From Planctomycetota bacterium (GTDB lineage: Bacteria > Planctomycetota > GCA-002687715 > CAIWVZ01): a stretch of DNA of 64,000 nucleotides. Each line of letters starts with the position of its first letter. Within the stretch, counting starts at the first letter, position 1. Position numbers and translations under genes: made by a program. The notes beneath the pieces were generated by a model. That model had not been told where the DNA came from. It saw only the letters and a program-made list of their open reading frames with translations, and ran no database searches. The DNA lies in NCBI GenBank assembly GCA_044222185.1, contig JBGANV010000001.1, positions 1,984,001-2,048,000 of the forward strand, read 5' to 3'. Shown here piece after piece: positions 1 to 64,000 of this stretch.

Positions 1-2
1 AC

Positions 3-1181
3 GGCGATGGTGACCTCGATCTCTACGTGGGGCGCTACGTCGACTTCGATCTCGAACATCTGCCGAACGGCGGGAAGCCGTGCAGCTACCTCGGCATCAA
101 GGTGGCCTGCGGCCCCCACGGCCTCACACCTTCGAGCGACGTGTTCCTCGAGAACGTCGGCGGGCGGTTCGTCGACGCGTCGGCCAGGTTCGGGTTCGAC
201 AAGGTGAAACCTGCCTACGCACTCGGAGTCGTCGCATTCGACTTCGACCTCGACGGCGACATGGACGTCTACGTCGCCAACGATTCCGTCGCCAACTACC
301 TGTTCGAGAACCGAGGTGGCGGGCACTTCGCGGACGTCGCCCCCTCGCTGGGTTGCGACCTCGGCGAAGGCGGACGCCCGCAGGCAAGCATGGGGATCGA
401 TTGTGCCGACTACGACCTCGACGGCAGGCCCGACATCTTCATCACGAACTTCGCGAAGGACACGAGCACGCTGTACCGCAACGTGAACGACGGGAAGGTC
501 GCGGGCTTCTTCGACTCGACGGTCGTGTCGGGACTGGGGCCGCCCTCGTTCAACATGCTCAAGTGGGGCACGCGGATCCTGGATTTCGACCGCGACGGGT
601 GGCCCGACATCGTCGTGGCCAACGGCCACATCTATCCGCAGGTCGATGCGGCACCGCTCGACATGACCTTCCGCCAGCGCAACCAGATGTTCCGCAGCCA
701 GGGCCGCAACGGGCGGGGCCAGGTCACCTTCGTGGACGAGAAACCGGCCGGCGGGTTCTTCGACAAGGTGTTGTCGAGTCGTGGCCTCCTCGCCGCAGAT
801 TTCGACGATGATGGCGATCAGGATCTCTTCATCGTCGAGATGGACGAACCGCCGTCGCTCGGGCGCAACGACACGTCGTCGACAGGCCACTGGCTCGGCG
901 TGCGCCTGATGGGCGCGGGCATGAACCGGGATGCCATCGGTGCCGTCCTCGTCATCGAGGACTCGGGCGGACGCATGCGGCGGGTCGAGCGGACCTACGG
1001 CGCGGGGTTCTACTCCACCTCCGACGCGCGCCTGTGGACCGGTCTCGGTCCCTACACGATCAAGACGGCAAAGGTGATCTGGCCCGACCGCACCGAAACG
1101 CCGATCCCGCCCACGGCGATCGACGGCTACGTCACTGCCGACCAGGCCACCGGGACCGCGCGAGCCGGCAAGCGGCCATGA
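3..1181 (+). CDS. CRTAC1-family / ASPIC-UnbV domain protein with FG-GAP repeats (5' end outside the window)
   Basis: Frame is open from position 3 (GDGDLDLYVG). Repeated DxDxDGxxD motifs (DFDLDGDMD, DYDLDGRPD, DFDRDGWPD, DFDDDGDQD) and a C-terminal NRDAIGA...GFYSTSDARLWTGLG ASPIC/UnbV-like segment. Confidence 0.85.
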   Translation, partial: GDGDLDLYVGRYVDFDLEHLPNGGKPCSYLGIKVACGPHGLTPSSDVFLENVGGRFVDASARFGFDKVKPAYALGVVAFDFDLDGDMDVYVANDSVANYLFENRGGGHFADVAPSLGCDLGEGGRPQASMGIDCADYDLDGRPDIFITNFAKDTSTLYRNVNDGKVAGFFDSTVVSGLGPPSFNMLKWGTRILDFDRDGWPDIVVANGHIYPQVDAAPLDMTFRQRNQMFRSQGRNGRGQVTFVDEKPAGGFFDKVLSSRGLLAADFDDDGDQDLFIVEMDEPPSLGRNDTSSTGHWLGVRLMGAGMNRDAIGAVLVIEDSGGRMRRVERTYGAGFYSTSDARLWTGLGPYTIKTAKVIWPDRTETPIPPTAIDGYVTADQATGTARAGKRP

Positions 1182-2293
1182 GAAGATCCCGGGATGACCT
1201 GGAGATCGCGATGCACGGCCGCATCGCGGACGTCACGCTGCATGAAGCGTGGCTCGCTTCCGACCTTCCGGCAGCGCGCCGTGCGGCCGCTGCGATCGTC
1301 GCCGCCAAGCCCGAGTCGGCGATCCTCCATCTTCCGCCTGGGCGCATCGAGACGCGTGCCGCAGTGTTGCTCGATGCCCTCGCCACCGAACTCGAGCGCC
1401 AGTCCCTGAAGATCCGGATCGTGCCCGGGTCGCCCGAGCAAGAGCGCTTCCTGACGTCGTTCCGAGCGGCCTCGCCTGGCCCGCGCCCTGCGCCGCGCAG
1501 AACCCTCATCGAGATCATCGCCGCACACCAGCAGCAGACGATCGACTCCGTCTTGCGCTACCTGGACATCTTCCGGCGCGCGCTCGCGCAGCTCGTCCTC
1601 GGGCTCTTGCTGAGGGTCCGATGGCGCGGGGATGACTTCCTCGCATCCACGCTCCGCATGGGGCGCGACGCCGTGCCGCTCGTCGGACTCATCTCCATGC
1701 TGATCGGCGCGATCCTCGCCCTGCAGGCAGGTCCGTTCTTCGCCAGATTCGGACAGGAGATCCTCGTCCCCCAACTCGTCGCCATGTCGATGCTCCGCGA
1801 AATCGGCCCTCTGCTGACCGCCGTGCTCGTGGCAGGGCGCAGCGGCTCGAGTCTTGCCGCCGAGATCGGCACGATGCGGGTCGCCGAGGAGATCGACGCG
1901 CTCGAAGTGATGGGCGCGGACCCCGTTCGCGTCCTCGTCACGCCGCGCCTCGTAGCCATGGGCGTCGCCCTTCCGTGCCTCGTCGTCATCGCGGACGTGG
2001 TCGGAGTCCTGGGCGGCATGATCGTGGGGTCCGTATTCTTGAACGTGCCTGCCGTCGCCTACCTCTCGGAGACGCAGAAGGCGCTGAAGCTCTCGGACGT
2101 CGTCGGAGGGCTGGCGAAGGCCGTGGCATTTGCGCTGGTGATCGTCACCGTGGCCGCACACCAGGGATTCGCGACGACTGGGGGCGCGACCGGCGTCGGA
2201 CGGCGGACGACGAAGTCCGTGGTTCTCGCCATCCTGTGGATCATCATCGTAGACGGGTTCTTCACCTGGCTGCTGTACCGGATGGACCTCTGA
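1178..2293 (+). CDS. mlaE: MlaE-family ABC transporter permease with an N-terminal STAS-like extension
   Basis: REIGPLLTAVLVAGRSGSSLAAEIGTMRVAEEIDALEVMG signature and GVGRRTTKSVV. ATG at 1178 overlaps the upstream stop (ATGA). Confidence 0.92.
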   Translation: MRRSRDDLEIAMHGRIADVTLHEAWLASDLPAARRAAAAIVAAKPESAILHLPPGRIETRAAVLLDALATELERQSLKIRIVPGSPEQERFLTSFRAASPGPRPAPRRTLIEIIAAHQQQTIDSVLRYLDIFRRALAQLVLGLLLRVRWRGDDFLASTLRMGRDAVPLVGLISMLIGAILALQAGPFFARFGQEILVPQLVAMSMLREIGPLLTAVLVAGRSGSSLAAEIGTMRVAEEIDALEVMGADPVRVLVTPRLVAMGVALPCLVVIADVVGVLGGMIVGSVFLNVPAVAYLSETQKALKLSDVVGGLAKAVAFALVIVTVAAHQGFATTGGATGVGRRTTKSVVLAILWIIIVDGFFTWLLYRMDL

Positions 2294-2294
2294 C

Positions 2295-3113
2295 GTGGCA
2301 ACGAAGCCTACCGACGGTGATGCGGCAATCGTGATCCGAGGCCTCGTCTGCGGCTACGGCGACCGCGTGGTCCTGGACGTGCCCGAACTCCGCATCCGAC
2401 GCGGGCGCATCACCTGCGTCCTCGGCCCCAGCGGCTGCGGCAAGAGCACGCTCCTACGCAACATCCTGCTCCTCGAGAGGCCGCGCGCGGGCACGGTGCT
2501 CGTCGATGGCGCGGACGTGACGGAGCCGGACGGCCGTTCGCTCGCGGCGTTCCGTGGCAGGGCCGGAGTCCTCTTCCAGGGCGCAGCCCTGTTCAACAGC
2601 CTCACCCTGCTCGAGAACGTCGCCTTCCCGATCCTCGAGAGAGGTGGCACGAGCCGGGAGCTCGCTCGCCGCGTCGCGGCCCAGAAGCTCGAACTCGTCG
2701 GGCTCACTGAGTTCGGCACGTTCCTCCCGGCCGAGCTTTCGGGCGGGATGCGCAAGCGCGCCGGAATCGCGCGTGCCATAGCACTCGACCCCGACTACCT
2801 GTTCCTCGATGAGCCTTCGGCGGGTCTCGATCCGATCACCGCCGCAGAGATCGACGCGCTCGTCCAGTCCATCCGCGATCAGTTCGGAACGACGATCGTC
2901 TCGATCACGCACGAGCTGGCCTCGCTCCATCTCGTTGCCGAGGAACTCGTGGTGCTCGCCGACGGCAAGTTGCGCGCGACGGGCACCCTCGAGGCCGTGA
3001 AGGCCGTCGACGACCCCATGATCCGCGACTTCTTCGAGCGCCGCGCCCCGGAACGGAAGGACGCCTCACGACCTTTCGCCGGTCGGTTGGAGCCGGGCCG
3101 AAGTGCCACGTAG
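2295..3113 (+). CDS. mlaF: MlaF-family ABC transporter ATP-binding protein
   Basis: Walker A GPSGCGKS, signature LSGGMRKRAGIARA, Walker B FLDEPSAGLDPIT, SITH switch; lies between mlaE and the MCE gene. Confidence 0.93.
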   Translation: MATKPTDGDAAIVIRGLVCGYGDRVVLDVPELRIRRGRITCVLGPSGCGKSTLLRNILLLERPRAGTVLVDGADVTEPDGRSLAAFRGRAGVLFQGAALFNSLTLLENVAFPILERGGTSRELARRVAAQKLELVGLTEFGTFLPAELSGGMRKRAGIARAIALDPDYLFLDEPSAGLDPITAAEIDALVQSIRDQFGTTIVSITHELASLHLVAEELVVLADGKLRATGTLEAVKAVDDPMIRDFFERRAPERKDASRPFAGRLEPGRSAT

Positions 3114-3122
3114 CATGCCGCC

Positions 3123-4220
3123 GTGAACACGCTGTCGCGCGGGCAACGAGTTCAGGCCGTCCTGTTTCTCATCGTCGGCATCACCGTCGTGGTGGCTGCC
3201 TGTTTCTTCCTCATTGGCGCGCCGCTCTTCACGGCGCCCAAGCCGCGCTTCATCGTCCGATTCGCCGAATCGATCGCTGGCGTCGAGCCGGGCACGGCCG
3301 TGAAGTACCGCGGCGTGAAGATGGGCAAGGTCGAGGCGATCTCCATCGACGACAAGCACGACGAGGTCGAGATCCTGCTCGAGGTCGACCCGGACCTGCG
3401 AGTCACGAAGACGACGATGGCGAAGATCGCCTCCCAAGGACTGCTCGGGCCGTACTTCATCGAGCTGTCGGGAAGCAGCGAGGGGTCTCCCGAGCTGCCG
3501 CCCATGAGTCGGATCCCGACCGACGACTCCACGATGCGGCGCATCATCGAGGCCGGAACCACGAGCATGGAGAAGCTCGGACCCGTTCTCCGCAACCTCG
3601 AACGCCTCACCGGTCCGGAGAACGAGAAGCGCCTCCAGGACCTGCTCGAAGCCACCACGCGCCTCGCCAACACGACCAACGCGACGATCGAGCGTCTGGA
3701 TCCCGAGGCCCGGCGCGTCTTGAAGAGCTGGGCCGACCTGGGAACGGACGCGAGCCAGGTTCTCCACGACAACGTCGAGTCTCTCGACGCGATCGTGAAA
3801 GACACACGCGCGGTCGTCGCCAGCGTTCGTCGCTACCTGGAGGAAGGCCACCTCGAGCGGCTGACGGACGAGACGACGAAGACCATGCAGACCGGACGCG
3901 CCGAGATCAGTCGGGTGTCCAGCAGCATCACGAACTGGGTCAACGAAGACCGGATCGGAACACGGGTGTCCGATGCCGTCGCCGCGCTCGAACGCCTGGA
4001 GAAGCAACTGCACTCGGTGATCTCCGTGCTCGAGACGGAGGTCGTGACGGTGAGCCGCAGCGAGCTCAGTCCGACGTTGCGCGGATTCCGTGACGCGGTG
4101 CGCGATCTCGGAGACCTGGTGCGCGTCCTCCGAAACGACCCGTCGCTCGTCATCCTCTCGCAGCCGCGCGGCGAGGTGACGATTCCCGAACGCGCCCCTC
4201 CACCGGAACCCAAGAAATGA
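3123..4220 (+). CDS. mlaD: MCE/MlaD-family protein with a long helical C-terminus
   Basis: N-terminal TM helix, ESIAGVEPGTAVKYRGVKMGKV MCE motif, GLLGPYFIELSG, terminal LRNDPSLVI. Confidence 0.88.
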   Translation: MNTLSRGQRVQAVLFLIVGITVVVAACFFLIGAPLFTAPKPRFIVRFAESIAGVEPGTAVKYRGVKMGKVEAISIDDKHDEVEILLEVDPDLRVTKTTMAKIASQGLLGPYFIELSGSSEGSPELPPMSRIPTDDSTMRRIIEAGTTSMEKLGPVLRNLERLTGPENEKRLQDLLEATTRLANTTNATIERLDPEARRVLKSWADLGTDASQVLHDNVESLDAIVKDTRAVVASVRRYLEEGHLERLTDETTKTMQTGRAEISRVSSSITNWVNEDRIGTRVSDAVAALERLEKQLHSVISVLETEVVTVSRSELSPTLRGFRDAVRDLGDLVRVLRNDPSLVILSQPRGEVTIPERAPPPEPKK

Positions 4221-4816
4221 AGCGTCGCGCCGCGGTCACGTCCGCCTTGGCACTCGTGGTGCTCCTCGCCGCGTGCAGCATCGTCGCCGGAACTCGCCCG
4301 CCCGGCGAGGCCGAGACGTACGTCGTGAAAGCCCGATCGGCCGAGTCGCGCCCCGCGTCCGGCGGCCCCGTGATCCGGGTTGCGGACATCGAGGTGGCGT
4401 CCCACCTGCGCGGAGTGACCATCACGAGCGCGGGTGGCCGGGTCCAGACCCTGGTCAATACCCGCTTCGCGGCGCCGATTCACGAGATGGTGGAGGACGT
4501 GATCGTCGACCGGCTCCGCAGCTCCGGCCGCTTCTCGACCGTGTTGCCGTCGGGGGACCCTGGGAAGGCGGACCGCACGCTCCGACTCCAACTGCGAACC
4601 TTCGAGGTGGACGTCTCGGGCTCGCAGGATCTGGCGATAGCCGGCCTAGACGGAACGCTCACGCCGGAAGGTGAGCGAACCCTCCTCGCGACGCTTCACT
4701 GCCGCGGCGACTCGGCCGTGCGGTCGCGCGAGCCCGAGGACCTCGTGAGCGCCCTCGAGGCGGCGCTGAACGCGGCCGTCGATGCGCTCCTGGTCGAGCT
4801 CACCAAGGCGAATTGA
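4217..4816 (+). CDS. ABC-type transport auxiliary lipoprotein (PqiC-like)
   Basis: Lipobox LAAC, NTRFAAPIHEMV and LQLRTFE segments; usual fourth gene of MlaEFD-type operons; ATGA overlap. Confidence 0.78.
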   Translation: MKRRAAVTSALALVVLLAACSIVAGTRPPGEAETYVVKARSAESRPASGGPVIRVADIEVASHLRGVTITSAGGRVQTLVNTRFAAPIHEMVEDVIVDRLRSSGRFSTVLPSGDPGKADRTLRLQLRTFEVDVSGSQDLAIAGLDGTLTPEGERTLLATLHCRGDSAVRSREPEDLVSALEAALNAAVDALLVELTKAN

Positions 4817-4948
4817 CGGCGGATCGACGCGGGCCCGTCGCCCACACGTCCTGGGTCCGGTTGATCGCCGCGATCTCCGCGCATAACGTCGTCGTCCCGT
4901 TCGGGGGCTCCTTCGTCTCCGAACCCCGTTCCTGCGCGCGAGCCCACG

Positions 4949-5473
4949 ATGCCTTCGACCACATTGTTCGACATCTCGAATATCGACCTCACGCGGGAGG
5001 TCGTCCCGATCGACGAAGTGCGCTCGATGATCCCCCACCGCTTCGAGTTCGCGCTCCTGGACGGCATCGTCCACTTCGACCCGGAGTCGCTCGATGCCAT
5101 GGGATTCCACGATGCGCGGCCGGATGCGTTCTGGGTCCGGGGACACATCCCCGGTGATCCGATCTTTCCTGGCGCCCTGATGGTCGAGACCGCGGCGCAA
5201 TTGTCGTCGTACTGCTACGGCAAGCGCTTCGGCACGGACCCGAGTCGCTTCTTCGGCTTCGGCGGCATCGACAAGGTGAAGTTCCGCAGCATGGTCCGGC
5301 CCGGGCAGCGGCTCTACGTCCTCTGCAAGCAGATCACGCTGGACCGCCGCTACTCGCGCTTCGCCGTGCAGGGACTTTGCGAAGGCCGCAGCTGCTTCGA
5401 GGGCGAGATCATCGGCGTGACGATGCCCTCGGGTCGCGGCGGCTCGGCGAGCCGCTCGAATTCGACCACCTGA
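4949..5473 (+). CDS. fabZ: 3-hydroxyacyl-ACP dehydratase (FabZ/FabA hotdog fold)
   Basis: IPHRFEFALLD, GHIPGDPIFPGALMVETAAQ (catalytic His/Glu), VKFRSMVRPG. Confidence 0.88.
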   Translation: MPSTTLFDISNIDLTREVVPIDEVRSMIPHRFEFALLDGIVHFDPESLDAMGFHDARPDAFWVRGHIPGDPIFPGALMVETAAQLSSYCYGKRFGTDPSRFFGFGGIDKVKFRSMVRPGQRLYVLCKQITLDRRYSRFAVQGLCEGRSCFEGEIIGVTMPSGRGGSASRSNSTT

Positions 5474-5542
5474 CCGCGACCGGCACCCGAACGGGGCCCG
5501 GTCGAGAGTGTGCATTCGATTCGCCGACTGGAGGGCTCCGAC

Positions 5543-6961
5543 ATGTGCAGGCAGCTCCGTTTCGCGTTGGCGCTCGCGCTCGTCCCCTCGATCCAGACCC
5601 CCGCGCAGTCCTTCGACGACGTGTGGAAGGAGTCGGTGGCGACGCTCTGCCCCAAGTTGACCGAGCTCGCGCGATGGTGCGGAGCCAACGGGTTGGCGGG
5701 AACGCGTGACGACGTGTTCGAGCGCATCCTGATCCTGGATCCGAACCACGCGGAGGCCCGGCGTGTACTCCAGGACACGAAGCAGAAGGATGGCAGCTGG
5801 GCACGGTCGTCGAGCTACAAGCGCCCCAAGGACGGGCTGGCGGCGTCGGCCGAGACGTTCGCGGCGCGATGGAAGGAGACCGTCGGGCCGGTCACCGATC
5901 GTCTCCTGAGCCTGGCAGCGCCTCCGGAACGCGACACGCGGCCGGCGAGCGTGAGGTACTCGACGCTGACGCGGGTGGCGCGGCTGGATCCGGCGGATCC
6001 GCGCGCGCACAAGCTCCTGCGTGAAGTCGAGGTCGAAGGGCGATGGGTCCTGGAGGAGACGGCGGCGGCGCGACGCCAGCGGCCGAACGTGGCCAAGCAG
6101 GCCGCGGCCGCGAAGGCCGCCGTGCGGGTCGACGAGGGCGCACCGACGGCAGCCGAGCGCGACCTGGGTCCCAAGTGGAAGTCCGCGTTCGTGTCTCCCC
6201 GGGTCCGAGTCCTCGCCGCGACGACGAGCGCGGAGGCCAAGTCCATGGCCCAGGCGGCGACGGCCATCCTGGACGTGGCCGACGCCGTCATCGGCGACGG
6301 CAAGCCGCGCGGGAAGCCATTCACGATCTTCCACGTCGAGAAGGGCGAGGACGCCCACGCGCTCGTCGACAAGCACCCGCTCCCCGACGAGATGTCGCGG
6401 TACTTCCTCGCGTTGAAGGGCGGCGCCTGGCTTTCGGGCGACACGCTCGCCATGGCCGACGAGACGCCGACGGGACGCATCGAGTCCTCGACGCGTGCCG
6501 TCGTGAACGGGTATTTCGGCACCGCATTCGAGGCTGACATCTCGCTCGAGCCCACGCTGCAGGCGCTCTCGACCCTGATCGGCGCGCTGGTGAGCGGAAA
6601 GCGCCCTCTGCAGGTCGACGAAGCGAAGCTCGACGACGCGGCCGACATCAAGATGGTCTTCCGCTTGAACGACCCGAAAGTCGACTGGATGGTCGAGGCC
6701 CGGCAACTCTCTCGCGCAGGCCGATTCCTTCCGCTGAAGGACTGCTTCAAGGATTCGGCCGTGCGGATCGGCTCACGCGGTCAATTCGGAGCCGCGATCT
6801 TCGCCGAGTACATGCTCTACGGCCGGCATGCGGAGCTTCTGCCCCTGCTCGCGGAGATCGGCAAGAGCGGCGGCAGCCGGATGGCCGTGCCAAAGGCCCT
6901 CGGGTGCGAGCTCGACGAGCTCGACGTCCGAATCGCGCGGTGGCTCGAGGAGTACCCCTGA
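5543..6961 (+). CDS. Secreted hypothetical protein
   Basis: Signal peptide (FALALALVPSIQTPAQ), GC3-biased codons, two DP.H..A...L.....DG.W-like repeats; no family recognised. Confidence 0.7.
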   Translation: MCRQLRFALALALVPSIQTPAQSFDDVWKESVATLCPKLTELARWCGANGLAGTRDDVFERILILDPNHAEARRVLQDTKQKDGSWARSSSYKRPKDGLAASAETFAARWKETVGPVTDRLLSLAAPPERDTRPASVRYSTLTRVARLDPADPRAHKLLREVEVEGRWVLEETAAARRQRPNVAKQAAAAKAAVRVDEGAPTAAERDLGPKWKSAFVSPRVRVLAATTSAEAKSMAQAATAILDVADAVIGDGKPRGKPFTIFHVEKGEDAHALVDKHPLPDEMSRYFLALKGGAWLSGDTLAMADETPTGRIESSTRAVVNGYFGTAFEADISLEPTLQALSTLIGALVSGKRPLQVDEAKLDDAADIKMVFRLNDPKVDWMVEARQLSRAGRFLPLKDCFKDSAVRIGSRGQFGAAIFAEYMLYGRHAELLPLLAEIGKSGGSRMAVPKALGCELDELDVRIARWLEEYP

Positions 6962-7027
6962 GCCACGCGCGCGGGTCCGAGAACGGCGTCGTCGTCGCCG
7001 GGTCGTGCGTGTCGACGACGGAGGCGG

Positions 7028-7525
7028 TCAGCTTGGCCGTGCAACGGCCGGCATCGGATGGTCGAGCTTCTCGGCCATCAGAAACGGCTCGTCGATGGCC
7101 GGGACCTCCACCGTTCCCTGCTCGGGAACGAGTCCGTCCGATGCGATGTCAGCGAAGGTCGCTCGGGACAGGTACTGGCTGAACATGCCGTAGCCGCGGC
7201 GCAGGACGCCGGCGAGCCGTGCCGTGTAGGCACCCGCCGCCTGTCCAGGCTTGAGCCCGTCCATGAGCTGCCCGTTGTCCTCCAACGCAGCGATGACCTC
7301 TCCGAGCGTGAGTGCCTTCGCATCACGCGCCAGGCGGACGCCGCCCTTGCGTCCGCGAACGGCCTTCATGAACCCCATGTTCTGCAGGCGGCGGATGACT
7401 CGACCGAGGTGAGCCGATGAGATCGCGTAGTGGTTCGCGATCTCGTCCGTCGTCGCAGGTGTGCCCTTCGCAGCCAGGAACGTGAGTGCGCGAAGTGCGT
7501 AGTCGGTTTGCAGTCTGAACTTCAC
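7028..7525 (-). CDS. Rrf2-family transcriptional regulator (NsrR-like, no cysteines)
   Basis: TDYALRAL, winged helix with RGRKGGVRLA; likely GTG start at 7525 after AGAGGG. Confidence 0.88.
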   Translation of the reverse strand: MKFRLQTDYALRALTFLAAKGTPATTDEIANHYAISSAHLGRVIRRLQNMGFMKAVRGRKGGVRLARDAKALTLGEVIAALEDNGQLMDGLKPGQAAGAYTARLAGVLRRGYGMFSQYLSRATFADIASDGLVPEQGTVEVPAIDEPFLMAEKLDHPMPAVARPS

Positions 7526-7653
7526 GATTGATTGCCCTCTCGCGCTGACTCTTCGTCCCCTCGCGCGAGCGCGCTTGAGCAGAATGCGCGCGGCAACTCC
7601 CTGTGGGCACGGGCCTTGCTCCTCGGGGTCGAAACGATTCACGCGACGGTACG

Positions 7654-8361
7654 TCAGAGCGCGTCGACACGACCGATCGGCGGTCCGAGCGCGCGCATGA
7701 ACTCGGTGAACGTCGAATGCAGTGGAGCGCTGACGACGACTCGTCCATCCCTGCGAGACGGGAGATCGAGCGCTGAAGCGTGAAGCATCAGCCGAGGCGC
7801 TGACGCGCCCTTTCGATTCTCGTCGTAGAGCGTGTCGCCGAGGATGGGCCAACCGGCTTTCGCAGCATGAACGCGAATCTGGTGCGTGCGTCCGGTCTCG
7901 GGCTGGAACTCGATGAGCGCGACTCCCGAGGGCCGCTCGTCGCGTGCAGCCCAGCACCATTTCACGTCGACGCGCGTGCGGGAGGCGAGCGCCCCCTGCT
8001 CGTTCGCCTCACCGACGCGCATGCGGCCACCACGACCGGGGGCGATGGGCCAGTCGAGTGTTCCCCTCCGACCGCGTGGAATGCCGGCGACGAGGGCCAG
8101 GTAGGTCTTCTGCACCTCCCGCTTCGCGAAGGCGTCGTTCAGCCGACGGTGCTCCTCCGCGTTGCGTGCGAACACGACGACACCTGAGGTGCCCGCGTCC
8201 AACCTGTGGACGACCCACAGCGGGGCGCCACGCGACGTCTCCAGGATTTCCTTCAGGCTCGCGCCGACCGGGCCGTCGCGCCCGGGGATCGTGCACAGGC
8301 CCGACGGTTTGTCGACGGCGAGCAGGCTTTCGTCTTCGAAGAGGATCTGGGGCGCGGTCAC
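7654..8361 (-). CDS. RluA-family RNA pseudouridine synthase
   Basis: VDKPSGL, VHRLDAGTSG (catalytic Asp), TGRTHQIRVH, PILGDTLY, LHA motifs; start placed at GTG 8361. Confidence 0.92.
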   Translation of the reverse strand: MTAPQILFEDESLLAVDKPSGLCTIPGRDGPVGASLKEILETSRGAPLWVVHRLDAGTSGVVVFARNAEEHRRLNDAFAKREVQKTYLALVAGIPRGRRGTLDWPIAPGRGGRMRVGEANEQGALASRTRVDVKWCWAARDERPSGVALIEFQPETGRTHQIRVHAAKAGWPILGDTLYDENRKGASAPRLMLHASALDLPSRRDGRVVVSAPLHSTFTEFMRALGPPIGRVDAL

Positions 8362-8463
8362 GTGCGAGAGTAGCAGGACGCTGCGGGCAGGGGCGCCTGT
8401 CGCCCCGGCCCTGGTTCCGGCCCTGCGACGCCCGAGGACGCCACCCAGCCTTGGGATGGGCTC

Positions 8464-8620
8464 ATGTTGCCCGACGAGCCCCACAACCCAGGATCCGCCG
8501 TCATCGGCCTGGACGTCGATGCGGTGAAGGGGAAGTCCATCACAGAAGTCCGCCGCGTCGTGAACCGCCGCGACTGCGCGCTCGTCGTCGCCACCGAGGA
8601 CGCGCCGCCGGCCCTCCCCG
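8464..8620 (+). pseudogene. Truncated 5' copy of the hypothetical gene at 18104-19234
   Basis: MLPDEPHNPGSAVIGLDVDAVKGKSITEVRRVVNRRDCALVVATEDAPP aligns without gaps to MLPEQLHNPEVAALGLDVEALVGKSIAEVRRLVDRGDRALVLANEDAPP, then the similarity stops. Confidence 0.75.
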
Positions 8621-8774
8621 CCAAGCCGGCGCGCCGATGCCGAGGCAATCCCGAGAAACGGAATTCGCGATACGCAGGTTCTTGGCTCGCGAAATCGCCG
8701 CGTGCGGCGAACAAGGGGTGACCGACCGATCCCCCGAACCCCGGCATGGGCCGGGCTCACTTCGAGATCACCCG

Positions 8775-11700
8775 ATGACTTCAACGTTTCAACTGCGAAC
8801 CTGCACGCTTGCCGGACTGACGATGACGCTCCTGTTGCTTGCCTCGCGGTCCCCGGCGCAGGACGGGATGCCTGAGCCGCCGCGGCCGGGCTGGGTTCTC
8901 GTCGACGACATGTGGCTCCCGCCGGAGGCGCTTCTCGGGGACGGTTTCTACCACGGGACTCTCTGGAGCGCCGGAGTCGTTCCGTACGCGTTGGACGCAA
9001 GCCTATCCGCGGTTCAGCAGAGCGCGGTCCAGACCGCCATGGAATACCTGGAGGCGGTGTGCGGGGTCGACTTCGTTCCCCGCACCGTCGAGCCCAACTT
9101 CATCCTCGTCCGGCAGTACGCCGCCATGGGCAGTGCGGGCCAATGTCCCGTCGGAATGGTCGGCGGCGTGCAGGAGCTCGCCGTCGGCCCGTTCTTCACG
9201 GGCTCCACGGTGTTCATGCACGAACTCCTTCATGGACTCGGGTTCCAACACGAGCACCAACGTTCGGACCGAGACTCGTTCATCACCGTCAACTGGGGGA
9301 ACGTCGCAAGCATCTGTGGGAGCACAGGCGATCAGCCCTGCACAGGGAACTTCCCCATCATCCCCGGTGGGACCCTTCACGGGACATACGACTTCCTCTC
9401 CGTCATGCATTACCGGCGGAACACCTTCGCCAACCCGGGCACGGATACGATCACGTGCAATGCACCGTTCGTTGCCATGCAGAACGTCATGGGAACGCTG
9501 AGGAGCATGTCCTATGGCGACGCTGCGGGATTGATCGCCCACTACGGCTCGACGCACGTCCATCCACTCCTATCCGGAGTCTGTCCCGCCATCGTCCCGC
9601 AGAATGCCGGCGATCGGACGATCTCCATCTTCGGCTCGAACTTCTATCAGGGGTCGCTCGACGGAACCGGCGTGCCAGGAACGCTGGTGCTGGTCAATGG
9701 CATCGCCGTCTCGACGCTGAGCGTGACGTTCGTCGACAGCCACCGCCTCGACGCTGTCATCCCGGGATTCTGGTTTGCAAATCAGGGGACGTTGCAGATC
9801 AGCGTCGAGAACCCTTACGGGGGCGCCTCGCCCGCCGTCCCCCTGCAAGTCGGACCTCAGGTCTCGTTCATCGGGAACTGGAACGGAAGCGGCGTGGGCT
9901 CTCAGATGGGCAAGGCTGTCGCCGGCATCGGCGACGTGAACGATGACGGATTCGATGACGTCGTCGTCGGCTCCCCCGGCGACTTCTACAACGGCCAGCA
10001 GTATGGCGGCCGGGTCACCTGCTACTCAGGCAGCGACGGCGCAACGATCTGGAGCGTGCTCGGGGTCGCTCCGCGCGGGCATGGAACGGCACTCGCCAAC
10101 GCGGGGGATGTCGATGGCGACGGGATCAGCGACGTGCTGGAAGGAGCGCCCGCAACCTATGGGAGTAGCCCTTACATCGGCTACGCGATCCTTCGGAGCG
10201 GCGACACCGGCGGAATCATCCGAACGTACTCCACGGGCGTGATCAACGACGGCTTCGGAACGTCCGTCGCCAACGCGGGAGACATCGATCTCGACGGCGT
10301 GCCGGATCAGATCGTCGGAATCCCGTTGGCCCACATGGTGAAGGTGTACTCCGGCGCAACGGGCGGACTCATTCGAACGCACACCATCGGAGTCGGATCC
10401 TACTTCGGCGGGGCCGTTGCCGGAGGCTCTGACTTCAATCTCGACGGTGTTCCGGACTACGCCGTCGGCGCGCCGTGGTTCGGGGGTGATTTCCGTGGCC
10501 GCTTCCACATCTTCTCCGGATCGACCGGATCTCAACTGTCCGTGACGACCGGGCTCGTGGCGAACGACTACTATGGACAAACCCTCGCCATGGGGCCTTC
10601 ACCCGACGGACGCGCGGGTGGCGCACTCTACGCCGGCATCCCGGGCTACAACTCGGATACAGGTCAGGTGCGGATTTATGGCGCGAATGCAACGACGCCC
10701 TACCCGCTCGTGGCGACGCGCAATGGCCTCTCGCAGCATGACAAGTTCGGTTGGTCCGTGAACCCCGTCGGCGACATCGACCAGGATGGGCTCGTCGAGA
10801 TGGCCGTGGGGGCGCCGCAAGACGCGAGCGGCCCGGGCTACGTGCGGATCTTCGCATCGACGGGCGCGACTCTCGCTCACGTGGCTGGCACCGAGAACGG
10901 CGGCGCGTTCGGCTGGGCCGTCGCGCCTGCCGGCGACTTCGACCGCGACGGCGTCCCAGATGTGATCGTCGGTGCGGTCAATACCGGACTCTCCTGCATC
11001 AACAACGGCTCGGCACACATCCTCGAGGAGGTCCGCCCGCCGGCACGCAAGAAGGTCATGATCACGGAGGTCTACTGGGGCGAACCTCAGGGCCTGGAGG
11101 TCACGAATTTCGCAGACTTCCCGGTGTCGCTGGGAGGCATGCGAGTGATCTGGGACGACGGTACGCGATACGTGTCGAGCCCGTTCCCATCCTCGATCAC
11201 GATTGCCGCCGGCGAGTCCATCATCGTTCGCGAGACTTGCGGGCCGTTCGGACAGGGATGCGGTCCTGTCGGGTCGTTCTATCCCGAGGCGCCGCCCAGC
11301 ACGCGATCGTTCAGCTTGCTCCCGACGCTCTCGACGCAGAGCCAGGCGCTCCGTGTGGGGCTACTCACGACCGGTGGAGTGGTCCTGGATGAAGTCCGGA
11401 TCCGCGCCGTCGCAGGGGCAACGAGTTCTCTTGCAGGCGTCGGCGGCCACTTCCGTGGCGTGGCACCGCGCCAGAGCAGCTCGATCTGCGCCGAGCGGAT
11501 CTGGGGTCTCGACTCGAACAGCGGCGGGGACTGGACGTCCGAGACGGTCCGCAGCTTCGGGCTCGAGAACCGATCGAGCGGGCAGCGCGGCTCGGATCCG
11601 ATACAGCTCGAGGAGGTCGTCGTCAACGAGTTGCTCGACCGACAGTCGGCTTTTCAGCAGAACTACGTCGAGCTGAAGAACGTGAGCCTCGCTCCGGTGA

Positions 11701-12542
11701 ATCTCCGGAACTGGTTCATCTTGTGGAGTCCGGGCCAGGGCATGCCGCACCAGTTGATCACGCCGTGGTCGAACGATGACCTGAACCTCGGGGCCAATGC
11801 GTTCACGGTGATCGGCGATGTCCAGTCCCAGCCTGCGGAGCTTCCTCCGGGTGTCACCTACGTTCACGCGACCGTCGGCGGACAGGGCCTGCCGTTCCCC
11901 GTCAACGCCGAGGAGTTCGAGATCGCGCTCTACGACGATCACGGCCGCGTCGTCGATCTCGCGCGCGGGACCGGCAATGACGACGTTCGCGTGCACAATC
12001 ACAAGCGGGCACCGTCTGCCGCGTTCGACTTCGCAGGCGCGGTTCCCCGGAGCCTGGACAGCGGATCCGGCGGCACTGGCCGCGATGCCGCGAGCACGGA
12101 CACGAACGCGGGCTCGGACTGGCGCCCGATCTATACCCGCACGATGGGATCGGCGAATCTCCCCTCGACCTGGGGAGGGCCGCCCGGCCTCGGTGACAAG
12201 CTCGACGTTCGCCTGAATGCAACCGGCCTTGGCGGCGGGTTCACGTGCATCATCAATGCGGGTCCGCAGGCCGCCGGCAAACGCTGGAGCTTCTTCTTCA
12301 ACGCCGGCCATCTCGATGGTCAAGGGCCATTCTTCGGGCTTGGCAGCGAAGCCCTTCCCAATTGGCTCATGCTCGGCAATACGCCTCCGTGGTTCGGCTT
12401 CCTCGATTCGAGGGGTTCGGCGCGGCTCGACCTTCCGCCGGCAACGTTCCCGTCCGGCCTTCAGACTGATGGCATGTTCATCCTTCAAGACGCGGCGGGC
12501 GGCCTCGTGCGCCGGACGACCGTGATCGAGTGGGACACGTGA
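8775..12542 (+). CDS. Secreted astacin-family (M12A) zinc metalloprotease with IPT/TIG-like, FG-GAP/integrin-like and lamin-tail-like domains
   Basis: Signal peptide; HELLHGLGFQHEHQRSDRD zinc motif plus YDFLSVMHY Met-turn; several GDxDxDGxxD..VGAP repeats; two VxITEV/VVVNEL...VELKN LTD-like units. Confidence 0.88.
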   Translation: MTSTFQLRTCTLAGLTMTLLLLASRSPAQDGMPEPPRPGWVLVDDMWLPPEALLGDGFYHGTLWSAGVVPYALDASLSAVQQSAVQTAMEYLEAVCGVDFVPRTVEPNFILVRQYAAMGSAGQCPVGMVGGVQELAVGPFFTGSTVFMHELLHGLGFQHEHQRSDRDSFITVNWGNVASICGSTGDQPCTGNFPIIPGGTLHGTYDFLSVMHYRRNTFANPGTDTITCNAPFVAMQNVMGTLRSMSYGDAAGLIAHYGSTHVHPLLSGVCPAIVPQNAGDRTISIFGSNFYQGSLDGTGVPGTLVLVNGIAVSTLSVTFVDSHRLDAVIPGFWFANQGTLQISVENPYGGASPAVPLQVGPQVSFIGNWNGSGVGSQMGKAVAGIGDVNDDGFDDVVVGSPGDFYNGQQYGGRVTCYSGSDGATIWSVLGVAPRGHGTALANAGDVDGDGISDVLEGAPATYGSSPYIGYAILRSGDTGGIIRTYSTGVINDGFGTSVANAGDIDLDGVPDQIVGIPLAHMVKVYSGATGGLIRTHTIGVGSYFGGAVAGGSDFNLDGVPDYAVGAPWFGGDFRGRFHIFSGSTGSQLSVTTGLVANDYYGQTLAMGPSPDGRAGGALYAGIPGYNSDTGQVRIYGANATTPYPLVATRNGLSQHDKFGWSVNPVGDIDQDGLVEMAVGAPQDASGPGYVRIFASTGATLAHVAGTENGGAFGWAVAPAGDFDRDGVPDVIVGAVNTGLSCINNGSAHILEEVRPPARKKVMITEVYWGEPQGLEVTNFADFPVSLGGMRVIWDDGTRYVSSPFPSSITIAAGESIIVRETCGPFGQGCGPVGSFYPEAPPSTRSFSLLPTLSTQSQALRVGLLTTGGVVLDEVRIRAVAGATSSLAGVGGHFRGVAPRQSSSICAERIWGLDSNSGGDWTSETVRSFGLENRSSGQRGSDPIQLEEVVVNELLDRQSAFQQNYVELKNVSLAPVNLRNWFILWSPGQGMPHQLITPWSNDDLNLGANAFTVIGDVQSQPAELPPGVTYVHATVGGQGLPFPVNAEEFEIALYDDHGRVVDLARGTGNDDVRVHNHKRAPSAAFDFAGAVPRSLDSGSGGTGRDAASTDTNAGSDWRPIYTRTMGSANLPSTWGGPPGLGDKLDVRLNATGLGGGFTCIINAGPQAAGKRWSFFFNAGHLDGQGPFFGLGSEALPNWLMLGNTPPWFGFLDSRGSARLDLPPATFPSGLQTDGMFILQDAAGGLVRRTTVIEWDT

Positions 12543-12568
12543 GGCGCAATCCTTCGTTGGAGACAGAC

Positions 12569-14092
12569 ATGAACCGCTCGACACTTCTCATCGTCCTCGC
12601 ATGCGCCGCGGGCATCGCAGGCGCTCAGGCCCCCGACTTCCGCCGGATCATGATCACGGAGGTCTCGTGGAGCGAACCTCAGGGGATCGAGATCACGAAC
12701 TTCGCGGCATCCCCCATCGACCTGACGGCGTGGAGCGTGGTCTGGATCACCGGGTTGGGGATCCCCCCGTTTCCCAGCGTGACCCTGGACGGGGTCATCC
12801 AGTCGGGAGAGACCATCCTCGTCACCGAGATCAGCCCCGTTGCGATACCTGAAGCCCCGCCGACAACACGGATCCTCCCGCTACTTCCCACGATGAGCGC
12901 CTACACGACGGCGATCACGTTCGGGCTGCGCAATGCCGCCAACGCGTACGTCGACGAAGTGCGGGTCTCGGCGACGGGCGGTTCGAGTGGATTGTCCGGC
13001 TTCCCCGGCAGCGGGTTCCGAGGAGTCGCCGCACGGACCCTGCCGCTTGCCGTTTCCGTCGAGCGGATTTGGGGGCTCGACTCCGACGCGGGCCGTGACT
13101 GGACGGAAGAGGTCGTGCGGAGCTTCGGCCTCGAAAATCGATCGAGCGGCGCGCGCGGGACCGATACGCTCGCCGAGCCACAAATCCGCATCACGGAGAT
13201 CGACGACAGCCCGGATTTCGTGGAACTCTACAACAACGGGAATACAGGCGTCGACCTTCGGGACTTCCTTCTCCTCGCGAGCTGGACCCAGGGTGCTCCG
13301 CCATCCCGCATCCTGCCGTTCCCATCGAGCGTCTCGCTCGCGGCGGGTTCCTCCATCGTCATCGGCGACACGGCAGCGGGTCCTGCGGAGCTTCCGGCCG
13401 GGGTTCCGTACGTGAACCTGTCCGCGATCGGCGGCTCGAATCTTCCGTTCGTCGGCACCGAGTTCTCACTCGGGCTCTACGACAACCTCGGGCGACTCCT
13501 CGATCTCGTGCGCGTCACCGGCGACGATGACGGCGTCGTTCACAATCACCCGCGTGCGCCCGCTCACTGGAGCGCGTTCACCGGGTCAGCACCGAGGCAG
13601 GGCTCGGTCGGCGCGGGTAGCCTCGGGCGAGCGAAGCTCGTCACGACGTTCAGCGACACCGACAAGGGATCGGACTGGCGGGCGCTGTTCACCCGCTCCA
13701 TGGGCGCCTACGTCCCGGCCTGGGTCGGCTCGCCGGGCCTCGGCGACGTCCTCGACGTGCGGCTGAACGAAACCGGAATGGGCGACGGCATGACGATCAT
13801 CATCAATGCCGGCGCCGCGACGTCCGGATTCCGCTACTCGTTCTTCTTCAGCCTCGGGCACCTCGAAGGTACGGGTCCGTTCTTCGGCCTCGGCCCGGAG
13901 GCTCTCGAGAACTGGATCGGCGTCCTCGCCTCACCGCCGTTCACCGGCACGCTCGATCTGCGTGGGTCCGCTCGCGTGGACCTGGCGTCGGGTTCGTTGC
14001 CACCGGGGATCCAGTTCGACTGCATCTTCATCCTTCAGACCCCGTCGGGCGCCTACGACCGCCGCACCGCAATCTTGGAGTACGATTCCTGA
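12569..14092 (+). CDS. Secreted lamin-tail-like domain protein, paralog of the C-terminal half of the upstream protease
   Basis: Signal peptide; shares MITEV.W.EPQG.E.TNFA, ERIWGLDS..G.DWT.E.VRSFGLENRSSG.RG.D, HNH.RAP and GPFFGLG.EAL.NW with 8775-12542. Confidence 0.82.
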   Translation: MNRSTLLIVLACAAGIAGAQAPDFRRIMITEVSWSEPQGIEITNFAASPIDLTAWSVVWITGLGIPPFPSVTLDGVIQSGETILVTEISPVAIPEAPPTTRILPLLPTMSAYTTAITFGLRNAANAYVDEVRVSATGGSSGLSGFPGSGFRGVAARTLPLAVSVERIWGLDSDAGRDWTEEVVRSFGLENRSSGARGTDTLAEPQIRITEIDDSPDFVELYNNGNTGVDLRDFLLLASWTQGAPPSRILPFPSSVSLAAGSSIVIGDTAAGPAELPAGVPYVNLSAIGGSNLPFVGTEFSLGLYDNLGRLLDLVRVTGDDDGVVHNHPRAPAHWSAFTGSAPRQGSVGAGSLGRAKLVTTFSDTDKGSDWRALFTRSMGAYVPAWVGSPGLGDVLDVRLNETGMGDGMTIIINAGAATSGFRYSFFFSLGHLEGTGPFFGLGPEALENWIGVLASPPFTGTLDLRGSARVDLASGSLPPGIQFDCIFILQTPSGAYDRRTAILEYDS

Positions 14093-14135
14093 CCTCGCTC
14101 GCGCCGGAGCGCACGGGCGCACAGGTGAATTCTCC

Positions 14136-16937
14136 ATGCCGTCCGAAGACACACCCGAGCATCCCGCATCCGAGACTCCCGACGACATCGAGGCGCCTGA
14201 GGCAACCCTTCGCCATGCGTTCGGTCGCGACGACACGGGTTTCGATGACGAGCCCGAGCGCTTCGGACCATACGTGATCGAGCGCGAGATCGGGCGCGGA
14301 GGCCAGGCCGTCGTGTACGCGGCACGCGACGAACGCCTGGGCCGCCGCGTTGCCCTGAAGGTCCTCCACGCAGCATCGGGAATCACGGCCGCGGCGATGC
14401 AACGCTTCGTGCGCGAGGCGAAGCTGGCATCGCGGCTGGAGCATGGCGGGATCTGTCCCGTCTACGAGTCCGGCTTCCGCGAAGGCGTGCCCTATATCGT
14501 CCTTCCGTTCATCGAAGGGCGGACGCTCGCGGACCGGTTCAGGCGCGGCACGCAGTCTCCTCGTTTCGGCGAACTCGACGCTGCGGGTTCCACCAGGACG
14601 ACGGCGGGGACCGCCAGAGACGTCGACGCGTCATCCGCTGCCGAGCGGACTGGCCGCGAGGCGACCGTCGAAGTGTTGAGCATCGTCGAGAAAATCGCAC
14701 ACGCCCTGCACGCGGCGCACGAGGCCGGCGTGACACATCGCGACATCAAGCCCGGCAACATCATGATCACCGTCGCGGGCGAACCGGTCATCCTCGACTT
14801 CGGTCTGGCCAGAGACGAGCGGACCGAGACATCGGCAATCACCGCCATGGGCGACGTACCGGGCACTCCGGCTTACATGAGTCCCGAGCAGCTCAGCCCC
14901 ACGCCCCATCGAACCGATCGGCGGACTGACATCTGGTCGCTGGGCGTGACGCTCTATGAAGGACTGGCGGGACGCCGGCCGTTCGAAGGCCCGACGCGTC
15001 ACAGACTCTGCGACGCCATCCTCGGCAGCGAACCGCCGTCGCTTCGCGAAGCGAACCCGACCGTGTCGCGCGATCTCGAGGCCGTCGTGCTGACGGCGCT
15101 CGAGAAGGACCCGAACCGTCGATATCAGACGGCGCTCGACTTCGCGGGTGACCTGGAACGCGTCCGCAAGCACGAACCGGTTCGCGCGCGCCCGGTCGGC
15201 GTCGTGCGACGTCTGGCACGTTGGGCTGCGCGGAATCGCGCGCTGGCGGCTGCGCTCGTCGCGCTCGTCGCCGCCCTCGCCGGCGGATTGATCATTTCAC
15301 TCGTTCTTCTCGACCAGGCCGGAACGGCGCTCGCAAACGAACGCGTCGCGACCAAGACTGCCGTCGAGGAGTCCGAGCGTGCCGACAGGAATCTCGAGAG
15401 CTTCGAACTGCTCGCCGATGCACGACGGCTCGCAGACCTCGTTCAGAGAAGCCGAGTGGAGCTCTGGCCGGCCCGCGCGTCGATGGTTCCCGCGATGACG
15501 CGATGGCTCGATGAGGCACGCGACCTGATCGCACGGGCCGGGCTGCATCGCGCCGCGATCGCCGAGCTGGAGACGCGCGCGTGGAGATCAGAATCGCGTC
15601 CAAGAGGCGACCCAGTCGACGTCATGGACCTCGCGAATGCGATCGCGCGCGTCGCCGCGGGACGAAGTCGAGTCTCCGAGAAGCATGCGGCATCCGACGA
15701 CGGCGACCAGGGTGAGGTCGCCAACTTGAGCTCTCTCCTGAAACACCTCGAGTCGCGCCGCGACGCGCTCGCCGCGGCGACCCCGAGGCCCGTCCTCCGT
15801 TTCGACGATCACCGCGACCAGTGGCGATACGACCTCGAGGTGGCGTTCCTCGCCGGGATCGACGCCCTGGAGGCGAAGGATGAACATGGTGACACGGTGG
15901 ACGGGATGAAACGGCGGCTGGGTCTGGCGCAGACGTTGTGGATTCGCAGCGTCGCGGAGTACCGCGAGGGTTGGGGCCGCGCCGTCGATGCCATTCGCTC
16001 GGACGCGCGATTCGGCGGATTCCAGCTGACCCCGCAGGCCGGACTCGTACCACTTGGAGCCGATCCAGTTTCCAATCTGCAGGAATTCGCCGATCTCCAG
16101 ACGGGTACCGTGCCGGTCCGCGACGCGCACACCCACCGCCTCGAGTACAAGGAGGATGCGGCGATCGTATTCGTACTTCTCCCAGGCGGAACGGCGCGCC
16201 TCGGCGCACAGGGCGAAGATCCTGACATGCCGAACCATGACCTTCTCGCCGAGCGATTCGAGTCTCCAATCAACGAAGTCCGGCTCGATCCGTTCTTCCT
16301 CGCAAAACACGAGATGACGCAGGCCCAATGGGTGTTCGTCACGGGGGGCAATCCGAGCGAGCACAAACCGCCGAAGGCGCCCGGAACGGGGCCCGCCTAC
16401 ACGCTGCGACATCCGGTCGAGTCGGTGACGTTCGATGGATTCCGCAGCCTGCTGGCGCGGCTCGGATTCAGGCTGCCGACGGAGGCCCAGTGGGAGTACG
16501 CGTGCCGTGCGGGGACCGCCACGCCGTGGTCGACGGGCAGCGACTTCCACACGCTGGAAGGCTCAGCGAACCTCGCGGACCAGTCGGCCCGACGCGCCGG
16601 TGCACGCTTCTCGGGCGGCGATGATTGGCCCGAGTTGGACGACGGCTTTCCTTATCACGCTCCCGTCGGCTCGTTCCGGCCGAACGCTTATGGCCTGCAC
16701 GACATGCACGGAAACGTCTGGGAGTGGTGCGAGGACTGTGAGTGTCCGTATGCGGTTCCAGCACGTGAAGGCGACGGGTTGCGGATGACCGAGGGCTTCC
16801 TTCGTCGGACCTCGCGTGGCGGAGCATTTCACGTCCACATGCGGTACGTTCGCAGCTCCTATCGTCACGCCGTCGTCGGTACGACGGCGAACGCGTCGTT
16901 CGGAGTGCGTCCCGCGCGTCCCGTCGAGACGCCTTGA
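14136..16937 (+). CDS. Hanks-type Ser/Thr protein kinase with a TM helix and C-terminal formylglycine-generating enzyme (SUMF1/FGE-sulfatase) domain
   Basis: IGRGGQAVVY, VALK, HRDIKPGN, DFGLAR, GTPAYMSPEQ; C-terminal RLPTEAQWEYACRAG, NAYGLHDMHGNVWEWC, RGG..GVRP. Confidence 0.92.
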   Translation: MPSEDTPEHPASETPDDIEAPEATLRHAFGRDDTGFDDEPERFGPYVIEREIGRGGQAVVYAARDERLGRRVALKVLHAASGITAAAMQRFVREAKLASRLEHGGICPVYESGFREGVPYIVLPFIEGRTLADRFRRGTQSPRFGELDAAGSTRTTAGTARDVDASSAAERTGREATVEVLSIVEKIAHALHAAHEAGVTHRDIKPGNIMITVAGEPVILDFGLARDERTETSAITAMGDVPGTPAYMSPEQLSPTPHRTDRRTDIWSLGVTLYEGLAGRRPFEGPTRHRLCDAILGSEPPSLREANPTVSRDLEAVVLTALEKDPNRRYQTALDFAGDLERVRKHEPVRARPVGVVRRLARWAARNRALAAALVALVAALAGGLIISLVLLDQAGTALANERVATKTAVEESERADRNLESFELLADARRLADLVQRSRVELWPARASMVPAMTRWLDEARDLIARAGLHRAAIAELETRAWRSESRPRGDPVDVMDLANAIARVAAGRSRVSEKHAASDDGDQGEVANLSSLLKHLESRRDALAAATPRPVLRFDDHRDQWRYDLEVAFLAGIDALEAKDEHGDTVDGMKRRLGLAQTLWIRSVAEYREGWGRAVDAIRSDARFGGFQLTPQAGLVPLGADPVSNLQEFADLQTGTVPVRDAHTHRLEYKEDAAIVFVLLPGGTARLGAQGEDPDMPNHDLLAERFESPINEVRLDPFFLAKHEMTQAQWVFVTGGNPSEHKPPKAPGTGPAYTLRHPVESVTFDGFRSLLARLGFRLPTEAQWEYACRAGTATPWSTGSDFHTLEGSANLADQSARRAGARFSGGDDWPELDDGFPYHAPVGSFRPNAYGLHDMHGNVWEWCEDCECPYAVPAREGDGLRMTEGFLRRTSRGGAFHVHMRYVRSSYRHAVVGTTANASFGVRPARPVETP

Positions 16938-17017
16938 TGCCAGCGGCCGCCCGCCGACCGGGAAAATTCCCGATGAGGCATCCGTGAATCGGCGCGCAGC
17001 GACTGCAAGCCGCGGGC

Positions 17018-17704
17018 TCACTCGAGGCAATCGAGGAGCCACTTGCATTCAACCTCGACTTCCTCGCCGCGCGCCTGAGGGTGATGGAACGACAGGACTG
17101 AGCGGAGGGCGCGCGTGAACTCCCGCCGGGCGCGCGCGTAGTCGCGATGAACGACAGCCGGATCCCGTCCGAGCCGCGCTGCGATTTCCCGGATCGGCAG
17201 GTCCTCTTGGAAGCGCAATTCCAGAATCTCGATCCGGCGGAGCGCGTCCGGGCCCTCGGCGCGAGCGCGCTCCCTTTGGACAGCCGCGGCCTCCCTCACG
17301 ATGGCCTGCGCCCAGGCACGATCGAACTGGGCGGACAGACTGTTCTCGTCCCGAGGCAGCGCATCGAAGTCGATGCCGACCGCCTCGCCGCGCGCGAGGC
17401 GCTTTGCCTCCCGGCGCTCGAAGCGGAGGGCGACGTTTCGCGCGACGGAAAAGAAGTACGCTCGGAAGCCGCCGCGCCGATCAGGCTCCGCCTTCGCGAG
17501 TACACCGCGCGTGCGAAAGCACTCGAAGAAAACTTCCTGGATTGCGTCCTGAACCAGCTGCGTTCGTGCCGGACGCCGCCAGCGCGATCCGAAGAATGCC
17601 CGCAACACCTGCTCATAACGTCGGCAGAAACGCTCACGGTCGACCGGATCGCCGGCGGCCGCACCGCGAATCAGAGTCCAGCACGTGGTCGACTGCGATT
17701 CCAT
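17018..17704 (-). CDS. ECF sigma-70 factor (kinase-associated planctomycete type)
   Basis: TCWTLIRGAAAGD N-terminus, DAIQEVF region 2, FRAYFFSVARN, region-4 HTH LPIREIAARLG. Confidence 0.85.
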   Translation of the reverse strand: MESQSTTCWTLIRGAAAGDPVDRERFCRRYEQVLRAFFGSRWRRPARTQLVQDAIQEVFFECFRTRGVLAKAEPDRRGGFRAYFFSVARNVALRFERREAKRLARGEAVGIDFDALPRDENSLSAQFDRAWAQAIVREAAAVQRERARAEGPDALRRIEILELRFQEDLPIREIAARLGRDPAVVHRDYARARREFTRALRSVLSFHHPQARGEEVEVECKWLLDCLE

Positions 17705-17801
17705 CGCGGCGAAGTTACACCCTCAGGCGACGCTTCGATACACCGATGTTCGGCGAGTGCAGTCGGCTGCGCGACGGCGGGGCGGGCTCGAGGCACGAGG
17801 G

Positions 17802-17925
17802 TCACCCGCCGGCTTCACGGAGGGGTCGAGGAGCGAACGCCAGATTGGAACAGCGCGTACACGACAACCGAGGAGGTCGTAGGTCATGCCACCTCGGAGC
17901 GTCACGACGACGGCCGGGCCACGCG
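17802..17925 (-). pseudogene. 3'-end remnant of an AAA/DUF4143 ATP-binding protein gene
   Basis: AVVVTLRGGMTYDLLGCRVRAVPIWRSLLD matches AVIVTLQDDATYELPGCRVRAVPIWRWLLD of the remnant at 19286-19400; nucleotide similarity is also visible. Confidence 0.7.
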
Positions 17926-18103
17926 ACTTCCAGAAGCCGCGTTCGCAATGGCTTGGCGTTCGCGGTCTCGGGGACCTATGCGGGCACACACATGACGAAG
18001 AGAAGGCGCGCCGCGTGCCGGCTCAACGAAGAAGTCTGCTTCGCCGCCTCAGTGCGACGAGAGCGTCGACAAGTCGTCAACCCTCATGCCGTAGGATGCG
18101 CCC

Positions 18104-19234
18104 ATGTTGCCCGAGCAACTCCACAATCCCGAGGTCGCCGCCCTCGGCCTCGACGTCGAGGCGCTCGTTGGAAAGTCCATCGCGGAGGTGCGGAGGCTCG
18201 TCGATCGGGGCGATCGCGCCCTCGTCCTCGCGAACGAGGACGCGCCACCGGGCGTGCCATCGGAAGTGATGCGGAAAGAGCCCAACGTCCACGACGGCAA
18301 GCCCGCGCTCACGTGGATGTATCAGACGACCGAAGGCGAGTGGCGGGGCTGGAGCAGCTACATCGTCGACGACGACTTCGTGAGACGCAGCGAGACTCTG
18401 CAGCCCGAGATCATCTTCGGTCAGATCTACACCGTCCGAGCGCGGGCGACGCCGGGAATCGGCGTACGTCCGATCGTCCAGGTGGACTTCGACGCGCGGG
18501 GCACCTGCCTTTTCGCGAGCGACGCGGCACCCCAGCTGACGCTCCTCATGATCGGAGCCGAGGGACGACGGAGGTCCGTGCACGCGTCCCCAGCGCAGAC
18601 GTCCAGAGTCAGAACGACTTCGGACCCGCACCTCGACGCGCTCGTCGAGCCGTTCAACCTCACTCGGCCGGTCGAAGCCATCGTCCTGCGGGATTGGCAA
18701 CCGGGTGGGGCGCCCACTTCCGGCTTCCTCTGGGGCTACGAGTGCGAGCTGCGAAGCCTCATTCTGTGGAATGCCCAGATGGACCAGCGCCTCGTGATCG
18801 GCCGGAACGACGCCGGCTCCTGGTGGCTGGTTGCCGTCGAAAGCGGGACGACGTGCCCGGCAATCAATCTCGACCAGCGCGGCCTGCGTGTTTCGTTCAG
18901 GAGCGCGACCGGCGATGTGGGCCCGGCCTTCGACGTCTACGCCGGCGCCCTCGGTGTTCACCTCTTGGACCTCGATGGCGACGGGTTCGCTGCGAGCGTG
19001 ATCATCGCGCAGCGGAGTTCACCGACATCGACGGCCGGCGTCGAGTCCGTGATCCAGATCCTCGGCCACCACTCCAGCACGCCGGCGGCGACGACGGCAG
19101 TCATCGCCCGCTTCCTCGACGCGGATCAGCGTCTGGAAGTGTCGTCCGCGAGCAGAACGATGACACTCGACGTCGTCACCGTGAAGCGCGTCCCGGCGAC
19201 GCAGTCCATCCTGGTCGTCGCGCGTCCCACGTAG
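18104..19234 (+). CDS. Hypothetical protein
   Basis: 376-aa ORF with coding-like codon use; its N-terminus has a diverged copy at 8464. Confidence 0.65.
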   Translation: MLPEQLHNPEVAALGLDVEALVGKSIAEVRRLVDRGDRALVLANEDAPPGVPSEVMRKEPNVHDGKPALTWMYQTTEGEWRGWSSYIVDDDFVRRSETLQPEIIFGQIYTVRARATPGIGVRPIVQVDFDARGTCLFASDAAPQLTLLMIGAEGRRRSVHASPAQTSRVRTTSDPHLDALVEPFNLTRPVEAIVLRDWQPGGAPTSGFLWGYECELRSLILWNAQMDQRLVIGRNDAGSWWLVAVESGTTCPAINLDQRGLRVSFRSATGDVGPAFDVYAGALGVHLLDLDGDGFAASVIIAQRSSPTSTAGVESVIQILGHHSSTPAATTAVIARFLDADQRLEVSSASRTMTLDVVTVKRVPATQSILVVARPT

Positions 19235-19285
19235 GGAAACGATCTGCGGCTTCGGCGTCGGTCGTTCCCATGCGCAGAGCGCACC

Positions 19286-19700
19286 TCACCCACCGGCTTC
19301 GATCGAGCGGTCGAGGAGCCACCTCCAGATCGGGACGGCGCGAACACGGCAGCCCGGGAGCTCGTAGGTCGCGTCGTCCTGGAGCGTCACGATGACGGCC
19401 CGTGGCACTCCCGTCTCGGAAACAGCCTCGACGATCGCGCCGAGTTCGCGGTCGCGCGTCTTTGGCGCGGTCATGTCCGGGCAGGCCTGGCAGAGGGACG
19501 GCTCACCTCGTTCCGGCTCCACGAAGTAGTCCACCTCGGCACCCGACTCCACGATCAGGTACTCGACGGAATGGCGACGGCGACGCAGCTCCGGATACAC
19601 GGTGTTCGCCTGCGTGGATCGGGCACGCTCGCTCGTCGGAAACAGCTTTGGGATCTGGCCCCCCGAGTGAGCCGAGGACTCGTTGAAACTGCAAGGAAGC
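19286..19700 (-). pseudogene. C-terminal remnant of an AAA/DUF4143 ATP-binding protein
   Basis: NTVYPELRRR...ESGAEVDYFV...LCQAC...TRDREL...VPIWRWLL are DUF4143-type C-terminal motifs; upstream sequence is degenerate and has no Walker A. Confidence 0.72.
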
Positions 19701-20366
19701 AACCCTGTCGTCGGGGATCGTCGTCGAGGGCTCGTCGCAACTTCACCGAGGAGGCTGTGACGAGGGTTCTCACGTTCTCCGTGTCGACGCGGCGGCGGCC
19801 GAAGCGGCGTGAGGCTCGGAATCGACCGATCGTTCGAACCGGCGACCAGCGCGTCGAGAAGGGTCGAGAGTGCCGACGAGTCGTCCTCCGTTGAGGTACA
19901 ACTTCGGCTGAAGTCGTACCTGATCCAAGGACACTTCCGGCAACCTGCGATGCGATCGAGATCCGACTGTCGTCGGATCCGCAGGGCTCGCCAGCCAAAC
20001 TGCATCATCGGCCTGTCAGGCCGGGACGAGGCGACGGCCCGCGACCGGTGGCGGCGCGCACGCACGGATCCGCGGACGCAATCCTGGAACTCATCAAGCG
20101 CGTCCTGAACGATTGCGTCGAGCGCGCGGCAGGCACTCGGGCATACGGCCCCGTGGGTCCGATCGACGAGGATCTGGAGTGCGTGAGCCTCGCGATGAAC
20201 TTCCGCGAGACGCGCCATGCCGTCCAATACAGCCGCGAGTACCGCATCCCGGGGTGCCTGCGCGCGCTCGAGGCGCTCATGCGATCACAGCTGCGATCCC
20301 CCGACGGTCAGAGTGTCTGGTGACCGCGCATCGACGCGGCAGGTGCGGGGTGCAGCCCGCCGCGTT

Positions 20367-21023
20367 CTACTGTGCGCGAGGACCGGCCGGCCTCGCGCTG
20401 CGCCTGGACGCATCACGATCCGCGCCGGCCTGGGTGATCCGAGCGAGGGACGGGATCAGCGACCACAGAACCCATGACCCCGACATGCAGACGACTCCAA
20501 CGGCTTGATTGAACGTCCGGAGGTCCGGGTAGGACCATTGTTGCGGATGTGGCCACCCGTCTGGTGCCTTGGCAACGACGAAGAAGTCGGCGAACCAAGC
20601 CGTGAGGTAGATGATCTCCGCGGTCGCGTAGCCGATCCACGGGACGAACAGGCCGATCGCCAGACTGACGAAAACGCCAGCCTTGGCTTGCCGGGACCAG
20701 CGCCGACGAAGTGCGAGATCCCGCACGACGACGACCGCGGGAGGGATCATCGCCGCCACGAGCGCCGTCACGACGAGGATGGATTCGGTGAGCAGGCCCT
20801 CACGCCCCACGCCGGGGTCCGCGGGGTCGACCCGTCCCCCGCCGAGTTCACGCCGCCCGATGACGACGTGCAGGACCACAGCCGCGACGCCCACGATCCC
20901 ACCAACGATGGCGCACCCGAGGATGAGCCCGGCGCGCACCGCGAGGCGCGCGGCCGTCGACGGAGGCGCTGCGCGATGGTGGAACTGCCGCGGATCGGCC
21001 ACACTGACATCGGAGTCGATCAT
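20367..21023 (-). CDS. Hypothetical membrane protein (about 4 TM)
   Basis: Four hydrophobic segments; paralog of 22403-23038 (IY..AW.ADF.V....P.G......WSYP.L..FN...G......SW..WS..P..ARIT.A). Confidence 0.7.
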   Translation of the reverse strand: MIDSDVSVADPRQFHHRAAPPSTAARLAVRAGLILGCAIVGGIVGVAAVVLHVVIGRRELGGGRVDPADPGVGREGLLTESILVVTALVAAMIPPAVVVVRDLALRRRWSRQAKAGVFVSLAIGLFVPWIGYATAEIIYLTAWFADFFVVAKAPDGWPHPQQWSYPDLRTFNQAVGVVCMSGSWVLWSLIPSLARITQAGADRDASRRSARPAGPRAQ

Positions 21024-21050
21024 CGCGCTTTCTCGACCACGAACAGACGG

Positions 21051-22235
21051 TCAGCCCTTGTCGCGGACTCGCGTCTTGCGACGGCCGTGCAGGCAGACTC
21101 CACGATCGATCAACGCCTCCGTCACCGGCACGGCCGTCACGCGTTCGTCGAGGGGAAAGATCACGTCACCCGGATAGACCACGGCGATGTGCTCGAGCCC
21201 CAGGTCGGCCATCGCAACGCGCATCGACGGGGTCACCTTCGGCGCGTCTGCGCGCTTGATCTCGACCCCGTAGCGCTTGCCATCGACGAAGAGCAGAAGA
21301 TCGATCTCCGCACCCGCATGCGTCGCCCAGAAGTACGCGCTATCTGGCTTCACGGACTGCAGGATCTCTTCGATCACGTAGCCCTCCCAGGATGCGCCCG
21401 CCTTGGGGTGAGAGAGAAGGTCGGCATGAGTGCCGATCCCGAGCAGCGTGTGCATCAGCCCGACGTCGCGAATGTAGATCTTGGGCGCCTTGACCTGCCT
21501 CTTCGCAACGTTCTCGTGCCAAGGCTGGAGTTGCCGAACCATGAACGTGTCAGTGAGCAGATCGAGGTACCGGCGAACCGTGGGTTCGGAGACCCCCATC
21601 GATCGCGCGAGGTCGGCCGCGTTCCAGACCTGCCCGTGAAAGTGCGCAAGCATCGTCCAGAACCGCCTCAACGCATGGCTGGGAACCTGAACGCCGAGCT
21701 GCGGCAGATCCTGCTCGAGGAACGCGCGGATGAACCCGGATCTCCACGCCAGGCTGTCCTCGTCCGATCGCGCGAGGAATGACCGCGGGAATCCACCACG
21801 GCACCAGTGCCGGTCGAGGTTCGCGACGCCGACCTCGGCAAGCCCGAACCCCGCAACGTCGATGATCTCGACTCGGCCGGCGAGGGATTCGGAGGCGCCG
21901 CGAGCCAACGAGGGCGACGCCGATCCGAGGATGAGGAATCGAGCGGGCGTCCGTGGGCGATCTGCGAGCACGCGGAGCAGCGGAACCAGCTCTGGCTTCC
22001 GTTGGATCTCATCGATAACGACGATCTTCCTCAATGGCTCGAGTGCGGACTTTGGTTGATCGAGTCGACCGATGGCGACCGGGTCTTCCAAGTCGAAGTA
22101 GTTGGAAGTCGTCGAGCTCACGAACTCGCGTGCGAGCGTCGTCTTTCCGGACTGGCGAGGGCCGATGAGGGCCACGATCCGGCTGCGGCGCAGCGCCTTC
22201 TTGATCCGCGTCATCAATTGAGGGCGGTCGATCAC
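21051..22235 (-). CDS. AAA_14 ATPase with wHTH and C-terminal DUF4143 (PD-(D/E)xK-like) domain
   Basis: GPRQSGKTT Walker A, VVIDEIQ Walker B, LGSAS, ESLAGR, RGGFP, HTH AADLARSMGVSEPTVRRYLDLL, KAPKIYIRDVG, EIDLL...VEIK. Confidence 0.9.
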   Translation of the reverse strand: MIDRPQLMTRIKKALRRSRIVALIGPRQSGKTTLAREFVSSTTSNYFDLEDPVAIGRLDQPKSALEPLRKIVVIDEIQRKPELVPLLRVLADRPRTPARFLILGSASPSLARGASESLAGRVEIIDVAGFGLAEVGVANLDRHWCRGGFPRSFLARSDEDSLAWRSGFIRAFLEQDLPQLGVQVPSHALRRFWTMLAHFHGQVWNAADLARSMGVSEPTVRRYLDLLTDTFMVRQLQPWHENVAKRQVKAPKIYIRDVGLMHTLLGIGTHADLLSHPKAGASWEGYVIEEILQSVKPDSAYFWATHAGAEIDLLLFVDGKRYGVEIKRADAPKVTPSMRVAMADLGLEHIAVVYPGDVIFPLDERVTAVPVTEALIDRGVCLHGRRKTRVRDKG

Positions 22236-22247
22236 GGGCCGGGTCTT

Positions 22248-22286
22248 ACCTTGAAAATCGAACGGCCACCGTTCGATTTTCAAGGT
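22248..22286. promoter_or_regulatory. Perfect 18-bp inverted repeat (putative operator or hairpin) just upstream of the AAA/DUF4143 gene
   Basis: ACCTTGAAAATCGAACGG-cca-CCGTTCGATTTTCAAGGT; AT-rich in a GC-rich background; 12 nt from the GTG start. Confidence 0.7.
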
Positions 22287-22402
22287 CCATCGGATCCAGG
22301 CCGGGTGGCGCCGCCCGCGCGCCGGGCGCAAGTCCAACCCCTACGCGTCTCCGTCTTCGGAACGCTCGTTACGAGAGGTGTTTCTGCCACGTTCCATCCA
22401 AC

Positions 22403-23038
22403 TCAGGAATGGGTGTGCCTCGCGTCATGCCGCGCGGCGGCAGGGTCCACCATGGCTCGAGTGATCCGCGCGATGGTCGGACTGAAGGACCATGCCGACC
22501 ACGAGAGAATTCCCGCAGCGATCCCGGCCATGCGGTTGAACCAACTCAGGCTCGGGTAGGACCATCTCGGGAGATCGGTTCGCCCGTTCGGCCCCGTCGC
22601 GGTGACGCAGAAGTCGGCAACCCACGCGAGGTCGTAGATCACGGCTGCGATTGCGCACCCGGCACACGCGGCAAAAACACCGCTCGCGAGGATCGTCGCG
22701 ACTCTCCGTCTCGTGATTTCGGCCCCACGGCGACGGAGCACGGCGTCGCGCAGCGTGCCCATCGCTGGCGCCACGGATGCGGCGGCGATTGCCGTGACGA
22801 AGATGATGGAGTCATCGAGGACGCCATCCTTCCCTTCGGTCCAGGGCCCCCAGTGCCTCACGAGGGTTCCGTGGAGCGCCTTCGATCAAAAGGCCGCATG
22901 CAACGACCAGGCGGTGAAACCGACGATCACTCCGATCCCGATGCAGAGGAGGACGAACGTGAACCGGTCGGCCGCGGCGAAGACCCGGCCCCGTCGCGCC
23001 ACCTCATCGCGTCCCAGATCCTCATCGGCTCCGCCCAT
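22403..23038 (-). pseudogene. Membrane protein paralog of 20367-21023, interrupted by an in-frame TGA at 22886-22888
   Basis: ATG at 23038 reads MGGADEDL...FVLLCIGIGVIVGFTAWSLHAAF*SKALHGTLVRHW; similarity to the paralog continues across the stop. Confidence 0.7.
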
Positions 23039-23105
23039 CGCGCGGAGCCCACCACGACGGGATCGCAGCGTGCGCGGGTGGCCGGGTCCGCCTCGGCGCC
23101 GCCCG

Positions 23106-24689
23106 TCAATCCAGCGTGTACGTCGTCTCCGACTTGGTCGCGCCGGCGAGCATGCGCGTGCGCTCCCAGCGCACGAAGTCCGAGTGGACGGCCATCACGT
23201 GGCTATAGCGGATCGAGTAGTGCGGCAGGCCCTTGGCGAGCAGTTCCTCGGAGAGCTCACGATCGCGCTCGTGGAGCGAGCCCTTCTCGCGGTTCCACGT
23301 CTCGCGGTCCCACGATTCGACCTCGCGCACGAGCTTCTGGTAGATGGGCGCCGTGGGCCAGTCGGACTCGGCATTCACCCACCAGTGGAACACCCGTCCC
23401 ATCTTCTCGAAGAGGAGATCGAGCTCGGGGCCGAACTTGAGGCATGTGCCATCGAAGTAGTTCCCGAGCTGGTTCATCTTCTCGAAGTCGATGACGTTCA
23501 TTTCCTGGGCGATGCGGTAACCCGCCGTGCCCGGGAACGGGAAGAAGAGCGCCCAGCGGAAGCGGCCCATCTTGATGCGGGCGATGAGCCGGGCCGTCTC
23601 CATCACGTCTTCGACGGTCTCGGTCGGCAGGCCGAACATCACGAACGCGGAGGTGTGCAGGTCGAATGCGTGCGCCGCAGCGAACGCCCGCTCGATGGCG
23701 CCGTTGCTCATGAAGCGCCACAGGATGTTGCGCCGGATGCGATCGCTGCCCGATTCGAGGCCGTACTTGCAGATCATGCAGCCCGATTCCTTGAGCTGCC
23801 GCGCGGTCTCCTCGGAGAACTGCTGGACGTGGGCGTTCACGACGTAGGGCAGGTTGATCCCCGCGGCCTTGTACGCCTCGGTGAATTTCGCCACGTACTC
23901 GCGACTCAGCGTGAAGAGATCGTCGTCGAAGATCAGCGTGGTGATGTGCGGGTGCTTCGCCTTGAGCTCTTGGATCTCACGGATGACCCGCTCGATGGGG
24001 AAATGGCGGAGGTATTCCTTGGCCTTCGACGCCGCGCCGTCCTCGATGTAGCGGTCGACGATCTCCTTGTTGAAGCAGTAGGTGCACTTGTAGGGGCACC
24101 CGCGGCTGGTCAGGAGACCGAACCAGCCCTTCTTCACCTTCGTGATGTAGTCGATCTCGAAGAGCTCGAAGTCCTGCTCGGGCAGCGTGTCGAGGTCGGG
24201 GAACGGAGCGACGGGGTTGGAGATGGCCGTGCCCGTCTTCGAGAACCGCGCCGGGATCCGCATGTTCGCGGCCGTCGACGTGTCCTCACCGCGTTCGATG
24301 CGATCGACGAGGTCGCGGAAGGCGTACTCGCCCTCCCCCACGCAAACGTAGTCGAAGTGCGCCTCGTTCGTGACGTCTTCCGGCACCATCGTGCAATGAA
24401 CGCCCCCGATGACGAGCGGGATCTCGGGGAAGCGCGCCTTGATGGCGTCGGCCTTCTCGCAGGACCAGGCGTACTGCTGGCTCATCACCGAGAAGCCGAT
24501 GACGCCTGGCCGGTACTCCTCGACCACGCGGAGGATCTCGTCCGTGGTCGGAATGGGCCAGAGAGCCTCGCACACGTGCACGAGCTTCGTCTCGTGCCCG
24601 TGCGTCTTGAGCACGCCAGACAGCGCCGTGATGCCGTGGTTGATCCCCGGCGGGCAGTCGATGCTCGGATAGATGAAAAGGACTCTCAT
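23106..24689 (-). CDS. Cobalamin-binding domain radical SAM protein
   Basis: N-terminal B12-binding domain (GGVHCT, VCVGEGE), SRGCPYKCTYC CxxxCxxC, FDDDLF, GLESGS, FVMFGLPTET, PFPGT. Confidence 0.9.
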   Translation of the reverse strand: MRVLFIYPSIDCPPGINHGITALSGVLKTHGHETKLVHVCEALWPIPTTDEILRVVEEYRPGVIGFSVMSQQYAWSCEKADAIKARFPEIPLVIGGVHCTMVPEDVTNEAHFDYVCVGEGEYAFRDLVDRIERGEDTSTAANMRIPARFSKTGTAISNPVAPFPDLDTLPEQDFELFEIDYITKVKKGWFGLLTSRGCPYKCTYCFNKEIVDRYIEDGAASKAKEYLRHFPIERVIREIQELKAKHPHITTLIFDDDLFTLSREYVAKFTEAYKAAGINLPYVVNAHVQQFSEETARQLKESGCMICKYGLESGSDRIRRNILWRFMSNGAIERAFAAAHAFDLHTSAFVMFGLPTETVEDVMETARLIARIKMGRFRWALFFPFPGTAGYRIAQEMNVIDFEKMNQLGNYFDGTCLKFGPELDLLFEKMGRVFHWWVNAESDWPTAPIYQKLVREVESWDRETWNREKGSLHERDRELSEELLAKGLPHYSIRYSHVMAVHSDFVRWERTRMLAGATKSETTYTLD

Positions 24690-24848
24690 GAGGTCTCCAC
24701 CATGGAGGAACCGCTGCAAGGCCGGCGAACGAGGGCACAAGGTAGCTTCAACCCCAGTGGGCGTAAAGCGTTGAGCGTATCCGCGACCGGATCTCGTCCA
24801 ACGTCCACGAGTTGGGGCGCCGTCGAGCCTCCGCGTAGAGTGCCCGCC

Positions 24849-27527
24849 ATGATGCCGCCGCCAACCGTTCGCGTCGCCGTCCTGTTCGTTCTGCTCTCCC
24901 TCACATGCGCCGCCCAGGCCCCCTTCGCGTTCCGGATCGAGACGGGCGAGGAGGGTGTCTACTCGATACCCGCGGAGTCGCTCCGATCGCTGGTGCCGAC
25001 GGACGGCATCCGCTCCGACGACCTCGTCCTCACGCGCGACGGGCGCCCCGTCGCCATCGAGGTGTTCGGCGGAGCCGACGGCCACATCGACCCGGGCGAC
25101 GCGATCCTGTTCTTCGCTGAGCGCCCCGATCGCGCGACGCAGAAGACCTCCACCTACGTCCTCACCGACCGCGGAGGTTCCGTGCGGTTGTCCAAGGGCG
25201 ATCCCGACACGGCAACCGGCGAAACCCTGACCGATGCGCAATTCACCGTCACGGACGAGGTCGATCGCGTGTTCGAGTCGTTCGCGACCGTGCAGCAGAG
25301 CATCATCCGCGGGCCCGCGCGCTCGCACTGGTACTGGGCCCGCCTCCACGCGCCTGGCGCGCCCACGAAGCGCGCCGCGCCTGCTGCGGAAAACGAGGAC
25401 CCGACGACGGCGCAGGTCCCCCTCGTCCTCGAACCGCGCCCCCTGAAGACCGCGCCCGGACGCCTGCGGTTGGACCTCGTTGGAGCCCTCATCGACGGCA
25501 TCGATCAGAAGCTGCGCATCGAATTCAACGGGACCGAGGTCGGAACGATCACCTGGAACACGAAGCTCGAGAAGACGATCGAGGTCACCATCCCGGGGAA
25601 CCTGCTCGGCCGTGAAAACATGGTGCGCCTCATCGACCAATCACCGACGCCAACCTACAAGGATCCGGGGAACGAACTCGGCGGCCACCGCGCCAACTCC
25701 GTCCTGCTCGACAGCGTGTCCGTCTCCTACCTTGCGCAGATCGCCGGCCCCACGGTCTCTCGCGAGCAACGCGTCGTCCACATCGCCGCGGGCCGAGACG
25801 CGGCCCCGAGGCACTTCCGCATCGAGCACCGCCACGACGAGGGCTACCTGATCGTCGATGCCAAAGCGAAGCGGTTGTGGCGCAGCGCCGACATCGCCGT
25901 CGCCGGCGACAAGGACGTGACGCTCGGCATCACCTCCGTCGGTGGAGCCCGCCCGCCGCTCCTCGTGACGCGCCTCCGGTCGACGCAGGCGCACATGCCG
26001 GGTCCTGGCGCCGACTACGTCGTCGTCACGACGACGGACCTGCGACCAGTCCTGCAGCCGCTCATCGACCACCGCGAAGCCTCCGGGTTGAAGTCGCTGG
26101 TCGTCGAGGCCCGCGAGCTCTACGACACCTTCACGAACGGCGTCTACTCGCCCGTCGCCATCCAGAGCTTCATGGCCGCGGCCGCGAAGAACTGGAAGAC
26201 GAAACCCCGGTACCTTCTCCTCGTTGGAGACGCGGACCTGGACTGCACGTTCGTCAACACGAAGGAGACGATTCCGGCGACTCTCGTGATGACCGACTAC
26301 AACGGCGTCACGGGGACGGACGCGCTCTACGGTGATACGGACGGCGACGGCGTGCCCGAAATCGCCGTCGGCCGCCTCCCATTCCGCCGCCGCGACGACG
26401 TGCTCGACTTCATCCAGCGCGTGATCACCGAGGAGAAGCGTCCACCGGCCGGGGACTGGCGCCGCAAGATGACCTTCTTCGCCGGCGAGGGGCGATTCGG
26501 GCCGCTCGTCGACGGCATGATCGAGAAGGTCGTCGCGGGCGTGCTCGCCGACGACATCCCGCCGGAGTTCAACGTCGACATGACGTACGCGAACCCGAAC
26601 TCCAACTGGTACTACCCCGCCCCGGAGTTCAATCAGCGCGTGATCGACTCGTTCAACGCCGGTGGACTCGTGTTCACCTACATCGGTCACGGCTCGCCGG
26701 AAGCGTTCGACCGGGTGTCGACGCCCGCGGGGAACTACCCGATTCTCCGCGTCGCGGACGTCGACAAGCTCAACAACGAGGGGCGCTCGCCCGTGATGAC
26801 GATCATCGCGTGCTCGACCGGCCACTACGATGCACCGGAGCGGGATTGCATCGCCGAACAGATGCTCGCACGCCCGGGCGGCCCCATCGCAGTGATCGCC
26901 TCCTCGCGCATCAGCCACCCCTACCCCAACGCCCTGCTCGGCAAGAGCCTCGTGGCACCGTTCTTCGATCGGAAGAACCGCGTCGGCGACGTCCTCGTGG
27001 CCGGCAAGAAGAAGATGCTCGCCGAATCGTCGGGTGCACTCGCCATGATCGCCGAAGCGCAGCTCTCGAAGCAGGTGAAAGGGGCGACGCTCGTGCGCGA
27101 CCACCTCTACCTCTACAACCTGCTCGGGGATCCGGCGCAGCTGATCCCGTTCCCGGCGGCGTTCGCCTCGATCGAGGCGCCGGAGAAGGCCGCCGCCGGC
27201 GAGACGGTGACCGTGAAGGCGTCACTCCCGGAGGGCGGTGACGGCGAGGCCGTCGTCACGATCGAGGCGCGGCGTGACCGCGGGTCGCCGCCGGCCGGCG
27301 AGTCGGCCCCGGTGAACGCGGGCGCGGACGAGATCAAGGCGCGCCACCTTCGCGCGAACGACGTCAGCATCGTGCGCCAGACCGTCCCCATGAAGGGCGG
27401 CGCCGTCGAAGCGTCGATCACCTTGCCCCCGACCCTGTCGAAGGGCCGTTATGCGGTGGTGATCGCCGTGGCGGGCTCCGACACGGCTCGGTGCGCGGCG
27501 GGCGCGAAGGTCTTCAAGGTCGAGTGA
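24849..27527 (+). CDS. Secreted peptidase family C25 (gingipain/PorU-like)
   Basis: Signal peptide; EGVYSI...DAILFFA PorU-like N-terminus; YLLLVGDA, IAVGRLP, YIGHGS (His) and IIACSTG (Cys) dyad, YNLLGDPA. No T9SS CTD seen. Confidence 0.88.
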   Translation: MMPPPTVRVAVLFVLLSLTCAAQAPFAFRIETGEEGVYSIPAESLRSLVPTDGIRSDDLVLTRDGRPVAIEVFGGADGHIDPGDAILFFAERPDRATQKTSTYVLTDRGGSVRLSKGDPDTATGETLTDAQFTVTDEVDRVFESFATVQQSIIRGPARSHWYWARLHAPGAPTKRAAPAAENEDPTTAQVPLVLEPRPLKTAPGRLRLDLVGALIDGIDQKLRIEFNGTEVGTITWNTKLEKTIEVTIPGNLLGRENMVRLIDQSPTPTYKDPGNELGGHRANSVLLDSVSVSYLAQIAGPTVSREQRVVHIAAGRDAAPRHFRIEHRHDEGYLIVDAKAKRLWRSADIAVAGDKDVTLGITSVGGARPPLLVTRLRSTQAHMPGPGADYVVVTTTDLRPVLQPLIDHREASGLKSLVVEARELYDTFTNGVYSPVAIQSFMAAAAKNWKTKPRYLLLVGDADLDCTFVNTKETIPATLVMTDYNGVTGTDALYGDTDGDGVPEIAVGRLPFRRRDDVLDFIQRVITEEKRPPAGDWRRKMTFFAGEGRFGPLVDGMIEKVVAGVLADDIPPEFNVDMTYANPNSNWYYPAPEFNQRVIDSFNAGGLVFTYIGHGSPEAFDRVSTPAGNYPILRVADVDKLNNEGRSPVMTIIACSTGHYDAPERDCIAEQMLARPGGPIAVIASSRISHPYPNALLGKSLVAPFFDRKNRVGDVLVAGKKKMLAESSGALAMIAEAQLSKQVKGATLVRDHLYLYNLLGDPAQLIPFPAAFASIEAPEKAAAGETVTVKASLPEGGDGEAVVTIEARRDRGSPPAGESAPVNAGADEIKARHLRANDVSIVRQTVPMKGGAVEASITLPPTLSKGRYAVVIAVAGSDTARCAAGAKVFKVE

Positions 27528-27536
27528 GCGCAGAAG

Positions 27537-27562
27537 CCCACCCGAGCCGAGGCTCGGGTGGG
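27537..27562. terminator. GC-rich hairpin between convergent genes (putative bidirectional terminator)
   Basis: CCCACCCGAGCC-ga-GGCTCGGGTGGG between the stops at 27527 and 27586; no strong U-tract. Confidence 0.55.
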
Positions 27563-27585
27563 GCTCGATCGCGGCGGCGCAGGAC

Positions 27586-29610
27586 TCACACGAGCGCGTA
27601 GCCGGTCATGACCAGCAGCGCGAGCCCGAGGACGATCGTCGTGGCGCCGAAGATCCGCGCGGCGATCCGCACTCCACGCGACGGCGGCGGCGTCACCATC
27701 TCCGCGAGGCGTCCTTCCTTGACGAGGAGTTCGTACTCCTCCGGTCGCTCCTCCTTGAGCTCGCCTTCCGGCACGACGCCGGTGTAGAAGCCCACGTCGA
27801 GCGGGAACTTGTCCGGACGGAGATTCGTCTGGAATGCCTGCACGGCGAAGTGGAATGCGACCGCCAGAAGCGCCTCGAGTCCATGGATGACGCCCGCCGC
27901 GTTCAGGAGCCACGGAGGCATGGCGCGCGAGAACCACTCGGGGAACCAGAGCATGGCACCCGTGAGTCCCATGATTCCCATGCCCCAGAACACCGCCCAG
28001 AAGTCGAACTTCTCCCAGTAGATCCATCGCCCGAACTGGGGCTTCGGACCGCGACCCAGGAACCAGCGGAAGTTCCCTGCGAGGTCCTGGAAGTCCTTCA
28101 GGCGCGGAACCATGGACCACGGCCCGCGGAACAGGCCACGTTCACGCTTGACGATGAACCGCCAGAGGACGTGCAGTACGAAGAAGGCGAACGTCAGGAG
28201 AAGCAGGACTGCGGCGAACCGATGCAACAGGGCGGCCGTCGTCGTCCCGCCGAACACCTTCATGACGGTGCGAGCCCATCGCTCCTGGCTGAAGTAGAGG
28301 GGCAGACCGGTGCCGGCGAGCATGAGGATCGCCGTCGTCGCGACGACGTTCACTCCGATGTGGACCTTCTTCATCCGCCGGATCCAGCGGACGTGCTCGC
28401 CGTGGCCCTCGTGGTTCAGCCGCCACTCCCGCGCGAGCAGGGAGCGTGCGAGCCACAGGAACACGTGGAGCCCTCCGAACGTCATCACCGTCAGGATGAG
28501 GCCCATCATCACGAGCCAGACCGCATTCAGGCCTGGGTACTCGCTGGATTTCTTCGGATCCGCGTGAACGAGATAGCCGGCGAAAGACGGGTTGGAGTTC
28601 TCGTGGCACTGGCCGCACGTGGCGACGCGCCGTGCCGGGTTGATGGACGAGGTCGGCTGGGATTCGGGAAGGATCTCGTGGTTTTCGTGGCACGTGTTGC
28701 ACGTCGCGACGCGGCCGTCGTATCCGAGCGAAGTGACCTTGCCGTGGTAGGTGAGGCGGAACGACACGCCGCGCTCGTCGTGGCATCGCGAGCACGACGC
28801 GACCGAGTCGGAGATGAACTGGGGTTCCGCGGTCTTGATGCCGTGCGGCTGATGGCAGTCCGTGCAGGTCGCGCCCTTGTGCTCGGCCCCGTTCGACTTC
28901 AGGTGATGGACGCTGCGCCGGTACTCCTCGAAGGGCGTCACGTGGCACTTCCCGCACTTCTGATCTACGCGCTCCCTGGCCAACGGCGAGTCGGGGTCCT
29001 TCTTGGCGTGGATGTCGTGGCCGCCGTGGCACGCGACACAGGTGGCGGACACCGTCAGCCCCGCCACGATGATTCCGTGGGCGTGCACGTCGCTCGCGTA
29101 CCTCTCGAACCGGAGAGGGCTGCCGATCGGTGCATCCGTGGCTCCGTTGGCATGGCACTTCGTGCACGTCACGTGAACGTTCAGCGGATACAGCGTCGAC
29201 TCGCGGTCGGACGGCTTGAAGATGTCGTGCACGCCGTGGCACGACTGACAGGTCACGGAGACGGCGGGGCGGCTCTCCGGGGCGCTCGATGCGGCGCGTC
29301 CGTGAACGCTCTTCGCGAAGACCTTGGCGGCCTCGTCGTGGCAGTCGGCGCAACCCGCAGTCGTCCGCCCTTTCTCGTGCGGGTACGGGCCGAAATCCAT
29401 GTGGCACTCGTCGCAGGATTTCGACTTGTGCACGGAGCGATCAAAACGGGTCTTGTCGACGAGAAGCCGCTCCACCGGCCTCGTCGGATCACCCAGGGCC
29501 TTCGCCAGCGCGTCCTTCGACGCGTGGCATTCGACGCACGATGGCTGTTGAGCCATTGCCGCGTCGACTGCAAGGAGAACGACGACGACCGCAAAGACTC
29601 GCGGACACAT
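27586..29610 (-). CDS. CbcL-like fusion: 11-heme periplasmic cytochrome c plus C-terminal membrane cytochrome b (FdnI/HydC-like), putative quinol oxidoreductase
   Basis: Signal peptide; 11 CxxCH (CVECH to CGQCH); membrane domain with LLHRFAA, FGRWIYWEKFDFWAVFWG, IHGLEALLA. Confidence 0.85.
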   Translation of the reverse strand: MCPRVFAVVVVLLAVDAAMAQQPSCVECHASKDALAKALGDPTRPVERLLVDKTRFDRSVHKSKSCDECHMDFGPYPHEKGRTTAGCADCHDEAAKVFAKSVHGRAASSAPESRPAVSVTCQSCHGVHDIFKPSDRESTLYPLNVHVTCTKCHANGATDAPIGSPLRFERYASDVHAHGIIVAGLTVSATCVACHGGHDIHAKKDPDSPLARERVDQKCGKCHVTPFEEYRRSVHHLKSNGAEHKGATCTDCHQPHGIKTAEPQFISDSVASCSRCHDERGVSFRLTYHGKVTSLGYDGRVATCNTCHENHEILPESQPTSSINPARRVATCGQCHENSNPSFAGYLVHADPKKSSEYPGLNAVWLVMMGLILTVMTFGGLHVFLWLARSLLAREWRLNHEGHGEHVRWIRRMKKVHIGVNVVATTAILMLAGTGLPLYFSQERWARTVMKVFGGTTTAALLHRFAAVLLLLTFAFFVLHVLWRFIVKRERGLFRGPWSMVPRLKDFQDLAGNFRWFLGRGPKPQFGRWIYWEKFDFWAVFWGMGIMGLTGAMLWFPEWFSRAMPPWLLNAAGVIHGLEALLAVAFHFAVQAFQTNLRPDKFPLDVGFYTGVVPEGELKEERPEEYELLVKEGRLAEMVTPPPSRGVRIAARIFGATTIVLGLALLVMTGYALV

Positions 29611-29638
29611 GTTCGTGTTCCTCAGCGCATCCCTGCCG

Positions 29639-31693
29639 TCACTTTCCGAGCTTCTTGTCGCATTCGTCGAGGAAGGAGCTCGCGGCTGTGAACAGCGAGG
29701 ATGCTCCGTTCGTGTTGTGAGAGGGTCCTGCCAGCGCACCCGCCTCGAAACAGGCTTTCGCCTTCGCGAAAAGTGCGCGTGCTTCCGTGGTGGCGGCTCC
29801 TGGAGCCGCCGCGGAGATCTTGAGTTCCGTGGCCTTCAGTCGGTCCGACAGGGTCTTCGACTCATCGGCCATGGCTTCACGCCATTGATCCAGCATGGAC
29901 CCGTAGCTCTCCTGCTTCTTGTGGCAGGCGATGCACTCTGCGCGGACCTCGGCGACGAGGTCCTTCGGGTCCTGGCGCTTGTGGCACTCCGTGCACGCCA
30001 CCTTCGCCATGTCGTTCTTGAGATCCAGCGTCGCGCCCTCGATGCGGATGTTCCCCGTGAGGAGCGCCGCCTCCCGATCGTGGCACGTGGCGCAGTCGGG
30101 CTTCTTGTCGTTGCCGTGGTGGCAATCAGTGCAGTCCTTCGGCTTGAACGTCGTCACGCCGTGCTTGTCTTCGTCGTGACACGCGTTGCAGTCGAGGTCC
30201 GTCTTCGCCAGGTGGGCGCGGTGACGGAACTGGACTCCGCCGAACCGGACGTTGATTCGCGCCGCATCGACGTGGCACGTATCGGCGCAGTGCGTGTCGA
30301 GCTTCCGCGGAACGCCGATGTCGATGTCCAGGGGCTTGAACGCCGGATCGAGCCCTGGGCCGGCCTCGTTGATCGCGTCCTTCGTCTTGCGGAGCAATGC
30401 CAGCGTGTACGTGATGTTGTGGGCGCCGTTCGAGCCGTCGGAGTGCACCAGGTCCAGGTTCTTGCGCGCGATCTCGAGCGACTGCGACGACCTGGCCGCC
30501 GCCCCCGCCTTCTCCAGCCCGGCAACCGCCCCATCCAGGCTCGTGAGGGCGCCAGTCACTTCCGTCCGCCAGCCCGTGAGCATGTTCCCGAACGTAGGGC
30601 CGTGGCAGTGCATGCACGACGTGTCGCCGGCCACGGGCATCCCCCCGTTGCGCGTCTTGCGGCTCTCGGCGCCCGGCCAGCCACGATGACAACCTGCACA
30701 ATCGACGCGCGTCTCGAACATCCGGTCCGGCCGGCCCTCGACGCCAGCGCCTCCCGTTCCCGAACGCATCAGGTGTTGCGTGTCGTGCAGTGCCGTGTGG
30801 CATTGCCCACAGTCCCCCGCCGTCGTCACGTGATCCCGCTCGGGAAGCTTGTGCTCCACTTCCTCGTGGCACTGATCGCATTCGATCTTGTGCTTCGTGA
30901 TGTGGTTCTCGTGGATGAACGCCACGTCGTTGAATCGGTTCAGGTGCTCGGGGGCACCGTGGCAAGTCGTGCACCGGGACTTCTTCGCGAGTCCGCTCCC
31001 GCGCGTGACGTTCCGATGACACAGGACGCACTCCGCCCCGCGGCCCACCCATTCGGAGTGACGGAACGGACGCCCGGAGACGTTCAGGTCCTCGGCGGGC
31101 GGTCCGTGGCACGTGTTGCAGTCGGCGTGCGCCTCGCTCTGCTCCGACGGACGCAGGTGGCACAGGAAGCAGCTGGAGCCGGTCACGGACATGTGCTCGC
31201 CCTGAACGATCTGCGAGTGGCAGCTCGTGCATCGAAGCTGGCGGCCGCGGCGCGTCTCGAGCAGGTGGCGGCGATGGTCGAACTTCACTCGGCCGAACGC
31301 GATGGGTCCGGACAGGAGCCGCTCGCTGTGGCAGCCCGACCGCATGCAGCTCTGGTCGCTGACCTCGGCCCAGGGCTTCGTCCCCTCCGTGTTGGTCACG
31401 TACTTCGTGAGCTGGTTGATCGCCTTGAACTTCCCGTCGACGGTCTCGAGGAGCCCAGGTTCGAAGTGGCAATCCACGCACTCGACCTTGCTGTGCGCCG
31501 AGTGCTTCCACGATTCGAAGTAGGGCTCCATGATGTGACACGACTTGCAGAAATCGGAGCGCGAGGTGTAGGCGACCATGCCGGTCGTCCCCACGGCACC
31601 GACGCCGAAGAGGATCGTCATCACGATCAACGCCGTCACCGCGAGCGCACGCGCGCGGGTCCAGATTCGCTTGATCCTCTGCAGGATGCTCAC
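29639..31693 (-). CDS. NapC/NirT-type membrane-anchored multiheme cytochrome c (16 CxxCH plus CX4CH and CX3CH)
   Basis: N-terminal TM then YTSRSDFCKSCHIMEPYFESWKHSAH..VECVDCH (NapC/NirT pattern); atypical CMRSGCH and CADTCH; GTGA overlap with the upstream gene. Confidence 0.85.
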   Translation of the reverse strand: MSILQRIKRIWTRARALAVTALIVMTILFGVGAVGTTGMVAYTSRSDFCKSCHIMEPYFESWKHSAHSKVECVDCHFEPGLLETVDGKFKAINQLTKYVTNTEGTKPWAEVSDQSCMRSGCHSERLLSGPIAFGRVKFDHRRHLLETRRGRQLRCTSCHSQIVQGEHMSVTGSSCFLCHLRPSEQSEAHADCNTCHGPPAEDLNVSGRPFRHSEWVGRGAECVLCHRNVTRGSGLAKKSRCTTCHGAPEHLNRFNDVAFIHENHITKHKIECDQCHEEVEHKLPERDHVTTAGDCGQCHTALHDTQHLMRSGTGGAGVEGRPDRMFETRVDCAGCHRGWPGAESRKTRNGGMPVAGDTSCMHCHGPTFGNMLTGWRTEVTGALTSLDGAVAGLEKAGAAARSSQSLEIARKNLDLVHSDGSNGAHNITYTLALLRKTKDAINEAGPGLDPAFKPLDIDIGVPRKLDTHCADTCHVDAARINVRFGGVQFRHRAHLAKTDLDCNACHDEDKHGVTTFKPKDCTDCHHGNDKKPDCATCHDREAALLTGNIRIEGATLDLKNDMAKVACTECHKRQDPKDLVAEVRAECIACHKKQESYGSMLDQWREAMADESKTLSDRLKATELKISAAAPGAATTEARALFAKAKACFEAGALAGPSHNTNGASSLFTAASSFLDECDKKLGK

Positions 31694-32976
31694 GGCCGGC
31701 CCTCCGCCGGAGTGTCCGCCGCGACTCGCAGCCGGCTCAGCCGTCGCACGTGCACGTACAACGCGGCGACGAGGATGCCGATCGCGCTGAAGACGATCGC
31801 AGCGAGGATGCGGCGGTCGCGGATGTTCCGGAGCTTCACCGACAGGGATTCATCCACCTTCGTCACGACGCCGTCCGCCTTCGCGACGAGCGCCTTGAAC
31901 TCATCGACGGACGCCGCGTGTCCCACGGGACCTGCCATCACGAGCGAGTGACGCGCATCGTTGATGTAGGTCTCTTCCGCGCGCACCACGATGCCCTTGC
32001 TGCGAGCGTCGGTGATGCGGTCCGTCGTCTCGGAGACGCGGTTGCGAAGCCCGGACATGAGATCGGCCATCGCGTGCGCGGCCATGGCTCCCTTGTCACT
32101 CTTGCCGTTGACTTCGTGGCACTGCGCGCAGGCCAGCGGCTTCCAGCCTTCCGTGACCACGTCCGACGTCTCCTCGATGTCGTGGTATCGATGGCAGCTG
32201 GTGCATTCCTGCATCTTCCCGGCGGTCGCGGCGGCAAAGTGCGGGGAACGCCTGAAGTAGTCCCGCGCGGCGACGTGGCATTGCCCGCAAACGTCCGCGA
32301 CTTCCGTGACGCCTGCGGGCCGCGCCCCGTGCGCCGAGTGGCAGTCACTGCAGTTCGGAAGTCGCAGCTGCTTCCCGCTGAGCAGCCCCTTGCCGTGAAC
32401 GCTCTTCGAGTACTTCTCGAAGACGTCGGCCGTGAGCTTGTACGGCTTCATCCGCTCGACGTCTGCATGGCAGCGCGAGCAGGTCACGGGCACCCGCGCC
32501 CGATACGTCGGCGACTCGGGATCAGTCTTGCTGCGGACGTCGTGGGCCCGGTGGCAGTCGATGCAGGTCGGGACGTTCTTGTCGCCCTTCTCCATCAGCG
32601 CCTTGCCGTGCGGGCTACGCTGGTAGTACGCCAGCTGTCCTGTCGGCAGTCCGTAGCGGAACATGGCATCGGGGTCGCTGTGGCAATTCCCGCACAGCTC
32701 CACGACGGCCTTGCCGCGCGGCACGCCCTTGAATGCGGGGTTGTCGATGCACGCGGCGCGCGTCCCGATCGAGGGATCGCCGCCATGGCAGGTGACGCAA
32801 CCGACACCGGCGTCCGCGTGGACGCCCGTGACGTGCAGCGCCGCTTCCTTGCCGTGACACACGGCGCACGCCTTGTCCCCCGTGGGGCGGGTCGTCGTCT
32901 GTCCGGGGGCGAGGGCCGCTCCCCAGACGAGGGCGATCGACAGGGCGACGACCGAGCTGACCAGCGTGGTCCTCAT
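31690..32976 (-). CDS. Nonaheme cytochrome c with a C-terminal membrane anchor (bc module 2)
   Basis: Signal peptide, 9 CxxCH, helical stalk and C-terminal TM; paralog of 35200-36558. Confidence 0.88.
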   Translation of the reverse strand: MRTTLVSSVVALSIALVWGAALAPGQTTTRPTGDKACAVCHGKEAALHVTGVHADAGVGCVTCHGGDPSIGTRAACIDNPAFKGVPRGKAVVELCGNCHSDPDAMFRYGLPTGQLAYYQRSPHGKALMEKGDKNVPTCIDCHRAHDVRSKTDPESPTYRARVPVTCSRCHADVERMKPYKLTADVFEKYSKSVHGKGLLSGKQLRLPNCSDCHSAHGARPAGVTEVADVCGQCHVAARDYFRRSPHFAAATAGKMQECTSCHRYHDIEETSDVVTEGWKPLACAQCHEVNGKSDKGAMAAHAMADLMSGLRNRVSETTDRITDARSKGIVVRAEETYINDARHSLVMAGPVGHAASVDEFKALVAKADGVVTKVDESLSVKLRNIRDRRILAAIVFSAIGILVAALYVHVRRLSRLRVAADTPAEGRP

Positions 32977-34307
32977 GACAATCCCGCTCCGTGGATGGAC
33001 AACGCCACCAACCCGAATAGGAGGGCGATCCCGATTGCCGGGGTCAGGTAGGGACGCTTGGGCCTGCCGTCGAAGTGCGTATCGAGCATCGGCCAGATCA
33101 AGGCGACGATCACGACGAGCCACAGGCCTGCCGTGACCAGGACCGACAGCGTCGGCGGCACCAGGTCCTCCAGTCCGTGGAACCACAGGACGTACCACGG
33201 GCGGGTGGTGGAGGCGATTCGGTGGAACTGGTCCGGTGCTCCATTGATCGGTGGCGGAAGCCACGCTGACAGGAGCACCAAGGCGCCAGCCATGACGAGG
33301 TTCGTGCCCAAGATCCTCAGGAAGTGATTGGGGAAGAACGTCCTTCCCGCAGGTCCCGGCGAGATGGCGACCACTTCCTTGACGCGTGGGTCACGGCTCA
33401 GTGTCGCGGCAAGCTCGGAACGGCAGCCCTCGATGTGGAACACGGCACGTCCCTCCAGCGCTTCCTGGCGGAGCTGGACGTTCTCGGCTTCGATCTGTGC
33501 GCGGAGCACGGCGACTTCCGCCTGCGTGGCGTCGACCCGGAGTACCGCGAGCATGGATTCGTTGGGCGGTTCGCCGCCTCGCGGCGGAACCGGTGGCGTC
33601 AAACCGTGGCGCCACACGAGTCGCAAGTGCGTCGAGAGGAGGAAGAACAGGGTCCACGGCAGGAGGATCACGTGAAGCGCGAACGCGCGCCCCAGCGCCG
33701 CGTTCGAGAGATCGGTCCCGTCGGCGAAACGTCCGAGGAACGCTCCGATGATCCCGATCCCGGTCCCCGGGCGGAGGGCGCGGGCACCGTTCCAGTAGGC
33801 GGCCTGATCCCACGGCAGGAGCGTGCCCGTGAAATGAAGGCTGAGGACCACCGGGAGAACCAGGAGGCCGACGACCCAGTTGGCCTGCCGCGGCGCTCGG
33901 AACGCCCGGCTGAAGAAGGCGCGCAGGACATGCACGGCGACGAGGACCACGAGCAGTTCGGCGGCCCAATGATGGGTACCCCGGACGAGCCAGCCGGCGG
34001 GTAGCTCGGCCGTGATCTCCAGCACGCTCGTGTGCGCCGTCTCCGGATGGGCCTCGTAATGGAAACTGAGGAGGATTCCGGTACCGGCGAGAACGAACAC
34101 GAGGAACAGGGCCGCAGGTCCGAAGACGTGCATCCAGCCGACGCCTCGGTAGATGGGCCGACGCCACGCACGCGCGATGGCTTCACCGGGCCGAAGCCTG
34201 TCGTCCAGCGGGTGATACAGGAACCCGACCCACCGCAACAGCGCACCGACGGTGCGGCTGTCGACACTGGACCCGAGCCAAGCCCGCAAGCCTTTGAAGA
34301 ATGCCAT
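32973..34307 (-). CDS. Cytochrome b of a Rieske/cytochrome b complex (module 2) with an inserted ferredoxin-like domain
   Basis: GWLVRGTHHWAA...VHVLR and FALHVILLP...STHLRLV supply 4 heme His; GTLLPWDQAAYW; RPWY where PEWY is expected; about 65-aa insert at 33355-33554. Confidence 0.88.
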   Translation of the reverse strand: MAFFKGLRAWLGSSVDSRTVGALLRWVGFLYHPLDDRLRPGEAIARAWRRPIYRGVGWMHVFGPAALFLVFVLAGTGILLSFHYEAHPETAHTSVLEITAELPAGWLVRGTHHWAAELLVVLVAVHVLRAFFSRAFRAPRQANWVVGLLVLPVVLSLHFTGTLLPWDQAAYWNGARALRPGTGIGIIGAFLGRFADGTDLSNAALGRAFALHVILLPWTLFFLLSTHLRLVWRHGLTPPVPPRGGEPPNESMLAVLRVDATQAEVAVLRAQIEAENVQLRQEALEGRAVFHIEGCRSELAATLSRDPRVKEVVAISPGPAGRTFFPNHFLRILGTNLVMAGALVLLSAWLPPPINGAPDQFHRIASTTRPWYVLWFHGLEDLVPPTLSVLVTAGLWLVVIVALIWPMLDTHFDGRPKRPYLTPAIGIALLFGLVALSIHGAGLS

Positions 34308-34474
34308 CGCGCTACTCCGTCGTCGTCAGGGCGGCGAACGATCCCGCACACCGATTCCGCTCCCCATGCGCACAAAGCCGCGGAGGCATCACCGCACTCC
34401 GCCACCCCGCGGCCGGCGCGGGACTCGATCGTGGTTCGATTCCATCCCTGCCAGCCTGGCGCCTCGAAAAACGA

Positions 34475-35128
34475 TCACGCGTGCGTCTTCACGTACACGC
34501 GGCCATCGATCACGGCGACGGGGAACGTCCTCAGCGGCCTCGGCGGCGGACCATGGAGGACGTTCCCGAACACGTCGTAGGCCGCGCGATGACAGGGGCA
34601 CACGACCTGGTCGCGCCGGGCGTCCCACTCGACCTGGCACACCTCGGAGTGAGTGCAGATGCTCGCGAGCGCACGATAGTCCTTGGCAGCCGTGCGGACG
34701 ACGAGAACCGGAGTGCCCTCCGCTTCGACCGTCCGCCATGGACGCTTGTCGAAGTCGTCGACCGTGCCGGCCGGGATGACGTCGCGGCGCGCCCGTCGAG
34801 CGCCCTTACCGAGGAAGAACCCCCCGGCAATCGCGGCGGCAGCGGCGGCGAGCACCGTCGTCAGGACGCCGATCACGACGCCGAGGAAGCTCCGTCTCGC
34901 TGAGAGCTGCCTCGAAGTCCCAGGCGCCGGCATGGAGACGAATCGCTCGACCGCTGGGTGATCCGCGAGCGCGGCCTCGACGGCGCCCTCGTCACGGCCG
35001 GCAGCCACGAGGAGCAGCGCGTTCGAGTTGCCGGTCACGAGTTGCGCGGTGCAACCGAGCCCGGCGATCCGTTCTTCGAGGTCGCGCCGCGCGTCCACCG
35101 CGATGCCGGGTCGAATGATGATGATCAT
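34475..35128 (-). CDS. Rieske 2Fe-2S protein (module 2) with an N-terminal ferredoxin-like domain before the Tat anchor
   Basis: SARRSFLG Tat motif plus TM; CTHSEVC and CPCH ligand boxes; GPPPRPL. Confidence 0.88.
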   Translation of the reverse strand: MIIIIRPGIAVDARRDLEERIAGLGCTAQLVTGNSNALLLVAAGRDEGAVEAALADHPAVERFVSMPAPGTSRQLSARRSFLGVVIGVLTTVLAAAAAAIAGGFFLGKGARRARRDVIPAGTVDDFDKRPWRTVEAEGTPVLVVRTAAKDYRALASICTHSEVCQVEWDARRDQVVCPCHRAAYDVFGNVLHGPPPRPLRTFPVAVIDGRVYVKTHA

Positions 35129-35199
35129 GTCCAGTCTCTTCGTTTTCAGATCCGCGCCAGGGGCGCCGCGGGCGGCGCTGGCGCCGCCACCGGTCCGGT

Positions 35200-36558
35200 C
35201 TACCCGGCCTTCGCCGCCGATGCCTCGACCGGCAGCGGCATGCGACGAATGACGACGACCAGCACTCCGATCACGACCAGGATCAGCGCGAGCGACCAGA
35301 CGAGCCACACGCGCCGCGCCGTGTACTCGTCCATGGCGGCGTTCGCCTGGAGCTTCACCTTGTCGGTCACGGCACGACCGACGGCGACGGCCTCGTCGAC
35401 CGGCTTCGCGGAGAACGTATGCACCAGCGAACGTGCATTGGTCAGGGCTCCCCGGGCCTTCACGAGTTCGAACCTGGAGGTCCGAACTTCCATTCCACGG
35501 CGCTCGGCGTCCGCGATCATTCCCTCGGCCACGGCGATCTCGGACTTCAGACCTTCGATCTTCCCGCGGATTCCCTCGGCAACCTTCGCCCCCGACGCGG
35601 GAGCGCCGAATCGGCTGTCGTTGTGACACTTGGCACAAACGGCAGCCGAATCCGTACCGATCATCTCGTCGGACGGCTTGTGGATGTCGTGGTAACCGTG
35701 GCACGTGGCGCACCCGGGGAGCTTGACCTCCTCGAACTGGTGCTTCATGCGCGTGCCGGAAAACAGCTCGGCGATCTTGCCGTGGCAGGTGCCGCAAGCG
35801 TTGGCGACCGATCCGACTTCAGGCGGAACGGCGCCGTGGTTGCCGTGGCAGTCGTTGCACGTCGGCGCGCTCACGTCGCCTTTCTTCAACATCGCGACGC
35901 CATGCACGCTCTTCTGCCAGAGATCCAGCTGATTCGTCGGCAGCGGTGCGTCGTGGTGCTTCACGCCCGCCATGCGCTGCGTATCGGCGTGACACTTCCC
36001 GCAGGTCGTCGCCACGTTCGTCGCGTACACGGGCGACGCGAGGTCCTCGACTGCCTTGATCCCGTGGCTGCCGTGGCAGGACACGCACGTCGCGACCTTC
36101 TTGTCGGCGGACTCCTTCAGGCGCTTCCCGTGGCCGCTCGTCCAGTACTCGGCGACCTGATCCGTGCGCGGCGACGGCTTGTACTTGCGCATGAACTCGA
36201 TGTCGGAGTGGCATCGGCCGCAGAAGCCGGGCACGTCCGCCGGCGACTTGATCGCGCGGAAGCCATCTTTCTGGCTGTGCGCGTCGGCGTACTCCTCGCC
36301 TTTGGGATTGCCACCGTGGCAGTCCTCGCAGCGAAGGCCGCGCTGCCAGTGATAGTCGGCGGCGAAGTCCTTCTCCGAGACCATGAAGTGGCGGTCCTTC
36401 TCCTCGAACCGCTCGGGATCCGCATGGCACGAAAGACATCCGGACGTGGCCGGCTTGCTCTCGGCCGCTGCAGGCTTGTCCTGGGCCACGAGCATGACGC
36501 CGCAAACCGCGATGCACGCGAGGAGCCATGGGACGCGGATTCGTGTTGGTGTGCTCAT
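35200..36558 (-). CDS. Nonaheme cytochrome c with a C-terminal membrane anchor (bc module 1)
   Basis: Signal peptide, 9 CxxCH (CLSCH to CAKCH), C-terminal TM; ATGA overlap with cytochrome b. Confidence 0.88.
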   Translation of the reverse strand: MSTPTRIRVPWLLACIAVCGVMLVAQDKPAAAESKPATSGCLSCHADPERFEEKDRHFMVSEKDFAADYHWQRGLRCEDCHGGNPKGEEYADAHSQKDGFRAIKSPADVPGFCGRCHSDIEFMRKYKPSPRTDQVAEYWTSGHGKRLKESADKKVATCVSCHGSHGIKAVEDLASPVYATNVATTCGKCHADTQRMAGVKHHDAPLPTNQLDLWQKSVHGVAMLKKGDVSAPTCNDCHGNHGAVPPEVGSVANACGTCHGKIAELFSGTRMKHQFEEVKLPGCATCHGYHDIHKPSDEMIGTDSAAVCAKCHNDSRFGAPASGAKVAEGIRGKIEGLKSEIAVAEGMIADAERRGMEVRTSRFELVKARGALTNARSLVHTFSAKPVDEAVAVGRAVTDKVKLQANAAMDEYTARRVWLVWSLALILVVIGVLVVVIRRMPLPVEASAAKAG

Positions 36559-37673
36559 TCCATCAGCCCCCACACGGTCATGCCGCAGAAGAACAGCGCG
36601 GAAATCCAGGCGAGCGCCACGAGGATGCGACGTCCGAGCCCGGGTCTCTCACTGCGGTCGATGAACGGCACCAACAGCAGCGCCAGTCCGCACAGCCCGA
36701 AGAAGAGGATCCCGAGCACCTCACCCTCCATGCCGAGGATGTGTGCCGGCAGCTTCTTCAGCGCCTGGAACATGAAGAGGAAGTACCACTCGGGGCGGAT
36801 GCCCTCGGGCGCGCTTCCGAACGGGTCGGCCTTCTCCCCGAGCTCCCAGGGAAACAGTGCGGCGAAGGCTGCAAGCACCGCGAGGGCGATGTACCAGCCG
36901 ATCATGTCGCGCAGGAGGAAATGGGGGATGAACCCCATCGACGGGACCTTCGCTTCGCCGCCGTGCTTCTTTGCGACGTGCTCGGGCACGCTCATCCCGT
37001 GTTTCTGCACGAGGTAGAGGTGGAATCCGAGCAGCGCGAGCGTCGTCAGCGGGAGGATTGCGATGTGCAGTGCGTGGAATCGGGCGAGCGTGTCGCCCGT
37101 CACGTTGTCCCCCGCACGCGTGAAGACGAGCAGATCGTGGCCGATGATCGGCACCACGCCGACGATCGCCGTGCCGACGCGCGTCGCGAAGAACGCCAAC
37201 TGGTTCCACGGCAGCAGGTATCCGCTGAACCCGAAGGCGAGGAAGATCATGAGCAGCAGGAAGCCGGTCACCCACGTGATCTCACGGGGACGCCGGTACG
37301 CCCGCATGATGAACGCCGTCAGCATGTGGATGAACAGCACGCCGATCAGCAGGTTGGCCGCCCAGGAGTGGATCGAGCGGATGAGCCACCCGAAATCCAC
37401 CTCCGTCATGATGCGCTGAACGCTCTCGAACGCGCCGTCAGGAGTCGGCTTGTAGAAGAGGCTCAGGAGAATTCCCGTGATGAACTGGATCGCCACGAGG
37501 AACAGCGCCATTCCACCGAGGAAGTAGAAGGCGGACGTCTTGTGGATCGGGACGCGCTTGTGCGCCGCGAGCTCGCGCGCAGCGTCCAGCCCCAGTCGTT
37601 CATCGAGGAAGGCCGACAGCTTGCCCTGCGGAGCCGGCGCGGCCTTCGCGTCCTCAACTCTTGCGGGAGACAA
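36555..37673 (-). CDS. Cytochrome b (b6 + subunit IV fused) of a Rieske/cytochrome b complex (module 1)
   Basis: GWLIRSIHSWAA...FIHM and RFHALH...GFHL supply 4 His; GYLLPWNQ; intact PEWY; no heme-ci Cys (FYFLGG). Confidence 0.93.
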   Translation of the reverse strand: MSPARVEDAKAAPAPQGKLSAFLDERLGLDAARELAAHKRVPIHKTSAFYFLGGMALFLVAIQFITGILLSLFYKPTPDGAFESVQRIMTEVDFGWLIRSIHSWAANLLIGVLFIHMLTAFIMRAYRRPREITWVTGFLLLMIFLAFGFSGYLLPWNQLAFFATRVGTAIVGVVPIIGHDLLVFTRAGDNVTGDTLARFHALHIAILPLTTLALLGFHLYLVQKHGMSVPEHVAKKHGGEAKVPSMGFIPHFLLRDMIGWYIALAVLAAFAALFPWELGEKADPFGSAPEGIRPEWYFLFMFQALKKLPAHILGMEGEVLGILFFGLCGLALLLVPFIDRSERPGLGRRILVALAWISALFFCGMTVWGLME

Positions 37674-38130
37674 GGATCTCCTCCTGTCCGGGCTTCCCCC
37701 GCAACGTGACCTTGTACATCTCCAGCGGCCGCGGCGGCGGCCCGGACACGTTCCGTCCCATGAGGTCGTACACCCCGTTGTGGCAGTTGCAGAAGATGTC
37801 GCCGCGATCCTGCCGGTGTTGCACCGTGCAATCGACGTGCGAGCAGACGGCGTTCAGCGCACGGACCTCGCCATCCTTCGTCTTGATGACGAGGCACGGC
37901 TTGCCACCGAAGTTGAACGGCGCGGGCCAGTGGCCGTCGGCGTCCGGCTTGAGTTCGTTGACCTTGTAGGGCGCGACGGCTTCGAGGTTGCCACCGCTGA
38001 TCTCGCTGGACTTGGGCCGCAGGAACCGCGCAACCGGATAGAAGAGCATGCCAACGGTGGCGACGACCCCGGACCCGAGCATCCGGAGCAGGCCGCGACG
38101 TGGGATCGGAATCTGTTCGGGCTGGCTCAT
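37654..38130 (-). CDS. Rieske 2Fe-2S protein (module 1)
   Basis: PRRGLL Tat motif plus TM, CSHVDC and CNCH boxes, GPPPRPL. Confidence 0.92.
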   Translation of the reverse strand: MSQPEQIPIPRRGLLRMLGSGVVATVGMLFYPVARFLRPKSSEISGGNLEAVAPYKVNELKPDADGHWPAPFNFGGKPCLVIKTKDGEVRALNAVCSHVDCTVQHRQDRGDIFCNCHNGVYDLMGRNVSGPPPRPLEMYKVTLRGKPGQEEILVSRKS

Positions 38131-38237
38131 CAGTTCTCCTAGTCTCTGCGCGGTGGGAGGGACACCCGAGCCTGAACAGGCCCGGGTGTGGCGGCGTCAC
38201 GAGGGAACGCCGCAGCGAGAGAGTCGTTCCGTACGGC

Positions 38238-38879
38238 TCAGTGCTTGTTCTTCAGCTCGACGTGTTGATGGAGCTTCGTCGCGTCTTTGATCGACGTCGC
38301 GTAGTCGAACTTCCGGTCCTTGTCGAACGTCGCGCCCTTGTCGTTGTGGCACGTCTTGCAGTTCTCTTCGGTCGGCTCGATCATGCCGAGTTTGAGGACG
38401 TCCGCCTTCGCGAACTTCTCGTTGTCCTTCTTGAACGGACCCGTGAGGCTGCCCGGTCCGTGGCACGATTCGCACTGCACGCCTTCCATCGTCGGCGCGC
38501 GCTTGGTCTCTTCCTCCGTCCAGGCCTTGCCCTCGACGACCGCCGGGTAGCCGCCCGCCAGACCGTAGCCCGTCGTGTGGCACGCGAGGCACTTGGCGTC
38601 CTTGGTGTAGTCCTTCTTGGGGTCGAGTTTGTACTTGGTCTTCGCCTCGACCGCCTGGTCAGGCTTCAGCAGGTCGAAGGACTTGGCCATCGGCGTCTTC
38701 TTCCAGCTGGTGAACTGCTTGAAGTGACACTTCTTGCAGCTCTCGGCCCCGACGTACTGCGGCTTGTCGTCACGCAGGCAGCTGCCCGTCGAGTCGTCGG
38801 ACGTGACCGGAGAGAGCGTGCCGGCTCCAAGGAACACGGCACACAGGAGAATTGCGGGAATCGTGAACCTCATGATCAT
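38238..38879 (-). CDS. Tetraheme cytochrome c554-family protein
   Basis: Signal peptide; YVGAESCKKCH, CLACHTTG, GVQCESCHGPGS, CKTCH. Confidence 0.85.
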   Translation of the reverse strand: MIMRFTIPAILLCAVFLGAGTLSPVTSDDSTGSCLRDDKPQYVGAESCKKCHFKQFTSWKKTPMAKSFDLLKPDQAVEAKTKYKLDPKKDYTKDAKCLACHTTGYGLAGGYPAVVEGKAWTEEETKRAPTMEGVQCESCHGPGSLTGPFKKDNEKFAKADVLKLGMIEPTEENCKTCHNDKGATFDKDRKFDYATSIKDATKLHQHVELKNKH

Positions 38880-39294
38880 TGCTCCTTCGGACTGGTCGTT
38901 TCGTGCGCTCCATGGACGCCAGGCCCAAGTTCGGACTTCGCAACGGCGACACCCCCGGGGGTGGTCGCACGCCGCATCGGAATGCAAAGGCCGCGCCTGC
39001 CCGTTCGATCCCATGCGGCCAACCCACCGACACCGCGCGCCCCGGGATCCCTTGTGTGACTCATTCGCAGCCTCCGCCGCGCCAGTGAGCCGGTGGCTCG
39101 AGGACTCGCGTCCCCGCCATGGCGCAGCTGAGCTCAGGAAATCGCGTCATTCGGTGTCCCACAACGGCTTCGGCGCAATGTAGATCTGCCCCCAACCCGC
39201 TCATAGCCCGGCCGGCCTCCCTGCGTCGCTTTTGCGAGCGCACTACGCACTGGGCTGTAGCGGAAGTTTCGCACTGCGGTATAGCGGCACGGTT

Positions 39295-40326
39295 TCATCG
39301 GTGGCAAAGGAGACACGACTGTCCATTGTCGGGGTGCCTCATCACGACGTGACACTCGCGGCAGTTTGCCGGGTTCGTCGTGAGGTGCGGCGCGTTCCCC
39401 GGCTTCATGGGCGCCGACGCGTGGCCCGGCGAACCCTTGTGACACACGGCACACCCTTGATCGTCGAAGCCCTCGACGGGCAGATGGCACGAGTTGCAGT
39501 GACGATCGAACGGGCTCCCCCAGGTCGCGGTGTGATTGCGCGGCTTGGTGTTTTCGTGGCACTGGAAGCACGAGTCGGTCGTGTGACAGACGCGGCAGCC
39601 TTCTCGGTCGAGCGACGCCGCGGCCGCATGCCCGTGAAGTCGCCAGAGATTCGTGTGGTTCTGCGGGGCCTCAGCGCGATGGCACGTGTCGCAGTCGGAC
39701 TTCTTGTGGCAGACGGAGCAGTCGACGGGAAGCGGCTCCATGTCGCCCTCCGAGAACTTGCGCCCATGCTCGCGCTTCCAGCCGAGTCGGTGGGACTTGG
39801 GCGCCACGTCACGACGGATCTGCGTGTGGCAGACCGCACAGTCGTTCTTGCCCGGCGCCTTCTGCTCGTGGCACGACATGCAGGCGCCCATCGTCAACGG
39901 TGCGAAGCCCGTGCTCGTCTTCGACTCCGCGACGTCTCCGTGGCACGCCGTGCAGTCCTTCCCGAGCGCAGTCACGTGCTGCGCGTGCGGGAACACGAGC
40001 TCGCGATCCAGCTTGGATGCGTGGGTCCACTTCCCCTTCTTGTCGGCATCGTAGAAGGCCGCGGCGCGCTTCTCAGGCGGCTTTTCGCCGTCGATGTCGT
40101 TGTGACACTCGGTGCACGAGTCGAGCTCGGGCATCCGATTGAACTGCTCGGGTTCGGCACCGTGGCAGTCGGCGCACTCCACCCCGCGTGAGATGTGTGC
40201 GGCGTGGTCGAACTGGGGTCCCGTCGCGCGGCTCTCCGCACCCGGCGAGACATCCAGAACGGACGCGCAGGCCAGGACGCCGAGCATCGTCACGAACACA
40301 CCCGTCGCGATGATCCAGTACCGCAT
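39295..40326 (-). CDS. 13-heme cytochrome c (c3/c7-like), possible lipoprotein and partner of the porin
   Basis: 13 CxxCH in 343 aa; FDHAAH/FPHAQH c3-type distal His motifs; possible lipobox VLAC. Confidence 0.88.
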   Translation of the reverse strand: MRYWIIATGVFVTMLGVLACASVLDVSPGAESRATGPQFDHAAHISRGVECADCHGAEPEQFNRMPELDSCTECHNDIDGEKPPEKRAAAFYDADKKGKWTHASKLDRELVFPHAQHVTALGKDCTACHGDVAESKTSTGFAPLTMGACMSCHEQKAPGKNDCAVCHTQIRRDVAPKSHRLGWKREHGRKFSEGDMEPLPVDCSVCHKKSDCDTCHRAEAPQNHTNLWRLHGHAAAASLDREGCRVCHTTDSCFQCHENTKPRNHTATWGSPFDRHCNSCHLPVEGFDDQGCAVCHKGSPGHASAPMKPGNAPHLTTNPANCRECHVVMRHPDNGQSCLLCHR

Positions 40327-40335
40327 GCGAGTTCC

Positions 40336-41841
40336 TCAGAAGGTCCAGGTCAATCCGATCGTACCGGTGTGAAAGTCGCCCTCGTCGCCCGTCTCGAATT
40401 CGTATCGGGCGTCGCAGCGGAAGTCGTCAGCGAACAGCCATCGCACCTTCAGGAAGAAGGTGGTGACGTCTTCTCGTTCGGCCACGATGAACAGGTCGTG
40501 CTTGAACAGGCTGTAGTAGCTGCCCAGGCCGAACCGGAGCTTGTCGGTCGGGTGCCAGGTGATCTCGCCGCCGAGGGATGCGGTGTCGTCCCCCGACGAC
40601 TCCCAGATCTCGCCGGTCAGCGCCAGGTCGATCTCGTCGACCGGCCAGCGGAACGAATTCAGCGTGAGCCACCCGCGGACGAACTCGTGGTTGAACGGGC
40701 CCTCGCGGTCGTCGTCGTTCAGGAAACGGCCCGAGACTCCCCCATCGATGCCGAAGTGCGTGTCGAAAAGCTTGGAGCCGTCCAACTGGAATTGGTGATA
40801 GGCGAAGGACGTTCCCAGAACGCCGAAGTACGGGTCGTAGGTCGTGGTGTACTCGGACGTGATCGTCGCCTCGTACCGGTAGGTGGCGCGGATCGAGAGA
40901 TCGTCGGCCGTGTCGTCCCAATAGAGCCGGCAGTTGACGTCCCGCGTCGCGCCATCGACCGTGTCCCATGTGGCCGCGGCGCGCAGGTCCTTCGTGAGTT
41001 GCTGCCGCAGGCCCAACGACGCGAAGTCGTTCACCTCGTGATCGACCCACTCGTTCTTGTCTTCGACGTGAGCGTACCGGATGTCGACGCGCCCGTCGGT
41101 CCACGGCTGGAACGACGCGTCCGCCCCCACGATCCAATCCTCGGAGCGTGAGGACTCGTAGAGGTACTCGGGAACGCCGCCGTAAACGTCGATCCGCATG
41201 CGCCCCAGCGATTCGATGGGTTGGAAATCGACGCGAGCACCGTCCATCAGGTAGGTGAATCCGGCGAAGACGTTCTGTCGCCCCAGGCGGACCCTGCGCA
41301 TCCCGAGAGAGTCGGGCGCAAGAGACCCGGACAGGTCGACGTAGGCCTCGTAGAGCTTCACGTCCACCGAATCGCCGCCGACGTCGTTGAGGGACCCGAA
41401 AGGATTCCCTTTGTTCGAGGCGTCGCCGTCCAGATCCCACGTCAGCCGGCCGAGCATGTGAAAGGCGATCTCGTCGAGCTCAGCCTTTCCACCGTCGAGG
41501 GACAGGTATCCATACAGGTCCTCGTCGTTCCCGTCGTCCGTCTTGCGACCTCGGTAGCTCAGCGAGAGCGACCCGCTGACTGAGTACGGCTGCTCCGTAC
41601 CCACCTTCGCCCCCGCGGCCGCCTTCCCATCCGGCTGTGACTCAGCCGTGCCTGGGGATTTCGTCGGACGGGAAGCGGGCGCGGAGTCTTGCTTGTTCCC
41701 CTCGGACGACGTCGGGCGGCTGTCGCCAGCCGCCCGATCGCCCGCAGCCGTATCCTGTGCGCGGGTCGTTGCCACGCAGCAGAGGTAGATCGCGGCCCCG
41801 AGCGCCACCGATCGCACCATCGCACTTGAAAGAAGAGTCAT
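40336..41841 (-). CDS. Outer-membrane beta-barrel protein (putative porin of a porin-cytochrome conduit)
   Basis: Signal peptide, low-complexity linker, alternating amphipathic beta-strands, LYEAYVDL...RLGRQ, C-terminal GTIGLTWTF beta-signal. Confidence 0.8.
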   Translation of the reverse strand: MTLLSSAMVRSVALGAAIYLCCVATTRAQDTAAGDRAAGDSRPTSSEGNKQDSAPASRPTKSPGTAESQPDGKAAAGAKVGTEQPYSVSGSLSLSYRGRKTDDGNDEDLYGYLSLDGGKAELDEIAFHMLGRLTWDLDGDASNKGNPFGSLNDVGGDSVDVKLYEAYVDLSGSLAPDSLGMRRVRLGRQNVFAGFTYLMDGARVDFQPIESLGRMRIDVYGGVPEYLYESSRSEDWIVGADASFQPWTDGRVDIRYAHVEDKNEWVDHEVNDFASLGLRQQLTKDLRAAATWDTVDGATRDVNCRLYWDDTADDLSIRATYRYEATITSEYTTTYDPYFGVLGTSFAYHQFQLDGSKLFDTHFGIDGGVSGRFLNDDDREGPFNHEFVRGWLTLNSFRWPVDEIDLALTGEIWESSGDDTASLGGEITWHPTDKLRFGLGSYYSLFKHDLFIVAEREDVTTFFLKVRWLFADDFRCDARYEFETGDEGDFHTGTIGLTWTF

Positions 41842-42127
41842 GCTCTCGCTCCCGGGATTCCACGCGGGCGGACGCACACCGGCGACTTCGAGACGGATCG
41901 ACCGCCGGGACGCACACTGAGATGCGCGCTGATTATGGGGACCAATTGCGGCAGGCGAATACGACGCACCACGCAAGGGGATCATACGCTCCTGTCCGTA
42001 GCGCGCAGTTCGTATGCGGAGCGGGAATCAGACCCACTGCAAGTCGTACTCGGACCCGCGTACATTCGGCCCGCTCGCAGATTTTGTCGATCACCGACTC
42101 GGAACGCAGTCTCCGGAGGATGGGATC

Positions 42128-45031
42128 ATGAGAGACCTCAGCATGAAGAAGCGGCTCGCTGGTGTGGCACTGATCACGTTGGCCCTCGTCACAGGACTGG
42201 CGTCCTGCAGTGGCGGCGGGGGTGGTGGTGGCGGCGGTGGTGGTGGAGGTGGTGGCGGCGGAACCCCGCCGGTCAATCCGCCCCCGCCGGTCACGCCAGT
42301 CCTGACCGTCTACGACAACATGCCGGGCGTGAACTTCGAGATCCTCGGCCTCACCGGAGGCTCGGGCGCCGGCGGGAACTTCCGCCCAGGCGACTTCATC
42401 ACGGTCAACTTCACCGTGAAGAAGAAGAACGGGACGGCCATCACGGTCCCGGACTTGAACACGGGCAGCATCTACGTGTCCGGTCCAACGTCGAACTACC
42501 AGGTCGTCATTGCCCGCCAGACCGACGTTCGCGCGGTCTCGACGCAGAACACCGACGGTTCCTGGAAGTACACGTTCCTCGTTCCGATCCCGGCGACCTA
42601 CCAGGCGCCGCTGAACGACTCGGCGTCCTTCGGACCGGAGGACGGCGAGATGACGGGCGACGCCCTCGCCTCCGGCACCTACACGGTCGGCATGGAAGGC
42701 TACAAGCTCTACTCCTTCGAAGGCACGGACTACCGCGACGCCGGCAACGCCACGAAGGACTTCCTCCTGGGCACGGCGACGACGATCGAACCGCGTGAGG
42801 TCGTCAAGCAGGAGAACTGCGACCAGTGCCACGTCGATCTCCGCGTTCACGGCGGCGGCCGCAAGGACGTGAAGAACTGCCTGCTCTGCCACACCTCGGG
42901 CTCGGAAGACCGGAACGTCGCGACCGTCGAAGGCGGGACGCCCGGCGCATCCATCGATTTCCGCGTGATGATCCACAAGATCCACTCGGGCGAGCACCTC
43001 CCATCGGTGAACGGCGTGGCGACGAACCCGGACGGCACGCGCAACTACTCCGCGACGCCGACTCCGTACAAGCTCGTCGGCTTCAACAACTCGGTGATCG
43101 ACTTCTCGACGGTGGCCTTCCCCGTCTGGCCGAACCTCACGTTCCCCATGCCGCGTGACTACGGCTACACCGCACTCAACGCCACGCAGAAGGCCCTCGA
43201 AGACACGATGCGCTCGGCGCCCACGAAGTGCGACAAGTGCCACGGCGATCCAGACGGCACAGGTCCGCTCACCGCGCCCGCGCAGGGCACGAATGCCTAC
43301 GATCACCCGACGCGCCGTGCGTGCGGCTCGTGCCACGACGACTGGGATCCGACGAAGCCCTACGGTGCAAACCTCCTCGAGATGCCGCCCCAATCGAACG
43401 ACCAGTCGTGCAGCTTCTGCCACGGCGGCTCGAGCTCGCTTCTGTCGACGCAAGAAGTGCACACGCACCCCATGCTCGACCCCGTCACGAATCCGGGAGT
43501 GAAGGTGAACATGATCGCCGTCGCCGAGTCGGGCACGAACAATGCCGACGGCAGGATCCAGACGGGCGAGAAGGTCGCCATCGCGTTCTCGCTGACGGAT
43601 GACGCCGGTGCGACGATCGCAGCGTCGTCGCTCGGCAGCATCAACGTGGCGATCACGGGTCCGACGACCAACCGCAACCTGCTCCTGAATGGCGCCGTCC
43701 CGCTGGCCGGAATCGGCGCGGGCCCCGTCTACACGATCAACGTTCCGGAACTGGTCCAGCTCGATCGTGCGGGCGTATCCACCGCGGGTATCGACACCTT
43801 CACGACGTCCCGCACGCCGCACTGGAACGTCACCGGCGGTTTGACGTCGGTCCTGGTTCGAACGGCAAGCGGAGTGCAGAGCACGTCCACGGCGGCGATC
43901 CGGATCGCCCAGAATTACATCGACCTCGCGGACGCCACCGGGTTCGCCCGCAACTCCTACGTCGTCGTCGAGGACGGCGTGGCGGGCAAGGAGGAATACC
44001 TCCGCATCCAGTTCGTGGATGGGAACCGGATCTGGTTCGGGTCCCAGGCCTCCACGAGCTTCCAGCCCGCGACCCGCTTCTCGCACGTCACCGGCTCGCC
44101 GGTGCGCGTCGTGACGCTGACGTCGAAGACGGCAGGTACGGACTTCACCGTGAACGCCGCCCTCGGGCAGATCACGGAAGTCAACGAGTTCGGCGCGAAC
44201 AACGTCGTCCTCGTCAACTACGTCTCCGACTTCGTCATGCCGGCGACCTACGGCGCGCCGATCAACGACTCGCCGGACATCGACGAGACGTGGGGCGACT
44301 GGGGTGGCCTCGCAGTCCAGAGCGGCACGTACACGGTCGGTCTCTGGGCTTCGCGCACATTCAGCTACGTCCAGCTGACGGAGACCAACTCGTACCGCGC
44401 GACCTCCGAGAACGCGAACCTCGACTTCCTCGTCGGCACGGCGACGACGCTCACGCCGTCGACCGTGATCTCGTCGGCCGCGAACTGTGACTCGTGTCAC
44501 GACACGGTCTACGCCCACGGCGGCGGTCGCCGCGGCTACGACACGTGCGTCCTCTGCCACGGCTCGGCCGGCGGCGAGGATCGCTCGCGCTACGTGGCGG
44601 CGAATGCGCCCGCGACCCCGGGAGTGAGCATCGAATTCCGCCAGATGCTCCACAAGATCCACCGCGGTGAAGAGCTCGCGAACGCGACCACCTACACCAT
44701 CGTCGGGTTCGGTTCCGGTGCCTACCCGGCGAACTTCGGCCTGAACATGTACCCCGAAGTGGTGTTCCCGGCCTTGCCGGACGGCGTGAAGAACTGCGAG
44801 AAGTGCCACGGCACCGGCAACAACGCGTGGAAGACGCCGATCGACCGCACGCATCCGTCGCAGGCTCACGAGACCAAGAAGTACACGACGGTCTGTGGCT
44901 CGTGTCACGACGGCACCGACGTCGAAGGTCACATGAAGTCGCAGACGAGCGCGAGCGGCATCGAGGCCTGCGGCGTCTGCCACTCGACTGGTGACCAATA
45001 CGGCGTCGATCTACGCCACAAGATCCGCTGA
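42128..45031 (+). CDS. OmcA/MtrC-family decaheme c-type cytochrome lipoprotein
   Basis: Lipobox LASC; 10 CxxCH in two pentaheme clusters, each preceded by a beta-rich domain; HGGGR...CxxCH and MIHKIH/MLHKIH motifs. Confidence 0.88.
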   Translation: MRDLSMKKRLAGVALITLALVTGLASCSGGGGGGGGGGGGGGGGGTPPVNPPPPVTPVLTVYDNMPGVNFEILGLTGGSGAGGNFRPGDFITVNFTVKKKNGTAITVPDLNTGSIYVSGPTSNYQVVIARQTDVRAVSTQNTDGSWKYTFLVPIPATYQAPLNDSASFGPEDGEMTGDALASGTYTVGMEGYKLYSFEGTDYRDAGNATKDFLLGTATTIEPREVVKQENCDQCHVDLRVHGGGRKDVKNCLLCHTSGSEDRNVATVEGGTPGASIDFRVMIHKIHSGEHLPSVNGVATNPDGTRNYSATPTPYKLVGFNNSVIDFSTVAFPVWPNLTFPMPRDYGYTALNATQKALEDTMRSAPTKCDKCHGDPDGTGPLTAPAQGTNAYDHPTRRACGSCHDDWDPTKPYGANLLEMPPQSNDQSCSFCHGGSSSLLSTQEVHTHPMLDPVTNPGVKVNMIAVAESGTNNADGRIQTGEKVAIAFSLTDDAGATIAASSLGSINVAITGPTTNRNLLLNGAVPLAGIGAGPVYTINVPELVQLDRAGVSTAGIDTFTTSRTPHWNVTGGLTSVLVRTASGVQSTSTAAIRIAQNYIDLADATGFARNSYVVVEDGVAGKEEYLRIQFVDGNRIWFGSQASTSFQPATRFSHVTGSPVRVVTLTSKTAGTDFTVNAALGQITEVNEFGANNVVLVNYVSDFVMPATYGAPINDSPDIDETWGDWGGLAVQSGTYTVGLWASRTFSYVQLTETNSYRATSENANLDFLVGTATTLTPSTVISSAANCDSCHDTVYAHGGGRRGYDTCVLCHGSAGGEDRSRYVAANAPATPGVSIEFRQMLHKIHRGEELANATTYTIVGFGSGAYPANFGLNMYPEVVFPALPDGVKNCEKCHGTGNNAWKTPIDRTHPSQAHETKKYTTVCGSCHDGTDVEGHMKSQTSASGIEACGVCHSTGDQYGVDLRHKIR
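42212..42262 (+). repeat. GGN codon run encoding 17 consecutive Gly after the lipid-anchor Cys-Ser
   Basis: ggcggcgggggtggtggtggcggcggtggtggtggaggtggtggcggcgga read directly. Confidence 0.9.
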
Positions 45032-45071
45032 GCGCCGACGCTCCGACTGACGAACCGCTTCTGAGTGCGCC

Positions 45072-45110
45072 GCCCGGGCCCGGTCCTCACGGATCGGGCC
45101 CGGGTCTTTT
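45072..45110 (+). terminator. Rho-independent terminator after the decaheme gene
   Basis: GCCCGGGCCCGGTCC-tcac-GGATCGGGCCCGGGT stem followed by CTTTT. Confidence 0.8.
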
Positions 45111-45262
45111 CATGGCCGGCGCCTCCACACCCCGCGCTCAGCGCTTCGAACAGTGCGGGTCTGCGTCGTCAGGCGCAACCTCGGCCGCCTCCCTGGCGGC
45201 ATCCCGACTCCCTTTGCCGCGAGCCGCGGCTCATGCGGGCCGCAGCCGCCTCGAACGTCGGC

Positions 45263-46975
45263 TCACCAGATCAGGATCCGCCGCGAGATGCTGGACGAGT
45301 AGCTGGCACCGGCGAGCGTGATGGGTCCGGAAGCGTCCGCCACGAGCCACTGGGCGAAGTAGCTCGAGAACATCAGCCCGGGCGTGGTCGGAATGGAGAG
45401 CGTCGCCGTCGCTGCGCCGGTCGCGTCGGTCGTCATCAGGCCCAGCGAGCCGACCGGGAGCAAGAGTTGATTCGCAGCCGTGTCGATCCACAGCGTGCAC
45501 CCCGGCACCGCCAGCGGCGCGCCGCCGAGCGAGAGGCCGAGGATGGCCGCGCTCCCCGGCGACGCTCCGGAGATGCCGAGGGTGAACGCCGCATTGCCGA
45601 GCGCCGGAGTTCCTATCGGGACATAGAGCCCGGGACCTGCCCCAGCAACGCAGCCCGCGTGGTCGATGGTCCGATTGAAGCACACGCCGAGTTTCACCAG
45701 CCAACCAAAGTTCGGTGGTGGTTGCGAGCCGTTGGGAATTGGCGCCGCAACCACGACGTCGATGTCACCGTCGCCGTCGACGTCACCTGCGTCTTCTTGA
45801 ACCAAGCTCGACACATTCGCGATGGGATACGGATATCCCGCCGCGACGGGGAGATGCATGACCCCGACCGGCGACGTCGCTGGCGCGAACCGGACGATCG
45901 TATTGAACAGCAAGTACTCCGGATAGCCGTCCCCGTCGATGTCGCCGGCGAGTCGGTCAAATAGCCCCGTCGAAATCGCGGTCGAGCCGCCGAGTGCCCG
46001 GGGCGGCAGCGGCACAACTGCTCCTGTAGCGGAACCCAAGAATGTCCAGAGCGTGTACTGTCCGGCTGAGCCGAAGCCGACAACATCGTCGACACCGTCA
46101 AGATTCACATCTCCTGTTCGCAAGTAGTAAGGCACGGGCGATTGACATGTCGGGCACCACGGCGGTGTTGGAACAGCCACGGACACCGGCTGCGCGAACG
46201 TCAGGGCAGAGGTGTTGGTAAACACGCGCACGCTCGTCGGCCCAGCCGGATCGAAGGTGCTGACAACGATGTCGTAAAGGCCGTCATGGTTGATGTCGGC
46301 GATCGTCACAGCTCCCAACTGTTCGGTCGGCCCGAGCACCAAGTTCGTGGACGGGACGAACGTACCCGCCGACGTCGAATACGAGTAGATCGCGACGACG
46401 CCTGGATACGTGCCCGCAAAATAAGACCCGCCGATAACAAGCTCCGCGCGGCCGTCGCCATCCAGGTCTGTGAGTAGGACTGTGCTCCACCGTACCGACG
46501 CAAGCCCTGTGAAGAAGTTCGAACTTTGCAGAACACCGTTGCCCTGGTTCAGGTGGAACTTCACAAGCTGCCCCGTGACGGTTACGACGTCAGCGAGCCC
46601 GTCTCCGTTGATGTCACCCGTGTCGGCAAGATAGTTCAGGTCGCCGGGAGGGTTTGGCCCGACAGATGGGATCAGGTTGACCGTTGCTGTCCCAAACCCA
46701 CCAGCACCGTCCCCGAAAGCAATCTCGATGAACGGGTCCGCCTCGCTGACGATGGCATCGAGCTTCCCGTCGTTATTCATGTCGCGGAGGAGAATGCCGC
46801 CGTTTGTGGCGTGTTGCCAGATTGGGAAAGGAAGGTTCGCCGGCGACATGACGTAGGCGTAGTTGGGATCGGAAAACACCGACTGTGCCCGGCCCCCGCT
46901 CACCAAGATCGTGAATGCAAGGGTCGCTCCCAGGAGAAACGACGGCGGACGAACGAGAGGAGTCGGCGCGTTCAT
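45263..46975 (-). CDS. Secreted FG-GAP/VCBS repeat protein with a C-terminal beta-sandwich domain
   Basis: Signal peptide; 7 DxxxDGxxD/E repeats; C-terminal GTPALGN...GCTLWID...ATLSIP...YFAQW domain. Confidence 0.82.
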   Translation of the reverse strand: MNAPTPLVRPPSFLLGATLAFTILVSGGRAQSVFSDPNYAYVMSPANLPFPIWQHATNGGILLRDMNNDGKLDAIVSEADPFIEIAFGDGAGGFGTATVNLIPSVGPNPPGDLNYLADTGDINGDGLADVVTVTGQLVKFHLNQGNGVLQSSNFFTGLASVRWSTVLLTDLDGDGRAELVIGGSYFAGTYPGVVAIYSYSTSAGTFVPSTNLVLGPTEQLGAVTIADINHDGLYDIVVSTFDPAGPTSVRVFTNTSALTFAQPVSVAVPTPPWCPTCQSPVPYYLRTGDVNLDGVDDVVGFGSAGQYTLWTFLGSATGAVVPLPPRALGGSTAISTGLFDRLAGDIDGDGYPEYLLFNTIVRFAPATSPVGVMHLPVAAGYPYPIANVSSLVQEDAGDVDGDGDIDVVVAAPIPNGSQPPPNFGWLVKLGVCFNRTIDHAGCVAGAGPGLYVPIGTPALGNAAFTLGISGASPGSAAILGLSLGGAPLAVPGCTLWIDTAANQLLLPVGSLGLMTTDATGAATATLSIPTTPGLMFSSYFAQWLVADASGPITLAGASYSSSISRRILIW

Positions 46976-46987
46976 GGCTCGCAACCC

Positions 46988-49390
46988 CTAGAACTTGACC
47001 TCGTTCACTCCGGTCGCGACCGAGATGCCGACCGGCGGACGGTTTGGTGGACTCACTGGCGGAATGGCCGGTAACTCCCGGACAGCAAAGCGGACCGTCC
47101 TCGCGCCCGAAGAACCGACCAAAGCCGGAAGCGAGTAGGTCCACGTCGTCGTGTCCGGTGGTCCGGTCACCGTTGAGGTTGGTGTCCCGGCGGGAATCGG
47201 CGGCGACCCGACGACCTCCCACACCGCCGACGCCGTGTCCAGCAGGTAGTCGTGGGCAACTGTCGCGGTGATCACAGAACCAGCAAACGGGACAGGTCGA
47301 CCCGCGCGTTGATCGAGCGCAACAATCGGACGTGTGACGGACTCGGGAGTTGTTCCCAGGTCAAGAAAGATGTCGGCTTGAACGACCGATCCGGGAACGA
47401 CATACAGGCTCCCGAAGCTGTTGCCGAAGCCCAAGTGCGGTTGCAATGTTGCTGCATAGAGCCCGTCGAGACCCGCTTGCCACATCCGGTTCAGGTTCGC
47501 CCCGTTGTATACGGGATCGTAGAACCACTCGGCGAATGGGAAGTTCGTACCGGGACCCGTTGCAAGGCTGAAGCCAAGGGCCTGCGTCGACTCGCAGCGA
47601 AGGCTGTAGGCCTGCCCAACGACGAGCGGGACCGGCTGCGGCGGCACACCCTCGATCTGGAACTGTGCCGAGGACGCGCCACCCGTCGGCGTGTTGCTTC
47701 GCCCGACGACGCTCGTCGGCGAAAGCCGTGCGGTTCCAGACAGCTTGCCGACGAGCGGGGCGGGACTCGTACCGGTGGCCAGCGGGATCACATTCAGTCC
47801 GAATGGGACCGGCGGCGGCGGCGTGTCTGCTGCAAAACGCACCGTCCCTTCGACGCGGCCGAAGTCGTTGATGATGGGGAGCACCGTTGCCGTCGGATCT
47901 GCCGGTGACGGCCCCGGAGATGAGATAGGGTAGATCTCTGCCATGCCGGAAACTTCGTCTGGATGCAGCGGAATCGTTGGATTGCAACGCCAATAGGGAA
48001 CCGCTGTAACGCTCGGAACCATCTCGGGGAGCTATGTGTAGGACGTGAACACGAACGGCGTGGTCAGTCCGGGAACGGTCGAGGGCACATTCCCGGCTGG
48101 ATTCGGCACGCATGGCGTTCCAAACGCGCCCGGACCGAGCCCCGGGTGGAGATTCGTATGGTCGAGCCCAAAGAGATGGCCAATCTCATGCGTGATCGCG
48201 GTGGTCCAGCCGGGGCCGCCTGGGCATGTCGTTGGGACCCCGCTGGGGCAGCCGAGGCTCTGGCGTAGCGGCCACGTGGCATACCTCGCACTCAACAGCA
48301 CGTCGCACTCGATGATCACCCCGGACGTCGGCCGCATGAGCATGCTTGTCAACCCAATGAAATTGTTCATTGGATTCGGAAAGAAGATGATCTCATTGAT
48401 GCCGTCTCCCGTCGGCCCCGTGCTGTTCGGCGTTGCAGCGTTGAATGGGAAGATGTTGCCAAGCGGCGTGAACGCCGCACTCGCGTACGATCGCGTGACC
48501 GCATTGATGCCCGGCGCCCCCGCGGGACCTGACACGCCGCCGAAACGCATGTACATCGCCGAGTACTTGGTCCCGATCGTCGCTGGTGTGTTCTGAAGAC
48601 ACGGATGAACTTGGGTGAACCCCGGATTGGCCGCGAGGTATGCGGCGCTTGGAAGGCTCGGGTGCGTCGGCCAGTTGGCGATCGCTCCATACCGGGCCAT
48701 GGCAAAACAGACGTCCCATGCGAACTCGCCGTACGTGTAGGCCTGTGTCAGTGATGGGGTGAAGATGTCCACTCCCGCACTCGCAGTTCCATTGGGCATG
48801 TTGACGTAGAAGGTCTGCGGGCTCGTCCACCGCCGTGTCACATTGGCGTGACCGGATGTGGTTCGCTGGTTCGGATTGGGGTAGGTGGGCCCCAGTGGCA
48901 ACGGCGGCGTCTGGTACGGCGCGAACGAACACGTGTTGCACTGGCCGAGGCTGTCCATACAGAACCAGAGTACGCTCGGTTCCGACGGCGCGTCGCTGCC
49001 GCACGGTTCGACGATTCGCACGATTCCGTCGCCCACCCCCTCGACCATCGCGCCTGCGCGGGCAGCAAAGTGGACAAGCCGCTTGTGTTCAAGACTTGCG
49101 GACGTGTGCTCGCACGGCGGATGTGCGTCCAGCACACCGGCGTCGGTTTCACCGGCGGGTGTTCCTGAGTTTCCGTGTGGATCCGCCGGGAAGGGCGGCA
49201 GCGAATCACGCTGCGCGGGTGCAAAGTCCCGCGGCGCGGAACCTATCCCTGTCGACACCGGCCCGTAGGCCTGACCTCGGAGCGCGACGTCGGCGAGGGC
49301 CTGGGCTTCCGCACTATGAGTCACGCCGGCCGCGGCCAGAGTGAAAACTAGAGAAAGAGAGAGATTAGAACACGCGTTCAGATGGAAGAT
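46988..49390 (-). pseudogene. Secreted matrixin-like (M10) zinc metalloprotease split by an in-frame TAG (48032-48034), with an ATC start
   Basis: IIECDVLL and THEIGHLFGLDH before the stop; the two ORFs share a frame (SYT*LPEMVP); GAGGAGG lies 7 nt upstream of ATC at 49390, followed by a signal-like peptide. Confidence 0.72.
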
Positions 49391-50138
49391 GCTTCAACCT
49401 CCTCTTCGGATGTGCCCGCCAGGGACCGCCAAGTGCACCCGAGACAGAGGGGATCTCACCCACCGGGCCGTCGAATGTCAAGCAGCGATTGTGTCCGATG
49501 ATGCATGTTTGCTCACCGGGGTCGCCGTCTGCTGCGTCGTCGCATGCCCGCCATCCAGCGGCGCGGCAAAGCGACGCATCGGCGGTCGCCGCTGTAACCA
49601 TCGTGCTCCGACGAACATCCAGGGGCCACCGCTCCGGGTGGAAGTCCGAGCCGGCGCGCGCGCACGCGCCGTCGAGCGCGCACTGGAACGTCTGATCAAA
49701 GGGTGTGCTCTGCCGCTCCACCTGCGCCGGGCGAGACGGGACGGACGCGTTCCTTCCCCACGAGTCTGTAATCCTGAGCCACATCGGTCCGGCAGGCAGC
49801 GCCGATCGCGCCTACGCACTACGACTGAGACGGAGGGCAGGGCGTACGCGCATCAGCCTCCGTGGAGCGGTCGACACCGTATGGGGCGATGTCGTGCGGC
49901 GCCCTATTCTCATCACGCCTACGACGAAGTCCGCTGGCGGACGCGGCCCAGTAACGTGCGCCCGCCAACGACAGATCCAGTCGGACGAACCGCCGGTCGA
50001 ACACCGCCGTCTCGCCCGCCACTCACGCCGGAGATTCGCGTGCTCACACCGCAGCCGAATTCGCAAGTCGCACAGTTGGCGGACGCCGACCCGCGGAACC
50101 GCCGGGCAGCCGGACTCGCGCTCGCTCCGAAGGGGCAC

Positions 50139-52655
50139 ATGACTCCCTGCTTCGGCCTGCTCACGTTCTTCCTCATGGTCGACGTCGCGTGCCTCGTCGT
50201 CCCCTTCTACTCCGCGCGCTTCTCCGACAGCCCGTGGGGCTCGGCTGAACGGATGGCCTTCCTCGCGCGGGCGATGGCCGCGAGCCTCGCTTTCGGGCTC
50301 GTGACGGCGATCGCCGCAGAGCGCCGCAATCATTCGACGTGGCACTTCCTCCTCGGGCACCTCGGCTTCCCCGTCGCCCTCGTTCTCGCCACCTTGGGGT
50401 TCGACCAGGCCAAGGCCGGAGTGACGCTGCCGATCTGGAATCCCACCGGTCCTGCGGGCGCCAACCTCCTCGTCGTGATCTCGGCGTTCGCTGGCGCCCT
50501 CGTCAGCCTCGGGCTCACGCGCTTCGCACGCTCCGAAATGCCGCCCATGGGACGGGGGCTGAAGGCCGTTTGCCGACTCATGTTCCAGATCGGCAACCTG
50601 TGGTTCGGCATCGCGCTGATGCTCGTGATCGGGTCGACCGTCGCAGCCGGCACCTTCGTCGAGAACAGCTACGGAACGAAGGCGGCGCAGTACCTGATCT
50701 ACCGCTCGCCCTGGTTCGGAGCGGTGTTCTTCACCGGTGGAATGTCGATGCTCTGCGCCACGTTCCGCAAGTACCCGTTCCGCCTCGAGCAGGCGGGATG
50801 GCTCACGGTCCATTCCGGCCTCGCCATGACCGTCATCGGCGCGATGATGTCGTTCCTCTCCAGCGTCGAGGGCGACGTTTCGATCCGCGAAGGAGAGACC
50901 GCGGCCACGTTCCAGCTCTCCACGCAGACGCGAATCGCCGTCGACGAAGTGATGAAGGACGCAAGCGGTCGCCGCGCGACGCGCCCCGTGCTGCGCGAGA
51001 TCGCGGACTTCGACGTGAATCCGACGAACATGGAACCGAACCGGGCGTTTTCCGCTCCGTCCGGGGAGGACGGAGTCGGGCTCCAACTCGTCGTCGATCG
51101 CTATTACGGCATCGGCGAACCATCGTCCGAATGGACCGACGATGCCGACCACGAGCATCTCGGCGTGGAAATCGAGATGACGATGGCGAAGGCGAAGCGA
51201 TCGGAAACGCTTCGACTCGAGGAAGAACGGGATAGCGAGGCACGTCTCCCCTTCGGAGACGGCGGTTTCACCGTTTCGCTCTTCAGGGCCCCGGCTCGGC
51301 AGCTGCAGGCGTTCGTCCGAAAGGACCAGCCCGCGGGTCACGGCCACGCAATCGTTCGCAACGCGGCGGGCGACGTCGTGGCGGACATCCCCGTCGAGCC
51401 GACGACGGCACCCCGCACGGATGGACAGGCTGCGCCGCTCACCTCGGTGACACGGATCCCGGGAACGGAAGTCGACGTCCGACTCCTGGGATACTTCGAC
51501 GACATGCGGGTGACGCAATCGAACTCCGTCACCGACTCGGCGCCCGGGAACCCGATCAATCCCGCGATCAAGCTCGAGATCACCGGGCCCGTGGGACTCG
51601 ACACCCACCACGTCATGGCATATCTGCCTGGAAAGCACCCGACGGAAGGCGGGCGCAGCGACGACCGAAAGAACCCTTACTGGGTCAACTTCGAGTACGC
51701 GCCGCGCATCGAACTGAACGGGCCTCAGCTGCTGCTGGTCGACGTCGACGGCGCGATGAGCTGGATCTACGTGTCGGCGAGCGGCGAGCGCTCGATGGGT
51801 CCGATCAAGGTGGGTGAGGACATCCCGCTTCCCATGCCGGCGTTCAAGCTGAGGCCAACGAAGCTCTACTCGAAGCTCCGCATCGACGACGGCTACGTGT
51901 TCAAGGGATACCGCGCCGACAACCAGGTGATCCGCGTGACTGCGCGAGCCACCGACGGAACGCCGCCCGCCTCGACGTGGGTCCCCCTCGGAACGCGGCG
52001 TCCGCTCGAGCTCGGGGATCGGATGTTCACCGTGTCGTGGACGCCATCGACGCGCCCTCTCGGGTTCGCACTCACGTTGAATGACTTCCACCGGGACTTC
52101 TATCCTGGCTCGGCCGAGGAGTCGTCGTTCGAGTCGTACTGCCTCATGCGACACCCGACGAAATTCCCCAACGGCGCGGACATCAAGATCGACATGAATC
52201 ACCCGCTTCGCATCGACGGCTGGCGTCTCTTCCAATCGCGTTTCGGCCGCGACGGGAAGACGACCACTCTGCAGGTGAACCGCGACCCCGGTCTCTCGAT
52301 CACCTACCCCGCGTGCGCGGTCGTCCTCCTCGGCATGATCGTCGTCTTCTTCATGAAGAAGACGCTCAAGCTGAAGCGCACCGACCTCGAGAAGAAGGGA
52401 GCGTCCGCCGCGAGCCACCTCGCGTGGGCCGTCGGATCCGTCCTCGCCGTAGGCGTGGGACCGCTCCTCTTCGGGCTCTACGCCGCGACGCACACGGCCC
52501 TCGGCCTCCCGCTTTCCGGCTGGCCATCCTTCGTGTTCGGTGTCAGTCTCCTGATCGTCTTCCCCATTCTCGTCGTCTGGTACTTCGTCCGCCCCATGCA
52601 GCGTCGCCTCGAGATGGCGGTCGCTCCTGCGGCACAGTCTGGAGCCTCGGCATGA
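50139..52655 (+). CDS. resB: Cytochrome c biogenesis System II protein, ResB/CcsB family
   Basis: AAGTFVENSYG...IYRSPWF, GWLTVHSG (TM His), large periplasmic loop, IDMNHPLRIDGWRLFQS, LQVNRDPG. Confidence 0.85.
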   Translation: MTPCFGLLTFFLMVDVACLVVPFYSARFSDSPWGSAERMAFLARAMAASLAFGLVTAIAAERRNHSTWHFLLGHLGFPVALVLATLGFDQAKAGVTLPIWNPTGPAGANLLVVISAFAGALVSLGLTRFARSEMPPMGRGLKAVCRLMFQIGNLWFGIALMLVIGSTVAAGTFVENSYGTKAAQYLIYRSPWFGAVFFTGGMSMLCATFRKYPFRLEQAGWLTVHSGLAMTVIGAMMSFLSSVEGDVSIREGETAATFQLSTQTRIAVDEVMKDASGRRATRPVLREIADFDVNPTNMEPNRAFSAPSGEDGVGLQLVVDRYYGIGEPSSEWTDDADHEHLGVEIEMTMAKAKRSETLRLEEERDSEARLPFGDGGFTVSLFRAPARQLQAFVRKDQPAGHGHAIVRNAAGDVVADIPVEPTTAPRTDGQAAPLTSVTRIPGTEVDVRLLGYFDDMRVTQSNSVTDSAPGNPINPAIKLEITGPVGLDTHHVMAYLPGKHPTEGGRSDDRKNPYWVNFEYAPRIELNGPQLLLVDVDGAMSWIYVSASGERSMGPIKVGEDIPLPMPAFKLRPTKLYSKLRIDDGYVFKGYRADNQVIRVTARATDGTPPASTWVPLGTRRPLELGDRMFTVSWTPSTRPLGFALTLNDFHRDFYPGSAEESSFESYCLMRHPTKFPNGADIKIDMNHPLRIDGWRLFQSRFGRDGKTTTLQVNRDPGLSITYPACAVVLLGMIVVFFMKKTLKLKRTDLEKKGASAASHLAWAVGSVLAVGVGPLLFGLYAATHTALGLPLSGWPSFVFGVSLLIVFPILVVWYFVRPMQRRLEMAVAPAAQSGASA

Positions 52656-54454
52656 TTTCGCGAACTCTCATCGTCGCGCTCGGCCTCGCAGCCGCCGTCT
52701 TCGCGCAAGATGTGCGGTCCGTCGATCGCTCGCAGCTCGATCTGTCGGAAATCCGCCGCCTTCCCGTGCTTGCCAGTGGACGCTTCAAGCCGTTCGACTC
52801 GTACGCGCGCGAAATCGTCACGGCCGTCACGGGAGCGGAGAAACCCAAGCGCGTGATGGACGGCGGCGCAGAGAAGCGCATGGACCCCGTGCTCGTCTAC
52901 CTCGAGTGGGTCTTCGATGCGGCGCGCGCGCGCGCGATTCCCCAGCTCGCCGCGCCGAACGCGGCGTCGCGCAAGCTCATTGCGGCCGCGCGCGGCGAGA
53001 AGGACACGAACTTCTCCTATGACGAGCTCATGAGCAACCCGGCGTTCGTCGAAGCCGTCAACGCGGCGCTCGCAAAAGACTCCGAGACCTGGGGCGAGGT
53101 CGAGCGCGAGATCATGGCGCTGCGTCATCGCTCGGACGAATTCGCCGACGCGGCGGGCCTGACGTCGGCGTGGTCGTCCTTCCCCGCCGAACTCCGCGGA
53201 GGCCCGCCCATGGTGCCGCCCAAGGAGGCCCGAGTCCCGGGCATCGAATACAAGTGGGGCTGGCTCCCGAGCCTGGCGACGTTCGGATACACGGACGTGC
53301 AGCGCTCGCCCGTCGTCGACGCGTGGACCAGACTTCGCTCCGCGTGGACCGCGTCGGATTCCAACGCCTTCCTCGAAGCGTCCAAGGCACTGCGGGCGGC
53401 GATCACGGCACTCGGTGCTCCCGAATTCCCGCCGCAGGCCAAGCTCGATCGCGAGGTCCGGTTCAACCTCGTGAACCCGTTCACGGTCGCTGCGTGGTTG
53501 TACTTCGCTACGTTCTGGCTCGCGGTCGTCTGGCTCGTCTGGTCGCGAAAGTGGTTCGGCTTCGTGGCAGCGGTGCCAGCGCTGATCGGGCTGGGTTACC
53601 ACGTGTGGGGTTCCATCGAGCGAACGGCGCTGTCCGAGCAGGCGCTCATCGGGAACCTCTACGAGTCGCTGCTCTTCGTCGCCGGCGTCGCCATGCTGGC
53701 CGGGTTGGCGTTCGAGGGGATCTTCCGCTCGCGATGGTGCCTGCTCGCGGGATCGCTGCTCGCCTGGGTTGCCACACTCGCGGCCCTCGACAATCCCCTG
53801 TTCATGCCGCCCTCGATCGCGCGGCTGAAGCCGGTCCTGATCAACAACTTCTGGATCCACATCCACGTTCCCACGATCATGGCGTCCTACGCCACGCTGG
53901 GGCTTGCGGCCGTGATGTCGCACGTGTGGCTGGTGCTCCGGCTGTTCCGGCCCGAGACGCATCCCGAGCTGAGGTCCATCTCGAAGTTCACTTACTGGAT
54001 CACGGCGCCGGGAGTCATCCTCCTCTTCGCCGGCATGATCCTCGGTGGCATCTGGGCCGATGCGTCGTGGGGACGGTTCTGGGGCTGGGATCCCAAGGAG
54101 ACGTGGGCATTCATCACGTGGCTCGTGTTCATCGTCGTGATCCATGGGCGATGGTCCGGATGGCTCCGCGACTTCGGAACGGCCATGGGCGGAGTGGTCG
54201 GAGGGCTCTCGCTGTTGTTCACCTACTACGGCGTGAACTTCTTCCTCTCGGGGCTGCACTCGTACGCGGGCGCAGGCAGCGGCGGAGTGACGTTCCCGGG
54301 CTGGCTCATCGCCTGGCTCACGTTCGAGGTCCTGCTCGTCGCGGCGTCGATTCTCAAGCATTCGGGGAGTCGGACCGTCGCGACGAAGGTCACCGACGCG
54401 GAGACGGGACCGACGGCGCATGGCGCGACGTCGAAGCCGGCACTGCGAGGGTAG
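52652..54454 (+). CDS. ccsA: Cytochrome c biogenesis System II heme synthase CcsA/ResC
   Basis: GRFKPFDSYAR, NLYES, WIHIHV, WWD domain GGIWADASWGRFWGWDPKETW, GVNFFLSGLHSYA; ATGA overlap with resB. Confidence 0.93.
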   Translation: MISRTLIVALGLAAAVFAQDVRSVDRSQLDLSEIRRLPVLASGRFKPFDSYAREIVTAVTGAEKPKRVMDGGAEKRMDPVLVYLEWVFDAARARAIPQLAAPNAASRKLIAAARGEKDTNFSYDELMSNPAFVEAVNAALAKDSETWGEVEREIMALRHRSDEFADAAGLTSAWSSFPAELRGGPPMVPPKEARVPGIEYKWGWLPSLATFGYTDVQRSPVVDAWTRLRSAWTASDSNAFLEASKALRAAITALGAPEFPPQAKLDREVRFNLVNPFTVAAWLYFATFWLAVVWLVWSRKWFGFVAAVPALIGLGYHVWGSIERTALSEQALIGNLYESLLFVAGVAMLAGLAFEGIFRSRWCLLAGSLLAWVATLAALDNPLFMPPSIARLKPVLINNFWIHIHVPTIMASYATLGLAAVMSHVWLVLRLFRPETHPELRSISKFTYWITAPGVILLFAGMILGGIWADASWGRFWGWDPKETWAFITWLVFIVVIHGRWSGWLRDFGTAMGGVVGGLSLLFTYYGVNFFLSGLHSYAGAGSGGVTFPGWLIAWLTFEVLLVAASILKHSGSRTVATKVTDAETGPTAHGATSKPALRG

Positions 54455-54541
54455 GGGCGACCGGGATCGAGCGGGCTTGCGCACGTGGGGCCGCGGCGAG
54501 GTGGAACCTCGCCCGACCGGCCGCGCGGGAGCGCGGCGCTC

Positions 54542-55363
54542 CTATCCGTTCGCGCTGGCGGTTCGGGACTTGGAGGTCTTCGTCGCCTTCGGGGCGGGCT
54601 CGCCGCATCGGCGGATGTACTCGCGTGCCAGCTGTCGGTAGTCCTCGGCGCCATTGCTTTCGCCGGCATAGGCGAGGACGCTCTTCCCGTGCGACGGGGC
54701 CTCCGCGAGCTTCACGTTGATGCGGATCTGCGTCTCGAACAGCTTGTCGGGCAAGTGCGTGCGGATCTCGTCCAGCACCTCCTGCGTGAGCCGCGGACGC
54801 TTGTCCACCTTGCAGGCGACGATGCCGGCAAGCTCGAGCCGTGGGTTCAGCCACTTCCGCACCATGTCGACGACCTCGATCAGCTTGGCCATCCCCTGGA
54901 GCGCGAAGAACTCGGTCTGCATGGCGATGAGGACCTGGTCGGCCGCCGCCAGCGCGTTGATGGAGAGCAGCCCCAGTGACGGTGGCGAATCGATGACGAC
55001 GACGTCGAACCGCGACGGGGCGAGCTTTGCCAGTCCGTCGTGAAGGACCGTCTCACGACCGGCCTTCCCACCGAGTTCCAGCTCTGCCGCCGCCAGATCG
55101 ATGTGCGACTGGATGCACCACAGGTTCTTCTCGCCGAGGGGCCGGATCACGGCGTCGATCTCGGTGTCCCCCACGAGGAGGTCGTAGACGGTCTTCTCGG
55201 CGCTGTTGGCGTCGAGTCCCGCGTGCTCCGTGAGGTTCGCCTGGGGGTCCAGATCGATGAGGAGGACCCGCAGCCCGGTCTCCGCGAGCGCGGCGCCCAG
55301 GTTCATGGCGGTCGTCGTCTTGCCGACGCCGCCCTTCTGGTTGATCACGGCGATCACTTTCAT
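54542..55363 (-). CDS. ParA/Soj-family ATPase (no adjacent parB)
   Basis: [11 protein letters not shown] deviant Walker [27 protein letters not shown]. Confidence 0.92.
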
Positions 55364-55514
55364 GAGTCGATCTCGGGGTCGCGGAAGCGGGGCTCGACAC
55401 GCGGCTGAACCCGCCGCGCACGTTCGCGACGACAGTTGTCGGCGCAGGGGCCGCGCGTGTCAAGCACGAGGTGGAATCGCCACCGGGACGCTCTACAATC
55501 CCGCCGCCCACGCC

Positions 55515-56219
55515 ATGGAAAAAGCCCTGCTCCTGCTTTCCGGCGGCCTGGACTCGACCGTCGCGGCGTGGCTCGCACGCGAATCCACGCAGCCGGTCCT
55601 GGCCCTGACCGTCGACTACGGCCAGAAGGCCGCGCGGCGAGAACTCGCCGCCAGCTACCTGCTCACGCAGCGGCTCGGCATCCCGTACCGGACGATCTTC
55701 ATCCCTTTCCTTCGTGAGGCGGGCGCCGGAGCCCTCGTCGACCGCACGGCCGAGGTCCCGAAACCCGGCGCGGCCGACCTGGACGACGTCGGAGGCAAGG
55801 CCCGGGAGTCGGCTCGGGCGGTCTGGGTCCCCAATCGAAACGGGGCCATGCTCGCCATGGCCGCAACCTACGCCGAGTGGATGGACGTGAAGCACGTGGT
55901 GGTGGGCTTCAACAAGGAGGAAGCGGCAACGTTTCCCGACAACACCGAAGCCTTTCTGGAAGCGACCAACCACGCCCTGTCGTTCTCCACGTCGAACCAC
56001 GTGACCGTGCTCTCTCCGACGATCCGCATGACGAAGGCCGAGATCGTCCGCGAAGCCATCCGGACGGATTGTCCGATCGAACTCTGCTGGTCGTGTTACT
56101 TGGGAGGCGACCAGCCGTGTGGAACCTGCGAGTCCTGCCGCCGTTTCGACCGGGCTGTCGAAGCAGCCGGGGCCCGCGCCTGGATCGAATCACGCAGACA
56201 GAAGAGGGACGCTCGATGA
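55515..56219 (+). CDS. queC: 7-cyano-7-deazaguanine synthase
   Basis: SGGLDS PP-loop, DYGQ, WVPNRN, FPD, zinc motif WSCY...PCGTCESC. Confidence 0.92.
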   Translation: MEKALLLLSGGLDSTVAAWLARESTQPVLALTVDYGQKAARRELAASYLLTQRLGIPYRTIFIPFLREAGAGALVDRTAEVPKPGAADLDDVGGKARESARAVWVPNRNGAMLAMAATYAEWMDVKHVVVGFNKEEAATFPDNTEAFLEATNHALSFSTSNHVTVLSPTIRMTKAEIVREAIRTDCPIELCWSCYLGGDQPCGTCESCRRFDRAVEAAGARAWIESRRQKRDAR

Positions 56220-56791
56220 AGCCTTGGACCATTCTCACGCTCGCGGCGGTTCTCGCACTCGCCTCCGGCTGCGAGATGACGCGCAAAGAGAACTCTCGCG
56301 ACACCTTCCTGGACCCTGAAATCGCCTCCGTCGCCCTCATCGACGTGGCCGTCGTCCAGCCCGCGGTGGAAGCGCTCGACGCGCCGACCCTCGTGCCGGT
56401 CATCCGCCAGGCCGCCCGCGCATACCTGGTCGGGCAGAAGGACTACTCCGTCGTGGGCGACCCACAGGTCGACAGCGCCGTCGGCGGGATGAATGGAGCC
56501 TCCGACGCATCGGCGCTCGCCCGCGCGGCCGACGCCGATTGCGCCGTGGCGATCCAGATCACGGTGTGGGACACGTCGGCGCTCGTTCCCCGGGGCCGGA
56601 TCTACGCGTCGGGAACGGTCCGAATCGCGGCCCACTCGGACGGTCGCCGCCTCTACGAGCAGGCGTTCGAGAACGAGCTCCTCCTCGCACCGTCCAGCCT
56701 GTCGTCGACGAGCCGCATCGAGCTCCAGAAAGCCATGGCGACGGAGCTGGTGCACAAGATCCTCGCCGGCTTCCCGCGCAAGAAGGCCTGA
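56216..56791 (+). CDS. Hypothetical lipoprotein
   Basis: Lipobox ASGC after a hydrophobic signal; ATGA overlap with queC. Confidence 0.72.
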   Translation: MKPWTILTLAAVLALASGCEMTRKENSRDTFLDPEIASVALIDVAVVQPAVEALDAPTLVPVIRQAARAYLVGQKDYSVVGDPQVDSAVGGMNGASDASALARAADADCAVAIQITVWDTSALVPRGRIYASGTVRIAAHSDGRRLYEQAFENELLLAPSSLSSTSRIELQKAMATELVHKILAGFPRKKA

Positions 56792-56905
56792 GCCCCGCCG
56801 CACCGCGAACGCGGTTTACGCCGCCGCCGTAGACCGCGTTCAAGGTTGCCGATACGCTGGCCGGATCCTGCGGATCCACCGCCGTCGGACCGCGAGTGCA
56901 ACGCG

Positions 56906-59191
56906 ATGCGGCACCTCCTGACGCTCCTTCCCTTCGTCGTCCTTCCGGTCCTGGGTCAGGATTCCGCGCCCTCGTCTGCGGCAGAGGTCAGGGCCGTCAC
57001 GGAATTCGCGAGGCAGTGGTGCGTGCGATGTCACGGTGGCGCCAGGCCCGCGGGCGAACTCGACCTCGTCGCCGCCGTCCCGACGCTGCCGTCAGACCGC
57101 ACCCTCCTCGCGCGGATCCGCGACCGCGTCGCCCGCGGGGAAATGCCCCCGGACGGCGAACCGCGCCCAGAACGTCCGGCGCGACGAGCCTTCCTCGACG
57201 CCACCGCAGCCTGGATCGGTCGTGGCGATCTTGCGTCGCGCCCCTCGCAGGCCGACCCGCCCGCCGCACGCCGGCTGAGTCGGACCGAATACGAGAACAC
57301 GATCCGTGACCTGTGCGGAGTTTCCGTGGACGCGATCCACAAGCTTCCGCCGGAGGACGCGGGCTACGGATTCGACAACGTCGCCGGCGGTCTCACGCTT
57401 GCCCCGGTCGTCTTCGAGCGCTACGCGCAGGTGGCCGAGCTGATCGCCGAGCAGGCCATCGACGCCGAAGACGTCTCGCACCCGGTGGTCCGGCGGTTCG
57501 ACGCGGCCGGCATGGCCTGCTCGCTGACGCCGAGCGTACGCGGCAAGACGTTCCGCGTTCTGTACAGCAACGCCGACCTCACGCAGAAGGTCGTGTTGCC
57601 GCGCGACGGTGAGTACATCGTCCGAGCTCACGCGTTCGGCGATCAAGCGGGGCCCGAACCCGCGCGCATGACCATCGAGATCGACGAGAAGGTCGTTGCG
57701 ACGTTCGACGTGCCGGAATCGCGCCCGACCGCCCCGCCGCGCGAGGCCCGCGCCGTGCTGAAGGGCGGGCCGCGATCCGTTTCCGTCGCGTTCATCAACG
57801 ACTACTACATGGAGAAGGCTCCGAACCCGAAGGACCGCGACCGCAACCTGCTCGTCGAATGGGTGGAGGTCGTCGGCCCCGTGGACCGTCGCGAGCAGCC
57901 GGAGTTCCACACCCACCTTCTCGCCTCCGACGAACCTGCGGCGGCCGTTCGCACGCGCGCCCGGCGGGCCCTCGCGCCGTTCGTCACGCGTGCGTGGCGG
58001 CGGCCGCCGCCGCCGCGCGAGCTCGACCGTCTCGCCGACCTCGTGGAGCAGGCGGTCGGCCGCGGGGCGCGCTTCGAGCAGGGCATCCAGCTCGCGCTCC
58101 AGGCCGTGCTCTTGTCGCCCCGCTTCATCTTTCGCATCGAGGGCGGACCGACGGTTGGAGATCCGGCCACCGGGCGCGGCGTCGATGGGTGGGCCCTGGC
58201 GTCTCGGCTTTCGTACTTCCTTTGGAGCACGCTTCCCGACGCGCGGCTTTTCGCTCTGGCGGAGTCGGGCCGGATCTCCGAGACCGAGACGCTGCGCGCC
58301 GAGGTCCGCCGGATGCTCGCCGACGCCCGCGCCACCGCTCTCGCGACCAACTTCGCACCCCAGTGGCTCGAGATCCGCAACCTCGCTGACGTCACGCCGG
58401 ATGCGCGTCGCTTTCCGGGATTCGACGACGAATTGCGCGACGCCATGGCGCAGGAGGCCCAGCTCTTCTTCGAGGCCGTGCTGCGGGAGAAACGCAGCGC
58501 ATGGGACCTGGTGGACGCGGATTTCACGTTCGTCAACGAACGCCTGGCGCGGCACTACGGCATCCCGGGCGTGCGCGGTCCCCATTTCCGCCGGGTGAAG
58601 CTCACCGGAGAACAGCGGGGCGGGATCATCACGCAGGCGGGCGTTCAGACGATCACGTCCAACCCGACGCGCACGTCGCCGGTCAAGCGGGGCAAATGGC
58701 TCCTCGACAACATCCTCGGTGCATCGCCGCCGCCGCCACCGCCCGGCGCGGGCGCGCTCGACGAATCAGCGGCAGCGGTCAAATCCGCGACCATGCGCGA
58801 ACGCCTCGATCGCCACCGCCGCGACCCGTCGTGCGCGTCGTGCCACGTTCGAATGGACGCGCTCGGTTTCGCCTTGGAGAACTACGACCCCATCGGTCGA
58901 TGGCGAACGACGGACGAAGGCCGCACGCTGGACGTCGGTGGCAAGCTCCCGGACGGCCGGCAGGTCGCGGGCCCCGCCGAGTTGCGGCGCGTCCTCCGCT
59001 CGGACGACTCCTTCTTGCGGTGCCTCGCGTCGAAGCTGTTCACCTATGCGCTCGGCCGTCCGCCCACCGACGACGAATCCCTCGCCATCGAGGACCTCGT
59101 GGCAGGGCTTCCGGCGGAGTCCCCGACGATGGAAGACCTCATTTCGGACCTGGTTCTGTTGGAGGCTTTCCGCGGAAGCGAAGCCCGTTGA
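56906..59191 (+). CDS. DUF1592-family planctomycete cytochrome c domain protein (DUF1587/1595/1592/1588/1585 architecture)
   Basis: CVRCH...MPP, RRLSRTEYENTIRDL, GFDN, RAWRRP, LASRLSYFLWSTLPD, TSPVKRGKW, CASCH, GFALENYD. Confidence 0.9.
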   Translation: MRHLLTLLPFVVLPVLGQDSAPSSAAEVRAVTEFARQWCVRCHGGARPAGELDLVAAVPTLPSDRTLLARIRDRVARGEMPPDGEPRPERPARRAFLDATAAWIGRGDLASRPSQADPPAARRLSRTEYENTIRDLCGVSVDAIHKLPPEDAGYGFDNVAGGLTLAPVVFERYAQVAELIAEQAIDAEDVSHPVVRRFDAAGMACSLTPSVRGKTFRVLYSNADLTQKVVLPRDGEYIVRAHAFGDQAGPEPARMTIEIDEKVVATFDVPESRPTAPPREARAVLKGGPRSVSVAFINDYYMEKAPNPKDRDRNLLVEWVEVVGPVDRREQPEFHTHLLASDEPAAAVRTRARRALAPFVTRAWRRPPPPRELDRLADLVEQAVGRGARFEQGIQLALQAVLLSPRFIFRIEGGPTVGDPATGRGVDGWALASRLSYFLWSTLPDARLFALAESGRISETETLRAEVRRMLADARATALATNFAPQWLEIRNLADVTPDARRFPGFDDELRDAMAQEAQLFFEAVLREKRSAWDLVDADFTFVNERLARHYGIPGVRGPHFRRVKLTGEQRGGIITQAGVQTITSNPTRTSPVKRGKWLLDNILGASPPPPPPGAGALDESAAAVKSATMRERLDRHRRDPSCASCHVRMDALGFALENYDPIGRWRTTDEGRTLDVGGKLPDGRQVAGPAELRRVLRSDDSFLRCLASKLFTYALGRPPTDDESLAIEDLVAGLPAESPTMEDLISDLVLLEAFRGSEAR

Positions 59192-59207
59192 GGGAGTGAG
59201 GATACCG

Positions 59208-60551
59208 ATGGCCAACTTCATCTCGAGGCGCGCCTTGTCTCGCCGGACGTTCCTGCGCGGGATCGGTGCGGCCATCTCTCTCCCGTGGTTGGACGCCATG
59301 ACGCCCGCCCTCGCTCCGTTCGGTGCCCGAAGGCATCGAGGGTCACCTGCGCGGGCCATGTTCGTGTTCCACCCGAACGGCCAGAGTCTCCCCGACTTCT
59401 TCCCTGCCACCGAGGGGACCGATGTCCGGCTTCCGTTCATCCTCGAACCCCTCGAACCCGTGAAGCGGCATCTGACCGTCGTCTCGGGGCTGGGCCTCGA
59501 CGCAGCGCTCGCCCACGGCGACGGCCCGGGCGACCATGCCCGTGCTGCAGCGAGCTTCCTCACGTGCGTGCATCCCAAGAAGACGGGGGGCGCCGACATC
59601 CGCGCGGGCGTCTCCGTCGATCAGCTCATCGCAGCGAAGGTTGGAGGCGCGACGCGCCTCCCGTCGATCGAGATTGGATGCGAGGGAGGCCGCCTCGCCG
59701 GGAACTGCGATTCGGGCTACGCCTGCGCGTACGTGAACAACATCTCCTGGCGCTCGCCCTCGGCGCCGATGACGAAGGAGTCGAGCCCCCGCCGCATCTT
59801 CGAACGGCTCTTCGGAATCGACGCGTCCGCAGCGGATGGCGAGGCACGAGATCGCCGCATGCGCAACCGCCTGTCGATCCTCGATTTCGTGAGGGATGAC
59901 GCCGCGGCCCTGCGCTCATCGCTCGGCTCGGAGGATCGCCCCCGGCTCGACGAGTTCCTCACGTCACTCCGCGAAATCGAGCGGCGCGTCGCAGATCACG
60001 ACGCGGCGGGCAAGCCGCCGCCGGCGCCGGAGTTTCCCGCGGAGATGGACTACCCCACGCATCTGAAGCTGCTCTACGACCTCGCGGCGATGGCGCTGCA
60101 GTCGGATGCGACACGGGTCATCACGCTGATGGTCGCCAACGGCGGAAGCAACCGCAGCTATCCCTTCGCCGGAGCCCGAGACGGGCATCACGATCTGTCT
60201 CACCACGGCGGCGATCCGAAGAAGATCGACGGCGTGAGGCGGATCAATCGCTTCCACGCCGAGAACTTGGCCCGCTTCCTCGCGAAGCTCGACACGACGA
60301 AGGAAGGCGACGGCACCTTGCTCGAGCGATCGACCGTGCTCTACGGTTGTGGAATCGCCGACGGCGATCGCCACGACCACAAGAACCTCCCGATTCTCGT
60401 CGCGGGCGGCGGCACCGCCACGCCGCTGGGCGCCCGCCACTTGCGCGCACCCCTCGGGACGCCCCTCGCGAACCTGCACCTCGCCGTCATGGATCGCATG
60501 AACGTGCGTCAGGCGAGCTTCGCCGACAGCACGGGCCGCATCGAACTCTGA
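59208..60551 (+). CDS. DUF1552 (HxxSHH) Tat-exported protein
   Basis: SRRTFLRG...SLPWLDAM, CDSGYACAY, HHDLSHH; usual partner of DUF1592. Confidence 0.9.
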   Translation: MANFISRRALSRRTFLRGIGAAISLPWLDAMTPALAPFGARRHRGSPARAMFVFHPNGQSLPDFFPATEGTDVRLPFILEPLEPVKRHLTVVSGLGLDAALAHGDGPGDHARAAASFLTCVHPKKTGGADIRAGVSVDQLIAAKVGGATRLPSIEIGCEGGRLAGNCDSGYACAYVNNISWRSPSAPMTKESSPRRIFERLFGIDASAADGEARDRRMRNRLSILDFVRDDAAALRSSLGSEDRPRLDEFLTSLREIERRVADHDAAGKPPPAPEFPAEMDYPTHLKLLYDLAAMALQSDATRVITLMVANGGSNRSYPFAGARDGHHDLSHHGGDPKKIDGVRRINRFHAENLARFLAKLDTTKEGDGTLLERSTVLYGCGIADGDRHDHKNLPILVAGGGTATPLGARHLRAPLGTPLANLHLAVMDRMNVRQASFADSTGRIEL

Positions 60552-60557
60552 CGCGGG

Positions 60558-61670
60558 TCAGAACACGACGTACGAGTTGGCGAGGCCGGGACCGAAGACC
60601 GCGGGAACGAACGTCACGGTCGATCCGGACAGGTCCCATCCGGCGAGGTAGACGGCGTTCACGCCTTCGAGGCCGATCGCGCTGTATCCGGCGAAACTCC
60701 CGCCGAACGCCACGGGTCGCAGGCTCGGGACGACGTGCGGCGGCGCGGCCGATCCACCCTTCGTGATGCCCACGAGCCCGTCACCGCCGATCTGCGTTTG
60801 AAGTCCGGCCGGGTAGTTGAGCGTGATCGCCCCCGTCGCCACGTCGTACTGCGCGGAAAACGTGTTCGACCCGCCGAGCGTGTACTCACCGACCGAGTTG
60901 TAGCGGACGATCCAACCGGTGGGCCCTTCCGTGTAGACGCACGACCCACCGCTCGAGATCAGGAAGTTGTAGTCGTCCCAGTTCGGGGCGATTCGCGGCG
61001 CGCCCGTGTTCATGGCGGCCTGCGTCTCCAGGTACGTGGTCGCGTCGCCGGCGCCGAACGTGATGTTCCCGTTCGAGTTCACGAACATCGACGTGTACGT
61101 CGTGTCGTAGAACGTCGTCGACGAGACGTACGGACCGTGCGTCACGCTGACCGTGGTGTCGTCACCCTGCCCGAGGATCGTGTTGACGCCGCACAGCCCC
61201 GTGAAGGTCGTCGCAGCGCTGAGCGTCAAACCGAACGGCGACGCGGGCGACGCCACGGCGACCTGGAACGTGTTCGTGGACTGCATGTAGGCGTTGCAGA
61301 TCGGGAACGTGAACGAGGCCGTGCCCGTGCCCGTGTTCGCGAGGAGGTCCATGAGCCCGCCTGTCGAGAACGAAAGGCCGTCGGCCCAGATGTGCAGCGG
61401 GTTGGCGAGGTTCAGGTCGACCTGTCCGCCGAATACCGGGATGCCGACGGGCGAGGCGGCACCACTGGTCGCGGCCAGGAGAAAGCCGGCGCTCGGAGCC
61501 CCCGTGACGCTGAAGCTCACCGTCGTCCCGACCGTGTTGGTGATGATCGGCCCGGTGCCCGCGGCCGGGTGGTTGTGGTTGTCGAACACCGCCGTTGCGG
61601 CGGCCGAGTTCGGCTGCTGGGCGACGAGCACACAGGACAGAATTGACACGGCGACGAGGGCGCGATTCAT
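60558..61670 (-). CDS. Secreted protein with an N-terminal beta-sandwich and a NIDO-like domain
   Basis: Signal peptide; GDD...FYDTTYTSMFVNSNGNITFG...IAPNWDD pattern. Confidence 0.72.
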   Translation of the reverse strand: MNRALVAVSILSCVLVAQQPNSAAATAVFDNHNHPAAGTGPIITNTVGTTVSFSVTGAPSAGFLLAATSGAASPVGIPVFGGQVDLNLANPLHIWADGLSFSTGGLMDLLANTGTGTASFTFPICNAYMQSTNTFQVAVASPASPFGLTLSAATTFTGLCGVNTILGQGDDTTVSVTHGPYVSSTTFYDTTYTSMFVNSNGNITFGAGDATTYLETQAAMNTGAPRIAPNWDDYNFLISSGGSCVYTEGPTGWIVRYNSVGEYTLGGSNTFSAQYDVATGAITLNYPAGLQTQIGGDGLVGITKGGSAAPPHVVPSLRPVAFGGSFAGYSAIGLEGVNAVYLAGWDLSGSTVTFVPAVFGPGLANSYVVF

Positions 61671-61833
61671 GGGGAACTCCTTCGTGCGCGAGGTCGTGGC
61701 GACGACTCGCGCCAGGCGGCAGGGCGAACGATCGACGAAATGCGCGGCGAGAAAACGACCGTCGGTGCCCGCCGCGCCGGCGGAGTCTACAGCCGCCTGT
61801 CGGGTGAATTCCACGTTTCGCGCCGCGGTGCGG

Positions 61834-62676
61834 CTACTTCCCAGGCCTGTACAGCTGCACCGGTCCGTTGATGTCGAAGGAGTTTTCGGGGCCCGGGAAA
61901 CGCCCGTTGCGGACGTCATCCGCGTAACGACGAGCGCCTTCGCGAACGACCTGCGAGACGTTGCCGTAACGGCGCGCGTGCTTGGGGAGGAAGTCCTCGT
62001 ACATCCCCATGATGTCGTGGAAGACCTGGACCTGGCCGTCGCAGCCGGGTCCCGCGCCGATGCCGATCGTGGGGATCGTGAGCATCTTCGAGATCTGGTC
62101 TGCGAGTGGAGCCGGCACGAGTTCGAGAACGATGGCGAAGGCGCCAGCCTTCTCCAGCGCCTGGGCGGCGGCCATCAGGCGGTCCGCGGCTTCCTGCGTC
62201 CGGCCCTGGACGCGATATCCGCCGATCATGTGGATCGACTGCGGCGTGAGACCGATGTGCCCCATCACGGGAATGCCGGAGGCGACCAGTGTGCCCACCA
62301 CGGGCGCCATGCGACGCCCACCCTCCACCTTCACGGCCTGCGCGCCACCTTCACTCATCGCGCGTCCCGCCGTGCGAAGGCTCAGCGGAAGATCGGAAGC
62401 CGAATACGTCGCGAAGGGCAGGTCGATGACGATCATGGCGTTCTTCGTGCCGCGCGCGACGGCCGCCGAATGGTGGATCACCATGTCGAGCGTGACGCGG
62501 AGCGTCGAGTCGTGCCCGAGAACCACCATGCCCAACGAGTCGCCCACGAGCATGATGGGCACGCCCACCTCGTCCAGGATCTTCGCCGACGTGTAGTCGT
62601 AGCACGTGACCATGGGGATCTTGGCGCCCTGTTCCTTCATCGTCCGCAGGTCGTGGATCGTCGTGCGATGCGTCAT
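61834..62676 (-). CDS. panB: 3-methyl-2-oxobutanoate hydroxymethyltransferase
   Basis: MVTCYD, LVGDSLGMV, VKVEGG, GHIGLTPQ, TIGIGAG..CDGQVQV. Confidence 0.96.
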   Translation of the reverse strand: MTHRTTIHDLRTMKEQGAKIPMVTCYDYTSAKILDEVGVPIMLVGDSLGMVVLGHDSTLRVTLDMVIHHSAAVARGTKNAMIVIDLPFATYSASDLPLSLRTAGRAMSEGGAQAVKVEGGRRMAPVVGTLVASGIPVMGHIGLTPQSIHMIGGYRVQGRTQEAADRLMAAAQALEKAGAFAIVLELVPAPLADQISKMLTIPTIGIGAGPGCDGQVQVFHDIMGMYEDFLPKHARRYGNVSQVVREGARRYADDVRNGRFPGPENSFDINGPVQLYRPGK

Positions 62677-62836
62677 GTGTGAGCCTTGGGACCGCGCGTC
62701 GCACGGCCCGGACGCGCAGGCTATGCGGGCCGCGCTCCCATGTAAAGCCCGATCGCGTCCACCGAGAACGAAGCGACGCTCCCACGAAACGAAGTTCGCG
62801 AGGGAGCGTCGAGGACGATCGGTCGAGGAGATGGCC

Positions 62837-63922
62837 TCAGATCGGCTGCGCGCGATAGAGGTGAGCCCCCGCCCAGCAGGACTGGTGGCACCACAGGTAG
62901 GAATCGTTCAGGTGATCGACGAGACAGGTCAGGCCCTGAAACGAGTACCCGGCAGGAAGGCCCGAGCCCGCGAGCGCCGCGTTCGCGACGTCGAGGATCT
63001 GGCGAACGGTCAGTCCGTTCAGTGAATCGCCCGGCTTGACGAACACGAGGTCGCCGAATCCGGGCGCGAGTCCGATCTGCCCGGTGTCGCTGTACCGGAC
63101 GTTCAGGGTGAGCCCCGCGACCTCGCGCCCGAGGGTGCCGCCTCCCGAGCTGTAGGACGAGTTCACCGTGTCGGCGCAGAAGGCGCCCGAGGTGCTGCCG
63201 CAACCGCACAAGTAGGCTCGCAGCGCGTACAGGCCGCACCAGTTCGGAGTGAATTTCTTTCCGTTCGGCGGGCACGACCCGGTCGAGAGATCGTAGTCAC
63301 CGACCTCGAGTCCGTTGGGAAAGCGCGACGCGTAGGTGCAGTTGAGGAGTTGCGAAAGGCTGCACGAGCTGCCCCATTGACACCGCGTGTAGGTGCAGAA
63401 CGGTGGCGACGACGGCGGAACGCCGTTGGGGGGACCGGGAGGATCGAATCCCATCACGAGCGAGATGCCGTTGGAGACGAAGCCCGAGAGCGAGTCGATC
63501 TGAACCGAGCCGGGGCCGGTGCCGGCTATGAAGCACTGGGCGTAACAGACGGCGCCAGGTGTGAAACCAACGAGGTAGACGGTGGGGATCGTGACCAGGA
63601 ACTCGCCTTTCGGGCCCGTCACCCCTGTGAACACGTAGCCCGTGGTGTCCGCCCACTGGAGGCAGTCACCGCCCAGGCTGCGCGGCGCCCACGAAGGCGG
63701 AGGACTGACCCACAACGCGATCGACGCATTCGGATGATCGCTCGTCACGAACATCGTCATGTCGCTGGTGAGGAGCGGTAGCGTCGAGTTGAGGTTCGGG
63801 AATGGTGATCCGCACGCACCACCAAGCTGCAGGACCTGCGCATCCTGAGCACACAACGTCGCGGAGAGGAGCGCAGCGATCAGGACGTGACGGCGAACGG
63901 GGTGGACGGCGAGCTTGGACAT
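62837..63922 (-). CDS. Secreted Cys-rich hypothetical protein
   Basis: Signal peptide (LIAALLSATLCAQ), N-terminal beta-sandwich ending YAQ...VSNGISL, Pro linker, FCTYT...WG C-terminal domain. Confidence 0.68.
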   Translation of the reverse strand: MSKLAVHPVRRHVLIAALLSATLCAQDAQVLQLGGACGSPFPNLNSTLPLLTSDMTMFVTSDHPNASIALWVSPPPSWAPRSLGGDCLQWADTTGYVFTGVTGPKGEFLVTIPTVYLVGFTPGAVCYAQCFIAGTGPGSVQIDSLSGFVSNGISLVMGFDPPGPPNGVPPSSPPFCTYTRCQWGSSCSLSQLLNCTYASRFPNGLEVGDYDLSTGSCPPNGKKFTPNWCGLYALRAYLCGCGSTSGAFCADTVNSSYSSGGGTLGREVAGLTLNVRYSDTGQIGLAPGFGDLVFVKPGDSLNGLTVRQILDVANAALAGSGLPAGYSFQGLTCLVDHLNDSYLWCHQSCWAGAHLYRAQPI

Positions 63923-64000
63923 CGAGTGGTTGGCTCCGTTGGTGAATGACCTGCGAGTGTCGGGGCCGACGCCTCGAATTGCGGCCCCGTCGAGCGGAGA

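Follow-up and report, generated by a model that had tools for sequence, protein, structure and literature searches.

A putative trans-envelope electron conduit encoded by a multiheme cytochrome cluster in a planctomycete

Introduction

Described systems that come close to the locus reported here are found both at the outer membrane and in the quinone-linked part of electron transfer. A two-gene barrel and cytochrome pair of Candidatus Kuenenia stuttgartiensis was classed in 2014 among the Pcc clusters, as a distant one, in an account that gives Pcc porins 18-22 predicted strands (PMC4245776). PCC-type complexes have been flagged earlier in Planctomycetota MAGs through FeGenie-type calls (PMC10732223), and syntenic porin and multiheme clusters, designated EET1-4 and with MtrC-like and MtrA-like models, are reported from Acidobacteriota and Verrucomicrobiota (bioRxiv 10.64898/2026.05.27.727921). 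The CbcL family is described from 15 phyla, its members having 3-23 heme motifs and two of them being from Planctomycetes, and several quinol oxidases of a single organism are described as tied to acceptors of different potential.

Here we analyse a cluster in a 64,000-nucleotide stretch of planctomycete DNA (the window, meaning this whole stretch). From its gene content we propose, with a probability of roughly 0.6, that the locus forms a trans-envelope conduit of about 74 c-type hemes between the (mena)quinone pool and the cell surface, with electron flow most likely outward.

Results

Gene content and heme motifs

A motif count over stop-to-stop ORFs gave 72 CxxCH motifs across seven ORFs from 27586 to 45031 (11, 16, 9, 9, 4, 13 and 10 per ORF), together with two non-CxxCH sites, both in the NapC-type protein: CMRSGCH (CX4CH, residue 116) and CADTCH (CX3CH, residue 469). 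This recount agrees with the 72 regular and two atypical sites of the initial annotation, whose listed genes and positions were also all recovered, every named component family being present. Judged by residue frequencies, 72 motifs in approximately 4,200 residues would be far beyond chance; the whole 7.08 Mb genome contains 23 ORFs with at least three motifs, 183 motifs altogether. The same region also encodes two Rieske/cytochrome b pairs and a 22-strand barrel without a plug. Overlaps of 4 nt, as had been noted, occur at three junctions within the inner-membrane run (NapC16/nonaheme-b, nonaheme-b/cytochrome b2 and nonaheme-a/cytochrome b1) and may reflect translational coupling, while the genes of cytochrome b1 and Rieske1 overlap by 20 nt. 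The source planctomycete belongs to bioreactor and sludge communities, and a PSD/PSCyt "planctomycete cytochrome" protein encoded at 56846-59191 agrees with Planctomycetota.

Outer-membrane barrel, tridecaheme partner and putative surface decaheme

The barrel gene (40336..41841, minus strand) encodes an outer-membrane beta-barrel, modelled in AF2 (pLDDT 82.5, pTM 0.76) with 22 strands, no plug and a disordered N-terminal stretch. No Pfam or NCBIfam family matched the protein, Plug and TonB families included, and a plugged TonB receptor, which had been raised as a possibility, is supported neither by the model nor by these searches. In structure comparison, the closest solved folds were TonB-receptor barrels and ushers (Z 17-18), with MtrB at rank 29 (Z 14.3), and a profile search against solved chains gave no match by sequence. 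The unnamed family of the barrel comprises 1178 representative clusters. Its partner gene (39295..40326, minus strand) encodes a tridecaheme lipoprotein of 343 aa with 13 CxxCH motifs, about 26 residues per heme, in which a Gly-Cys closing the signal peptide in the alignment consensus was taken as the lipobox. Profile matches of this cytochrome were to c7-type arrays, ActA and GSU1996-type chains, with MtrA reaching just E 2.9e-6. Membership of the MtrA/DmsE family was ruled out by NCBIfam search, and identification of the pair with Shewanella MtrAB was rejected given no MtrB or MtrA family match in Pfam or NCBIfam.

Complex prediction for the barrel and the tridecaheme gave a median ipSAE of 0.44 (0.39, 0.44 and 0.47 in the individual runs), compared with 0.00 for the best of three controls; partner pLDDT was at least 63 and the runs shared at least 27% of contacts. 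Of 157 solved complexes, 116 pass the mark used for such predictions, as do 2 of 215 mismatched pairs, and scores of 0.60 or below among passers belong to just 18 of the 157 solved complexes and to both passing mismatches. The predicted complex lends weak support to the pairing of barrel and tridecaheme.

Divergently from the barrel, across an intergenic region of 301 bp (41842..42142) in which no sigma-70 consensus was found, lies the gene of an OmcA/MtrC-family decaheme lipoprotein (42143..45031, plus strand); the protein has a long Gly/Pro linker, and its middle beta region is enlarged. The family assignment made in the initial annotation is confirmed by the curated cut-off of TIGR03507 (263.3 bits, cut-off 209.3), by a profile search against the PDB (MtrF 4e-28, OmcA 1e-12, UndA 5e-10), by fold, the first 16 Foldseek matches all being OmcA, UndA, MtrC or MtrF (model pLDDT 69.7), and by a lipobox (LASC in the window protein), most homologues also having a lipobox; PF22113 also matches, in two stretches (E 2.5e-42). 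A terminator-like hairpin of 15 pairs, 12 of them G-C, was located 3' of the gene (45072..45105, plus strand), and RNA-library contigs from two runs of one study stop nearby, at 45050, which is a weak hint.

Inner-membrane and periplasmic cytochromes

All genes of the inner-membrane run lie on the minus strand. The CbcL-like protein (27586..29610) is by motifs and hydropathy a fusion of an N-terminal half with 11 CxxCH motifs and a C-terminal, multi-helix b-type membrane domain, with 5-6 hydrophobic segments between residues 358 and 674; the FdnI-type formate dehydrogenase gamma model TIGR01583 matches under its cut-off (E 1.2e-6). Adjacent to it, a NapC/NirT-type cytochrome, NapC16 (29639..31693), has one N-terminal TM helix and 18 sites (16 CxxCH, CX4CH and CX3CH). 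It matches the NapC/NirT N-terminus family PF03264 with 40.3 bits (cut-off 24.1) and NrfH under the cut-off (E 9.3e-14). Both atypical sites are shared by the window protein and all three aligned orthologues, the second being CxxCH in one of them.

Two Rieske/cytochrome b modules follow. In the one nearer NapC16, the nonaheme b-copy (31690..32976), with a signal peptide, nine CxxCH motifs (kept in the four orthologues as well) and a C-terminal TM anchor, stands where cytochrome c1/f would, and its gene overlaps its neighbour by 4 nt at each end. Cytochrome b2 (32973..34307; PF00033, E 6.1e-29) consists of a b6-like four-helix part, an insertion of approximately 90 residues and a subunit-IV-like part, with His pairs at 112/126 and 212/227 (HX13H and HX14H); its best NCBIfam match is ExtP (NF040969, 154 bits, under the cut-off of 290). 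Rieske2 (34475..35128; PF00355, E 1.3e-13) carries an N-terminal ferredoxin-like domain, which aligns in four of four orthologues, followed by an RRSFL Tat-type motif with a TM helix and the Rieske 2Fe-2S domain. PF18152 matches Rieske2 under its cut-off (E 2.5e-4), the combination PF18152+PF00355 is precomputed in nine database homologues, and the ferredoxin-like domain would lie on the cytoplasmic side. The other module comprises the nonaheme a-copy (35200..36558; nine CxxCH, C-terminal TM anchor), cytochrome b1 (36555..37673), a fusion of b6 and subunit IV (PF00033, E 1.4e-48; PF00032, E 9e-10) with His pairs at 102/116 and 203/218, and Rieske1 (37654..38130; PF00355, E 5.3e-13) with an RRGLL Tat-type motif. 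For cytochrome b1 the cytochrome b6 model scored 211 bits and ExtP came second with 203 bits, both under cut-off.

Upstream in the run, a c554-like tetraheme (38238..38879; signal peptide, four CxxCH, PF13435 at E 1.3e-20, NF043010 at E 3.2e-24 but under cut-off) is probably a periplasmic carrier; a c554-like tetraheme occupies the same position in one other locus (L035). The initial annotation had counted up to four quinone interfaces, and four quinone-interacting modules are indeed present, as judged by domain content.

Conservation of the cluster

In all 20 phylum loci and all 54 species-genome loci, including those of anammox MAGs, the barrel is followed by a heme-dense cytochrome; the two sets overlap by three genomes, and for one locus (L105) the barrel end is visible solely in the barrel homologue search, not in the fetched locus. 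The MAGs that carry these barrel-pair loci are Planctomycetota, Nitrospirota, Desulfobacterota-type, SAR324 and proteobacterial, and those with barrel homologues include Nitrospirota, Acidiferrobacterales and Betaproteobacteria. In anammox-titled MAGs the barrel homologues are about 27% identical (E 4e-47 and 2e-45) and the cytochrome homologues 34%. The barrel family was detected in 85 of 401 phylum genomes and in none of four sampled same-family genomes, counts that are lower bounds, the first step of the search having been strict. Of the 20 phylum loci, 11 have the decaheme next to the barrel pair, and so do 15 of 28 loci with Planctomycetota titles.

Synteny in relatives, on which the proposal of a single cluster had been made to depend, was also found. 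Rieske2, cytochrome b, the nonaheme and NapC16 adjoin the barrel pair in G240 (family f8), L060 (whose fetched stretch stops inside NapC16), G113 (f57) and G138 (f76), with the CbcL-like gene after NapC16 in G240 and G138 and before Rieske2 in G113; all genes of G240 are co-directional, forming one array. Four other genomes from three named families thus have the block, and a fifth (G331, f84) has an altered version of it; the linkage is therefore conserved. NapC16 matches at E<=1e-20 were obtained in 45 of 401 phylum genomes; in eight of these 45 a NapC16-like gene and the barrel lie on one contig approximately 2-13 kb apart, and in G256 they are on separate contigs. Several phylum loci also have CbcL-like homologues close to the barrel.

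Between the barrel pair and the run extending from the c554-like to the CbcL-like gene there is a gap of 415 bp, and the decaheme unit is divergent, so that the locus has at least three transcription units. Contigs at least 99% alike from RNA libraries (one study, two runs), and shorter pieces from one run of a second study, match parts of the locus, covering in part NapC16, cytochrome b2, nonaheme-a, cytochrome b1, Rieske1, c554, the barrel and the decaheme; such libraries may contain DNA, and the contigs give neither transcript levels nor ends.

Heme maturation genes and related loci in the genome

A ResB-like System II cytochrome c biogenesis protein (50139..52655, plus strand, start inferred; PF05140, E 4e-18) and a CcsA/CcsB-type heme handling protein (52652..54454, plus strand; PF01578, E 1.6e-34; TIGR03144, 134.6 bits, under the cut-off of 187.6) are encoded by genes overlapping by 4 nt in a shared ATGA. 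They had been described as following the decaheme and as the conduit's own heme maturation genes. Both genes are present, but approximately 5 kb on, behind the hairpin and three unrelated-looking minus-strand genes (45263-49324). Second genomic copies exist (ResB 50% and CcsA 46% identical), and in a same-order relative (L053) ResB-CcsA lies directly upstream of the barrel; dedication to the conduit is nevertheless overstated on a basis of proximity and a paralogous second copy only.

The genome contains two further loci combining Rieske/cytochrome b with multiheme cytochromes, one adjoining a heme-copper oxidase, and four COX1 matches. Rieske/b with multiheme cytochromes is therefore the usual form of this complex in the genome, and a Rieske/b module alone is no sign of extracellular electron transfer.

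Discussion

Proposed electron route and alternatives

Combining these results, we propose that the two Rieske/cytochrome b complexes, in which an anchored nonaheme would replace cytochrome c1, may act as energy-conserving Q-cycle modules, and that the 18-site NapC/NirT-type cytochrome and the 11-heme CbcL-like c+b fusion may serve as further quinol/quinone exchange modules. The periplasm would be bridged by the c554-like tetraheme together with the anchored cytochromes, whose chains of hemes are long. At the outer membrane, the plug-less 22-strand barrel would sheathe the tridecaheme, which would carry electrons across to the OmcA/MtrC-family decaheme as the surface terminal touching minerals, humics or electrodes. 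With outward flow, a heterotroph that otherwise respires oxygen would use extracellular acceptors for anaerobic respiration. Rieske/b complexes require fairly high-potential acceptors and are a poor fit to Fe(III) oxide reduction; the several quinol oxidases may match acceptors of differing redox potential, like Geobacter ImcH and CbcL.

The same parts could also conduct electrons inward. Extracellular Fe(II), reduced minerals, humics or a cathode would then be the donor, and electrons would cross by way of the decaheme and the barrel pair to the c554-like carrier, passing on downhill to oxidases or N-oxide reductases as well as to quinone via the NapC-type or CbcL-like proteins or a reversed Rieske/b complex. 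In Nitrosomonas electrons pass inward from c554 through a NapC-family cytochrome to quinone, and Acidithiobacillus ferrooxidans runs its bc1 complex in reverse. The heme-copper oxidases of the genome could take such electrons, the two Rieske/b modules could run in opposite directions, and the Nitrospirota, Acidiferrobacterales and Betaproteobacteria MAGs with barrel homologues fit inward flow as well. CbcL/MtoC/MtrH and CymA homologues are described from Fe(III) reducers and Fe(II) oxidisers alike (PMC6295460). However, surface decahemes of the OmcA/MtrC type are typical of reducers, and the characterised oxidiser conduits MtoAB and PioAB are described without an extracellular cytochrome (PMC5566968), and we consider inward flow unlikely, if still a serious candidate.

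Two further explanations dispense with an extracellular route. The cytochromes might respire a soluble substrate through a network confined to the periplasm, with the barrel as the entry pore for that substrate; oxyanions of the selenite/tellurite kind and N- or S-compounds would be examples. Both cytochromes b match ExtP, a model from the selenite/tellurite ext operon (at the sub-threshold scores given above), and Geobacter ExtI, from a cluster likewise equipped with Rieske and cytochrome b, is read as an uptake porin (PMC5877670). Yet no catalytic subunit of molybdopterin, HAO/NrfA or rhodanese type was found from 27586 to 45031 in Pfam and NCBIfam searches, the barrel is always partnered by a heme-dense lipoprotein cytochrome in the loci examined, and an OmcA/MtrC-family surface cytochrome is present, leaving a soluble substrate improbable. 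It would be very improbable, in turn, that independent units without a common pathway (the outer-membrane pair, Rieske/b complexes of the ordinary kind and separate quinol dehydrogenases) are neighbours by chance: the multiple transcription units, the Rieske/b-multiheme loci elsewhere in the genome and the separate contigs of G256 would allow it, but the inner-membrane block recurs beside the barrel pair in the four genomes and the altered fifth, as one co-directional array in G240, and a NapC16-like gene lies close to the barrel in the eight genomes noted above.

Comparison with known systems

No description of the whole arrangement was found in the literature, while all of its part families are known. 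The earlier judgement that the architecture is not a characterised system thus holds for the full arrangement, whereas the Geobacter extHIJKLMNOPQS cluster is a partial precedent and the barrel pair resembles the 2014 Pcc cluster. Similarly, the view that Shewanella and Geobacter parts are combined stands for the OmcA/MtrC decaheme, the NapC-type and the CbcL-like proteins, but not for the outer-membrane pair, which is not MtrAB.

The surface decaheme belongs to the same family as those of Shewanella MtrCAB/OmcA (6R2Q; OmcA 4LMH, MtrF 3PMQ), although it is approximately 300 residues longer and has an enlarged middle beta region. A three-part logic of barrel, inserted cytochrome and surface lipoprotein cytochrome is common to both. 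The window barrel has 22 strands and no MtrB/PioB family match, whereas MtrB has 26 strands; the cytochrome proposed to be inserted has 13 hemes and is of c7/ActA type, not MtrA/DmsE; and the place of CymA is taken by the NapC/NirT-type quinol dehydrogenase, with 18 sites rather than four.

As in the Kuenenia and Geobacter Pcc clusters, a porin-like barrel gene adjoins a heme-dense cytochrome gene, and the 22 strands fall within the Pcc range (PMC4245776). The Kuenenia cytochrome, of 338-344 aa with 12-14 heme motifs, is alike by description to the window protein (343 aa, 13 motifs), while homology to Geobacter OmbB-OmaB-OmcB rests on a published BLAST link that is called distant there (PMC4245776). 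OmaB is described as periplasmic, whereas the window tridecaheme has a lipobox, and the extracellular partner of the Geobacter Pcc is an OmcB-type 12-heme cytochrome instead of an OmcA/MtrC-family decaheme. The likeness to CbcL is one of layout, an N-terminal multiheme c domain joined to a C-terminal multi-helix b-type domain, with 11 motifs in the window protein and nine in CbcL; no ImcH-type protein was identified within the window cluster. The EET1-4 clusters are comparable in coming from uncultured lineages, one of them a sister phylum. "Rieske" occurs in the main text of neither the EET1-4 nor the Planctomycetota PCC paper (bioRxiv 10.64898/2026.05.27.727921, PMC10732223), and no mention of a Rieske/cytochrome b module, an 18-site NapC-type protein or a CbcL-like protein joined to the porin pair was found there.

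The extHIJKLMNOPQS cluster of Geobacter sulfurreducens likewise unites in one cluster a porin-like barrel and several multiheme cytochromes, with ExtO as the Rieske protein and ExtP as the cytochrome b (PMC5877670, PMC6148476). The window cytochromes b fall under the ExtP cut-off, and the window cluster is without the rhodanese lipoprotein and the selenocysteine cytochrome. Unlike the ext cluster as described, it has two Rieske/b modules, NapC-type and CbcL-like proteins and a surface cytochrome of the MtrC type.

Heme content and layout of the cluster

Seven ORFs between 27586 and 45031 carry 11, 16, 9, 9, 4, 13 and 10 CxxCH motifs, respectively, giving a total of 72. The second of them, NapC16, a NapC/NirT-type protein with 16 motifs, contains additional CX4CH and CX3CH sites, which are present in the window protein and in all three aligned orthologues (the second site being CxxCH in one of them). 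With 72 CxxCH motifs and these two conserved atypical sites, the count of about 74 hemes in the initial annotation is therefore fair. The components named there were also recovered by Pfam and NCBIfam models, namely two cytochromes b, two Rieske proteins, a NapC/NirT N-terminus, a c554-like tetraheme, an OmcA/MtrC decaheme, ResB and CcsA, and the 4-nt gene overlaps that it described were seen three times among the inner-membrane genes, together with one overlap of 20 nt. A gap of 415 bp separates the barrel/tridecaheme pair from the run of genes from c554 to CbcL-like, and the decaheme gene (42143-45031, plus strand) is divergent from the barrel gene (40336-41841, minus strand), with 301 bp between them. 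A terminator-like hairpin of 15 pairs is located 3' of the decaheme gene at 45072. Terminator-like hairpins in the window are not in excess (8, compared to 9.6 in shuffles), so only this single long hairpin is noteworthy. A sigma-70 consensus scan of the window gave no sites against 1.1 expected from shuffles, and an Rfam scan over the window gave no family.

The genome comprises 7.08 Mb in 16 contigs (estimated to be 93.8% complete), and its placement in the Planctomycetota is indicated by a downstream PSD/PSCyt protein and by the record titles of the closest relatives. GC content is 0.62-0.69 along the whole window with no step at the cluster, and a foreign origin was rejected given that the GC of the cluster (0.645-0.678) resembles that of the flanks. 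Genome-wide, 23 ORFs have at least three CxxCH motifs (183 motifs), of which the cluster accounts for 7 ORFs and 72 motifs. Two other Rieske/cytochrome b loci are present outside the window, at C1:2127218-2130502 and C14:485579-495565, each followed by a cytochrome with eight CxxCH motifs, and the latter adjoins a strong match to heme-copper oxidase subunit I; no match to cytochrome bd oxidase was found in the 93.8% complete genome. Judging from these further Rieske/b loci and the heme-copper oxidase gene, the organism probably respires oxygen, and a Rieske/b complex with a multiheme partner is probably the normal form of complex III in this organism.

Two other regions of the window are noted. 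A B12-binding radical SAM protein (844 AA) and an abutting ORF of 487 AA without a family occupy 23106-27104 (minus strand), with 480 bp between them and the CbcL-like gene upstream; among the relatives examined, this pair was not kept next to the cluster. The region 7028-16937 contains an Rrf2-type regulator gene beside a 1532-AA astacin/FG-GAP/lamin-tail protein, a further lamin-tail protein and a Ser/Thr kinase fused to an FGE-sulfatase domain, which are typical planctomycete secreted and signalling genes.

The barrel and its tridecaheme partner

The barrel protein (501 AA, 40336-41841) matched no Pfam family at E ≤ 0.01 and no NCBIfam family at E ≤ 0.001. Structural modelling (55 homologues, pLDDT 82.5) predicted a signal peptide, a disordered stretch (residues 24-81) and 22 strands without a plug domain, which fits the 18-22 predicted strands of the porins in porin-cytochrome complexes (Pcc), as given in PMC4245776. 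Its fold neighbours are generic large barrels, including 22-strand TonB-receptor barrels (Cir, Z 18.4) and ushers (Z 17.8), with MtrB at rank 29 (Z 14.3, rmsd 6.8, 322 aligned residues). A search of PDB sequences with the barrel profile matched no solved chain, returning only four rows at chance level (E 0.9-2) and no MtrB at E ≤ 10. A plugged TonB receptor, which the initial annotation had named as an outcome that would count against a conduit, is not what the predicted structure contains; with no plug, no match to the Plug family and the first ~80 residues disordered, a TonB-dependent receptor was rejected.

Homologues of the barrel are numerous: a search of the 90% clusters gave 68 matches, and in a set of 1.84 billion proteins 1178 representatives pass E ≤ 1e-3 and 612 pass E ≤ 1e-30. 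The nearest clusters in the ESM Atlas (score 0.98) come from Acidobacteriota, Nitrospirota and Planctomycetota and are annotated as 'hypothetical protein', and no Pfam-bearing cluster scored above 0.92. On the evidence of these searches, the barrel family is real and has no name. A strict search, which gives minimum counts, found it in at least 85 of the 401 genomes sampled from the phylum and in none of the four sampled from the window's own taxonomic family.

The gene next downstream of the barrel encodes a tridecaheme homologue in 20/20 phylum loci and in 54/54 loci from species genomes, two sets that share three genomes; at one species-genome locus, L105, the barrel end is visible only in the homologue search. 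The number of CxxCH motifs in the partner depends on the lineage: most Planctomycetota have 13, with counts of 14, 15 or 17 for a few stop-to-stop frames; the two Anammoxibacter-titled MAGs (L059 and L063) have 19, SAR324 and delta-type MAGs 11-12, and Nitrospirota-type and Thermodesulfovibrionales MAGs mostly 7. L072, L081, L090 and similar loci are further examples of this variation. The tridecaheme (343 AA) is a putative lipoprotein, with the Gly-Cys ending the signal peptide in the alignment consensus read as a lipobox. Its NCBIfam matches are QrcA and c7, with none to TIGR03508 (MtrA/DmsE), and its profile matches are c7-type arrays, ActA of alternative complex III and a GSU1996-type chain, with the MtrA chain 6r2q_A (E 2.9e-6) ranked behind ActA and the c7 arrays. 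Given that neither an MtrB/PioB family match nor a TIGR03508 match was found, an MtrAB identity of the pair was rejected.

Complex prediction of the barrel with the tridecaheme gave a median ipSAE of 0.44 (runs of 0.39, 0.44 and 0.47) against 0.00 for the best of three controls, with a partner pLDDT of at least 63 and a contact agreement between runs of at least 27%; in calibration, 116 of the 157 solved complexes passed the mark applied, as did 2 of the 215 mismatched pairs, and scores of 0.60 or below comprise only 18 of the 157 solved complexes, plus both mismatched pairs that passed. The predicted complex thus lends weak support to the pairing.

The decaheme is a putative surface lipoprotein

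The decaheme (962 AA) scored 263.3 bits with TIGR03507, above the cut-off of 209.3, and matched PF22113 (domains II/IV) in two stretches (E 2.5e-42). Its heme motifs fall into two groups of five (residues 226-423 and 782-943), and the N-terminus has a lipobox, LASC, also present in most homologues, followed by a Gly/Pro linker. Profile searches matched MtrF (4e-28) as well as OmcA and UndA. A Foldseek search with a moderately good model (pLDDT 69.7), predicted in the absence of hemes, returned OmcA, UndA, MtrC or MtrF proteins as all of the top 16 matches (E 9e-18 to 3e-6), the next match being at 5e-4, and in this model the protein has the four-domain fold (beta, pentaheme, beta, pentaheme) of solved OmcA, MtrC, MtrF and UndA. 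The assignment to the OmcA/MtrC lipoproteins made in the initial annotation was thereby strengthened by the TIGR03507 score, the lipobox and the profile and fold matches, and the protein would be exposed at the cell surface.

Homologues of the decaheme adjoin the barrel pair in 11/20 phylum loci and 15/28 Planctomycetota-titled loci, and in none of 26 loci from other phyla. Elsewhere in the genome a paralogue is 58% identical. Two tandem or flanking copies of MtrC-family decahemes by one barrel pair were observed in several planctomycete loci (L037/L067, L038, L068 and L069). The linker of the window protein is encoded by a run of ~17 glycine codons (42205-42264), which was skipped as a repeat in read placement.

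Inner-membrane modules

Both Rieske proteins match PF00355 and have cluster-binding boxes and a Tat-type anchor, with CSHVDC/CNCH and RRGLL in Rieske1 and CTHSEVC/CPCH and RRSFL in Rieske2. Cytochromes b1 and b2 each contain HX13H and HX14H, providing four histidine ligands for two b hemes, with the helix assignment of these ligands presumably following that of b6-type complexes. No gene for a monoheme cytochrome c1 or f was found in the cluster; in place of c1/f, a nonaheme anchored in the membrane by its C-terminus comes after each cytochrome b. Cytochrome b2 (32973-34307, minus strand) has an insertion of ~90 residues after the fourth helix, between the b6-like and subunit-IV-like parts. 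Rieske2 (34475-35128, minus strand) has an N-terminal ferredoxin-like domain (PF18152, E 2.5e-4) ahead of the Tat-type anchor, an architecture carried by nine database homologues and seen in only about 10 database clusters, and this domain aligns in 4/4 orthologues. By the usual topology, the Rieske2 domain and the cytochrome b2 insertion would face the cytoplasm; no alignment between the two was obtained by BLASTP at E ≤ 100.

NapC16 has an N-terminal TM helix (residues 13-41) and a NapC/NirT heme domain at residues 17-108 (PF03264, 40.3 bits, cut-off 24.1), as in NapC/NirT quinol dehydrogenases, and the equivalog models NrfH, TorC and NapC are all below their cut-offs. The CbcL-like protein comprises 11 CxxCH motifs followed by 5-6 hydrophobic segments, with a match to the FdnI-type model TIGR01583 (E 1.2e-6) that is below its cut-off.

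Conservation of the inner-membrane block

The initial annotation had made its reading depend on gene order being kept in relatives, and this was observed: four other genomes have the order Rieske2, cytochrome b, nonaheme and NapC16 next to the barrel pair, namely G240 (family f8), G113 (f57), G138 (f76) and the species-genome locus L060, where the stretch compared ends inside NapC16. In G240 all of these genes point the same way, and a c554-like gene and a decaheme gene lie between the block and the pair. A CbcL-like gene comes after NapC16 in G240 and G138 but ahead of Rieske2 in G113, and G331 (f84) has an altered form of the block. The window is peculiar in having a second module (c554, Rieske1, cytochrome b1 and nonaheme-a) between the barrel pair and the conserved block, and in its flipped decaheme gene. 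NapC16-like genes are found in 45/401 phylum genomes, in 8 of which the gene lies on the contig of the barrel, ~2-13 kb apart; many of the other positive genomes are too fragmented for the linkage to be judged, and in one, G256, the two genes are on separate contigs.

Heme maturation genes

ResB (PF05140, E 4e-18) and CcsA (PF01578, E 1.6e-34) are encoded by neighbouring plus-strand genes (50139-54454) that overlap by 4 nt in a common ATGA; both domains in adjacent genes correspond to System II cytochrome c biogenesis, and the CcsA equivalog TIGR03144 is below its cut-off. The initial annotation had assigned the cluster its own heme maturation genes. The ResB-CcsA pair is indeed present, as a separate unit 5 kb past the decaheme gene. 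The hairpin and three opposite-strand genes (45263-49324, minus strand) lie between. The genes encode an FG-GAP repeat protein, a 344-AA protein without a family and a 430-AA protein in which a reprolysin/myxosortase-type metalloprotease motif is weakly recognisable, and no link to cytochromes was found for them. Outside the window, the genome has a second ResB-CcsA pair (C1:1501578-1505812 and C1:1498685-1499869), with identities of 50% and 46% to that of the window, located just downstream of a weak COX1-like match, and in L053, a locus of a same-order relative, ResB-CcsA is directly upstream of the barrel. The second pair and the L053 arrangement make it plausible that the window copy is dedicated to the cluster.

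Occurrence and RNA libraries

Metagenome runs of bioreactors and activated sludge from three DNA studies contain the window at shares of 0.33-1.0, and the window DNA may itself stem from one of these studies. Two metatranscriptome runs from a fourth study contain it at shares of 0.43 and 0.35. The statement on habitat leaves out the small-share runs X10-X20, of which X19 alone was aligned to the window. RNA-library contigs of at least 99% likeness cover parts of NapC16, cytochrome b2, nonaheme-a, cytochrome b1, Rieske1, c554, the barrel and the decaheme, and a run from another study provided additional shorter pieces. These contigs, which come without levels or transcript ends from RNA libraries that can contain DNA, are a sign of expression of the cluster, short of proof. 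Bins at 27000-28991, 40944-42271 and 45592-46900 are uncovered in the RNA runs X5 and X8, which is no evidence of silence. RNA contigs from two runs of one study (44481-45050) both stop at 45050, which is 19 nt beyond the stop codon of the decaheme gene and 22 nt short of the hairpin, whereas a DNA run goes on; this gives a weak hint of a transcript end. The recurrence of the organism in bioreactor and activated-sludge metagenomes, together with the cluster in RNA libraries, makes enrichment-based tests realistic.

Direction of electron flow and alternative readings

We read the cluster as a quinone-to-surface electron conduit operating in either direction, with a probability of about 0.6. Inward electron flow through the same conduit is a serious rival to outward flow, because Rieske/cytochrome b complexes fit higher-potential chains or reverse operation too. 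A further reason is that CbcL/MtoC-type and NapC-type proteins serve both directions, according to PMC6295460. Of the two directions, outward flow is considered the likelier. It may also be proposed that the cluster serves a soluble-substrate network with the barrel as the entry pore, similar to the ExtI-type reading in PMC5877670; this proposal is weakened by a cluster without any catalytic subunit and by the presence of an MtrC-family protein.

Returning to the conduit, a broader and rather unlikely extension is that Planctomycetota hold a conserved respiratory supermodule coupling extracellular electron transfer to the Q-cycle. It would consist of a Rieske/cytochrome b complex in which the Rieske subunit and cytochrome b each bear a cytoplasmic ferredoxin-like (ACT-type) domain, a nonaheme replacing cytochrome c1, an 18-heme NapC-type wire long enough for the wide planctomycete periplasm, and a CbcL-like protein as a further part, all of them firmly linked to a Pcc-type pair of barrel and tridecaheme and to an MtrC terminal like that of Shewanella. 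With such an arrangement a cell might choose energy-conserving or non-conserving quinol oxidation by the potential of the outside acceptor or donor. We know of no Q-cycle-dependent route of this kind shown in model organisms.

To our knowledge, extracellular electron transfer is mechanistically understood in Shewanella and Geobacter only. The cluster indicates how a distant and environmentally common phylum may build such transfer from mixed parts, combining Rieske/b complexes with a barrel pair of the Geobacter/anammox type and a surface cytochrome of the Shewanella type. Should the Rieske/b modules indeed feed the conduit, a proton-motive Q-cycle would be coupled to the export or import of electrons, and energy-yield estimates for metal or humic respiration would change.

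Comparison with known systems

By family assignment, every part of the cluster is a member of a known family. Porin-cytochrome clusters have been noted in anammox bacteria (PMC4245776; PMC7188810), Planctomycetota MAGs (PMC10732223), and Acidobacteriota and Verrucomicrobiota (bioRxiv 10.64898/2026.05.27.727921), and PCC4 subgroup II includes Planctomycetes (PMC5566968). In PMC4245776 (Shi et al. 2014), a two-gene cluster of Kuenenia stuttgartiensis, retrieved with Geobacter templates, is filed as a Pcc "distantly related" to the Geobacter ones, and encodes a porin-like protein and a cytochrome (338-344 AA, 12-14 heme motifs). Anammox-titled MAGs among the loci have homologues of both the barrel and the tridecaheme, and the window pair is therefore read as a member of the Kuenenia-type Pcc kind rather than MtrAB.

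In open-access main texts and bioRxiv, neither the conserved planctomycete block nor its combination with a Pcc-type pair and an MtrC-type terminal was found described. To this extent the view in the initial annotation that the architecture is not a characterised system holds; it is qualified by a partial precedent, the ext cluster of Geobacter sulfurreducens (extHIJKLMNOPQS), in which a Rieske/b pair is joined to a porin cluster (PMC5877670). The cluster in the window differs from ext in that both cytochromes b, at 203 and 154 bits, fall short of the cut-off of 290 of the ExtP model NF040969, and from Shewanella MtrAB in that the barrel is outside the MtrB/PioB family and the tridecaheme outside the MtrA/DmsE family. 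Its likeness to the Pcc clusters of Shi et al. (2014) is that, in every locus examined, the barrel gene of this family adjoins a multiheme cytochrome gene.

Follow-up and report, generated by a model that had tools for sequence, protein, structure and literature searches.

Paired DAHP-synthase-type ferredoxin-like domains on the Rieske protein and cytochrome b of a planctomycete complex

Results

The window analysed here (the whole stretch of 64,000 nucleotides of a planctomycete contig) encodes two Rieske/cytochrome b modules. In module 2, both the Rieske protein (Rieske2) and the cytochrome b (cytb2) possess a small domain of the kind known from the N-terminus of type I-beta DAHP synthases. 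The two domains are homologous, adopt the same fold, occur strictly together and belong to a conserved gene cluster. Our favoured reading, to which we give a probability of about 0.5, is that they pair in the cytoplasm and fasten the Rieske anchor to cytochrome b/subunit IV. All features described below are located on the minus strand.

Two fused domains in module 2

Rieske2 (34475..35128, 217 aa, translated from a single open frame) consists of a ferredoxin-like (FXD-type) N-domain, a Tat signal-anchor and a Rieske 2Fe-2S domain. The N-domain (34931..35128, residues 1-66, assigned by PF18152, AF2 model and Foldseek) begins with MIIIIRPG and ends 12 residues ahead of the arginine pair R78-R79. 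This pair is part of the twin-arginine motif A77-RRSFL-82 (34883..34900, read in the translation), is followed by a hydrophobic membrane anchor, and is invariant in 10 of 10 family members and nearly invariant in the 26 sequences of a wider Rieske alignment. The approximately 68 aa noticed ahead of the Tat motif in the preliminary description prove to be a 66-residue beta-alpha-beta-beta-alpha-beta domain. Residues 118-203 match Pfam Rieske (E 1.3e-13), with invariant cluster-ligand boxes C158-T-H160 and C177-P-C-H180; box I (CTHSEVC) is longer by one residue. Nine full-length homologues share 40-61% identity with Rieske2. In the family alignment all ten members start with M-I in one and the same column and retain the domain, hence the Rieske2 start is not an annotation accident. 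A true start near the RR motif, at Met66, is contradicted by conservation, as this residue is replaced by L, I or V in the nine other members, and 26 of 26 sequences show an open, conserved frame from residue 1 onwards, with the N-domain kept.

Cytb2 (32973..34307, 444 aa) combines a b6-like half, the FXD insert and a subunit-IV-like half in one chain. The insert (33360..33557, residues 251-316), placed at about 33355-33554 beforehand and thus correctly located within a few bases, is a domain of 66 residues (roughly 70) in the cytoplasmic D-E loop. Residues 58-231 match Pfam Cytochrome_B (E 6e-29) and residues 331-446 a purpose-built subunit-IV profile. The haem-ligand histidines H112, H126, H212 and H227 are invariant or nearly so in comparison with canonical cytochromes b. 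The insert is present in five of five close cytb2 homologues and missing from cytb1 as well as three other fused cytochromes b. The PEWY-type quinol-oxidation motif is altered to R-P-W-Y, without the acidic residue. Relatives possess VEWY, (Y/A)PW(Y/F), VQWF or S-W-P, and among the cytochromes b compared PEWY is retained only in locus L096 and cytb1.

Homology and fold

Rieske2 residues 1-64 match the whole PF18152 model (DAHP_snth_FXD; E 2e-5, 24.8 bits), as does, weakly, the cytb2 insert (E 0.026, 14.8 bits), both below the gathering cut-off of 27 bits. At E <= 0.01, the model has hits in 14 of the 26 Rieske sequences (best 2.3e-14) and in 9 of the 24 cytochrome b/subunit IV sequences (best 1.4e-6), and nine Rieske2 homologues as well as protein P0042 carry a precomputed PF18152 call. 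Profiles built from 10 Rieske N-domains and 6 cytb2 inserts align over 65 columns (hhalign 95%, E 4.1e-8), a similarity that exceeds chance. In line with the ferredoxin-like fold expected for both segments, AF2 models each confidently in beta-alpha-beta-beta-alpha-beta order (pLDDT 84.3 for the Rieske2 domain, 84.2 for the insert), with the genome's own DAHP synthase domain as one of nine alignment rows. The top PDB matches in Foldseek are 1rzm_A for the Rieske2 domain (TM 0.79, rmsd 2.1, E 1.5e-3) and 1vr6_B for the insert (TM 0.76, rmsd 1.9, E 4.6e-5); in the PDB profile search the best match is Thermotoga maritima DAHP synthase, residues 1-64 (E 9e-4 to 2.5e-3). The type I-beta DAHP synthase N-domain, to which the segments had been likened from the start, is therefore the best solved match of each. 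No Pfam ACT model (PF01842 and relatives) is matched at E <= 1 by the whole proteins or at E <= 10 by the segments, and ACT-domain structures occur only lower down the Foldseek lists of both models. The fusion partners are the Rieske protein and cytochrome b/subunit IV, not a DAHP synthase barrel; the genome's true DAHP synthase, with the same domain, is located elsewhere (G000, contig 7). Across lineages, sequence conservation is low and either domain has few invariant residues. In one lineage, helix 2 of the Rieske copy is seemingly swapped for a proline-rich loop, with the strands retained. A tree of the domains argues neither for nor against a single origin of the pair.

Two readings are directly touched by these data. 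A start mis-called for a true Met66, combined with a lineage-specific cytb2 loop of chance similarity, would fit the Pfam scores under cut-off in the window and the conventional 12-residue region that Met66 would leave ahead of RR. It is hardly credible in view of the alignment of the Rieske start, the confident models of both segments, and an insert that is kept in the close homologues and forms the N-terminus of a separate gene elsewhere. The short distance of 12 residues to the RR motif would also suit a built-in export or assembly chaperone which, like NapD, retains the twin-arginine signal as long as the iron-sulfur cluster has not been inserted. NapD chains do turn up in the PDB profile search, but at a non-significant E of 0.94-1.1; they are missing from the top 50 fold matches of both models, DAHP synthase is a far better match, and the same domain resides on cytochrome b/subunit IV, a protein that is not exported by Tat. 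We regard this chaperone role as very improbable.

Co-occurrence across genomes

Rieske proteins with the N-domain are found in 13 of 401 genomes of the phylum (10 matches cover the domain, one begins only at position 33, and inspection alone revealed the remaining two). A subunit IV/cytochrome b match from profile position 1 occurs in the identical 13 of 401 genomes; as the profile of this second search included sequences from 11 of the other 12 positive genomes, its outcome bears on the absence of any further genome and is no confirmation of the 12 themselves. Among 30 modules inspected, 15 possess both fusions, 13 neither and none only one, two being cut by contig ends, and in three lineages the domain of one partner was called from weak profile matches and alignment by eye. 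The joint occurrence of the two fusions, raised in the preliminary description, hence follows a both-or-neither pattern. The type C Rieske domain reaches 70% in hhalign (E 3.9e-5), type B Rieske proteins reach E 0.002-0.005 at best against the insert profile, and the type E subunit IV domain has no match to the purpose-built profiles.

The domain pair persists through gene fission and fusion, as a fused cytochrome b with insert in the window and as b6 plus FXD-subunit IV in others. Most relatives have a split cytochrome b, with the domain at the head of subunit IV. As the N-terminus of a separate gene it is present in 109 clusters at E <= 0.001; 102 of these were aligned, and the 13 rows read among them all open with the domain. 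That both copies are kept through fission, fusion and deep divergence points to a function needing both. An assembly tag that keeps module 2 subunits together, as had been suggested, and apart from module 1 is not the whole story, because in two genomes (G138 and G077) the domain-bearing module is the sole Rieske/cytochrome b module detected.

Module 1 and the surrounding gene cluster

Module 1 comprises Rieske1 (37654..38130, 158 aa), cytochrome b1 (cytb1; 36555..37673, 372 aa, fused b6/subunit IV with canonical PEWY) and a nine-haem cytochrome c (35200..36573, 457 aa). Rieske1 lacks the FXD domain and cytb1 the insert: neither protein matches PF18152 or the purpose-built domain profiles, which bears out the original observation on this module. 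The head of the cluster is a four-haem c554-like cytochrome of uncertain start (38238..39014, four CXXCH; Pfam Cytochrome_C554, E 1.3e-20). Similar genes are located upstream in L087 and L096.

On the other side of cytb2, the ATG of a nine-haem cytochrome c (31690..32976, 428 aa, nine CXXCH, Pfam multihaem families) overlaps the cytb2 stop (ATGA). In relatives this gene comes after FXD-subunit IV or is fused to it. It is followed by a sixteen-haem cytochrome c with a NapC/NirT-like membrane anchor (29639..31693, 684 aa, 16 CXXCH; Pfam Cytochrom_NNT, E 3.5e-10). A 16-CXXCH cytochrome (about 670-800 aa, or a fused form) is next in 10 of 12 relatives' FXD loci mapped; those of about 1070-1080 aa are seemingly fused to the nine-haem one. 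It was not found in L087, which has 14- and 9-CXXCH genes, or in the shorter-ending L092. An eleven-haem cytochrome c (27586..29610, 11 CXXCH, Pfam multihaem families), which has a membrane domain at its C-terminus, probably starts at Met44 of a long ORF. Its counterpart in L022 also matches cytochrome b561.

The planctomycete cluster has the conserved order Rieske-FXD, b6, FXD-subunit IV, 9-haem cytochrome and 16-haem cytochrome. The split FXD-subunit IV carries only the label 'hypothetical protein' in named records. The only recurring families in 18 neighbours scanned are multihaem cytochromes, plus NrfD in two loci. One of these two, L089, also has a 4Fe-4S protein.

Discussion

Predicted pairing of the domains

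Both domains are expected on the cytoplasmic face, as proposed earlier, from the known membrane orientation of Rieske proteins with a Tat anchor and of the D-E loop/subunit IV N-terminus. The Rieske2 domain would reside at the cytoplasmic N-terminus, ahead of the Tat signal-anchor, and the second domain in the cytoplasmic loop between cytochrome b helices D and E, equivalent to the N-terminus of a split subunit IV. A heterodimer between them is suggested by complex prediction together with co-occurrence, and agrees with the earlier idea that the copies could pair. The prediction used the isolated domains with purpose-built shallow alignments (14 and 8 rows). Its median score is 0.68 (runs 0.62-0.74; best control 0.02), which may reflect structures already known to the predictor and shows likeness rather than binding, since a similar dimer is solved for tyrosine-bound DAHP synthase regulatory domains (PDB 3PG9). 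Of 157 solved complexes, 116 attain the mark applied, as do 2 of 215 mismatched pairs. At least 91% of the contacts are common to the runs, with a partner pLDDT of at least 82. The predicted interface uses the beta2-beta3 region, and in all lineages hydrophobic residues occupy the contact positions of the central strands: positions 2, 4, 38, 40, 64 and 66 of the Rieske domain in 85-100% of 26 sequences, positions 253 and 289 of the partner domain in 92-96% of 24 sequences. The domains would most likely bind via the exposed hydrophobic side of each four-stranded sheet. The resulting cytoplasmic clasp would fasten the Rieske membrane anchor to cytochrome b/subunit IV in what appears to be a specialised planctomycete quinol-oxidising complex, with the 9-haem and 16-haem cytochromes c as putative partners.

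Bc-type complexes are dimers in which helices D and E are near the dimer axis, and the ancestral domain homodimerises in DAHP synthase. Each domain could thus homodimerise across the two-fold axis of the complex without any mutual binding, or both could dock a further cytoplasmic partner, as Rieske/cytochrome b complexes of anammox planctomycetes are reported to possess cytoplasmic partners (PMC5600118, PMC12954380). Independent homodimers, however, would not demand both-or-neither co-occurrence, no conserved cytoplasmic gene lies beside the cluster in the 18 neighbours scanned, and the heterodimer prediction passed its controls; this alternative is unlikely.

Possible ligand gating

A metabolite-gated complex is a less probable alternative to the clasp. 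The domains would be an ACT-like sensor whose pairing is induced or stabilised by a cytoplasmic ligand and changes activity, possibly by altering access to the quinone-reduction site under the D-E loop. The position equivalents of T. maritima His29 and Ser31, presumably the tyrosine-contacting residues, are Gln and Val here, which speaks against it. The domain family is known as a ligand-dependent dimerising regulator: in T. maritima DAHP synthase, an N-terminal ferredoxin-like domain is reported to bind Phe/Tyr and to limit active-site access (PMC5526877), and Tyr to drive a reorientation of about 110 degrees (PMC4822156). The predicted interface also falls on the beta2-beta3 region, the genome's own DAHP synthase has the domain too, and a hairpin S-x-G-x-[ED]-[RQ], matching T. 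maritima SKGQER, is present in 19 of 46 Rieske copies; a conserved polar motif of this sort is more readily explained by a binding site than by simple fastening. Yet the hairpin is missing in the window Rieske2 copy (VTGNSN) and occurs in 0 of 121 partner domains, and sequence conservation across lineages is low. We consider it unlikely that the clasp is a ligand-induced latch, inherited from the tyrosine-sensing DAHP synthase domain, by which a cytoplasmic metabolite, e.g. an aromatic amino acid or chorismate-derived compound, would, depending on its level, tune electron flow from quinol to a periplasmic multihaem wire. The few invariant residues, the apparent loss of helix 2 from the Rieske copy of one lineage and the missing hairpin motif of the window copy point to a structural rather than a sensing role. 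The predicted role of the window copy is therefore mainly in assembly or stability of the Rieske subunit, and ligands may modulate pairing in some relatives.

Comparison with known systems

The type I-beta DAHP synthase N-domain (FL or ACT-like; T. maritima 1RZM, 1VR6, 3PG9; PF18152) shares the fold, detectable sequence homology and the nature of a small dimerising module at the host N-terminus; its hairpin S-x-G-x-E-R is kept in some Rieske copies. In contrast to DAHP synthase, the domain is fused here to membrane respiratory subunits instead of the barrel, and two diverged copies on two subunits form a predicted heterodimer instead of a homodimer. With b6f and b6c complexes, module 2 shares the Rieske 2Fe-2S motifs, the Tat anchor, the four haem-ligand histidines and the b6 plus subunit IV architecture (fused here, split in relatives). 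It differs from them in extra cytoplasmic domains on two core subunits, a PEWY motif altered in most FXD members (RPWY here), and cytochromes c with 9 and 16 haems in place of cytochrome f or c1. Actinobacterial Rieske proteins (QcrA) possess N-terminal extensions before an internal Tat motif, cytoplasmic or in the membrane; these are transmembrane helices, whereas the Rieske2 extension is a soluble folded domain. ACT pairs such as the phenylalanine hydroxylase regulatory domain, which dimerise when a ligand binds, share the beta-alpha-beta-beta-alpha-beta order, with pairing as the functional event (PMC4822156), but the window domains have no Pfam ACT match. The Rieske/cytochrome b complexes of the anammox bacterium Kuenenia are likewise planctomycete and possess multihaem subunits and a cytoplasmic addition, which is described as a separate NAD(P) oxidoreductase-like redox subunit with flavin and iron-sulfur clusters (PMC5600118, PMC12954380), in contrast to a small cofactor-less domain pair fused to core subunits. 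By keyword, neither paper yielded a mention of a ferredoxin-like or ACT domain.

Implications

No published description of paired domains on a Rieske/cytochrome b complex was found in the literature. These complexes are among the best studied energy-converting enzymes, and no soluble regulatory-type domains are known on their core subunits. The same small regulatory-type domain on two bc-type subunits, seemingly gripping each other, is apparently an undescribed arrangement. The conserved and likewise undescribed gene cluster may have a part in moving electrons to or from substrates in the periplasm or outside the cell. If the clasp is true, it would be a new way of fastening the loosely held Rieske subunit, and a natural case in which a sensor domain that homodimerises has become a module for heterodimeric assembly. 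Ligand binding, if retained, would let metabolism act directly on a respiratory quinol oxidase, and gating, if true, would make the pair the first allosteric small-molecule sensor within the core subunits of a Rieske/cytochrome b complex.

The gene cluster with modules 1 and 2 and its genome

The minus strand of the window holds a single cluster of nine genes between approximately 27.6 and 39.0 kb. It opens with a 4-haem c554-like cytochrome (38238-39014), followed by Rieske1 (37654-38130) and cytochrome b1 (36555-37673), which form module 1, and a 9-haem cytochrome c (35200-36573). Module 2 consists of Rieske2 (34475-35128, 217 residues, Pfam Rieske domain at 118-203) and cytochrome b2 (32973-34307, 444 aa). 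A second 9-haem cytochrome (31690-32976), a 16-haem cytochrome with NapC/NirT-type anchor (29639-31693) and an 11-haem cytochrome with a membrane domain (27586 to about 29610, long ORF to 29739) complete the cluster. Fusions of multihaem cytochromes and a cytochrome b561-like membrane domain are present in the window (27586-29739, 11 haems) and in a relative's locus, L022 (4016-9798, 11 and 19 haems), and presumably resemble the CbcL-type quinone-linked cytochromes of Geobacter.

The stop of cytochrome b2 and the ATG of the second 9-haem cytochrome overlap in the ATGA at 32973-32976, which implies that their translation is coupled. The subunit IV gene of L022 extends in one frame into a 9-haem cytochrome. 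Based on the overlap and this single frame, the 9-haem protein is probably the cytochrome f/c1 equivalent of module 2. The unusually long gap of 167 bases between Rieske2 and cytochrome b2 (34308-34474) has no Rfam match, and its fold is no more stable than those of shuffles (z -0.64).

The genome comprises 7.08 Mb in 16 contigs, with 67% G+C and an estimated completeness of 93.8%. It holds at least three Rieske/cytochrome b modules, as indicated by four Rieske matches in all and a third cytochrome b/subunit IV match, which lacks the domain and lies approximately 80 kb past the window end (G000:C1:2128439-2128849).

Additional domains in Rieske2 and cytochrome b2

In the translation of Rieske2, residues 1-66 come ahead of A77-RRSFL-82 and the hydrophobic anchor. 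The full model of PF18152 (DAHP_snth_FXD) matches residues 1-64 with E 2e-5 for the segment alone, at 24.8 bits with a cut-off of 27. Nine metagenomic homologues with 40-61% identity align end-to-end, each with a precomputed call of PF18152 and Rieske, and all nine share one alignment column for the M-I start. Met66 is replaced by L, I or V in the other members of the close-homologue alignment. In the wider alignment, with 26 family members that represent five sub-lineages (types A to E), the open frame runs unbroken from the domain to the Tat motif in every member. A mis-called start, i.e. a conventional short Rieske protein beginning at Met66 near the RR motif, was rejected in view of the conservation of the frame and of the M-I start.

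The first cluster-binding box of Rieske2 (residues 158-179, window 34592-34657) reads C-T-H-S-E-V-C, as in types A and B. Its His and second Cys are one residue farther apart than in the common C-T-H-L-G-C of types C and E.

Cytochrome b2 aligns to cytochrome b1 and other fused cytochromes b apart from an insert at residues 251-316 (33360-33557), which begins straight after the b6-like half (...RHGLTPP) and ahead of the subunit-IV-like half. Alone, the insert gives an end-to-end but weak match to PF18152 (E 0.026). Close homologues of cytochrome b2 with the insert are few (5 clusters, 46-64% identity). Neither Rieske1 nor cytochrome b1 contains a comparable segment according to Pfam, alignment and domain profiles. 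The preliminary description had assigned such segments to both proteins of module 2 and to none of module 1, and was correct on both counts, including the coordinates.

The PEWY quinol-oxidation motif is changed in nearly all domain-bearing modules (alignment A8, covering this site). The window has RPWY (33186-33197, cytochrome b2 residues about 371-374), type B has VEWY, type D YPWY, VQWF or APWF, and type C S-W-P; canonical PEWY is found in L096 and the plain module 1 only. These substitutions suggest that the Qo-site chemistry is unusual.

Fold and homology of the two domains

AlphaFold2 models of the two segments reach pLDDT 84.3 (Rieske2) and 84.2 (cytochrome b2), both with the order strand-helix-strand-strand-helix-strand. 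They were built template-free from a 9-row alignment of window and locus DNA only, one row being the DAHP synthase domain of the genome itself. The top PDB fold matches are N-domains of Thermotoga maritima DAHP synthase for both Rieske2 (1rzm_A, TM 0.79, rmsd 2.1 A, E 1.5e-3) and the cytochrome b2 insert (1vr6_B, TM 0.76, rmsd 1.9 A, E 4.6e-5), followed by ribosomal protein S6, ACT-domain enzymes and other ferredoxin-like folds. Residues 1-64 of T. maritima DAHP synthase chains are also retrieved by the PDB sequence-profile search (E 9e-4 to 2.5e-3). The fold proposed in the preliminary description is thereby recovered in the models of both segments. A NapD-like reading was dropped, with no significant match in the PDB profile search or the fold search.

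The two domains are also similar to each other: hhalign of 10 Rieske N-domains with 6 cytochrome b2 inserts aligns 65 of 66-67 columns at a probability of 95% (E 4.1e-8). At E <= 0.01, PF18152 is detected in 14 of 26 Rieske members, with 2.3e-14 as the best value, and in 9 of 24 members of the cytochrome b/subunit IV family, with 1.4e-6 as the best. The only FXD copy above the Pfam cut-off in the genome of the window is the canonical one (31.8 bits) of its type I-beta DAHP synthase (L069 679-1704, contig 7, 341 aa). In a maximum-likelihood analysis of 51 domain sequences over 68 columns, 27 of 48 inner branches are open, and the tree neither supports nor contradicts an origin of the Rieske and subunit IV copies in one duplication.

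Relatives and the split form

Metagenome loci found via the Rieske alignment possess a second arrangement, in which cytochrome b is split. The b6-like gene stops at the point where the insert of the window starts, and the next gene starts with the ferredoxin-like domain (MIVLL...), followed by three subunit-IV helices. This FXD-subunit IV is common, with 109 clusters at E <= 0.001. The 102 clusters of 180-200 residues were aligned and every eighth row inspected; the domain is at the start of all 13. Relatives of the split subunit that carry a name are "Planctomycetota" MAG proteins in six of six cases.

A 26-row Rieske profile was searched against 1.84 billion cluster representatives, and the N-domain is covered by 22 among the best 150; judged from the N-termini of these 22, type D is the most diverse sub-lineage. 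Peptide patterns of type A, scanned over genome contigs, retrieve 18 loci from several phyla, and within the reach of these patterns none has the N-domain. An iterated domain profile collects 12 hits in each of three rounds and misses the Rieske domain of type B and the domains of types C and E, which were assessed by hhalign and alignment instead. The Rieske domain of type C (L090-L095, L098) keeps the four strands but seems to have a proline-rich loop (e.g. DDPPAGLERPPEV) in place of helix 2.

Co-occurrence of the two fusions

The Rieske alignment A3, composed of window and metagenome sequences only, was searched against 401 genomes of the phylum. Ten genomes match over the N-domain from position 5 or earlier and G077 from position 33; G170 and G220 match from position 72-74 only, and the N-terminal domain is present on inspection of their loci. 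Among the matches listed for the FXD-subunit IV alignment A9, those from profile position 1 fall in exactly those 13 of the 401 genomes, and the other 137 begin at position 39 or later; a further 151 matches lie beyond the list. A9 itself drew on 11 of the other 12 positive genomes, so that this search speaks for the lack of additional genomes and not for the 12 themselves.

The modules were tallied in 27 loci, including 20 further ones. Both domains are present in 15 modules (window module 2, L020, L022, L076, L087-L096 and L098) and neither in 13 (window module 1, the first modules of L092, L094 and L095, L097 and L099-L106). None has one domain only, and two are cut by a contig end (L019, L021). 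The joint occurrence of both fusions, for which the preliminary description had proposed a search, is therefore strict in this set. The domain call is strong for both partners in the window and L087-L089. In type B it is strong for subunit IV (E about 1e-26) and weak for the Rieske copy (E 0.002-0.005 with the insert profile), which is otherwise called by alignment. In the seven type C loci, subunit IV matches the combined domain profile at an hhalign probability of 93% (E 2.7e-7), and the Rieske copy does so at 70% (E 3.9e-5). The subunit IV domain of L096 is called from the alignment alone.

The tandem layout of the window, in which a domain-bearing module comes after a plain one, recurs in G236, G252 and G170. 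In G138 (92% complete) and G077 (91%) the domain-bearing module is the sole Rieske/cytochrome b match. This weakens the earlier suggestion of a tag that keeps the subunits of module 2 together, since these two genomes have no second module.

Topology and predicted pairing

The N-terminus of a Tat-inserted Rieske signal-anchor remains cytoplasmic. In cytochromes b of the bc1/b6f kind, helix D ends on the electronegative (cytoplasmic or stromal) side, where the D-E loop, the b6 C-terminus and the subunit IV N-terminus also lie. From the topology of these families, both domains would be cytoplasmic and tethered to the membrane through about 12-17 residues.

Complex prediction with Rieske residues 1-72 (14-row alignment) and cytochrome b2 residues 246-322 (8-row alignment) returns "supports binding", with a median score of 0.68 (runs 0.62, 0.68 and 0.74) versus 0.02 for the best control. 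Of 157 solved complexes 116 reach this score, as do 2 of 215 mismatched pairs, counts that are rough with self-built alignments. The runs share at least 91% of contacts, with partner pLDDT of at least 82. A passing score could reflect memory of a similar solved complex, such as 3PG9, in which regulatory domains of DAHP synthase form a dimer with bound tyrosine. The strict co-occurrence is an argument for a hetero-interaction independent of the complex prediction. The pairing of two cytoplasmic copies, as envisaged in the preliminary description, is thus favoured by both lines, by the complex prediction within the limit of such memory.

The predicted contacts involve alternate residues of all four strands, i.e. 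the open face of each sheet. Hydrophobic residues occupy Rieske positions 2, 4, 38, 40, 64 and 66 in 85-100% of 26 sequences, and partner positions 253 and 289 in 92-96% of 24. Since these contact positions on central strands are hydrophobic across lineages, both faces of the sheet are apolar, as would be expected of a domain permanently covered by a partner.

Conserved neighbourhood

The neighbourhood of the domain-bearing module was mapped in 12 relatives' loci (L022, L087-L096 and L098). A 9-CXXCH cytochrome, or a longer fused multihaem gene, comes after the Rieske-b6-subunit IV unit in all 12. A 16-CXXCH cytochrome follows in ten; its length is about 670-800 aa, or about 1070-1080 aa in seeming fusions with the 9-haem one. 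It is unseen in L087, with 14- and 9-CXXCH genes instead, and in L092, where the locus ends sooner. Frequent further neighbours are an upstream 4-haem c554-like gene and the multihaem/cytochrome b561 fusion. No recurring cytoplasmic protein is present among 18 neighbours scanned with Pfam.

NrfD is found by Pfam in two of the scanned loci. In L089 (4863-7197) an NrfD-type membrane protein and a 4Fe-4S dicluster protein are directly upstream of the domain-bearing Rieske gene, and in L098 (5384-6634) an NrfD-type protein is approximately 0.8 kb upstream of it. These neighbours hint at a possible link to an alternative-complex-III-like or polysulfide-reductase-like module.

Clasp or ligand sensor

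Our best reading, with a probability of about 0.5, is that the domains of Rieske2 and cytochrome b2 would pair in the cytoplasm as a heterodimeric clasp. The main rival, which we regard as rather unlikely, is a ligand-gated latch formed by the two domains. According to a part of PMC5526877, the N-terminal ferredoxin-like domain of DAHP synthase binds Phe or Tyr and limits access to the active site, and a part of PMC4822156 describes a turn of the regulatory domain by about 110 degrees through Tyr. Against such a latch, and pointing to a mainly structural role, little is invariant across lineages beyond the hydrophobic pattern and a P-x-V turn before the last strand, helix 2 is seemingly exchanged in the type C Rieske copy, and Rieske2 of the window has VTGNSN at the site of SKGQER in T. 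maritima DAHP synthase. The motif S-x-G-x-[ED]-[RQ] in the beta2-beta3 hairpin, which in the T. maritima enzyme presumably takes part in tyrosine binding, is nevertheless kept by 19 of 46 distinct Rieske copies, which belong to type D and in part to type A, and argues for a putative binding site retained in part of the family. It occurs in none of 121 partner domains, an asymmetry to be expected if a heterodimer combined a functional site with a degenerate one.

Full-text searches of openly accessible papers, subscription journals aside, brought up no description of a DAHP-synthase-like ferredoxin-like domain on Rieske or cytochrome b, nor of a fusion of an ACT domain to cytochrome bc or Rieske proteins; for PF18152 they brought up one unrelated preprint. 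Titles and abstract beginnings on planctomycete or Phycisphaerae Rieske and multihaem proteins hold nothing on the domain pair, and the keywords ferredoxin-like, ACT and regulatory domain are unmentioned in the portions covered of a survey of cytochrome bc evolution (PMC5600118) and of a paper on anammox Rieske proteins (PMC12954380).

The structural half of the earlier interpretation, a homologous cytoplasmic ferredoxin-like pair, is supported. We rate the domain-bearing modules as an ordinary enzyme family that bears a conserved accessory domain pair without earlier description, and the heterodimeric clasp is what this pair may form.
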